From: an uncultured Candidatus Saccharibacteria bacterium
GTDB taxonomy: Bacteria; Patescibacteriota; Saccharimonadia; Saccharimonadales; CALMSM01
DNA length: 33,702 bases
Direction: 5' to 3'
NCBI GenBank assembly: GCA_964534095.1
Contig: CAZHPF010000001.1
Location: forward strand, 1 to 33,702
Shown: positions 1 to 33,702 of the stretch, piece after piece
How positions within the stretch are numbered: position 1 is the first letter of the stretch
How the letters are laid out: each line of letters opens with the position of its first letter
Translations under genes and position numbers: made by a program
Notes under the pieces: model-generated
Databases searched by the model: none
Seen by the model: the letters and a program-made list of their open reading frames with translations, nothing else
What the model was told of the DNA's origin: nothing

Positions 1-60
1 TGCAACTAAATCAGCTGCCGCACGAGACTTAGACCGTGTTTTCCTGTGTTTTTTGACCAC
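1..60 (-). CDS. 5' end of an unidentified ORF running off the left edge (N-terminus VVKKHRKTRSKSRAAADLVA)
   Basis: AAGGAG (reverse complement of 68-73) lies 7 nt upstream of GTG at 60-58. The frame stays open for all 20 codons to the window edge. The N-terminus is very basic. Too short to identify. Confidence 0.35.
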   Translation of the reverse strand, partial: MVKKHRKTRSKSRAAADLVA

Positions 61-137
61 CCGTTATCTCCTTGATTATAGCGTATAGCCGGTATTGTAC
101 GTACCTTCCTATAAAACCACAAGCAATTTTATACTTA

Positions 138-803
138 TTAGGCAGGCCACAATGCTAGCGTCTTGGCGATTACATCAATCGCTTGATCGCGTGGGATAAC
201 TGTGTTGTCTTCAAAGTAATGATCAGCGCCGTAGAAAAAATCAATGGTTCCGGCCACAAAATACTTATCACTTATTTGTTGGATGTGTGACATGTCTTTG
301 GACATAGCAAGAGGAGCACAAATAATAATTTTGCCTACAGCAAACGTTTTTGCGAAACTCAAAAAACTATCAAGCGCGGTAGTAGCTTCAAGACAATCAA
401 TCACCAAGTATATATCACGCCCTCTGAGTAATTCTTTGCGCAGCACTTCCCTATTGCCTAGTTCACGGTTAAGTTGGGAAAAATTCTGCCTTGTCGTATC
501 GTCAATATACCCACGAAACTCTTGATAGTAATAGTCCATATAGCCATTCCCAAGGTCACTACCGGAGTTAAAAGATCCTTCTTGATTAATCGAGCCTACG
601 TGCAACCCGCCGGGTACTACTATGTCTTGGCTAAGGTAAAGATGCAATGGACAACGTAACGCCTCGGCAAGCTGAAACGCCACAAGCACTGCATCGGTTG
701 ATAGGCTAACTACTGCCGTTGTGTTGGACTGCTGAGCGGTGATAAGAGCTTGGGCTACTTGTTGGCCTGCTGCAACCCTGTTCTTGAAGTAAACGACTGC
801 CAT
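138..803 (-). CDS. Phosphoribosyltransferase-fold protein with a degenerate PRPP-binding loop (likely non-catalytic)
   Basis: 221 aa, collinear by eye with the 'putative phosphoribosyltransferase' type-I PRTase family. Matching segments are the N-terminal FKNRVAAGQQVAQAL and the C-terminal FFYGADHYFED. The core reads RGRDIYLVIDCLEATTAL where active members carry VVDDGLATGAT. A GGTGG SD-like element sits in the 9-nt gap after the upstream stop. Confidence 0.7.
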   Translation of the reverse strand: MAVVYFKNRVAAGQQVAQALITAQQSNTTAVVSLSTDAVLVAFQLAEALRCPLHLYLSQDIVVPGGLHVGSINQEGSFNSGSDLGNGYMDYYYQEFRGYIDDTTRQNFSQLNRELGNREVLRKELLRGRDIYLVIDCLEATTALDSFLSFAKTFAVGKIIICAPLAMSKDMSHIQQISDKYFVAGTIDFFYGADHYFEDNTVIPRDQAIDVIAKTLALWPA

Positions 804-812
804 ACTACCACC

Positions 813-1499
813 TTACCATACTGATTCAGTATATTTTTTGTTTTTTTCTTCTTCGCTCTGCTGATCGTAACGATCTTCGTTAAGATTATTTTGATACGTG
901 TTTTGGCGTTTAGCTTGTTGTTGGTTTTTCTCCTCATCGGGCACTGTGGTATTCTCTTCTGCTTGCTGGTCTTCTGTTTCCTCTGGACGTTGATGTTGTT
1001 CATTAATTTGCATGATAAGTAGCTCCATTTTGTTTGTTAGCGTATCAATTAACTGCTGGAACTTATCGTGATACTCCGGATCGTTTAGACATCTTTCTTC
1101 ACTTAATATATTGATTGCACGGGCATAATCGCCGACGGCATCATTGGGTTGACCCTGTTTGCGTTGGTCGGCACGCCGATCTAATACCACTGCTAGATTC
1201 CATCGAACACGACACTCACGAGAAGGGTGAGCAAGGGCAAGCGCTTGTTCAAGCCGGTCGATACTCGGCGTGAGATTATCCAGTTGTGAGTAGGCCAAGC
1301 CGGCATTTGCGAGTGGCACATCTTTGTCATACCATGCCACAATGGACTGAGCTCGCCACCACCGTTGAGCGACCTCATAATTTTTACTTTGGTAGGATAG
1401 TTGAGCTATAAGCCCGATGATAACCGGCAGTCCTACAATCAGCAAGATAATACTCCCTACGATAACGAAACTTCTCCTAAACGTTTTTTGTTCCGTCAT
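813..1499 (-). CDS. Single-pass membrane protein with TPR-like helical repeats and an acidic/Gln-rich tail (BatC-like position)
   Basis: ATG at 1499 is preferred over the track start at 1607, which would overlap the upstream gene by 64 nt. It has one TM helix (FVIVGSIILLIVGLPVIIGLIAQL). TPR-like segments follow (ANAGLAYSQLDN, IDRLEQALALA, VGDYARAINIL). The tail is rich in E, D, Q and N. Confidence 0.65.
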   Translation of the reverse strand: MTEQKTFRRSFVIVGSIILLIVGLPVIIGLIAQLSYQSKNYEVAQRWWRAQSIVAWYDKDVPLANAGLAYSQLDNLTPSIDRLEQALALAHPSRECRVRWNLAVVLDRRADQRKQGQPNDAVGDYARAINILSEERCLNDPEYHDKFQQLIDTLTNKMELLIMQINEQHQRPEETEDQQAEENTTVPDEEKNQQQAKRQNTYQNNLNEDRYDQQSEEEKNKKYTESVW

Positions 1500-1543
1500 T
1501 CGCCACAAGCGCTGCAAGTGTCGAGACAACCACAGTTGTACAC

Positions 1544-2620
1544 TCACAATTGGTTCTCCTGTTTTTTTGTTGCCACAAGGCGATTTGGCCAAAACACGCG
1601 AAGCCAAGCTGGTAGTATAATGTCACTCACGCAGAGCCAGCCAAACGCAAGAAGCGCAGGGAGTATATAGATAATGTTTTGATTAAGAGCTTGAGCTTGT
1701 TTGTTTTGAGCAGCTCGTGAACTGGATTGTTGAGCCGCTTTTTCTATAGCTGGCTCATAGGCTTGGCTGTCGCGGGTTTTGATGATTGTCCCGCCTAGCT
1801 GTGCAGCAATAGCATCCGCAAGAGACGGGTTAGGCACGGAGGTAACCGGTTTGTAGTCCTTTGCCACATATTTTGTAACTTCATCATCTCCATATAATTT
1901 ATAGGAGGGGGCGTACTCACTATTAAGATAGTCGTAGCTTATATTGAGCATTCTTGCGCCCTCAGGCTGACCGTAAAGCAAGCCCACAAAACCACCGCCA
2001 TACGTTTTAATCGCATTGGCAGAGGCAACTACTTCCTCTACTTGTTCTTGGTTATTGTAGATTTCAAAATCACTAAGCATGATTACGATACGCTGCCGAG
2101 TAGGATCGCTGCGCTGTTGGCTCTCCAAATAGGTGCCTACATCTTTGAAAACTTGGTTATAGGGGGCGACTTTATTGACTACATTAAACCTCGTGGCTGT
2201 ATATACCGTATCTATGGCCAGAGATACGTCTTCAGTCCCTGTCGTGAGGGGAAGGAATAGGCTTGTCTGATCTGAAAACGTGTAGATACCGATATTTGCC
2301 CCCGCATTCGCTTCAGCAATACTACGCATATCCTGCCGAGCGTTCTCTAGACGGGTGGTTTCGTTACCCTCCCTCCCATCGATAGCATTCATACTTTGAG
2401 TAGTGTCAACTAAGAACAGTATGTCCCTGTTGCTCACTGCGTTGCTCGTGCTGTTTGTTTTGAGTGGCAGAAGCGCAATGACAACTATAAGCAATAAGCA
2501 CGCCCAGAGTACTACTACTCGCCGCCAGAAAAAATGGCGCCACATGCCGCGCCTACGACCCGCTACAATAGACGTACCAAGCCCGCTCAGGATACCTATA
2601 AACACAACCCACCGAATCAT
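1544..2620 (-). CDS. Membrane-anchored von Willebrand factor A (VWA) domain protein (BatB-like)
   Basis: ATG at 2620 forms an ATGA overlap with the upstream stop (2617-2620 = tcat on +). It has N-terminal TM helices, a MIDAS-like LFLVDTTQSM motif and a C-terminal TM helix (IIYILPALLAFGWLCV). Confidence 0.8.
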   Translation of the reverse strand: MIRWVVFIGILSGLGTSIVAGRRRGMWRHFFWRRVVVLWACLLLIVVIALLPLKTNSTSNAVSNRDILFLVDTTQSMNAIDGREGNETTRLENARQDMRSIAEANAGANIGIYTFSDQTSLFLPLTTGTEDVSLAIDTVYTATRFNVVNKVAPYNQVFKDVGTYLESQQRSDPTRQRIVIMLSDFEIYNNQEQVEEVVASANAIKTYGGGFVGLLYGQPEGARMLNISYDYLNSEYAPSYKLYGDDEVTKYVAKDYKPVTSVPNPSLADAIAAQLGGTIIKTRDSQAYEPAIEKAAQQSSSRAAQNKQAQALNQNIIYILPALLAFGWLCVSDIILPAWLRVFWPNRLVATKKQENQL

Positions 2621-3591
2621 ACATACCTCCAGCGAAGGAACACCACTATTGTCCAAGCAAATGCTATGACCGTTGTCGTCCCAAGCACTAGGTATGGATA
2701 GTCTGCCTCGTTTTTGCCGGTCACAATAGTTGTATTGAGAATTTGAGCAAATATCTGGTCGAGTAATTGCCGAGCTGAAGCCTGGGCGTTATTTTCATCA
2801 ATTTTGAATAATTGTCCCCCACTAGCGGCCATAATTCGCTGAGGACTTGTCGCAAACTTATATTCGAGGGGTGGCTGTAGGACATAAAAATTGATGCGGT
2901 TTTTAGGGACAAGCCCGATCTTGTCAAGGTATTTCTGGCTTTCTGGATCAAAATCTCCTCCGGTTTGATCTAAGTCGCTCACCAATATAATGTTGCGCGT
3001 TTTGTAGGTTTTCAGGTCATTGAACCGCTGCACAGAGGTTAGGACTCCCTCACCCACGTCTGTCCCATAGCCCGGTATACTTCTAAATCGATAGTTAGGA
3101 TCGTTATCCTTTTCGTATACTTCTCGTAGCATATCGATTTTTTGCTGAATCGCTATCTGGTCGCGTGTTAGGGGCAAAACGGTGATAGCCCGGCTACCAA
3201 AAACCACAATACTGTAGCGATCCGTGGGGTTTTGTTTATATACTTGCTCGAGTGTATTGAGGGCTAGCGGGATGTACTCTTTCATAGAACCAGAGACGTC
3301 CAAGCATAGTACAGTATCGCGCGATTTTTGCTGGTTATAGCTGGTGAGTATTGCTTGAGGGCGAGCTGCCACCAGTAGTAAGCCAATCAGCATACCAGCC
3401 AACAGCACGCGCTCAACACGACGGAGACGAATGGCGCGACGGGAAGCTTTTTGGTAACTCGGCAGTTTTGTGAGCACGCTGCTTTCTCCTACAAACACCG
3501 GAGGAAACTTTTTATTGCGAAAACGTCGCACCAGCATAACCCCTACCGCCACCAATAACAAAAGTAACAATACGGGCCACTTTATCGACAT
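2617..3591 (-). CDS. Membrane-anchored VWA domain protein (BatA-like)
   Basis: It has N-terminal TM helices, a MIDAS DxSxS motif in VLCLDVSGSMKE and a C-terminal TM helix (LVLGTTTVIAFAWTIVVFL). It overlaps the upstream gene by 10 nt. Confidence 0.85.
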   Translation of the reverse strand: MSIKWPVLLLLLLVAVGVMLVRRFRNKKFPPVFVGESSVLTKLPSYQKASRRAIRLRRVERVLLAGMLIGLLLVAARPQAILTSYNQQKSRDTVLCLDVSGSMKEYIPLALNTLEQVYKQNPTDRYSIVVFGSRAITVLPLTRDQIAIQQKIDMLREVYEKDNDPNYRFRSIPGYGTDVGEGVLTSVQRFNDLKTYKTRNIILVSDLDQTGGDFDPESQKYLDKIGLVPKNRINFYVLQPPLEYKFATSPQRIMAASGGQLFKIDENNAQASARQLLDQIFAQILNTTIVTGKNEADYPYLVLGTTTVIAFAWTIVVFLRWRYV

Positions 3592-4067
3592 GACTCTATC
3601 ACCTCTTTTGCTTTAGTAAAAATGGTCTCTACTGCCTGCTCAGGTATAGGGTGCTTACTGTCAGAGAATTCTACAGGATAGGCACGTGCTACCAATTCAC
3701 TTAACGTTACTAATTTTCGGGCTGCTATTTCAAAATGAGCCTGGTAGCGTGTTCGATGGTTCATTACCTGGTCATACGTTTCACGCACAAGCGCGCTGGC
3801 CTGTTCTACGGCCAACGCGGCCGAAAGTTCACGGCGAAGGTAGGCGTTATAAAGATTCGACAATTGTTTTAACGCTTCGGCTAACAGCTGCGGGTCTTTG
3901 GCGGCTGCACGAGCCGTTGCTTGCCGCTGCGCGCGTAATGCGGCTTGCCGCAAAAGTTGCGCAATCGCCACTTTAGCAAGTACAAGGAAGATAATAATAG
4001 CCACGACTGCAAAGACGCGTATGGGTGTCATCCAAAAAGGCGGATACATTTCAATGCCGCTTTGCAT
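3582..4067 (-). CDS. Small single-pass membrane protein of the MoxR/VWA operon (position of DUF4381-type proteins in Bat-like operons)
   Basis: One TM helix (IRVFAVVAIIIFLVLAKVAIA) is followed by an Ala/Arg-rich helical region. ATG at 4067 overlaps the DUF58 gene by 17 nt. An alternative ATG at 4049 lies just after the DUF58 stop. No catalytic motif seen. Confidence 0.6.
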   Translation of the reverse strand: MQSGIEMYPPFWMTPIRVFAVVAIIIFLVLAKVAIAQLLRQAALRAQRQATARAAAKDPQLLAEALKQLSNLYNAYLRRELSAALAVEQASALVRETYDQVMNHRTRYQAHFEIAARKLVTLSELVARAYPVEFSDSKHPIPEQAVETIFTKAKEVIESCR

Positions 4068-4953
4068 AACGCCTCGCTTGAGTAAACATCATGCGCAACT
4101 CTTCCGGTAATTGTTCAGCCGTTTGTAGTTCGCCGCGAGCAGTTCCAGTAGAACGACATGCGTGAGCGTGAAGCTTACCTTGCTCTTCGAGATAGCTAAA
4201 CCACTCTTCGCGTAACTTACTACTCAGAGAAAGATCGCTATTAATAGGAGCTGCCGTCTCTATATCAACCACTTGCTTGCCAGGCTCAATGGCCGATAGA
4301 AAAGGCATGCTCGGTGCCAACTGTAGCCAAAATACCTGATGCTTGGCTGAAAGCTTTGTTAGTAATGGTTTGATCTCCACTGCGCTCGGTATACTGTCCG
4401 TGACAATAAAAATTGCTCCACGCTGACGAAGTCCGTGTAGTGCACTTTGCAGAAGAGTTGTCATCACAGGCGCTTTTCCTGGGAGTGTGCGGTGGATATC
4501 GCCATCAAGTGAACGTAGGAGTTTTTCTATATGGTTATTGGTGTTTGAGAACTTACTGAAACTAACCGTCCCATCTGGCTTGCCATTACAGACTGCGATA
4601 AGGTCTCGATTTTTACGCACGAACATACCTAGTGCTACAATCAGACCATAGGCAGCATCGAGCTTGTTCATGCCTGTATGGCTCTCAAGTAACATTGACG
4701 AGCTGGTGTCGGCAACGACAAGAATTCGCTGATCTCGCAGTGGAGCATACAGCTTGGTATGCACTGAGCCGGTTCTGGCCGTAGCCCTCCAGTCAATATC
4801 ACGGATACTATCACCAAAATCATATTGACGGAGACTGTCTAGTTCAACACCTCTGCCTTTGAATATTGAATCGTATGTACCGTCTAAGACGCTTACGACA
4901 CGACGCCGCGCGAATAACTTTAGACGACGAGCAACAACTTGCTGAATGGTCAT
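4051..4953 (-). CDS. DUF58 domain protein (VWA-like partner of MoxR ATPases)
   Basis: Carries the characteristic YDFGDSIRDIDWRATARTG motif, followed by a VWA-like ILVVADTSSSM. ATGA overlap with the moxR stop at 4950-4953. Confidence 0.85.
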   Translation of the reverse strand: MTIQQVVARRLKLFARRRVVSVLDGTYDSIFKGRGVELDSLRQYDFGDSIRDIDWRATARTGSVHTKLYAPLRDQRILVVADTSSSMLLESHTGMNKLDAAYGLIVALGMFVRKNRDLIAVCNGKPDGTVSFSKFSNTNNHIEKLLRSLDGDIHRTLPGKAPVMTTLLQSALHGLRQRGAIFIVTDSIPSAVEIKPLLTKLSAKHQVFWLQLAPSMPFLSAIEPGKQVVDIETAAPINSDLSLSSKLREEWFSYLEEQGKLHAHACRSTGTARGELQTAEQLPEELRMMFTQARRYAKRH

Positions 4954-6062
4954 GGCACTTGAATAACACTCCCGATTCGATCAATGATCTGTTCGACGGT
5001 TGTGTTTTCAGCTTCAGCTTCGTATGTCAGTATGATTCTATGTCGTAATACGCGAGCCAGATACGGCTTAATATGATCTGGAGTAACGTATGAGCTCTGG
5101 GTCATCAGCGCACTAGCGCGACCAGCCGCTAAAAGTGCCAAACTCGCTCGCGGGCTGGCTCCCACTTCAACAAATGGTTTTATATCGGATAGGCCGTATT
5201 CTTCTGGCTTGCGAGTCGCCGCTACTAATGAGGCGATATATCGTAAAATACGATCGTCGGCCGTAATTGTTTCGGCCGTGTGCTGTAAATGCAACAAGTC
5301 ATCAACAGTTGTATCAGTCTTAATATTAGCCAGGTCTTCAGGACGCGGTTTCACCTTGAGAATCGAGACTTCTTCGTCAATTGTCGGGTAGCTAATAACG
5401 TGCTTGAGGATAAAACGATCCAATTGAGCTTCCGGCAGAGGATACGTGCCTTCTTGTTCGATGGGATTTTGGGTCGCCATTACGATAAAGCCTGGTGGCA
5501 GATTATAGGTCTGACCGCCGATACTCACCTGGCGTTCTTGCATTGCCTCCAGTAACGCACTCTGTGTTTTAGCGCTGGTGCGGTTAATTTCGTCAACCAG
5601 TACAAATTGGTGATTAACGGGACCGAGTTGGGTTACAAACTCTTGGTTGGCCTGGTTATAGATTTGCGTTCCGATAATATCAGACGGAAGCATATCAGGC
5701 GTACATTGTACACGTACAAAGTCAGCACCAATACTCGCTGCAATAGTGTGTGCGGCGGTTGTCTTAGCAAGCCCGGGCACTCCCTCGATCAGTAAGTGAC
5801 CGCGGCCGATCAGGGTAACTAAGATACTCTCCAGAAGATCTGCCTGGCCAACGATAAGCTGTTGATACGTTTGAGCCACTCGTTGCAAGATTTGCGTAGC
5901 CTGCTGCATATCAGAAGTCGAAGCGCCCGCCGAGGCAGCCGGTGATTGAGAAAGGGTTGATGGCGTAGGAATTACGGCTTTTGGTTGCTGAGGTTGTACA
6001 ACATCATCCACTAGGTAATTCTCCCGACAAACGTAACTACCAACCTTAGCTCGAGCCGACAT
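4950..6062 (-). CDS. MoxR-family AAA+ ATPase
   Basis: Walker A is EGVPGLAKT and Walker B is VLVDEINR. PEAQLDRF and the C-terminal lid region are typical of MoxR (AAA_3). About 50 low-complexity N-terminal residues may not be translated, since an alternative ATG exists at 5909. Confidence 0.9.
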   Translation of the reverse strand: MSARAKVGSYVCRENYLVDDVVQPQQPKAVIPTPSTLSQSPAASAGASTSDMQQATQILQRVAQTYQQLIVGQADLLESILVTLIGRGHLLIEGVPGLAKTTAAHTIAASIGADFVRVQCTPDMLPSDIIGTQIYNQANQEFVTQLGPVNHQFVLVDEINRTSAKTQSALLEAMQERQVSIGGQTYNLPPGFIVMATQNPIEQEGTYPLPEAQLDRFILKHVISYPTIDEEVSILKVKPRPEDLANIKTDTTVDDLLHLQHTAETITADDRILRYIASLVAATRKPEEYGLSDIKPFVEVGASPRASLALLAAGRASALMTQSSYVTPDHIKPYLARVLRHRIILTYEAEAENTTVEQIIDRIGSVIQVP

Positions 6063-6204
6063 TTATAACAAGCGCCGGTCGTTTTCATATATTGTTTCCC
6101 CACTCCTGTTCTCCTGTCTGCTCAATGCCTTTCAAAGAGCTTATGCACAAAGTCTGACAGACAGGTTCTAGCGTGTCAATACGATAATACATTTATGTTA
6201 TACA

Positions 6205-6816
6205 ATGAGTAACACTGTGAGTAAGCATTACCAGCACAACAAAAAATATCTTGGTGATAAGCGTCTGCGTATTATCAATCGCTTCTTGTTTGTGCTCATC
6301 CTCATTATTAACGGATACGTATTGCTTGCGCCACTATGGCCGAGCGTGAGTTACCGCGTACAGGCAGCTGTTACAAAACCGTTGGCCGAAACAGATTTTG
6401 GTAACCTTGATCGAAACACTAACCATTTGGTTATCCCCCGTCTTCGGCTCGATAAGCCTATTTTTGACGACCCTGACCCCGCAGCGCTTGATAAGGGTAT
6501 TTGGCGCCGTCCCCACACTAGCACACCGGACAACGGGAGTAATACTGTGCTCAGTGGTCATCGATGGCTCTACGACAATCCTTCGAGTGCTGTTTTTTAC
6601 AATCTCGACAAGATCCAACAAGGCGACAAATTAGTGGCCGTATGGAACGAAAAAATCTACATATATACAGTAGACGATATAAAAATTGTTCCTCCCACCG
6701 CCGTCGAAGTCGAAGACCCAACCACCGAAAGTCGTCTCACGGTATACACATGTACCCCTTTATGGACCGCGACTGACCGATTAGTTATAAGTGCAAAACT
6801 GGAGAAAACCCTATGA
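6205..6816 (+). CDS. Sortase-family cysteine transpeptidase
   Basis: N-terminal TM anchor (FLFVLILIINGYVLLAPLW). The catalytic His lies in VLSGHRW, the Cys in LTVYTCTP (TLxTC-type) and the Arg in TDRLVISA. Confidence 0.8.
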   Translation: MSNTVSKHYQHNKKYLGDKRLRIINRFLFVLILIINGYVLLAPLWPSVSYRVQAAVTKPLAETDFGNLDRNTNHLVIPRLRLDKPIFDDPDPAALDKGIWRRPHTSTPDNGSNTVLSGHRWLYDNPSSAVFYNLDKIQQGDKLVAVWNEKIYIYTVDDIKIVPPTAVEVEDPTTESRLTVYTCTPLWTATDRLVISAKLEKTL

Positions 6817-6926
6817 GCGAACGAAAGAAATTCTATATCTTATTATTGCTGTTAGTAGCCAGTCTAGCGTTATTATGGTATGTCAGCAATGCTACTTCGT
6901 CGCGCTTTACGCCCTTTCAGCGTTAG
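6813..6926 (+). CDS. 37-aa single-pass membrane micro-protein (MSERKKFYILLLLLVASLALLWYVSNATSSRFTPFQR)
   Basis: Not in the ORF track because it is under 60 aa. Its ATG at 6813 forms an ATGA overlap with the sortase stop (6813-6816). It has a basic N-terminus followed by a hydrophobic helix, and a TAG stop at 6924-6926. Confidence 0.45.
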   Translation: MSERKKFYILLLLLVASLALLWYVSNATSSRFTPFQR

Positions 6927-6934
6927 CGTAATAG

Positions 6935-7324
6935 TTATTTACGAGGTGTAGTGATATGAACCGGGCTGCCGTATTTTGGCAGCACGACAGAGACAGTTTG
7001 TGTTTTTTTGAGACTCTTTAGCCCTGCCATGACCCAGTCGTCACCCGTAACTCCCACAACGGGAATCCCCAACGCCTCAGCCATAGCGTTTGCGACACTT
7101 ATCCCGATTCTCAGACCCGTGAAACTGCCCGGCCCTTCATAGACAATAATACCTTTGATTTGATCATAGTGAATATTAGCGTCTGCGAGTAGTGTTTCTA
7201 GTTTTTGATGCAGCGTTTCTGCCAATTGACGGTGGGCTTGCCATGACACACGCCGCAGTTCAGTCGCAGAATCACAAAGTACGAGTTCGGCTTCTGGTTT
7301 ATCGGTGCGCAGCCCCACAATCAT
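6935..7324 (-). CDS. tsaB: tRNA t6A biosynthesis protein TsaB, short single-domain form
   Basis: Carries EGPGSFTGLRIGISVANAMAEALGIPVVGV, typical of TsaB. It is only 129 aa. ATGA overlap with the tsaE stop at 7321-7324. Confidence 0.7.
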   Translation of the reverse strand: MIVGLRTDKPEAELVLCDSATELRRVSWQAHRQLAETLHQKLETLLADANIHYDQIKGIIVYEGPGSFTGLRIGISVANAMAEALGIPVVGVTGDDWVMAGLKSLKKTQTVSVVLPKYGSPVHITTPRK

Positions 7325-7800
7325 GATGGCTTCTCTAGTAAATAAGAGAGGCTATCCGGACACTGTGCCTCGATACGCCGTTCATATTCGCTTTCGGTCG
7401 ATAAGTGAATAATAAGCCGCTCGGCAGGTAATACATGAGCTGCCGCTTCAGCCCATTCCACCACGAGAGTTACCGTTGGGTCACCGATAGTATCGGCTAG
7501 CTCGTGTGCCATAAGTCCAGGATCTGGCAAGCGGTACAAGTCAGCGTGAACGATGTTGCGCAAGGCTCGAGCCGGTTTTTCAGGCACGTTGTATTGCTTA
7601 CTAATGGTGAACGTTGGGCTGCTAACATGGTCAATACTCCCTGTTCCCCTAACTACCCCGCGCGTCAGAGTGGTTTTACCGCTGCCAAGATCACCAACCA
7701 GCTCAATAACTTCTCCGCCTTTTAGCCGGGAACCGACGTCATGCGCCCACCGCTCTGTTTCAGCTTCGCTCCTTACTGTATACGACATTTGCACGTTCAT
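7321..7800 (-). CDS. tsaE: tRNA t6A biosynthesis ATPase TsaE
   Basis: P-loop GDLGSGKTTLTRG, plus the SPTFTI and HADLYRL motifs characteristic of TsaE/YjeE. Confidence 0.85.
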   Translation of the reverse strand: MNVQMSYTVRSEAETERWAHDVGSRLKGGEVIELVGDLGSGKTTLTRGVVRGTGSIDHVSSPTFTISKQYNVPEKPARALRNIVHADLYRLPDPGLMAHELADTIGDPTVTLVVEWAEAAAHVLPAERLIIHLSTESEYERRIEAQCPDSLSYLLEKPS

Positions 7801-7804
7801 AATT

Positions 7805-7833
7805 TTACCAGGTATTGCATAATCCGCTATACT
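7805..7833 (+). promoter_or_regulatory. Putative sigma70-type promoter placed to give a leaderless mRNA
   Basis: TTACCA (7805-7810), a 17-nt spacer, TATACT (7828-7833), then 6 nt to the ATG at 7840. No Shine-Dalgarno element lies in between. Confidence 0.4.
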
Positions 7834-7839
7834 GGTAGC

Positions 7840-8364
7840 ATGCTTAAGCTTAGTGATGCTGTTCTTGAACAGCCCATTTTATCGCTCAGGACGGGTGGGC
7901 AAATTGCCATTGCACACTCGCCTATCATCAACCCCAACAACCTCAAAATTGTTGGGTTTTATTGTCAAGAACGTGGCCGTGGCAAAGAGCCATCGGTACT
8001 GCTCGTCCAGGATATTCGTGAGTGGATACCGCAGGGCTTTGCCGTCAATGATCATGAGGTATTGTCGCTGCCCGCTGATTTGATTCGGCTCCAGCCAATT
8101 ATGGATATCAAATTTGAGCTAACCGGCAAACCCGTCTATACCAAGCATAAAAAACGCTTAGGCAAAGTGAACGACTACGCGGTTGATACCGTTAGTTTTA
8201 CTATCCAGAAGCTATACGTTGGGCAAAATATCCTCAAAAACTTAACTGGCGCAAGCTTGTCGGTTGATCGTGGTCAAATTATCGAAATTACCAATAAGCA
8301 CGTTATTATAAAAGACCCCTTACAGGGCGTACCGCAAGCTGCTCTTTCTGGTGCCAGTGCTTAG
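7840..8364 (+). CDS. Hypothetical protein, tentatively tandem PRC-barrel-like
   Basis: ATG at 7840 (MLKLSDAVLEQPILSL) is preferred, because the track start at 7741 lies inside tsaE on the other strand. The two halves look similar in style (LRTGGQIAIAHSPIINPNNLKIVGF and GKPVYTKHKKRLGKVNDYAVDT). The product call is weak. Confidence 0.55.
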   Translation: MLKLSDAVLEQPILSLRTGGQIAIAHSPIINPNNLKIVGFYCQERGRGKEPSVLLVQDIREWIPQGFAVNDHEVLSLPADLIRLQPIMDIKFELTGKPVYTKHKKRLGKVNDYAVDTVSFTIQKLYVGQNILKNLTGASLSVDRGQIIEITNKHVIIKDPLQGVPQAALSGASA

Positions 8365-8960
8365 CCTTCTTGTAACACAGTCTTAATATCTTCGTAGCTA
8401 AAACCTTGGCGGGCTAAGTATTGCATGAACTTGGTGTCATCGGGGTAGCGGGAACGTTTTTTCGCTACCAGCGCACGCAACAGGTCGCGCTCACTGGTTT
8501 GCTCACGGTCTTCTGCCAGCACTTCGTCAATGATAGTAGGGGCTACGCGTTTCACCAGCAGCTCACTACGGAGTTTGCGCTGGCTGACGGGCTTACCAAG
8601 CCGTCGGTTTTCTGCCCACCGCTGGGCAAATCGTTGGTCGTCAATATAACCAAGTTTTTGGCAGCGTGCGATAATATCTTCCATTTGCTCAGGCGAAGCC
8701 TCTTTGCGCCTTAAGTAGTCGTGTACCTCCCATTCGCTACGTGGACGAATACTTAACAAGTTAAGTATTCTATCAAATAGCTTTCCGGTCGCCGAATCTT
8801 CCCTGTATTCAGCTAGCTGCTCGCTGCTTAGCTCTTGCCCGCTATGCAGCCCGCTCGTTACTAGCTGACTTTCATTGAGCGAAAATACATACTTGCCATC
8901 AATATACACACTATAGCGACTATGCCGTTTGACCTGCTGCTTAATTGCCGTTATCTTCAT
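8361..8960 (-). CDS. recX: RecA regulator RecX
   Basis: N-terminus KITAIKQQVKRHSRYSVYIDGKYVFSL, then repeated three-helix modules (WEVHDYLRRKEASPEQMEDIIARCQKLGYIDDQRFA). Lies downstream of recA. Confidence 0.8.
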   Translation of the reverse strand: MKITAIKQQVKRHSRYSVYIDGKYVFSLNESQLVTSGLHSGQELSSEQLAEYREDSATGKLFDRILNLLSIRPRSEWEVHDYLRRKEASPEQMEDIIARCQKLGYIDDQRFAQRWAENRRLGKPVSQRKLRSELLVKRVAPTIIDEVLAEDREQTSERDLLRALVAKKRSRYPDDTKFMQYLARQGFSYEDIKTVLQEG

Positions 8961-9468
8961 GGCTGTAAAACTGGTTTATAACGTCTTCAAGGCCGTCAGC
9001 GATCTGGTCGGGAGTGTTTTTAATCATTTGCTTTATTTCATCAAGCGTCGCCCATTTGACTTCACTAACTTCTTCTGGCTCAAGCGTGAACACAGTCTCC
9101 CGATCCACTACTGCCTTGTAGACCTTATTGAATCTATTGAATATTCTGTCGCCATACACATAGTTACTCTGGTACATACCGATTTCCTTAAGCTTCGATC
9201 TGATACCAATCTCTTCAAACAGTTCGCGTTCGGCAGCTTGCTCATAATTTTCTGCTGCGTCTACATGACCAGATGCCGAATGATCCCAGCAGTTTGGGAA
9301 ACTAGAAACGGTTGAAGCCCGTTTCTGCAGAAGGATGCGCCCCTCTTTATCCTCAACATGAATCCGCACGATTCGATGGTATAAACCTTTGGCCTGAATT
9401 TCTTCCATAGAAGCCTTGCCGATAGGATTATCCTGTTTATCGACGACCAGTATGGGAGGGTACTTCAC
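8941..9468 (-). CDS. NUDIX hydrolase (IDI/YfcD-like subgroup by N-terminal pattern)
   Basis: Nudix box GHVDAAENYEQAAERELFEEIGI. GTG start at 9468, 3 nt after the recA stop. The conserved-looking N-terminus (ILVVDKQDNPIGKASMEEIQAKGLYHR) supports the GTG start. Confidence 0.85.
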   Translation of the reverse strand: MKYPPILVVDKQDNPIGKASMEEIQAKGLYHRIVRIHVEDKEGRILLQKRASTVSSFPNCWDHSASGHVDAAENYEQAAERELFEEIGIRSKLKEIGMYQSNYVYGDRIFNRFNKVYKAVVDRETVFTLEPEEVSEVKWATLDEIKQMIKNTPDQIADGLEDVINQFYSHEDNGN

Positions 9469-9471
9469 GGA

Positions 9472-10503
9472 CTAATCCTCTTTGGTTGCGGATTCGCGAA
9501 CCTTTTTGGCCAGTTCGCCCAAAACTTTGGGGTTTTCGTCGAGGTATTTTTTGGTGGCTTCACGGCCTTGGCCAATTTTTTCGCCGTTGTAGGCATACCA
9601 GGCGCCGGATTTTTCAACAATATCGCGTTCGGCAGCCATATCAAGTACGTCACCAGCTACGCTAATGCCTTGGTTGTACATAATATCAAATTCGGCTTGG
9701 CGAAAAGGTGGCGCAATTTTGTTTTTGACCACTTTAACACGTGTACGGTTACCAACAATCTCATCACCTTGCTTGATCTGGGCAATGCGCCGAATGTCCA
9801 TGCGGACAGAGGCGTAGAATTTGAGCGCGTTACCGCCGGTAGTAGTTTCGGGGTTACCAAACATCACACCAATCTTCATGCGAATCTGGTTAATAAATAT
9901 AACTGTTGTGTTGGATTTCTTTATCACGCCAGTAAGCTTGCGTAGTGCCTGGCTCATCAATCTTGCTTGCAAACCCGGCAAACTATCACCCATATCGCCT
10001 TCGATTTCAGCCCGCGGTACCAGTGCTGCGACCGAGTCGATAACCACCAGGTCAACAGCATTACTTCGTACTAGCGTTTCGGCGATTTCCAACGCTTGCT
10101 CACCGTTATCCGGCTGGCTTAAAAGCAGATTGTCAATATCTACACCAATGCGTTTTGCGTAGGCCGGATCAAGTGCGTGCTCAGCGTCAATGAACGCTGC
10201 CGTACCGCCTAGTTTTTGGATTTCGGCAATTACATGGAGGGTTAGGGTTGTTTTACCGGAGCTTTCAGGCCCATAAATTTCAACCACTCGCCCTTTGGGA
10301 ACACCGCCGCCAAGCGCCAGGTCTAGGCTCAGCGCACCGGTTGGCGTGGTCTCTACGTCATTATCAGTACGTTCGCCGAGCTTCATGATTGAGCCTTTAC
10401 CAAACTGCTTTTCAATTGACTCAAGCGCCAGGCCTAAGGCTTTTGCTTTGCCTGATGTTTGAGCGTCGTCAGTAGTTACTTTCGCCGCTTTATCTTTCGC
10501 CAT
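9472..10503 (-). CDS. recA: Recombinase RecA
   Basis: Walker [10 protein letters not shown], then [49 protein letters not shown]. Collinear with RecA over its full length. Confidence 0.97.
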
Positions 10504-10537
10504 TTCCCCTCCGGTTTAAGTCTTGTTATGTTACTTG

Positions 10538-10546
10538 ATTATACCA
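10538..10546 (-). promoter_or_regulatory. Extended -10 element (TGgTATAAT) upstream of recA
   Basis: The minus strand reads TGGTATAAT. It lies 34 nt upstream of the recA ATG, and GGAGGGG (rc of 10508-10514) is the SD. No good -35 hexamer at 17 nt. Confidence 0.45.
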
Positions 10547-10592
10547 GATATGGCCGGTTATGGCCTAACAAGAAGGTACTCACAACTCGTAA

Positions 10593-10621
10593 TTGACAAA
10601 TACAAAAAAGCTTTATATAAT
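10593..10621 (+). promoter_or_regulatory. Perfect-consensus sigma70 promoter
   Basis: TTGACA (10593-10598), an exactly 17-nt spacer, TATAAT (10616-10621). SD GGGAG (10636-10640) lies 7 nt before the ATG at 10648. Confidence 0.7.
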
Positions 10622-10647
10622 ACCCTTGATTTAAAGGGAGTTCTGCC

Positions 10648-11601
10648 ATGAACACACGTTTATTGCGCACCGTAGCATACACTCTCTCTGTATGCATCTT
10701 TCTGTTCACTATATCTTTTAACATTATCAATCCTGCCTCGCTCCAAGCCGCGGGTGTTGATTACGCCCTGCATCCTTACACCGAACGAGTTATGGATCGC
10801 ACATACGTCACTTTATTTAATCGTCACGTAGACGTGGGCGCACATGACTACTGGTATCCGCGACTTGTCGAACAAGCTAGCGCCAAATGGTTTGCCCAAG
10901 CGGTCATGAACAGCAACGAGTACCGTAATGGGTTAGGCAAGAAAAATGACACTGACTTTATAAATACCGTCTATACACGCGCTGCTAAGCGTAAGGCAAC
11001 GAATGCTGAGCAAACAATATGGAAGGCTGCTTTTAAGAATAGATCGCAAAGTCGCGCTAGCATGGTGGGTTGGGCTAGCGAAAATCTGTATACCTATAAA
11101 CTCACCCTCCCCAAAGCAACTCAAGGCTGCCAGCAATATAATAAAGGAGGCGCCCTACGTCCATTATGCGATAAGGGTTCTGCGGGTCATCAACGAAATG
11201 TGTCAATTGTCAGGATACCTGACACAAATATATACGTAAATCGTGTGTGGTACTACGAGGTTGATACTTTTATAAAGCTAGCTAAAAGCAAAGGCTACAC
11301 ATTGTCAGCTTCCCGCGAGCCTGACACACCTTCTTGGATGTTTTCGCCAGGTAGTTGGCGAAGCTGGGACGAACAAAATTGGCTCTACAACCACGGTTAT
11401 CCTGCAAACCCTCCAGGCAAATCAATGCATGAATGGGGACTAGCTATTGACTTCAACTGCAACAATAAGCATATTCAAGATTACCGCGCATGCTGGGACT
11501 GGGTGCGTGCCAATGGCGGCAAATACAATGTCCGCAACTTTCATACCGTGAGCCAACCATATCATTCCGAAGCATGGCATTTTTCTCCGAACGGTCTTTA
11601 G
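10648..11601 (+). CDS. Secreted DUF4214-type repeat + M15B/VanY-like (LAS) zinc D,D- or L,D-peptidase
   Basis: Signal peptide (TLSVCIFLFTISFNIINPASLQAA). DUF4214-like segments follow (YVTLFNRHVDVGAHDYWYPRL; FINTVYTRAAKRKATNAEQTIW). The C-terminal half has GSWRSWDEQNWLY, PGKSMHEWGLAIDF (H-x6-D) and SEAWHF (ExxH). Confidence 0.75.
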   Translation: MNTRLLRTVAYTLSVCIFLFTISFNIINPASLQAAGVDYALHPYTERVMDRTYVTLFNRHVDVGAHDYWYPRLVEQASAKWFAQAVMNSNEYRNGLGKKNDTDFINTVYTRAAKRKATNAEQTIWKAAFKNRSQSRASMVGWASENLYTYKLTLPKATQGCQQYNKGGALRPLCDKGSAGHQRNVSIVRIPDTNIYVNRVWYYEVDTFIKLAKSKGYTLSASREPDTPSWMFSPGSWRSWDEQNWLYNHGYPANPPGKSMHEWGLAIDFNCNNKHIQDYRACWDWVRANGGKYNVRNFHTVSQPYHSEAWHFSPNGL

Positions 11602-11678
11602 CTTTTTGACTCGTCACGCTTTCTAAGACCCTTTGCGTAGGAAATAAAAGACACCCATGTTTACAGAGAGTACGGAGA

Positions 11679-11707
11679 TTGCAAAAAAGTAATTTTTATG
11701 CTATTGT
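11679..11707 (+). promoter_or_regulatory. Candidate promoter for the 11726 gene
   Basis: TTGCAA (11679-11684), a 17-nt spacer, TATTGT (11702-11707). SD GGAGA (11716-11720) lies 5 nt before the ATG at 11726. Confidence 0.35.
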
Positions 11708-11725
11708 GTATAATTGGAGATTCCC

Positions 11726-12640
11726 ATGCCTGCACTACCCGGAGAAACCCCTGGCACGTTATCCCGCCGCCGCTTTATCGCCGACGCTGTAATAGTATTA
11801 GGTGGTGGCGCTTTGTTAGGAGTTGGCTCTTTATTACTTGACGATAGAGGCTTGCCTTCTGAACCGTCTTCTCCCTCCGCCCCTTCTCTGCCGGAATCAA
11901 TCAGCATCCCTGATGCAACGCCTTTGTCGACATCCACGACAGTGCCTATAGATCCTTCTCCTACCAGCGAAGTGGAGATACTCCCTGTGCCTGAGTTTCC
12001 AGATTTGACGAAGTTTGAGACAGGCGAATTCCTGGGCACTGCCACCATTCGTTATGTGGATACTCCTGAGCGTCCCGCCACTGAAATAGACGCTTATTAT
12101 GAACGTAAGGGATTAGCCAAGCCTCCTATGAACAATCCTTTTGTACACCAGCTTATTGCCGGTGGCGCAGAAGGTTCAGACGCTATTACCGATGAGATGT
12201 TGGCTCACGGCGTGGTAGCACATAAAATTAACGGGGCGGTTACTATCTTGGCAATGCATAATGTAACGCCGGTCGATGCGCCTGTGGCAATTGACGGTAC
12301 TACGCATAACCAAACGCAAATGGGTATCAATGCCGTGGTTGTACCTGGCGATGTATTAACACTGGTGTTGCCTGATCAAAGTGGCCTGTTGGCTAGTTTT
12401 TCATATAAAGCAGTGCGGAGTTGGATAATCGACACGCACGATGCGACCGCCAGCGAAGCAATCTTGCACGATAGTGAACCTTTTGGTACACAGAAAGTGC
12501 GAACCTATAAATGCTGGGAACCGGGCGATGACCGATACCGACTTGTTGATGAGTGGGTATGGATTAGTGCCGAGGTGTCTACAGCCGAAATTGCCCAAGG
12601 TAATGATGGTGACGTAGGCTCGGTTGGCCCAAATCTCTAG
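11726..12640 (+). CDS. Secreted hypothetical protein with a twin-arginine-type signal and a Pro/Ser-rich linker
   Basis: ATG at 11726 has an SD, whereas the track start at 11714 is TTG. The signal reads TLSRRRFIADAVIVLGGGALLGVG. A P/S/T-rich linker follows (PSEPSSPSAPSLPESISIPDATPLSTSTT). The globular C-terminal domain contains a single Cys (VRTYKCWEP). Confidence 0.7.
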   Translation: MPALPGETPGTLSRRRFIADAVIVLGGGALLGVGSLLLDDRGLPSEPSSPSAPSLPESISIPDATPLSTSTTVPIDPSPTSEVEILPVPEFPDLTKFETGEFLGTATIRYVDTPERPATEIDAYYERKGLAKPPMNNPFVHQLIAGGAEGSDAITDEMLAHGVVAHKINGAVTILAMHNVTPVDAPVAIDGTTHNQTQMGINAVVVPGDVLTLVLPDQSGLLASFSYKAVRSWIIDTHDATASEAILHDSEPFGTQKVRTYKCWEPGDDRYRLVDEWVWISAEVSTAEIAQGNDGDVGSVGPNL

Positions 12641-12658
12641 TGCACGCGAATAATTAAA

Positions 12659-12684
12659 ACACCTCCGCTTTTGCACGGAGGTGT
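12659..12684. terminator. Bidirectional intrinsic terminator between convergent genes
   Basis: Perfect 9-bp stem ACACCTCCG (12659-12667) / CGGAGGTGT (12676-12684) with an 8-nt loop. An A-rich run lies on the left, giving GUUUUAAUUAUU after the hairpin on minus-strand RNA. A T-rich stretch (tgtttgtttt) lies a few nt to the right. Confidence 0.7.
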
Positions 12685-12705
12685 CTACACTGTTTGTTTT
12701 ACGGG

Positions 12706-13311
12706 TTAAGCAGTGTGGCCGAACTGAAACCCGTCGCCATTTTGTGGCACAGGCTGTGGCCGAACCGGTACAGCGGGTGGAGCCACGGGCACTGACGGTG
12801 TAACAGGCTCTACGATATCTACTGGGGGAAGTTGTGGTTCCGTTGGTACATATGGGGCCGTGCTGGTGGTACTGGTGGTTGTAGTAGTCGGTTCCTCTAC
12901 GGTCGTAGGGGGTACTTCGGTGGTTGTTGTAGTAGTTGTAGTTGTACCATCTTCGCAGTCAAGTACTACTTGTTGGCTACCAATTTCACTTCCACCGCCA
13001 TCAAGCTGCGTAACTGTTACCGCTACATCTTCTAGTGCAGGGTCGGTTCCGAGCTCAAAGGTAAATCCTGGTTGGTGTCCTACTCTTGCTTGGTTTGTGG
13101 CGTCTTCCGTGTAACCACTGCCATCTCCGAAAGGCCCGACAGCAACATCGATGTTATAGCCGCCCTCACAATTTACACTAGCTACGGCGTCATTCATGGC
13201 TGCCGCTGCGGGGGCTGTGTCACCCACTACTAACCCACCAGCCGAAGCAGCAACCGTGGCTACGGCTAAAAGCGCCCTTGTTCTCAGTGATGGATCTCTG
13301 TCACTTAACAT
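12706..13311 (-). CDS. Secreted hypothetical protein: small two-Cys beta domain + poly-Thr/Pro-rich tail
   Basis: ATG at 13311 is preferred. The track start at 13329 is GTG and actually lies within the SD (GGAGGGGAG, 7 nt before the ATG). It has a signal-like RTRALLAVATVAASAGG and two Cys (VNCEGG, LDCEDG). The tail reads TTTTTTTTTEVPPTTVEEPTTTTTSTTST followed by PxxP repeats. No LPXTG motif and no TM anchor. Confidence 0.7.
   Translation of the reverse strand: MLSDRDPSLRTRALLAVATVAASAGGLVVGDTAPAAAAMNDAVASVNCEGGYNIDVAVGPFGDGSGYTEDATNQARVGHQPGFTFELGTDPALEDVAVTVTQLDGGGSEIGSQQVVLDCEDGTTTTTTTTTEVPPTTVEEPTTTTTSTTSTAPYVPTEPQLPPVDIVEPVTPSVPVAPPAVPVRPQPVPQNGDGFQFGHTA
12742..12945 (-). repeat. Low-complexity (ACN)n / (CCN)n coding tract (poly-Thr and Pro-rich linker)
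   Basis: Residues 123-190 of the 201-aa protein. The + strand shows runs such as ggttgttgtagtagttgtagttgt. Confidence 0.8.
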
Positions 13312-13433
13312 TATATAACTCCCCTCCACCCGTTAGTTATATTCACACTTCTAAGTATCAACAATTAGTAAAACTTGTCAAGGTGGTTCTAGCTATCGCG
13401 TTTTTGTCATGCTACAATTACAACATAAGCATT

Positions 13434-13973
13434 ATGAAAAAACGTGTCAGTGAATCGTCGAGTAACGTTGTAGTCGGTAAGGCGTCAAGTCGTCATCGTT
13501 TGCACAAGTTTTTAATTGTTTTCGCTGTACTACTGCTTTTTGCGGCAGGAGGATATGCTTACTGGAGACGTAATAATAATCATAAAGATACGACGCAAGC
13601 ATCTTTAACAAACCCGGCTGTGGTATGCAAAGAAGATAGATTAAAAGAAGCCGGTGCTGCTCTTACGAACAATAATCTCGGCGATCTCCAAAAAGCTACA
13701 CAAGAGATACAAAAATTAGAGGGTTATGCGTCAGATCCTAATTGTTTATATATCACTCTGACGGTATTTATACGGCAAAGTGATGCCGTAAATGCCCGAA
13801 CGGAGCTTAACAAATTATTAGCAGTTGATACGGCTGATTTTAGATATAACGAACACCTTGGCTCAGATAAGACACCGCTAGTAAGCCAACAGTCCTTCCA
13901 AGAAACCGTTGAGTTTCTTGAACAATCTCAAAATGAACCAGCCGAAAATGTTCGAAATATAGAGGGAGTGTAG
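13434..13973 (+). CDS. Single-pass membrane protein with a helical (TPR-like?) ectodomain, first gene of the pilus-side block
   Basis: ATG at 13434 (MKKRVSESSS) is preferred, since the track start at 13278 overlaps the divergent gene. TM helix FLIVFAVLLLFAAGGYAYW. TGcTACAAT (13410-13418) lies 15 nt upstream. Confidence 0.65.
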   Translation: MKKRVSESSSNVVVGKASSRHRLHKFLIVFAVLLLFAAGGYAYWRRNNNHKDTTQASLTNPAVVCKEDRLKEAGAALTNNNLGDLQKATQEIQKLEGYASDPNCLYITLTVFIRQSDAVNARTELNKLLAVDTADFRYNEHLGSDKTPLVSQQSFQETVEFLEQSQNEPAENVRNIEGV

Positions 13974-13978
13974 CGGTT

Positions 13979-16171
13979 ATGCGACTGACGGTATCTCACC
14001 CTATACGAGTAGCAACCTTATCTATACTGCTGTGCATTGGCATAATGTCACTACGGACAGGTAGCGCTAGCGCTGGAGCCATTGCCAACGATGTCAGTTC
14101 GGTTGCCCCTACGGCCGTAGCCAATGAAATTGAGAATCGATGCGTTAATTATGGGTGGAACGTAGTCCAACTTTCATGGGTATCGCCTCAAGGTGAACCA
14201 CGAACCACTACTGCTACGGTTAACGCAGGAGCTACCTCTGTAGCTTTACAATTAAATTACGTTAGTTATCGCTGCAAAGCTAATTCGCCGGCAAATTACT
14301 ACACAGTGACAGGACACTCCAAAATTACTGGCACCAGCCCTAGCATCGCAGCCCTCAATGGTAACGTAAGTGACATTCCTTACGTAAGTATTTCTACTAC
14401 AGGGAAACGTTCGGGAGTCGTAAAAACCTTTAATTATTCCCGACCCGGTGGCTTCAATAGCAGCATGAACATTAGCATTACCACCTATTCGCGAGGTGTG
14501 TTGACACAGGCCAATCCGACACGATATAAATGCGCCCTGGTTAATGTCTCTAACCCTAACACTACCGGACCTTATAATTTTGATCCATGCGAACAATCTA
14601 CCTCTGTGTTTACCATACGAGTAAATGTTAATAATAATAAGCCGACAATTGCGTTTGATGCGACCTGCTCGCGAATCGCTTATTACGTTGGAGACGCCGA
14701 CGATGACCTTTACGATGTGCGCATCATTATTGATGGTGAAGATAAACACGTTGAACAAGATCAGGCACCGAATGAACGCTTTGAGTCTAGCTTAACGCAA
14801 TATAAGGATTTTGGAGCTCATCAGATTAGTATTCGCGTGAGAAGTGACGGAGGACATGTTATTACCACAGGCGAGAAAGACATAGTAGGCTCTCCGTGCG
14901 CCACACCATCCTGTGAAGGCGTAACACTCCAGCCAAGTTCAGCGGCGGCCGGGCAATCGTTTGAAGTGAGGGCTACCTTTGATGCGAATATTGGAGCAGA
15001 GGGTAACGGCACACTATATAATGCCGTACTTAATTTGAGCGGGCCAGGAGCGATTACTGTCACTCCTACGAGTGGCGGACCCGGGAACTGGATAATAGAC
15101 GTTCCGCTTAGGTTAGTTGGTGGTGGTATTGGGCCTGGGGGAGGCGGCAACAGCGAGACAGCCATATGGACAGTGCAGTCAAATACAGCAGGCAATTATA
15201 CAGGGAATGTTGTGGTAACCGGTGGATTTAATTTAACCTGCCCAGTCGGTACCGTCGAGGTCGCCAACCATCCTTACCTGCGGGTGTGGCGAGGTGATGT
15301 GGTGGCTGGGTGTACACCGCCAAGTGTGAGTCCTTGGTACCCTACTAATACCGCAGGATCCGGCAAGATACAGGCATGGAACAATGATGCAGTGGGCGCT
15401 GGTGCCGGTACTGATGTGGCGGCGCAGGCCTTGGGAGTAATTGACGGATTTAGCAGTGGCCAGCGAAGTACGATGACAGTAGATGACTACCTAACCTTTG
15501 CCAATACCGGGTCTGGATGGGGTGGTAGTTTCGGAAGCGGACTCTGCGCCTCCGATTACTACAGTGGCGCACCAGCAACGAGTGGCAGTATTTCCTCGGC
15601 TAATCTTTCTAGCTTGGCTTCTGGTACATATTCTTACACTGGAGGGACGATAAGCGGGGCAACTATTGGAGCCGGGAAACACCTTACTATCTACGTAAAT
15701 GGAAACCTCACGATTACCAATGATATCACCTTCGGCAGTACAACAAATTGGTCAAGCGTTACCCAGATACCATCTTTAAAACTTATCGTCAGAGGTGATA
15801 TTAACATAAGTAATCCTGTGAATAACCTTAGCGGCACCTATATTGCTCAGCCTAGTGGCACTACCACGGGCGGTACTATATACACATGCACGAATGGTGC
15901 CACCCCGTACTCGGACACTGTTTCTAGCCGAACCGCTCTCATTAATAACTGCACTGACACCCTAACGGTATATGGATCTTTCGTAGCGCGCACTGTACGG
16001 TTCTTGCGTCTGAGCGGAAATGTCATTACGGCTAATAAGGCTGACGCAGTTGCTCAAGGTACAGCTGCTGAGAAGTTTATTTATAGTCCAGAGATCTGGC
16101 TTTCTGAAAGTGGCTCTAACGGTACCGCTGATGTATATGACTCTATTACTTCTCTGCCGCCAATTTTCTAA
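13979..16171 (+). CDS. Large (730 aa) secreted Cys-containing beta-rich protein, candidate pilus-associated adhesin
   Basis: SD GGGAG lies 10 nt upstream, 5 nt after the preceding stop. Signal peptide VATLSILLCIGIMSLRTGSASAGA. The protein is rich in N, T, S and G, with a Gly run (GGGIGPGGGGN). The C-terminal third has beta-helix-like short repeats (LTIYVNGNLTITNDITF, LKLIVRGDINISNPVNNLSGTYIA, LTVYGSFVARTV). I recognise no family. Confidence 0.75.
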   Translation: MRLTVSHPIRVATLSILLCIGIMSLRTGSASAGAIANDVSSVAPTAVANEIENRCVNYGWNVVQLSWVSPQGEPRTTTATVNAGATSVALQLNYVSYRCKANSPANYYTVTGHSKITGTSPSIAALNGNVSDIPYVSISTTGKRSGVVKTFNYSRPGGFNSSMNISITTYSRGVLTQANPTRYKCALVNVSNPNTTGPYNFDPCEQSTSVFTIRVNVNNNKPTIAFDATCSRIAYYVGDADDDLYDVRIIIDGEDKHVEQDQAPNERFESSLTQYKDFGAHQISIRVRSDGGHVITTGEKDIVGSPCATPSCEGVTLQPSSAAAGQSFEVRATFDANIGAEGNGTLYNAVLNLSGPGAITVTPTSGGPGNWIIDVPLRLVGGGIGPGGGGNSETAIWTVQSNTAGNYTGNVVVTGGFNLTCPVGTVEVANHPYLRVWRGDVVAGCTPPSVSPWYPTNTAGSGKIQAWNNDAVGAGAGTDVAAQALGVIDGFSSGQRSTMTVDDYLTFANTGSGWGGSFGSGLCASDYYSGAPATSGSISSANLSSLASGTYSYTGGTISGATIGAGKHLTIYVNGNLTITNDITFGSTTNWSSVTQIPSLKLIVRGDINISNPVNNLSGTYIAQPSGTTTGGTIYTCTNGATPYSDTVSSRTALINNCTDTLTVYGSFVARTVRFLRLSGNVITANKADAVAQGTAAEKFIYSPEIWLSESGSNGTADVYDSITSLPPIF

Positions 16172-16252
16172 CGTACTGTAATTATTGAGGTAAGGATCCG
16201 ATGAGCGGTAATAACTACCAAAAGGCTTATGTTTATTCTATACTAGGAGCAA

Positions 16253-25592: not shown

Positions 25593-26170
25593 GCCGCACC
25601 TTTCAGGGCTTGTTTTACGCGATCTTCCGTTGACAGTTTGGGGTCTATACTCTGCAACGCCGCCTGCGCATCTATATCTGAGTAACCAAGTGATACGAGT
25701 GCTCGTAGGGCTTCGTCGTTTTGGTTTACTCCGGACCGATTAACCAGACCTTCTGCTGCGTCGCCAACTGGCGCACCAACTTTATCGCGCAGTTCTACTA
25801 CCATTTGTTCGGCCGCCCTTTTGCCAACGCCCTTCGCTGTCTGGAGTAGTTTCACATCGCCTCCTGCGATGGCGCTGCGTACTATTCCTGCCGGTCCAAT
25901 ATCCAGGACGGCCAGAGCAACCTTGGGGCCAACATTTTTGACTGAGAGCAGCTGCTCAAATAAACGTTTACTGTCTGGTGTCCGAAAACCGAACAAATCA
26001 TGCGTGTCTTCTTTGATATGTTCGTAGATATAGAGCTTAATGTCTTGCCCTAGCGTGAGTGCATTCTGGTCGGCAGTCGTTACTAATGCGCCATAGCCTA
26101 CACCTCCACAATCAACAATCACGAGCTGATTTGTTTTTTCAATAATTTCACCGCGTAGAATTGCAATCAT
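25589..26170 (-). CDS. ruvA: Holliday junction DNA-binding protein RuvA
   Basis: MIAILRGEI, an OB domain, two HhH motifs (LLSVKNVGPKVALAVL; LQTAKGVGKRAAEQMV) and C-terminal domain III (ALVSLGYS). Confidence 0.92.
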   Translation of the reverse strand: MIAILRGEIIEKTNQLVIVDCGGVGYGALVTTADQNALTLGQDIKLYIYEHIKEDTHDLFGFRTPDSKRLFEQLLSVKNVGPKVALAVLDIGPAGIVRSAIAGGDVKLLQTAKGVGKRAAEQMVVELRDKVGAPVGDAAEGLVNRSGVNQNDEALRALVSLGYSDIDAQAALQSIDPKLSTEDRVKQALKGAA

Positions 26171-26173
26171 AGG

Positions 26174-27100
26174 CTAAGCTTTTGGGGTTGTGGGCGGATG
26201 ATGAGGGCGTGTATGTTTTTTACTTACTTCTTGGGCAGTAATCATGGCATTACGCATTTGCTCGCCGAGATCAGTCATGCCTGATGGAGAATGTGGGATT
26301 AGGATAGTGTTGGAATTACCTGTCAGGCCGATATCTTTGAGCGTGTCAAAATACTGCGTCATCATGACCAGATTCATCACATCTTGCGCATTGGTGCCCT
26401 CAACAGAGTTACTAAAGTTTTCGACCGATTCACGCAGACCCTCTATGATAGCTTTACGCTGGTCAGCAATGCCCCGCCCTTGCAGCGCCTTACTTTCGGC
26501 TTCACCTTCTGCTGCCTTCACGACACGGATTTTGTCGGCTTCGGCTTGCTCAACTGCCGCAACGCGCAACCGCTGGGCGGCATTGATTTCGTTCATACTT
26601 TGCTTGACCTTAGCGTCAGGGTCAATATCAGTAACAAGCGCTTTGACTATACCGTAGCCGAAATCGTCCATGACCTGGTCAAGTTCTGTTTTGACTGCCG
26701 AAGCAATCTCATCCTTCATTTGGAATAGTTCGTCTAGGTTGATAGTCGGAACCCTGGCACGTACTGTATCAAATACAAACGAAGTAATTTGTTGCTGGGC
26801 GTTTTGCAAACGATAGAACGCATCAACGACTTTTTCCGGCAACACGTAGTACTGCACACTCACCACAACAAACACAAAGACGTTGTCTTTCGTTTTGGTT
26901 TCTACCCGAACGTCAAGCTGCTGCACGCGCAGGCTTAACCTGCCAGCAATCCTATCGATAAGCGGGATTTTGAAATTCAAGCCAGCTGACGAAACTTTTC
27001 TAAACTTTCCAAAGCGTTCAACGAGTGCCGCTGTTTGCTGTTTTACCGTAAACAGTCCTGTCAGCAAAATAATGACAGCAATGACGACCAAAATCCACAT
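26174..27100 (-). CDS. SPFH/band-7 (stomatin/flotillin-like) membrane protein
   Basis: N-terminal TM helix, then VKQQTAALVERFGKF and a band-7 core. The coiled-coil region is Ala/Glu-rich (AAQRLRVAAVEQAEADKIRVVKAAEGEAE). No NfeD partner gene is adjacent. Confidence 0.85.
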   Translation of the reverse strand: MWILVVIAVIILLTGLFTVKQQTAALVERFGKFRKVSSAGLNFKIPLIDRIAGRLSLRVQQLDVRVETKTKDNVFVFVVVSVQYYVLPEKVVDAFYRLQNAQQQITSFVFDTVRARVPTINLDELFQMKDEIASAVKTELDQVMDDFGYGIVKALVTDIDPDAKVKQSMNEINAAQRLRVAAVEQAEADKIRVVKAAEGEAESKALQGRGIADQRKAIIEGLRESVENFSNSVEGTNAQDVMNLVMMTQYFDTLKDIGLTGNSNTILIPHSPSGMTDLGEQMRNAMITAQEVSKKHTRPHHPPTTPKA

Positions 27101-27145
27101 AAACCCTCCGTTCTTTGTACTACCAGTATACCGACAGTACGGCTA

Positions 27146-27604
27146 TCAGGCAATTGTTAGTGCGGCGGCAAGCGCATCGGCACAGTCGTCTGGTTTTGGT
27201 ATATCCTTTAGGCCGAGATGTACACGCACCATTTCTTGCATCTGCGCTTTCGTAGCCCTTCCATAGCCTGTAATGGCCTGTTTTATCTGGAGCGGTGTTT
27301 TTTCAACTAGTCGTAGGTTGTGTTTCCTGCCAAGCAGTAACATCACGCCACGCGCATGACTTACGCTTATTGCTGTGGTGACATTTTGTGCGAAAAATAG
27401 CTGCTCCACCACCATAGCTTCTGGCTTGTGCTCCACGATAATCTGCTCTAGCTCATTATAAATAGTAAGTAACCGCTCCGAAAGCTCCTGGTTTACCGGT
27501 GTACGTATCACACCGGCATCAACAAGCGTTGGCTTGCCTTTTATGACATCAATAACCCCAAATCCTACGATACCTGTCCCCGGATCAATCCCTATTATTC
27601 TCAT
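27146..27604 (-). CDS. ruvC: Holliday junction resolvase RuvC
   Basis: MRIIGIDPGTGIVGFGVI, VVEQLFFAQN, ITGYGRATKAQ, DDCADALAAAL. These cover the catalytic D/E/D/D positions. Confidence 0.9.
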   Translation of the reverse strand: MRIIGIDPGTGIVGFGVIDVIKGKPTLVDAGVIRTPVNQELSERLLTIYNELEQIIVEHKPEAMVVEQLFFAQNVTTAISVSHARGVMLLLGRKHNLRLVEKTPLQIKQAITGYGRATKAQMQEMVRVHLGLKDIPKPDDCADALAAALTIA

Positions 27605-27655
27605 ACACCTAAAGCATAGCGCGTTCGCTACCCCTCGCCAACAGCACGAATGATA

Positions 27656-29305
27656 TTAACGCTTATGGCGAAGACGCATATATAGATTCAGCATGTCGTA
27701 ACGATACTCGTATAACGCGTAGCCGATAATTACACTAAGCACTGCTCCGATTATAAGAACATTAGATTTGTGGGATGATTGGTCTTCGTCCTGAGGCTGC
27801 GACGAAGCAGCAGCCGATAACACCTTTCTACAGCGGTTTGTTTCAGGATTACGCTCCTGCCCCTGCTGGCATTGTTTTAGAGTAGAAGCATCTGTTGCAT
27901 CGCTGCGACAGCGGTTAGTGGCCGGGTTACGTACCTGTCCTGGTTTGCAAGGTGTCAGTGCTGAAGACGCAGTAGTAACAAGGTTGCGGCAACGATTGGT
28001 TTCGGGGTTTCGGTACTTGCCTAGGCCGCATGAGCTTAATGAAGTCTTTACCTCAATAGTACGGCAGCGGTTAGTGGCCGGGTTACGATACTTTCCGGCC
28101 GGACAAGGATCGAGTGTTGCCCCCTTGACAAGCGCAGCCAACACCATGCTTGACTCAAGGTTAGGCTGATTGGGCGTTGGTCTATCGGTAAACTGCCATG
28201 TACCATCTATGAGCGCCCAAGCAATATTGTCTTTAGGATTGCTATACAGGTCAGAGTTGCTTACCACGTCACCCGTTGGAGCCACGAGCAGCAAACTTGC
28301 CGACGAGTTTGGAAGTGAAAAACCTACGTCTGTATCCGAAAAGGTCTGATACTGTCCGGCTGCAATCGTCCCGCTTATAAACGTGTAGGTTGCCGATGCG
28401 CTCGGTTCTAACTTAAGCTGATAGCCTGTCAATGCAACGCTATGATTATTGGGATTGTACAGCTCGATGAACTCGTTGCCTGTATCATAGCTGCTAGTGT
28501 TTGGTAGCAGTTCGCTAATAACCAATGTAACGCTTTCCAGAAGAGCAGTTGTACATTCACCAGTGCTGCTGTGTTGGTAGCCGTCAGGAACATCTTTCTG
28601 CAGTCCGTCCAAATTACTGCACATATCCTGCTGACAGCTTCCGTCCGTATCATACAGATATCCGTCCGGCAGTTCAGCTTGCACACCCAGTATATTGGGG
28701 CAGACGTCCACCGGAACTGTTTGTACGTATAAACCAGGGTTGGGCGAAATGACGAGTTCGGTCAGTACAAAATCAGCCGCGTCGTCACCGGTATCCTGTA
28801 GCGTGGAGACATCGATTGGCAGGCGCTGGTATATTTGTCCAGCAGGTGCTTTACTGACCCAAGTAAATTGGTCGCGCACCACACCATTTGCGTCTACTAG
28901 TGATAAAAATCCACCTCCGTCCGCCATGCCTCCGGAAAACCCAGTATTGGCTTGTGGGATAAACGGGATATCTGCGTGAGCCGCAATAAACTCATGCGAG
29001 GCAAACGTGGTATAGCTATAGCTCGCCAGCCATAGACGATCTGCAGGATTAGTCGGCACTATACAGCCGGGCTTTGATAGCGAGTCTTTGTAAAACAAAC
29101 ACCAGCCGGTAACATCAATGTCTGTATTGGTGTTGTTGTAAATCGATACGTATTCTTGGCTGGCTGCGTCTTCGGCACCGGTTTGTACCTGAGCAATAAC
29201 CACCTCGTTGCCCATCGTTGCGAACCCAGTCGCTGTGCCAGAACCACACAGTATGGCGAGGGTTGCAACAAACAGAGGTAACAGAAGTACCCGAATGATT
29301 TTCAT
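27656..29305 (-). CDS. Membrane-anchored surface protein: 2x lamin-tail domain (LTD), 2x CPN-type Cys module, 4x CxxGxxRNPxTNRCR repeat, C-terminal TM anchor
   Basis: Signal peptide at the N-terminus. LTD hallmarks are EYVSIYNNTNTDIDVTGWCL and NEFIELYNPNNHSVALTGYQL. The two Cys modules are VCPNILGVQAELPDGY...GSC and MCSNLDGLQKDVPDGY...GEC. Four basic Cys repeats occupy residues 401-493. TM helix VLIIGAVLSVIIGYALY is followed by a basic tail. Confidence 0.85.
   Translation of the reverse strand: MKIIRVLLLPLFVATLAILCGSGTATGFATMGNEVVIAQVQTGAEDAASQEYVSIYNNTNTDIDVTGWCLFYKDSLSKPGCIVPTNPADRLWLASYSYTTFASHEFIAAHADIPFIPQANTGFSGGMADGGGFLSLVDANGVVRDQFTWVSKAPAGQIYQRLPIDVSTLQDTGDDAADFVLTELVISPNPGLYVQTVPVDVCPNILGVQAELPDGYLYDTDGSCQQDMCSNLDGLQKDVPDGYQHSSTGECTTALLESVTLVISELLPNTSSYDTGNEFIELYNPNNHSVALTGYQLKLEPSASATYTFISGTIAAGQYQTFSDTDVGFSLPNSSASLLLVAPTGDVVSNSDLYSNPKDNIAWALIDGTWQFTDRPTPNQPNLESSMVLAALVKGATLDPCPAGKYRNPATNRCRTIEVKTSLSSCGLGKYRNPETNRCRNLVTTASSALTPCKPGQVRNPATNRCRSDATDASTLKQCQQGQERNPETNRCRKVLSAAASSQPQDEDQSSHKSNVLIIGAVLSVIIGYALYEYRYDMLNLYMRLRHKR
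27827..28105 (-). repeat. Four tandem, roughly 26-codon coding repeats (C-x2-G-x2-R-N-P-x-T-N-R-C-R)
   Basis: CPAGKYRNPATNRCR, CGLGKYRNPETNRCR, CKPGQVRNPATNRCR, CQQGQERNPETNRCR. An exact 23-nt match (cagcggttagtggccgggttacg on +) occurs at 27909-27931 and 28065-28087, linking repeats 3 and 1. Confidence 0.9.
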
Positions 29306-29311
29306 GCACCC

Positions 29312-29339
29312 ATCATAGTGCCCTCTGAATGTGTGTCAA
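29312..29339 (-). promoter_or_regulatory. Near-consensus promoter placed to give a leaderless mRNA for the LTD gene
   Basis: The minus strand reads TTGACA (29339-29334), a 16-nt spacer, TATGAT (29317-29312), then 6 nt (gggtgc) to the ATG at 29305. No SD. Confidence 0.55.
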
Positions 29340-29348
29340 GCATTTTCT

Positions 29349-29398
29349 AATCTCAGCTTTAAATCAGAGTTAAAGCTGAGTTAACTCTGAGATTTTTT
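29349..29398. promoter_or_regulatory. Interlocked, mutually exclusive hairpins: likely yebC terminator and/or operator upstream of the LTD promoter
   Basis: Hairpin A is 29352-29362 (ctcagctttaa) with 29370-29380 (ttaaagctgag), 11 bp. Hairpin C is 29365-29373 (cagagttaa) with 29381-29389 (ttaactctg), 9 bp, followed by agatttttt on +. An outer pairing joins 29349-29356 (aatctcag) with 29387-29394 (ctgagatt). A and C share nucleotides, so they cannot form together. Confidence 0.5.
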
Positions 29399-29420
29399 AC
29401 TGCGAACTGAGCAATCAAAC

Positions 29421-30146
29421 TTAACTCAATAGTCCGTCGGCAATATCAAAATTTACGTGTGTAGCCGTAACGTCGTCACACTCTTCGAGGGCGTCCATGA
29501 GCCGCATGATCTTTCCGGCTGTCGCCGCATCATTCACCTCAACAGTGTTGGTTGGTACATAAGTTAGTTCGGCATCGGTAACTTGCAGACCAGCGGCCAC
29601 CAAGGAGTCGCGTACGCTGGCAAGTTCTTTGGAGTTAGTGTACACAATCAGTTCATTGTCTTCCTCTACGACGTCTTCGGCACCGGCTTCCAGCACTTGC
29701 AGCATAGCGTCGTCACCGCTGGCGTTAAGCCGGATCATGCCTTTATGGTCAAACTGGAAAGCTACCGCTCCCTTTTCAGCAATGTTGCCCCCATGTTTAC
29801 TGAACGCCAGGCGAACTTCTGGATAGGTTCGATTGGTGTTGTCGGTTGCCACTTCAACCAGGATAGCCACACCGCCTGGGCCGTAGCCCTCGTAGAGTAT
29901 CTCTTGGAGCTGGGCAGCTGACTTATCGCTGACCCGGTCAATAGCGCGTTGGATATTGGCCATGGGCATATTGGCGGCTTTGGCTTTATCGATGGCCAAG
30001 CGCAGCCCGAAATTAGTCTCAGGGTCAGCTCCGCCGCGGGCGGCAACGGCAATCATGTTACCAAGCTTGGTAAAAACAGCTCCACGAGCAGCGTCTTTGA
30101 CGCCTTTCTGTCGTTTAATGGTTGACCATTTGCTATGACCCGACAT
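29421..30146 (-). CDS. yebC: YebC/PmpR-family DNA-binding regulator / translation-associated factor
   Basis: MSGHSKWSTIKRQKGVKDAARGAVFTKL, EILYEGYGPGGVAILVE. Collinear with the family over its full length. Confidence 0.93.
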   Translation of the reverse strand: MSGHSKWSTIKRQKGVKDAARGAVFTKLGNMIAVAARGGADPETNFGLRLAIDKAKAANMPMANIQRAIDRVSDKSAAQLQEILYEGYGPGGVAILVEVATDNTNRTYPEVRLAFSKHGGNIAEKGAVAFQFDHKGMIRLNASGDDAMLQVLEAGAEDVVEEDNELIVYTNSKELASVRDSLVAAGLQVTDAELTYVPTNTVEVNDAATAGKIMRLMDALEECDDVTATHVNFDIADGLLS

Positions 30147-30167
30147 GTATTCTCCTTTGATCGTCTG

Positions 30168-31634
30168 CTACTTCTTATCTGTTATTGTATCATTTTTGGT
30201 AATTGTTCGCCACAATATGAACGTTGCTAGGTCTATGCCTAGATATAAGATAATCATTACTTCTAGGGAGACGGGTTGCTCGATTAAGGCATGCGGCCAG
30301 CCTGCTAGAGTATGCGCGAGGTCAAGCATATAGGTAAGTATAAGGCGTGCTGGTGTTCCCACCCAGCCGCTGAGCGCTGGTGACACTGCGCCAGCAATAC
30401 CGGCCAGGAGGGTTGTGAGCATACCCAGCGGCACAAGCGGCACTACCAGCACATTGCTCAACAACCCTATAACCGATAGCCGGTGAAAGATATACATAAT
30501 GATTGGCAATGTCATCAGCTGCGCACAAAAACTTTCGATAACGAGTAGCGTTACTATGTTGGGCTGCCTGCCTATCTGCTCTAACCGCTTGACAATAAAC
30601 GGTGCTATCACCAGCACGCCGAAAAAAGCCAGAAACGACAGGTACCAGCCAATATCACTCCATAGATAGAGTGGATACCACCCCGCAGTGAGGGCAGCGG
30701 CGCACAGAATCAGCAGCACTGGACGAACTTTACGACCGTAGTACCATGCCCACAGGCCTATGATACTCACAATTGCAGCTCGTACGATAGAAGCTCCGAA
30801 TCCTGTAACAAGCAAAAAACTGCTAATCAAGGCCAGTGACCATATTGTCGCCTGGTACTTGGATCGCTTGCCTAGTTTGCGGCGGGTTATTTCTATGATG
30901 ACGGTAAGGTTGTAGCCAGACACAGCGATAATATGCGTCAGCCCGACCGTCGATAAATCGTCGCTAACTTGGTCGGGAAGCGAAGTTTTTTGACCAATCA
31001 GTATTCCAATACCAAACGAGGCCTGAGGTTCAGGCAAGGCATTGCGGATACCGGCACTAAATTTTAGGCGTAGTTTATCAAAGGCTGTCAGATGTCTGGT
31101 GGTTAGTGCAATAGAAGCGAAGCTTACGCCAGCCTGGCTTGAACCTCTTGTTTTGTAGAGCTTACCGGTTATGCGCAGTACGTCACCGCGAAACACGGCC
31201 GATGCTCCTCTGCCCTTTACGGTCAATTTGCCAGGCAACCGCTGCGGCGTAGGCGTAAGGACTTCTAAGGAATCGGCATCAAAGCTGATTTGTGCATTGT
31301 CGTATACTCCGTCGCTCTGAGCAATAACCTGTAGTGTGACTATTTGACCATACAGTCTGTCATACGCACTCAGTTTGTGCATGTAGACATTACCACGCCA
31401 ACATCCCACACATAGTCCCAGAACACACAACACCACACCTAGTACTTTTCGTCGTGTCCGCATCGTCGCGCACATAGCTAATACTAAAGCTACACATACA
31501 TATACCCAACTATCCCAGGCCGGTACTATGCGTGCGAGACCCAAGCCAACTAAGACACTTGCGAAAAACAGCGTCAGTAAGGTAGTGCGTTTGGTAGGGG
31601 GAGGATAAAAATAACGAGTCATTGCCGCAAGCAC
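30168..31634 (-). CDS. comEC: DNA internalisation channel ComEC/Rec2, short form (OB/DUF4131 + competence domain, no metallo-beta-lactamase domain)
   Basis: GTG at 31634 has GGAG 8 nt upstream; an alternative ATG is at 31622. N-terminal TM helices are followed by an OB-like segment (VTLQVIAQSDG...LTVKGRGASAVFRGDVLRITGKLY). A polytopic competence domain follows (GLTHIIAVSGYNLTVI, IVRAAIVSIIGLW). The protein ends at 488 aa. Confidence 0.85.
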   Translation of the reverse strand: MLAAMTRYFYPPPTKRTTLLTLFFASVLVGLGLARIVPAWDSWVYVCVALVLAMCATMRTRRKVLGVVLCVLGLCVGCWRGNVYMHKLSAYDRLYGQIVTLQVIAQSDGVYDNAQISFDADSLEVLTPTPQRLPGKLTVKGRGASAVFRGDVLRITGKLYKTRGSSQAGVSFASIALTTRHLTAFDKLRLKFSAGIRNALPEPQASFGIGILIGQKTSLPDQVSDDLSTVGLTHIIAVSGYNLTVIIEITRRKLGKRSKYQATIWSLALISSFLLVTGFGASIVRAAIVSIIGLWAWYYGRKVRPVLLILCAAALTAGWYPLYLWSDIGWYLSFLAFFGVLVIAPFIVKRLEQIGRQPNIVTLLVIESFCAQLMTLPIIMYIFHRLSVIGLLSNVLVVPLVPLGMLTTLLAGIAGAVSPALSGWVGTPARLILTYMLDLAHTLAGWPHALIEQPVSLEVMIILYLGIDLATFILWRTITKNDTITDKK

Positions 31635-31708
31635 AGTTATAGCTCCTGACTTGACGGCAGTCGGATTGGGCGTAAGTATAACCTAGAACATACTGTGTGT
31701 GAAGCACG

Positions 31709-32272
31709 TTAAGACACAACTGATTGTTGGGCGGTCATAAGCGCATAAAGTTTTTGAGTAGTATTGAGGTTTCGGATGGTCATGTGTTGGTACAGAGGCT
31801 GTGCGGACAGTTTGACCATGCTACTTTTAGTCAGGTCGCTGGTGTTGGCAGACCAGTATAGTACGCCCGGCTGATAGGCAAGCATCTCGATAGTCTCTTT
31901 GATACGTAACGTGTTAAGTAAATCTGGTGAGTCTATGCTGCGTTTGAGGAATATGACGTTGCATCGTTGGTCGGTAGCATTGAGCCATCTGCTCGGTAAG
32001 TGCTCGATAACTTGCTCCATCTGCTCACGGCTGCGTACCACTACCTTTGGTGTGAAGCCAAACTGCTCACCAAGACACCTCTCAATACGCAGCTCAAGCG
32101 CATCACCGTTTTGTTTATCTGTTTCAAACAATGCATTTCCGCTATTTATATAAGTACTGACATTCCGAAAACCTACCTTCTCAAAACAAGCTCTCAGCTC
32201 AGCCATCTTGATCAGGTTATTACCGCCGACATTGATACCGCGCAGCAGCGCCACATATATAGCCATACCCAA
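31709..32272 (-). CDS. DUF1697 family protein
   Basis: N-terminus YVALLRGINVGGNNLIKMAELRACFEKVGFRNVSTYINSGNALF is characteristic of DUF1697. Confidence 0.7.
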   Translation of the reverse strand: MGMAIYVALLRGINVGGNNLIKMAELRACFEKVGFRNVSTYINSGNALFETDKQNGDALELRIERCLGEQFGFTPKVVVRSREQMEQVIEHLPSRWLNATDQRCNVIFLKRSIDSPDLLNTLRIKETIEMLAYQPGVLYWSANTSDLTKSSMVKLSAQPLYQHMTIRNLNTTQKLYALMTAQQSVVS

Positions 32273-32284
32273 ATTGTAACAAAC

Positions 32285-32911
32285 TTAGAGTGATCCTATA
32301 GCCTGAGGAAGATCATCGGGCGTCCTGACTACGCGCTCTGGATGATGCGAGCGCAGTATTTTCTCGCCCGTAAACCCCCAGGTAACCGCGATCGAATGAA
32401 CCCCAACTCTACGCGCTGCGTCGATGTCGCGCGGTTCGTCGCCGATATAGGCAACTTGTTCGGCGTCGCAACCTACTTTCTTTTTTATACTACGGATTAT
32501 TTTGGGTTTCCCGAGTAGCCCGATGTCGCCATGAACTGAGTCAAAATAAGTGTCAAGGTGGTGTTTCTTCAAAAAGCGCTGAATGTTTTGCGGGCTATTA
32601 GAGCTTAGGATTACCAGATGATAGCCTGCTTGCTTGAGAGCCTTTAATACCTCCTGCATACCGTTAAATGGCTCAACCCTATCGATGCTTTTTTTAAGCA
32701 TGTGGCGACCTTTTATCACCAGGCTTGGAACTTTGAAAATACTAATGCCGAAATAGCTGAGAAGTTCGGCGTATGATTTGTTTTTTAGTTCCTGTATCTG
32801 CTGTTTGGTTAGTTTGCTTTTTTGCGGCACGAGTTTTTCGAACGCTTCCAGCACGATACCGAAACTATCGGCAAGCGTTCCATCAAAATCAAACAACACA
32901 AGTTTTACCAC
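32285..32911 (-). CDS. HAD-superfamily phosphatase (phosphoglycolate phosphatase-like)
   Basis: GTG start. Motif I is LFDFDGTLADS, motif II is ILSSNS, and motifs III/IV are KPK...YIGDEPRDIDAA. Confidence 0.8.
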   Translation of the reverse strand: MVKLVLFDFDGTLADSFGIVLEAFEKLVPQKSKLTKQQIQELKNKSYAELLSYFGISIFKVPSLVIKGRHMLKKSIDRVEPFNGMQEVLKALKQAGYHLVILSSNSPQNIQRFLKKHHLDTYFDSVHGDIGLLGKPKIIRSIKKKVGCDAEQVAYIGDEPRDIDAARRVGVHSIAVTWGFTGEKILRSHHPERVVRTPDDLPQAIGSL

Positions 32912-33009
32912 TTACTCATGATAACAGACCGGGATAGAGTTATCTTCACTAAACTGAAGCATTCCTTTATGTGTACGAAGCTTAGTGAGTTCCTCGCCTA
33001 CCGCTTCTA

Positions 33010-33573
33010 TTAGCCTTCGCTTCTAGCAAACTGCAAAACTTTGAATGGATTCCACCTGGGTGGCTTTTTGCCCATTTTTATAGCGTGCTCACGGAAACCG
33101 AGGAGTCCGGTAGCAAGCGCATCAGTCTTGACAAAAAACATTTTCCCCTCCGTTTGGTCTTCCATTGGAGCTATAACATCGGCTTCGTAACCTCGATCTA
33201 CAAACACATCGCGAGCCCTCTCGGCTGCGATTAAGGGGTCTCCTACGCGCAACATTGGCGCTCCGGTAGGATGGCCCATTTCTTCCCACACATCTGGACG
33301 GGTAACATTAAATATTGTATGCCCGTCAGACATCAGCGCGCGGATGGTTTTTTCATCAGTTATTTCATATTTTGGTTCTAAACCGTTTACTGTACATGCT
33401 TCTAATACAGCTTCCAGCGCCTCTATATCTGGGGTAGCATATACGCTGGATCCTTCGTCATGGACGGGGCTTCTCATAAATCCTCGCATAGCGGCTGCCC
33501 CAAGAACAGCTCCAGTTATTAACGCACCTGCTATCTCTGGCGCTCCAAAAGCAAGAATATCTCCATTAGCCAT
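33010..33573 (-). CDS. Hypothetical protein with a Gly/Ala-rich N-terminal hydrophobic segment
   Basis: 187-aa ORF. The N-terminus is AFGAPEIAGALITGAVLGAAAM. I recognise no family motif. Confidence 0.55.
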   Translation of the reverse strand: MANGDILAFGAPEIAGALITGAVLGAAAMRGFMRSPVHDEGSSVYATPDIEALEAVLEACTVNGLEPKYEITDEKTIRALMSDGHTIFNVTRPDVWEEMGHPTGAPMLRVGDPLIAAERARDVFVDRGYEADVIAPMEDQTEGKMFFVKTDALATGLLGFREHAIKMGKKPPRWNPFKVLQFARSEG

Positions 33574-33702
33574 GTAACTAATTATACACCCTTTTGGCAG
33601 AAATGCAATGTTTGCATTCAGAGTGGTTGCTAATAATTTTTACTCTCTAGGTGTGTGCGGCCTTGTGCGATTTGAGCAGCACATTCATCGCCTAGGATAG
33701 GT

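Follow-up and report, generated by a model that had tools for sequence, protein, structure and literature searches.

The window analysed here is a stretch of 33,702 nucleotides from a metagenome-assembled genome (MAG) of the Saccharimonadales (Saccharibacteria/TM7), with a size of 826 kb in a 94% complete assembly. Gene identities in 8361-31634 were assigned from Pfam scans (Table 1). All the genes that had been named for this interval are there, with pilN and pilO recognised by position and topology only. The number of other genes had been put too low, at only a handful: 12 of the 25 ORFs, making up ~10.5 of 23.3 kb, fall outside DNA uptake or recombination (single genes for NUDIX, GNAT and SPFH proteins, for a VanY-like peptidase and for a bPH_2 membrane protein; two SDR genes; the 99-aa ORF; and four unknowns, one of which encodes a secreted protein of 730 aa). 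By strand, the units of the cluster (pil, rec, ruv, comEC) form three blocks, with the recA and pilB promoters back to back. Within the order, 40 families were each represented by a single genome, and 20 loci were fetched for gene-by-gene comparison.

Table 1. Genes and sequence features of the locus, numbered by position in the window.
Feature	Position	Strand	Basis
tsaB	6935-7324	-	Pfam TsaD
tsaE	7321-7800	-	Pfam TsaE
PRC-barrel-like gene	7741-8364 (ORF as listed)	+	weak Pfam PRC match, E=0.017
recX	8361-8960	-	three Pfam RecX HTH domains
NUDIX	8941-9468	-	Pfam NUDIX 3e-20
recA	9472-10503	-	Pfam RecA 9.7e-143
VanY/DUF4214 peptidase	10648-11601	+	Pfam DUF4214, VanY
308-aa protein	11714-12640	+	without Pfam match
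207-aa protein	12706-13329	-	without Pfam match
231-aa protein	13278-13973	+	without Pfam match
730-aa secreted protein	13979-16171	+	without Pfam match
pilB	16253-18064	+	Pfam T2SSE 2e-129
pilC	18068-19282	+	Pfam T2SSF 9e-61
pilM	19367-20431	+	Pfam PilM_2 4e-39
pilN-like	20428-21033	+	position and topology only; without Pfam PilN match
pilO-like	21030-21671	+	position and topology only; Pfam PilO E=0.054
pilus operon including 99-aa ORF	16253-21967	+	start/stop codons overlap or lie a few bp apart
bPH_2 (bacterial PH-domain) membrane protein	21969-22580	-	Pfam bPH_2 3.5e-6
ruvB	22590-23627	-	Pfam RuvB_N 2e-79
SDR, SDR, GNAT genes	23627-25592	-	Pfam adh_short (twice), Acetyltransf_3
ruvA	25589-26170	-	Pfam RuvA_N, HHH_5, RuvA_C
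SPFH/Band-7	26174-27100	-	Pfam Band_7
ruvC	27146-27604	-	Pfam RuvC 1.7e-44
LTD protein	27656-29305	-	Pfam LTD 1.5e-22, two stretches
promoter-like TTGACA-16-TATGAT	29339-29312	-	consensus match only; ends 6 nt before LTD ATG
hairpin after yebC	29364-29390	-	sequence match only
yebC	29421-30146	-	Pfam TACO1/YebC
comEC (488 aa)	30168-31634	-	Pfam Competence (PF03772) 9e-42, DUF4131 (PF13567) 5e-8
promoter-like TTCACA-17-TATACT	31675-31703	-	consensus match only; in 74-bp spacer upstream of comEC

The tsaB-tsaE pair has no relation to DNA uptake and is the left end of a block conserved across the order, adjoining the PRC-barrel gene and recX in 15/15 relatives. The PRC-barrel-like gene, whose true start is probably near 7840, has homologues adjoining recX in at least 14 relatives, and its counterpart in Southlakia epibionticum is SEML1_0764, annotated as a PRC-barrel protein (PMC10633639). 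The recA-NUDIX-recX genes are arranged like an operon on the minus strand (8361-10503); among the fetched loci, a NUDIX gene between recA and recX occurs only in the window and one relative (G011). The stretch 10648-16171 is a lineage-specific insertion of 5.7 kb that separates recA from pilB, whose promoters diverge. The recA-pilB spacer measures 98-228 bp in 15 of 18 relatives, against these 5.7 kb, and no homologues of the five inserted genes were found in the relatives' fetched loci.

The pilus genes that follow (16253-21967) have the make-up of a T4P-2-type pilus assembly operon. The series pilB-pilC-pilM-pilN-pilO-99aa was found in 17-18 family representatives, and the pilN/pilO pair is kept after pilM in 17-18 relatives; overlaps between pil genes are seen across families. 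Neither pilT nor pilins were found inside the operon. Elsewhere in the genome, contig C38 carries a T4P-1-type locus with a pilM-like gene, paralogues of pilB (42% identity) and pilC, and the sole pilT-like gene of the genome, while pilin genes, recognised by pilin-type N-termini, lie on contigs C10 and C44. This resembles locus two of Nanosynbacter lyticus TM7x (bioRxiv 2024.11.25.624915), which encodes PilB, PilC, PilM, PilN and PilO, lacks a retraction ATPase and is linked to recA-recX, with the main pilins elsewhere and a separate, pilT-containing locus one. In the window pilB lies 5.7 kb from recA. The window differs in having no pilin at all at the locus, and the TM7x paper is silent on a continuation into ruv-yebC-comEC. 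In TM7x, PilB2/C2/M2/N2/O2 and RecAX make up locus two, thin T4P-2 pili bind the host, and T4P-2 mutants, including pilB2, retain wild-type competence (PMC11623550); these functions were established by genetics in TM7x alone.

On the opposite strand, yebC, ruvC, ruvA and ruvB are co-directional and in canonical order in the window, in 20 relatives and in other classes, as in the yebC-ruvC-ruvA-ruvB operon of many bacteria (e.g. PMC3403352). Unlike that operon, the array of the window is headed by comEC, ends in the PH-domain membrane protein and is split by five unrelated genes, namely LTD, SPFH, GNAT and two SDRs. Judged by synteny, the SDR-SDR-GNAT group is an insertion specific to the window's lineage: it is absent from the ruvA-ruvB junction in 20 relatives, where the two genes overlap (median -2 bp). 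The SPFH gene occupies the ruvA-ruvC junction only in the window and one relative (G029) among the fetched loci, and across family representatives the yebC/ruvC and ruvC/ruvA junctions are hot-spots of insertion. The ruvB-bPH pair, with a median gap of 6 bp in 20 relatives, is present in other classes too. The LTD protein, which has two lamin-tail domains and repeats rich in Cys/Arg, is predicted to be a surface protein anchored in the membrane, and a homologue sits either at the yebC/ruvC position or beside tsaE in 14/15 relatives. The promoter-like site at 29339-29312 is a probable internal transcription start that would give a near-leaderless LTD mRNA; together with the hairpin between yebC and LTD, it suggests that the array is read as at least two transcripts. 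Promoter-like sites are no more numerous in the region than in shuffled sequence.

The comEC and yebC genes are a probable bicistronic unit, separated by 21 bp in the window and by a median of 23 bp (60 bp or less in 16/19) in family representatives. No Lactamase_B nuclease domain was found by Pfam in the 488-aa ComEC, and the split nuclease ORF that follows comEC in other classes has no homologue elsewhere in the genome that the window comes from, nor among the Saccharimonadales loci fetched. The ComEC of S. epibionticum, which is functional in transformation, is likewise built from these two domains (482 aa, DUF4131 and Competence only). Searches for a ComEA-type HHH_3 domain (above cut-off) and for dprA (DNA_processg_A) gave no match in the 94%-complete assembly, an incomplete MAG in which absence is not proof. 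No ComEA is annotated in S. epibionticum, where dprA and comF are distant from the comEC-ruv-recA locus.

Conservation of gene order beyond close relatives had been named as a check in the original prediction, and the arrangement does recur in representatives of most of the 40 families. The recurring order is tsaB-tsaE-PRC, recX-recA, pilBC..MNO-99aa, bPH-ruvB-ruvA-ruvC-(LTD)-yebC-comEC. We observed recA and pilB divergent and at most 3 kb apart in 31/40 families, recA and ruvB within 16 kb in 34/40, and the pil operon between these two in 29/40. ComEC lies on the same strand as ruvB and within 10 kb of it in 22 of the 34 genomes that have it; it is more than 10 kb off or on another contig in the other 12, and was not found in 6 families. 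Collinearity extends to all four anchor genes in 18/40 families, and 17 of the 20 fetched loci are collinear gene by gene. The flanks change between families: past tsaB (15 relatives) and past comEC (18 loci), almost none of the window's genes recur.

Outside the order we sampled ~100 genomes from 62 families of the phylum, whose members are not independent samples. The full cluster is gone there, with ruvB and recA within 10 kb in 1/100 genomes. In 20/99 genomes (12/62 families) yebC has comEC within 10 kb, where ~2% would be expected by chance, a link nearly as frequent as the classical one between yebC and ruvB (27/90); this adjacency may reflect retention from one ancestor. Counting any arrangement, comEC is associated with yebC, ruv or recA in 26/109 genomes and 15/62 families. 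Fetched examples read comEC-(split nuclease gene)-yebC-ruvC-ruvA-ruvB-bPH, with variants in which comEC stands after ruvA or beside recA.

Chance co-location had been called not negligible. Four pre-specified units would share 23.3 kb in a genome of 850 kb with P ~1e-4, yet in simulation any 4 of ~15 DNA-related units do so with P ~0.07, so that clustering in a single genome is only weakly above chance. It is recurrence across genomes, not the observation in one, that makes the clustering real.

The closest known locus is that of S. epibionticum ML1 (SEML1_0758-0777, 19.5 kb), compared here through the published annotation table (Wang et al. 2023, Cell; Table S1) and synteny. It holds the same gene set at near-identical gene sizes (pilB, pilC, pilM, pilN, a pilO-like gene, a ~90-aa gene, PRC-barrel, recX, recA, PH-domain, ruvB, ruvA, ruvC, LTD, yebC, comEC), and pilins are likewise absent between pilC and pilM. 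In contrast to the window, its pil operon lies beyond recX instead of between recA and the PH-domain gene, where a GspH-type pilin stands; a transglycosylase replaces SPFH between ruvA and ruvC; and the SDR/SDR/GNAT group, the NUDIX gene and the 5.7-kb insertion beside recA are missing. In this species deletion of comEC abolishes transformation, and Tn-seq classes comEC, comF, dprA, yebC and recX as non-essential, ruvB and LTD (SEML1_0775, the orthologue by position) as essential, and pil genes as causing a growth defect (PMC10633639). LTD and ruv genes thus count for fitness in this species. The essentiality of ruvB, set against the dispensability of comEC, indicates that Ruv has duties independent of ComEC, and by the same comparison LTD does something besides feeding ComEC.

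We consider it somewhat probable that the locus is a neighbourhood of three operons inherited across the order, whose comEC-yebC-ruv core was kept through co-expression for natural transformation. The units would be recA-(nudix)-recX; the T4P-2-type pilB-pilC-pilM-pilN-pilO-99aa, divergent from recA; and, convergent with the pilus operon, comEC-yebC followed by LTD-ruvC-(SPFH)-ruvA-(GNAT-SDR-SDR)-ruvB-bPH. This last unit would be the old core, namely the widespread bacterial yebC-ruvCAB operon headed by comEC, found also in other Patescibacteria classes, and co-expression, presumably by co-transcription, is the likeliest cause of its persistence. ComEC would import single-stranded DNA, which RecA, RuvAB and RuvC might recombine into the chromosome or use for recombinational repair. 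In well-studied transformable bacteria, RadA or ComM, not RuvAB, drives branch migration in transformation. The pilus operon would be the counterpart of the TM7x/Southlakia T4P-2 host-attachment pilus, and we take its position to be a matter of inheritance and not of function. Since T4P-2 is dispensable for uptake in relatives with the same locus, only the comEC-yebC-ruv core looks like a functional unit, and a link in function is plausible for comEC-yebC-ruv(-recA) alone. The original prediction of a functionally linked uptake and recombination module is tenable only for this link, which recurs outside the order. It is not supported for the pilus, given the competent TM7x mutants, nor for a shared phenotype, given Tn-seq classes that differ between blocks in S. 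epibionticum; the remote dprA and comF of that species also speak against it.

One can easily suspect that pure genomic inertia would suffice: the genes would have been neighbours since one ancestor, in small repeat-poor genomes that rearrange slowly, and no functional coupling would be needed. Block membership of the unrelated tsaB, tsaE, PRC-barrel and bPH genes shows that conservation of order is not function-specific, and lineage-specific genes have been inserted at nearly every junction. In addition, the pil operon was lost or moved in several families (G004, G007, G017 and G033) while the rest stayed, fitness phenotypes in S. epibionticum vary from gene to gene, and in a single genome any 4 of 15 DNA-related units would cluster by chance with P ~0.07. 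Against this, the block was kept although both its flanks were scrambled between families, comEC-yebC spacing is held near 23 bp in 16/19 families, and comEC is associated with yebC, ruv or recA in other classes in different arrangements, a variety not expected from inertia alone. We therefore regard inertia by itself as possible, though rather unlikely.

An integrated DNA-acquisition module, in which the pilus captures DNA, LTD serves as a receptor replacing ComEA, ComEC imports the DNA and RecA/RuvABC integrate it or it becomes a nucleotide source, seems improbable to us. It would account for the usual place of the pil operon between recA and ruvB, for the LTD gene keeping to one of two positions inside the block, and for the lack of a ComEA match in the assembly; in a wider survey only 31% of CPR genomes had a detected ComEA, and alternative DNA binding was suggested (Meheust et al., PMC6744442). 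The TM7x authors also wrote that a pilin beside recA 'hints at DNA uptake' (PMC11623550), and a role of T4P-2 could be hidden if the essential T4P-1 is redundant with it. Nevertheless, the full competence of TM7x T4P-2 mutants and the role of these pili in host binding argue against DNA uptake by the window's pilus, and G004, G007 and G017 lack this pil operon yet have comEC. LTD is essential in S. epibionticum and comEC is not, and no common operator was seen among 15 aligned recA-pilB spacers. The nucleotide-scavenging role raised in the original prediction fares no better: comEC, comF and dprA being dispensable in S. epibionticum, DNA uptake is not needed for nucleotide supply in co-culture, and its authors concluded that the com system is not required for nucleotide acquisition (PMC10633639).

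Returning to the inherited neighbourhood with a co-expressed core, a functional parallel is found in competence regulons, where uptake and homologous-recombination genes are expressed as one pathway, as we propose for the window. Coupling in those regulons depends on a regulator whose target genes are dispersed, in contrast to the physical clustering seen here, and Saccharibacteria are not known to have a competence regulator or such co-regulation. For instance, pneumococcal ComX induces recA and radA, which places recombination genes inside the competence regulon (PMC11708029).

A six-frame ORF listing combined with Pfam scans of 6.9-31.7 kb confirmed that recA/recX, the pil and ruv genes, a gene for a protein with lamin-tail domains (LTD) and comEC are clustered in the window, which is the entire largest contig of an 826-kb, 89-contig, 94%-complete MAG. 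The cluster is looser than the original prediction had it: rather than only a handful of other genes between its members, 12 of 25 ORFs are unrelated. The window has no tRNAs and zero Rfam matches. In simulations on an 850-kb circle, four units named beforehand fell within a 23.3-kb span with P ~1e-4, and any four from a pool of about 15 DNA-related units with P ~0.07. Clustering in one genome alone is only weakly above chance, and conservation across genomes is the test that counts.

Genes of the tsaB-to-comEC stretch in the window, and split ComEC nuclease ORFs in loci fetched from outside the order (L numbers)
Locus	Feature	Position	Strand
window	tsaB	6935-7324	-
window	tsaE	7321-7800	-
window	PRC-barrel-like gene	7741-8364	+
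window	recX	8361-8960	-
window	NUDIX	8941-9468	-
window	recA	9472-10503	-
window	five genes without DNA-metabolism link (VanY/DUF4214 peptidase, three unknowns, 730-aa secreted protein)	10648-16171	
window	pilB	16253-18064	+
window	pilC	18068-19282	+
window	pilM	19367-20431	+
window	pilN-like	20428-21033	+
window	pilO-like	21030-21671	+
window	99-aa ORF	21668-21967	+
window	bacterial-PH membrane protein (bPH)	21969-22580	-
window	ruvB	22590-23627	-
window	two SDRs and GNAT	23627-25592	-
window	ruvA	25589-26170	-
window	SPFH	26174-27100	-
window	ruvC	27146-27604	-
window	membrane-anchored protein with two LTD domains	27656-29305	-
window	yebC	29421-30146	-
window	comEC	30168-31634	-
L058	split ComEC nuclease ORF	5634-6521	
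L059	split ComEC nuclease ORF	2943-3800	
L061	split ComEC nuclease ORF	6232-7110	
L062	split ComEC nuclease ORF	6325-7173	
L063	split ComEC nuclease ORF	6312-7175	
L069	split ComEC nuclease ORF	8767-9648	

We located RuvB, RecA, ComEC and PilB-type ATPases in one genome from each of 40 families of Saccharimonadales. recA and pilB are divergent and at most 3 kb apart in 31 of the 40 families, recA and ruvB lie within 16 kb of each other in 34, pilB stands between them in 29, and ruvB and comEC share a strand within 10 kb in 22 of the 34 families where comEC was found. All four genes are collinear in 18/40 families, and many others have them split over different contigs. The original prediction had proposed comparing gene order with relatives, and when every window protein was mapped onto the loci fetched for 20 of these families, 17 shared the order PRC-barrel>, <recX, <recA, pilB>, pilC>, (pilins), pilM>, pilN>, pilO>, 99aa>, <bPH, <ruvB, <ruvA, <ruvC, (<LTD), <yebC, <comEC. 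Gap sizes across relatives are operon-like and conserved: the comEC-yebC gap has a median of 23 bp (60 bp or less in 16/19 relatives), the ruvA-ruvB gap has one of -2 bp, there is overlap between the pil genes, and the recA-pilB spacer measures 98-228 bp in 15/18 relatives. We also observed that ruvB is nearly always followed by the bPH gene (PF03703; the pair spans 21969-23627 in the window), at a median gap of 6 bp within the order, and that this pair is present in other classes of the phylum (L059, L060, L062-L065, L070).

Insertions vary at the yebC/ruvC and ruvC/ruvA junctions and in the pilC-pilM gap. Specific to the window's lineage are a pilC-pilM gap empty of pilins, SDR-SDR-GNAT between ruvA and ruvB, SPFH between ruvC and ruvA, NUDIX between recA and recX, and a 5.7-kb insertion (10593-16171) parting the recA and pilB promoters, which are back-to-back elsewhere; its genes have no homologue in the 20 relatives' loci. 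Its VanY/DUF4214 peptidase gene lies behind a perfect TTGACA-17-TATAAT promoter, and a Tat-signal protein is encoded there too, together with the 730-aa secreted protein, which is Asn/Thr/Gly-rich.

The edges of the block could also be placed. tsaB-tsaE-(LTD)-PRC-barrel-recX is present in 15/15 relatives, while the window's left-flank genes (a MoxR/VWA operon, not kept beside tsaB in these 15, and a sortase) are missing from the 16-18 kb beyond tsaB, with one distant exception. On the other side, in 18 comEC-anchored loci, all three genes of the window's right flank are missing from the 10 kb next to comEC. Since neither set of flank genes recurs, the tsaB-to-comEC stretch has outlived rearrangements that scrambled both flanks. 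The left flank itself (813-6062) is a co-directional operon of a MoxR AAA ATPase, DUF58, two VWA proteins and a TPR protein.

Consensus scans, whose site counts do not exceed those of shuffled sequence, placed a promoter-like site at 31703-31675, in the comEC upstream spacer, and a hairpin after yebC (29364-29390), followed by TTGACA-16-TATGAT (29339-29312), which leaves 6 nt to the start codon of LTD. This hairpin and promoter-like site suggest at least two transcripts, one for comEC-yebC and one from LTD to bPH. In the recA-pilB spacers of 15/15 relatives (L005-L021) the pilB ATG is preceded at 13-24 nt by a TATAAT or TATACT box, with a separate -10 box for recA on the opposite strand. Strong -10 boxes 6-18 nt before the LTD and pilB starts (16172-16252 for pilB) suggest leaderless or near-leaderless mRNAs. 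A search of the 15 spacers by k-mers and by eye found no shared recA-pilB operator: separate -10 boxes only, and no common palindrome. The neighbourhood is real, old and lineage-typical, and is best read as three operons.

Our sample outside the order, 115 genomes representing 65 further families of the phylum, does not consist of independent units. ruvB and recA lie within 10 kb of each other in 1/100 genomes, whereas yebC and comEC do so in 20/99 genomes and 12/62 families (16 within 5 kb, nearly all co-directional), for a chance expectation of ~2% for one gene pair; this makes the full supercluster a trait of Saccharimonadales, and the comEC-yebC pair is more widespread. recA and comEC are this close in 3/108 genomes, the classically linked yebC and ruvB in 27/90, and in 26/109 genomes and 15/62 families at least one of yebC, ruvB and recA is found no more than 10 kb from comEC. 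Whether through one ancient origin or repeated re-association, the association of comEC with yebC/ruv is much older than that with the pilus, and has been more persistent. Loci fetched from outside the order carry comEC, a separate 282-295-aa ORF and then yebC-ruvC-ruvA-ruvB-bPH, with variants in which comEC follows ruvA or adjoins recA. In these other patescibacterial classes the separate ORF combines an N-terminal TM helix with the ComEC metallo-beta-lactamase motifs DVGQGD, HPHADH and HHGS, which identifies it as a split ComEC nuclease domain. Neither the window's own genome nor the Saccharimonadales loci fetched contain a homologue of it, and the window ComEC is short (488 aa), with DUF4131 and Competence domains and no metallo-beta-lactamase domain in Pfam. 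Transformation works in the cultured relative Southlakia epibionticum ML1 (Se) despite an equally short ComEC (PMC10633639). In the 94%-complete own assembly no ComEA-type HHH_3 match rose above the cut-off and DprA (PF02481) had no match; Se has DprA, so the latter may be an assembly gap.

The embedded pilus operon resembles "T4P locus two" of Nanosynbacter lyticus TM7x, in which PilC2, PilB2, PilM2, PilN2 and PilO2 with RecAX and one pilin make thin T4P-2 pili (PMC11623550): both are without pilT, linked to recAX, and have pilins elsewhere. A pilT-containing T4P-1-type locus is found on another contig of the window's own genome, C38. In relatives the pilC-pilM gap holds one to four pilin genes, including the major pilin and often three minor pilins; in the window this gap (within 18068-20431) measures 85 bp and is without pilins, a layout shared with the Southlakia T4P2 locus, and the matching major pilin (MSLKSKQQGFTIVELLIVIVVIG...) is encoded on contig C10 near 14868 (-). 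We considered the five inserted genes at 10648-16171 as a displaced pilin cassette, and rejected this since they show no similarity and no pilin N-termini, and the major pilin is on C10. On present evidence the embedded operon, assigned to the T4P-2 type by its locus architecture, would be a host-attachment system with an inherited position. In TM7x, deletion of pilB2 or of the T4P-2 pilins left competence at the wild-type level and impaired host binding (PMC11623550), which speaks against the adjacent pilus as a DNA-uptake device. One DNA-acquisition module including this pilus, as the original prediction envisaged, is hence quite unlikely in our view, even if redundancy with the essential T4P-1 would leave room for an uptake role of T4P-2.

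The same locus appears in Se as SEML1_0758-0777 (Tn-seq, PMC10633639, Table S1), in the order pilB, pilC, pilM, pilN, two small hypotheticals, PRC-barrel, recX, hypothetical, recA, GspH-type pilin, PH-domain protein, ruvB, hypothetical, ruvA, transglycosylase, ruvC, LTD, yebC, comEC. Its fitness classes put comEC, yebC and recX among the non-essential genes and recA among the mildly defective ones; the pil genes show a growth defect, ruvB counts as essential, and ruvA, ruvC and the LTD protein turn essential during outgrowth (PMC10633639). Deletion of comEC abolished transformation with growth intact, and the authors concluded that the com system is not required for nucleotide supply (PMC10633639). 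These data contradict the suggested use of imported DNA as a nucleotide source, and on this ground we rejected nucleotide scavenging as the cause of the cluster. Se dprA, comF, radA, recG, recJ, recR, recF and ssb are scattered over the chromosome.

What, then, holds the block together? It contains genes without a DNA-uptake link (tsaB, tsaE, PRC-barrel, bPH), so that its kept order is not proof of common function. Four relatives' genomes (G004, G007, G017, G033) lack the pil operon or carry it elsewhere, comEC is elsewhere in at least three (G004, G022, G030), and in a co-loss check with numbers too small to carry meaning pilB is degenerate in 2/6 families without comEC found and the pil operon missing in 3/34 with it. 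A fully neutral explanation is a possibility to be taken seriously, if a doubtful one. The comEC-yebC-ruv core, joined by recAX in Saccharimonadales, may plausibly reflect one pathway in which ComEC would import DNA that then undergoes recombination, and this would fit the comEC-dependent transformation demonstrated in Saccharibacteria. It is clear that the Ruv genes also serve functions critical to fitness that do not depend on ComEC.

To our knowledge, genetic tractability within the Patescibacteria is limited to Saccharibacteria, where it rests on comEC-dependent natural transformation. The true comEC partners worth perturbing would be yebC and ruv, possibly recA and LTD, and not the adjacent pilus. 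The locus is one lineage-typical neighbourhood, not a new system: it already stands annotated in genomes published for cultured relatives, and its pil-recAX part is known from earlier descriptions. We add family-by-family counts across the order, the block edges, the tight comEC-yebC spacing and the phylum-wide comEC/yebC-ruvCAB-bPH recurrence, of which we found no description in the literature searched (a search on comEC together with yebC or ruvC gave no results for Patescibacteria). This recurrence is a testable hint at how imported DNA is processed in reduced patescibacterial genomes.

A bolder and rather improbable reading is that comEC-(split nuclease)-yebC-ruvC-ruvA-ruvB-bPH would be an ancient patescibacterial operon coupling import to Holliday-junction processing, with RuvABC, not RadA/ComM, acting on transformation intermediates, or imported DNA serving recombinational repair; in Saccharimonadales, where the ComEC nuclease domain is lost and ComEA absent, a role as DNA receptor or in DNA processing would have passed to the block's LTD protein. 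No LTD/ComEC link was found in the literature search, and SEML1_0775, the positional LTD orthologue in Southlakia, is essential while comEC is not (PMC10633639, Table S1). In the window and five relatives (G007, G008, G010, G018, G019) the LTD gene sits between yebC and ruvC, and in nine (G002, G004, G009, G013, G014, G015, G024, G027, G029) between tsaE and the recX-adjoining PRC-barrel gene. Among the relatives' loci L005-L023 and L043-L057 none has it in both places, and G038 has it in neither. Contig C23 of the window's own genome (8361-10583) codes for a second protein with a pair of LTD domains, in a 786-aa frame.

What the first reader, a model, noticed from the sequence alone, without database searches (positions are those of the whole stretch)
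27656..29305. Surface-anchored double lamin-tail-domain protein with four basic CxxGxxRNPxTNRCR repeats, one gene from comEC: candidate extracellular DNA receptor
Seen in sequence: signal peptide, LTD, two CPNxxGxQxxxPDGY Cys modules, a second LTD, four arginine-rich Cys-bracketed repeats (residues 401-493), a TM helix and a short basic cytoplasmic tail. The gene interrupts the otherwise classical yebC-ruvC adjacency. It lies 860 nt from a comEC that lacks its nuclease-type (MBL) domain.

Established: bacterial LTDs are typically extracytoplasmic and have been described fused to nucleases/phosphoesterases. ComEC needs a surface DNA receptor (ComEA in model organisms), and no ComEA-like helix-hairpin-helix protein is in this window.

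Inference: the highly basic RNPxTNRCR modules, held next to the membrane, could bind DNA or another polyanion and hand it to ComEC. The function of this repeat is, to my knowledge, uncharacterised.
Basis: partly seen in the sequence, partly recalled or inferred. Interest (0 to 1): 0.72.

Follow-up and report, generated by a model that had tools for sequence, protein, structure and literature searches.

The report
Saccharibacterial lamin-tail surface protein beside comEC
This is a real, strongly conserved membrane-anchored surface protein found across Saccharibacteria, always in a DNA-uptake and recombination gene block, but its proposed role as the missing DNA receptor for ComEC rests on circumstantial evidence and cannot be its only job.

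Summary
The ORF at 27656-29305 (minus strand, 549 aa) encodes a signal peptide, two lamin-tail (LTD) Ig domains, two CxNxxGxQxxxPDGY modules, four CxxGxxRNPxTNRCR hairpins, and a C-terminal membrane helix with a basic tail. It lies 862 nt from a ComEC that has no MBL domain.

It belongs to a large family (more than 2000 homologues). All 80 best genome hits are Saccharibacteria.

The order comEC-yebC-LTD-ruvC-ruvA is ancestral. comEC lies within three genes upstream in 62 of 78 loci. The comEC-LTD pair survived two independent break-ups of the block, but three other events separated the two genes.

Evidence for a DNA-handling role:
- LTDs are fused elsewhere to secreted nucleases and to ComEC-type MBL domains.
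- The transformable relative S. epibionticum has no annotated ComEA.

- The ectodomain is acidic in every homologue.
- The repeat region has a median net charge of only +3 across the family. This copy, at +11, is an outlier.
- The gene has its own promoter and sits tightest against ruvC.
- In published Tn-seq data the syntenic gene SEML1_0775 is strongly depleted, while comEC is dispensable.

Verdict: an uncharacterised but already annotated family. A DNA-handling scaffold is the best guess (about 0.35). A strict ComEA analogue is unlikely (about 0.12).

The parts
27656..29305 (-). CDS of the 549-aa LTD surface protein. It is identical to database protein P0001.
29219..29305 (-). Signal peptide, aa 1-29. 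The homologues have AxA-type cleavage sites. The Cys at position 20 is not conserved, so this is not a lipobox.
   Evidence: Hydropathy, alignment, AF2 helix at aa 2-19.
28718..29212 (-). LTD1, an Ig-like beta-sandwich at aa 32-196. Net charge is -13.
28553..28708 (-). Two CxNxxGxQxxxPDGY...C modules at aa 200-251. Cys residues are at 202, 224, 229 and 251. Copy number in the family ranges from 0 to 5.
   Evidence: No Pfam match.
28151..28540 (-). LTD2 at aa 256-385, carrying the ELLPNxxxxDTGxEFIELYNP signature. Net charge is -11.
27827..28105 (-). Four CxxGxxRNPxTNRCR units at aa 401-493. Each is predicted to be a beta-hairpin clamped by a disulfide. The first two carry Tyr at position 6; the third carries Val and the fourth Glu (the family consensus for both is Glu).
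   Evidence: - The motif matches and their conservation are.
- Pfam gives only sub-threshold matches: TNFR_nem at 22.3 bits against a cut-off of 27, and CBM_14 at 20.1 against 22.1.
27704..27766 (-). Transmembrane helix at aa 514-534. Y529, E533 and R535 at its cytoplasmic end are invariant (family motif GYxxxEWR).
   Evidence: The motif occurs in no other ORF of the 81 loci.
27656..27703 (-). Short basic cytoplasmic helix at aa 535-549, plus the stop codon.
29312..29339 (-). Promoter-like site, TTGACA-16-TATGAT (11 of 12 matches). Its -10 element ends 6 nt before the ATG, so the mRNA would be leaderless or nearly so.
   Evidence: A site placed the same way recurs at 26 of 81 orthologous genes, against 4 of 56 yebC genes.
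29364..29390 (.). A 10-bp AT-rich hairpin between yebC and the promoter-like site. It would be only a weak terminator for yebC.
30168..31634 (-). Context: comEC (DUF4131 OB domain plus Competence channel, no MBL domain).
   Evidence: All 59 ComECs in related loci are 529 aa or shorter.
29421..30146 (-). Context: yebC.
27146..27604 (-). Context: ruvC, starting 51 nt downstream of the LTD gene.
25589..26170 (-). Context: ruvA. An SPFH gene at 26174-27100 lies between ruvC and ruvA.

Best explanation
**What it is (shown).** This is the window organism's copy of a Saccharibacteria-wide type I membrane protein, present once in each locus examined. By architecture and gene order it is the counterpart of S. 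epibionticum SEML1_0775.
- It is exported through Sec and held in the membrane by a C-terminal helix that carries an invariant Y/E/R motif.
- About 480 residues lie outside the cell.
- Four disulfide-clamped beta-hairpin modules sit next to the membrane, followed outward by LTD2, two further Cys modules and LTD1.
- The number of Cys modules varies between homologues while the two LTDs stay constant. The modules therefore look like a stalk or spacer, and the LTDs look like the working ends.
- The gene has its own promoter-like site. It sits at the head of ruvC-(x)-ruvA, directly downstream of comEC-yebC.

**What it most likely does (inferred).** It is a scaffold at the cell surface for handling nucleic acid.
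- The LTDs are the same domain that other prokaryotes fuse to secreted nucleases and to ComEC-type MBL domains.
- Here they would hold extracellular DNA, or a partner that processes DNA, close to the membrane.
- That would serve a ComEC that has lost its own nuclease domain, in a lineage with no recognisable ComEA.
- Binding would not rely on simple positive charge, because the ectodomain is acidic. Divalent-cation bridging or a protein partner would be needed.
- The role is probably wider than transformation, for example nucleotide scavenging. Losing the gene appears costly in S. epibionticum, whereas losing comEC is not.
For: 1. **Architecture.** It is conserved in more than 2000 homologues. 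All 80 best genome hits are Saccharibacteria.
2. **Gene block.**
   - comEC lies within three genes upstream in 62 of 78 determinable loci.
   - yebC lies directly upstream in 56 of 81 loci.
   - ruvC lies directly downstream in 39 loci.
   - ruvB and recA follow in 43-54 loci.
3. **Persistence of the pair.** comEC and the LTD gene stayed adjacent after yebC and the ruv genes moved away. This happened in two independent lineages, covering 14-17 genomes. The two lineages have different flanking genes.
4. **Domain fusions elsewhere.**
   - Halobacterium ComA and Hlac_1867 combine an MBL domain with an LTD.
   - Hvo_1477 combines a thermonuclease with an LTD.
   - ExeM combines an LTD, OB folds and an EEP nuclease domain.
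   - Some DNase I enzymes carry an LTD.
   - Evidence: with a weak ExeM-LTD match.
5. **No ComEA.**
   - The ComEA KEGG annotation is found in only 31% of CPR genomes.
   - The ComEC-MBL fusion is essentially absent from CPR.
   - ComEA, K02237, PF12836 and PF10531 never appear in the annotation tables of S. epibionticum, which is naturally transformable through ComEC.
6. **Tn-seq.**
   - SEML1_0775 reads fall from 451 to 104 to 13, and surviving insertions from 30 to 6 to 1.
   - comEC stays near 12,000 reads.
   - ruvC insertions, which lie closer to the essential PBP gene, are still abundant at T1 (7 insertions, 1320 reads).
   - Polarity is therefore unlikely to explain the whole effect.
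Against: - There is no direct evidence of DNA binding and no known DNA-binding fold.
- The ectodomain is acidic in every homologue: LTD1, the Cys modules and LTD2 each have a median charge near -10. The repeat region has a median of only +3.
- ExeM lacking its LTD keeps near-wild-type activity in vivo and reduced activity in vitro. The role of prokaryotic LTDs is unresolved.
- All the gene-order evidence comes from one bacterial class with highly conserved gene order.
- The block also holds genes unrelated to DNA uptake: yebC, an SPFH gene, a PBP gene, a bPH gene and short-chain dehydrogenase (SDR) genes.
- Three lineages separated the LTD gene from comEC.
- No ComEC-LTD fusion exists among the top hits, whereas ComEC-YebC fusions do.
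- The nearby pilus genes resemble T4P locus two of TM7x. Mutants of that locus keep wild-type competence.
- The T36 transposon carries a terminator, so a polar effect in the Tn-seq data is not excluded.
Confidence: 0.35

Rival explanations
1. It is an envelope or host-contact protein with no role in DNA handling. On this view it is a conserved surface scaffold: Ig-like LTDs on a Cys-module stalk, needed for epibiotic growth through cell-surface organisation or contact with the host cell. Its position beside comEC and ruvC would be inherited gene order in a streamlined genome.
For: - In Tn-seq the syntenic LTD gene is depleted, while comEC, comFC, dprA and the adjacent pilBCM genes are not or only mildly.
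[quoted passage not shown] This gene is flagged as both core and Patescibacteria-enriched.
- The ectodomain is acidic in all homologues.
- The stalk length varies, as expected for a spacer.
- The gene has its own promoter-like site.
- The neighbouring pilus locus resembles T4P-2 of TM7x, which is used to bind the host and not for competence.
Against: - Conservation is high (30-54% identity across the class, with many invariant residues) and each locus examined holds a single copy. Both are unusual for host-specific adhesins.
- It does not explain why comEC and the LTD gene stayed adjacent through two independent rearrangements.
- It does not explain why LTDs elsewhere accompany DNA-degrading enzymes.
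Confidence: 0.3
2. The basic RNPxTNRCR modules bind DNA electrostatically next to the membrane and pass it to ComEC. The protein would be a dedicated replacement for ComEA.
For: - The repeat region carries +11 in this protein.
- There are three invariant Arg or Lys residues per repeat.
- The protein is membrane-anchored and extracytoplasmic, as Gram-positive ComEA is (established knowledge).
- comEC lies nearby.
- No ComEA is annotated in S. epibionticum.
Against: - The basic charge is not a family trait. The median is +3, the minimum is -2, and each repeat averages +1.2.
- Position 6 is E or an aromatic residue in 88% of units, which fits intramodule pairing with the Arg residues (inference).
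- The units fold as generic EGF/TNFR-like hairpin beads. They have no significant structural or sequence match to any DNA-binding protein.
- comEC is dispensable while the LTD gene is not.
- No fusion with ComEC was found.
Confidence: 0.12
3. It is a wall-binding anchor. The hairpin modules, which resemble the central CxxGxxFNPxTxxC hairpin of chitin-binding peritrophin-A (CBM14) domains, would bind peptidoglycan or another wall glycan just above the membrane. The protein would then coordinate with wall synthesis.
For: - CBM_14 gives a sub-threshold match: 20.1 bits against a cut-off of 22.1, E 7e-4.
- The best, non-significant PDB sequence hit is an insect polyphenol-binding protein with the motif CALGTVFNPNTRNC.
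- A class A PBP sits in the same gene string in S. epibionticum and in four of the loci.
- A conserved aromatic residue occupies position 6 in the first two repeats.
Against: - All the similarity is below threshold.
- Only two of the four units carry the aromatic residue.
- The window has no PBP gene in this string.
- Nothing in the LTDs points to glycan binding.
Confidence: 0.1

Closest known systems
[quoted passage not shown] 2023, Cell, PMC10633639, Tables S1 and S2)
   Same: - It holds the same position, comEC-yebC-LTD-ruvC.
- It has two LTDs plus a C-terminal region that the authors' structure-based domain parser (DPAM) labelled 'TNF receptor-like'.
- It is flagged as a core, Patescibacteria-enriched family.
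   Different: - It is 630 aa rather than 549 aa.
- A PBP gene lies between ruvC and ruvA there.
- The paper's main text never discusses the gene.
ComEA (DNA receptor of competent bacteria)
   Same: - It is extracytoplasmic and membrane-tethered in monoderm bacteria.
- It is encoded next to comEC.
- It fills a role that appears vacant in Saccharibacteria.
   Different: - The protein has no HhH or SLBB domain.
- Its anchor is C-terminal rather than N-terminal.
- Its ectodomain is acidic.
- The gene lies downstream of comEC with its own promoter.
- Its fitness phenotype is stronger than that of comEC.
LTD-bearing extracellular DNA enzymes: ExeM/Xds (LTD + OB + EEP), Hvo_1477 (thermonuclease + LTD), Halobacterium ComA and Hlac_1867 (ComEC-type MBL + LTD)
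   Same: - The LTD sits on a secreted or membrane-tethered protein that deals with extracellular DNA.
- There is a weak sequence match to the LTD of ExeM.
   Different: - There is no catalytic domain at all.
- There are two LTDs plus two kinds of Cys module.
- There is no GlyGly-CTERM signal and no lipobox.
Ig-fold tail of nuclear lamins A/C, B1 and B2
   Same: It has the same fold. These are the only significant PDB structure matches.
   Different: - Sequence identity is 15-20%.
- The setting is extracellular and bacterial.
- The basic DNA-binding character reported for the lamin tail (cited) is not mirrored here.
Single-hairpin Cys modules of the TNFR, EGF and LDLR type, and the CBM14 core hairpin
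   Same: - They are short beta-hairpins clamped by a disulfide and strung like beads.
- Pfam gives sub-threshold matches, and a 22-residue alignment to the BR3 hairpin reaches a TM-score normalised to the target of 0.65.
   Different: - Each unit has only two Cys residues.
- The RNPxTNRCR signature is unique to this family in everything I searched.

Membership tests
Pfam LTD (PF00932) domain proteins | The HMM score exceeds the gathering threshold. | tested here: met
   80.5 bits against a cut-off of 34.3, in two stretches.
Pfam LTD (PF00932) domain proteins | It has the Ig-like beta-sandwich fold of the lamin tail. | tested here: met
   AF2 pLDDT is 84-96 over both domains. Foldseek hits 1ifr, 3gef, 3jt0, 3umn and 2lll at E 1e-4 to 1e-2.
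Saccharibacterial LTD surface-protein family (SEML1_0775-like) | The architecture is signal peptide, LTD, Cys modules, LTD, RNPxTNRC hairpins, then a TM helix with the GYxxxEWR motif. | tested here: met
Saccharibacterial LTD surface-protein family (SEML1_0775-like) | It sits between yebC and ruvC, downstream of comEC. | tested here: met
ComEA | It has a helix-hairpin-helix DNA-binding domain (HHH_3) and usually an SLBB domain. | tested here: not met
   Neither Pfam nor NCBIfam gives a hit.
ComEA | It binds dsDNA outside the cytoplasmic membrane. | not testable with these tools
   This needs EMSA or anisotropy on the recombinant ectodomain. The charge profile argues against simple electrostatic binding.
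ComEA | It is required for transformation. | not tested
   Only fitness data exist, from Tn-seq. No transformation assay of an LTD mutant was found.
LTD-bearing extracellular nucleases (ExeM/Xds type) | It has a nuclease domain (EEP, SNase or MBL) alongside the LTD. | tested here: not met
   LTD is the only Pfam domain. The NCBIfam ExeM model scores 15.3 bits against a cut-off of 1300.
TNFR-like Cys-rich domain (PF25314 TNFR_nem) | The HMM score exceeds the gathering threshold. | tested here: not met
   22.3 bits against a cut-off of 27 for this protein. Homologue P0097 reaches 29.0.
CBM14 / peritrophin-A chitin-binding domain | The HMM score exceeds the gathering threshold and the six-Cys pattern is present. 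| tested here: not met
   20.1 bits against a cut-off of 22.1, and only two Cys residues per unit.
C-terminal sorting-signal proteins (LPXTG, GlyGly-CTERM, PEP-CTERM types) | A signature motif lies on the outer side of a C-terminal TM helix and is shared by several cargo proteins. | tested here: not met
   The conserved motif lies at the cytoplasmic end of the helix. It occurs in no other ORF among 1574 ORFs of 81 loci.

The most novel reading that the evidence does not exclude
The LTD protein is the long-sought functional substitute for ComEA in Saccharibacteria, and perhaps in other CPR lineages that lack ComEA. It would be a DNA receptor built from lamin-tail Ig domains rather than helix-hairpin-helix motifs. 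It would capture extracellular DNA at the membrane for a nuclease-less ComEC and also feed nucleotide scavenging, which would explain why it matters more for growth than ComEC does.
Probability: 0.2. Interest if true: 0.8.

Novelty: new variant of a known kind. Interest (0 to 1): 0.52.

Why it matters
- Saccharibacteria and other CPR bacteria cannot make nucleotides. They are naturally transformable through ComEC, yet most lack a recognisable ComEA, and their ComEC lacks the nuclease domain. Méheust et al. [quoted passage not shown]
- This family is conserved, exposed on the surface, apparently important for fitness, and encoded beside comEC. That makes it a concrete candidate that can be tested.
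- S. epibionticum and TM7x are now genetically tractable, so the test is feasible today.
- If the DNA role fails, the protein still stands as a conserved, uncharacterised envelope component that appears to be needed for epibiotic growth.

Tried and rejected
- **ComEC-LTD fusion proteins.** I searched with a chimeric query made of ComEC aa 250-488 joined to LTD protein aa 32-400. No hit among the top 120 covered both halves; the highest coverage was 63%. ComEC-YebC fusions turned up instead.
- **The repeat in other architectures.** I ran phmmer with the C-terminal 155 aa against 1.84 billion representative proteins. All 150 top hits were the same family or fragments of it. The weaker hits could not be inspected.
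- **PDB sequence search with a profile of the repeat region.** Nothing was significant; the best E-value was 4.
- **Foldseek on the repeat-only model.** Nothing scored below E 0.02. The hits were generic EGF, LDLR and TNFR beads.
- **C-terminal sorting signal.** I rejected this idea.
- **Diverged ComEC in the Microsaccharimonas clade.** I asked whether the 411-438 aa gene upstream of yebC was a diverged ComEC. A ComEC HMM rejects it. By eye it looks like a Y-family polymerase.
- **Lipoprotein.** The Cys in LAILC is not conserved, so I rejected this.
- **DNA-level tandem repeats, Rfam families and tRNAs.** None were found.
- **Literature.** No paper in the library discusses this protein or names an LTD protein as a ComEC partner.
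- **Pilus genes as support for competence.** I considered the nearby pilus genes as supporting evidence and set them aside. They match T4P locus two of TM7x, whose mutants transform normally.
Full report
**1. The observation**

The ORF at 27656-29305 (minus strand) encodes 549 aa.
- Pfam finds two lamin-tail domains: PF00932, 80.5 bits against a cut-off of 34.3.
- Pattern searches place four exact CxxGxxRNPxTNRCR units at aa 401-493 and two CxNxxGxQxxxPDGY units at aa 202-243.
- Hydropathy gives an N-terminal signal-like segment and a C-terminal membrane helix at aa 513-534, followed by a +3 tail.
- An AlphaFold2 model built on a 30-sequence alignment has a mean pLDDT of 78. It shows two confident beta-sandwiches, one beta-hairpin per C-terminal unit, and a terminal helix.
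- Foldseek matches only the Ig-fold tails of lamins A/C, B1 and B2.
- The neighbours are as described: comEC (DUF4131 plus Competence domain, no MBL), yebC, the LTD gene, ruvC, an SPFH gene and ruvA, all on the minus strand.
- None of the 37 window ORFs scanned has a ComEA-type domain.

**2. The family**

- The protein has more than 2000 database homologues of similar length, most between 500 and 650 aa. Where a source names them, the name is 'lamin tail domain-containing protein' from Saccharibacteria or Patescibacteria.
- A genome scan found 425 relatives. The 80 best are all Saccharibacteria or Saccharimonadia.
- The architecture is conserved throughout.
- Module numbers vary: 2-6 membrane-proximal hairpins, 0-5 central modules, and even three LTDs in P0037.
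- Y529, E533 and R535 at the cytoplasmic end of the helix are invariant. No other ORF in the 81 loci carries that motif.
- The C-terminal 155 aa recovers only this family among the top 150 of 1301 representative hits.
- The two Cys modules have no Pfam model. The hairpins give only sub-threshold matches to TNFR_nem and CBM_14, no PDB sequence match and no significant fold match.
- The repeats are old. There is no repeat at the DNA level.

**3. Gene context**

I analysed 81 loci at the ORF level, including the window.

| Arrangement | Loci |
|---|---|
| comEC-yebC-LTD | 45 |
| comEC directly upstream of LTD | 14 |
| comEC-x-LTD | 3 |
| yebC-LTD without comEC nearby | 11 |
| LTD with neither comEC nor yebC | 5 |
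| Cut by a contig end | 3 |

- ruvC lies directly downstream in 39 loci.
- The block continues with ruvA, ruvB, a bPH gene and recA, then pilM, pilC and pilB on the other strand, in about 40 loci. The window, its nearest relatives and S. epibionticum share this layout.
- I mapped the arrangements on a neighbour-joining tree of the LTD proteins and compared flanking genes.
  - The direct comEC-LTD arrangement arose twice. One large clade shares a GmrSD_C-like gene upstream of comEC. The second event is L066 and L074, nested among genomes with the ancestral order.
  - Three events separated the LTD gene from comEC: the L001 clade, the Microsaccharimonas clade and L010.
- Linkage to comEC is therefore real but no stronger than linkage to ruvC.
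- Median gaps are 14 nt to ruvC, 47 nt from yebC and 60 nt from comEC.
- A near-consensus promoter-like site sits immediately upstream of the LTD start codon. A site placed the same way recurs in 26 of 81 orthologous loci, against 4 of 56 yebC genes. The gene is therefore probably not simply co-transcribed with comEC.
- A chimeric-query search found no ComEC-LTD fusion but did find three ComEC-YebC fusions.

**4. Published evidence**

- Wang et al. 2023 (PMC10633639) showed that S. epibionticum is naturally transformable, that a comEC deletion is viable, and that the deletion abolishes transformation. They list ComEC, DprA, ComFC and type IV pili as the machinery and never mention ComEA.
- Their annotation tables contain no ComEA, K02237, PF12836 or PF10531.
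- Their Table S1 lists SEML1_0777 (ComEC), SEML1_0776 (YebC), SEML1_0775 (LTD protein), SEML1_0774 (RuvC), SEML1_0773 (PBP) and SEML1_0772 (RuvA), in that order.
- The LTD gene is flagged as a core, Patescibacteria-enriched family and is called NE/ES/ES (non-essential at T0, essential at T1 and T2). Insertions fall from 53 in the input to 30, 6 and 1. Normalised reads fall from 451 to 104 to 13.
- comEC stays at about 12,000 reads and is called non-essential throughout.
- The transposon carries a terminator, and ruvC starts 5 bp after the LTD gene, so a polar effect on the essential PBP gene is possible.
- However, ruvC insertions lie nearer the PBP gene and are still well represented at T1: 7 insertions and 1320 reads. 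I therefore judge that polarity is unlikely to explain the whole effect. This is an inference.
- Their Table S2 assigns the C-terminal part to a 'TNF receptor-like' fold.
- Méheust et al. 2019 report the ComEA annotation in 31% of CPR genomes against 67% of other bacteria, propose an alternative DNA-binding mechanism, and note that ComEC-MBL fusions are essentially absent from CPR.
- LTDs accompany extracellular DNA enzymes in several lineages. However, ExeM without its LTD keeps near-wild-type activity in vivo and reduced activity in vitro, and the role of the LTD is unresolved.
- In TM7x, the pilus locus next to recAX (T4P locus two) is needed for host binding and not for competence.
- No paper in the library discusses this protein.

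**5. The proposed mechanism**

- Across 79 orthologues the repeat region has a median net charge of +3, ranging from -2 to +12. Each unit averages +1.2. The window's +11 is close to the family maximum.
- LTD1, the central modules and LTD2 are acidic in every member, with medians of -10, -11 and -10.
- Repeat position 6 is Glu in 43% of units and Tyr or Phe in 45%. In a hairpin this residue would face the invariant Arg13 and Arg15. That suggests the arginines are engaged within the module. This is an inference.
- The variable number of modules fits a spacer role.
- If the protein handles DNA, the LTDs are the more plausible contact. Binding would then need cation bridging or a partner protein.

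**6. Conclusion**

- The protein is a real, conserved, Saccharibacteria-wide type I surface protein. It is already annotated generically and flagged in a Tn-seq table, but it has never been characterised.
- Two independent lines point towards extracellular DNA: its gene neighbourhood here and LTD fusions elsewhere. The lineage also lacks ComEA and the ComEC nuclease domain.
- Several findings argue against a dedicated, charge-driven ComEA analogue:
  - the acidic ectodomain;
  - the non-conserved basic charge of the repeats;
  - the gene's own promoter;
  - equal linkage to ruvC;
  - the absence of ComEC-LTD fusions;
  - a fitness phenotype stronger than that of comEC.
- My estimates are about 0.35 for a broader DNA-handling scaffold, 0.30 for an envelope or host-contact role unrelated to DNA, 0.12 for the strict reader model, and 0.10 for a wall-binding anchor.

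**Limits**
- All the gene-order data come from one bacterial class.
- The distribution of the family outside Saccharibacteria was not resolved.
- Orthology with SEML1_0775 rests on gene order and domain layout.
- No binding or interaction could be tested here.

Noticed in passing
window 29312-29339 (minus strand); loci L001-L082: A near-consensus sigma-70-like site, TTGACA-16-TATGAT, ends 6 nt before the ATG of the LTD gene, which implies a leaderless or near-leaderless mRNA. Sites of at least 9 of 12 matches whose -10 ends 4-12 nt before the start codon occur at 26 of 81 LTD genes and 20 of 56 ruvA genes. The figures for yebC and comEC are 4 of 56 and 6 of 56.
   Followed up: partly
proteins P0266, P0267 and P0268, on the same contigs as the LTD homologues P0002 and P0003: In the window organism's closest relatives, comEC and yebC form one in-frame ORF of 730-733 aa. 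In P0266, ComEC aa 1-484 is followed by the 8-residue linker RRHVGRRH and then by full-length YebC. In the window the two genes are 21 nt apart.
   Followed up: partly
window 8361-23627: The window also holds recX (8361-8960), recA (9472-10503), pilB (16253-18064), pilC (18068-19282), pilM (19367-20431), two small downstream ORFs (20428-21671) and ruvB (22590-23627). The block running from comEC through ruvCAB and recA to pilMCB recurs in about 40 Saccharibacteria loci and in S. epibionticum SEML1_0758-0777. It resembles T4P locus two of TM7x, which is dispensable for competence.
   Followed up: partly
window 13979-16171 (plus strand): A 730-aa ORF directly upstream of pilB has no Pfam match. 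A homologue near the LTD gene was found only in the window itself.
   Followed up: no
window 1544-6816: There is a MoxR-type AAA ATPase (4950-6062), a DUF58 gene (4051-4953), two VWA genes (1544-3591) and a divergently oriented sortase (6205-6816).
   Followed up: no
window 23627-25023 (minus strand): Two short-chain dehydrogenase ORFs overlap by 91 nt as listed (23627-24439 and 24349-25023). The true start of the downstream one is probably internal.
   Followed up: no
loci L056, L058, L065, L069, L075, L079-L081: In the Microsaccharimonas clade comEC is absent from the 10 kb upstream. The gene before yebC (411-438 aa) is not ComEC by HMM. By eye it looks like a DinB-type Y-family polymerase.
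   Followed up: partly
locus L002 10641-11243; S. epibionticum SEML1_0787: A VKOR gene lies about 1 kb downstream of the LTD gene in L002. A DsbA-family gene is called essential after T0 in S. epibionticum. Both fit a dependence on extracytoplasmic disulfide formation, which this 15-Cys protein would need.
   Followed up: no
protein P0037: This is an expanded family member of 845 aa, with three LTDs, an acidic low-complexity linker and six hairpin units.
   Followed up: no
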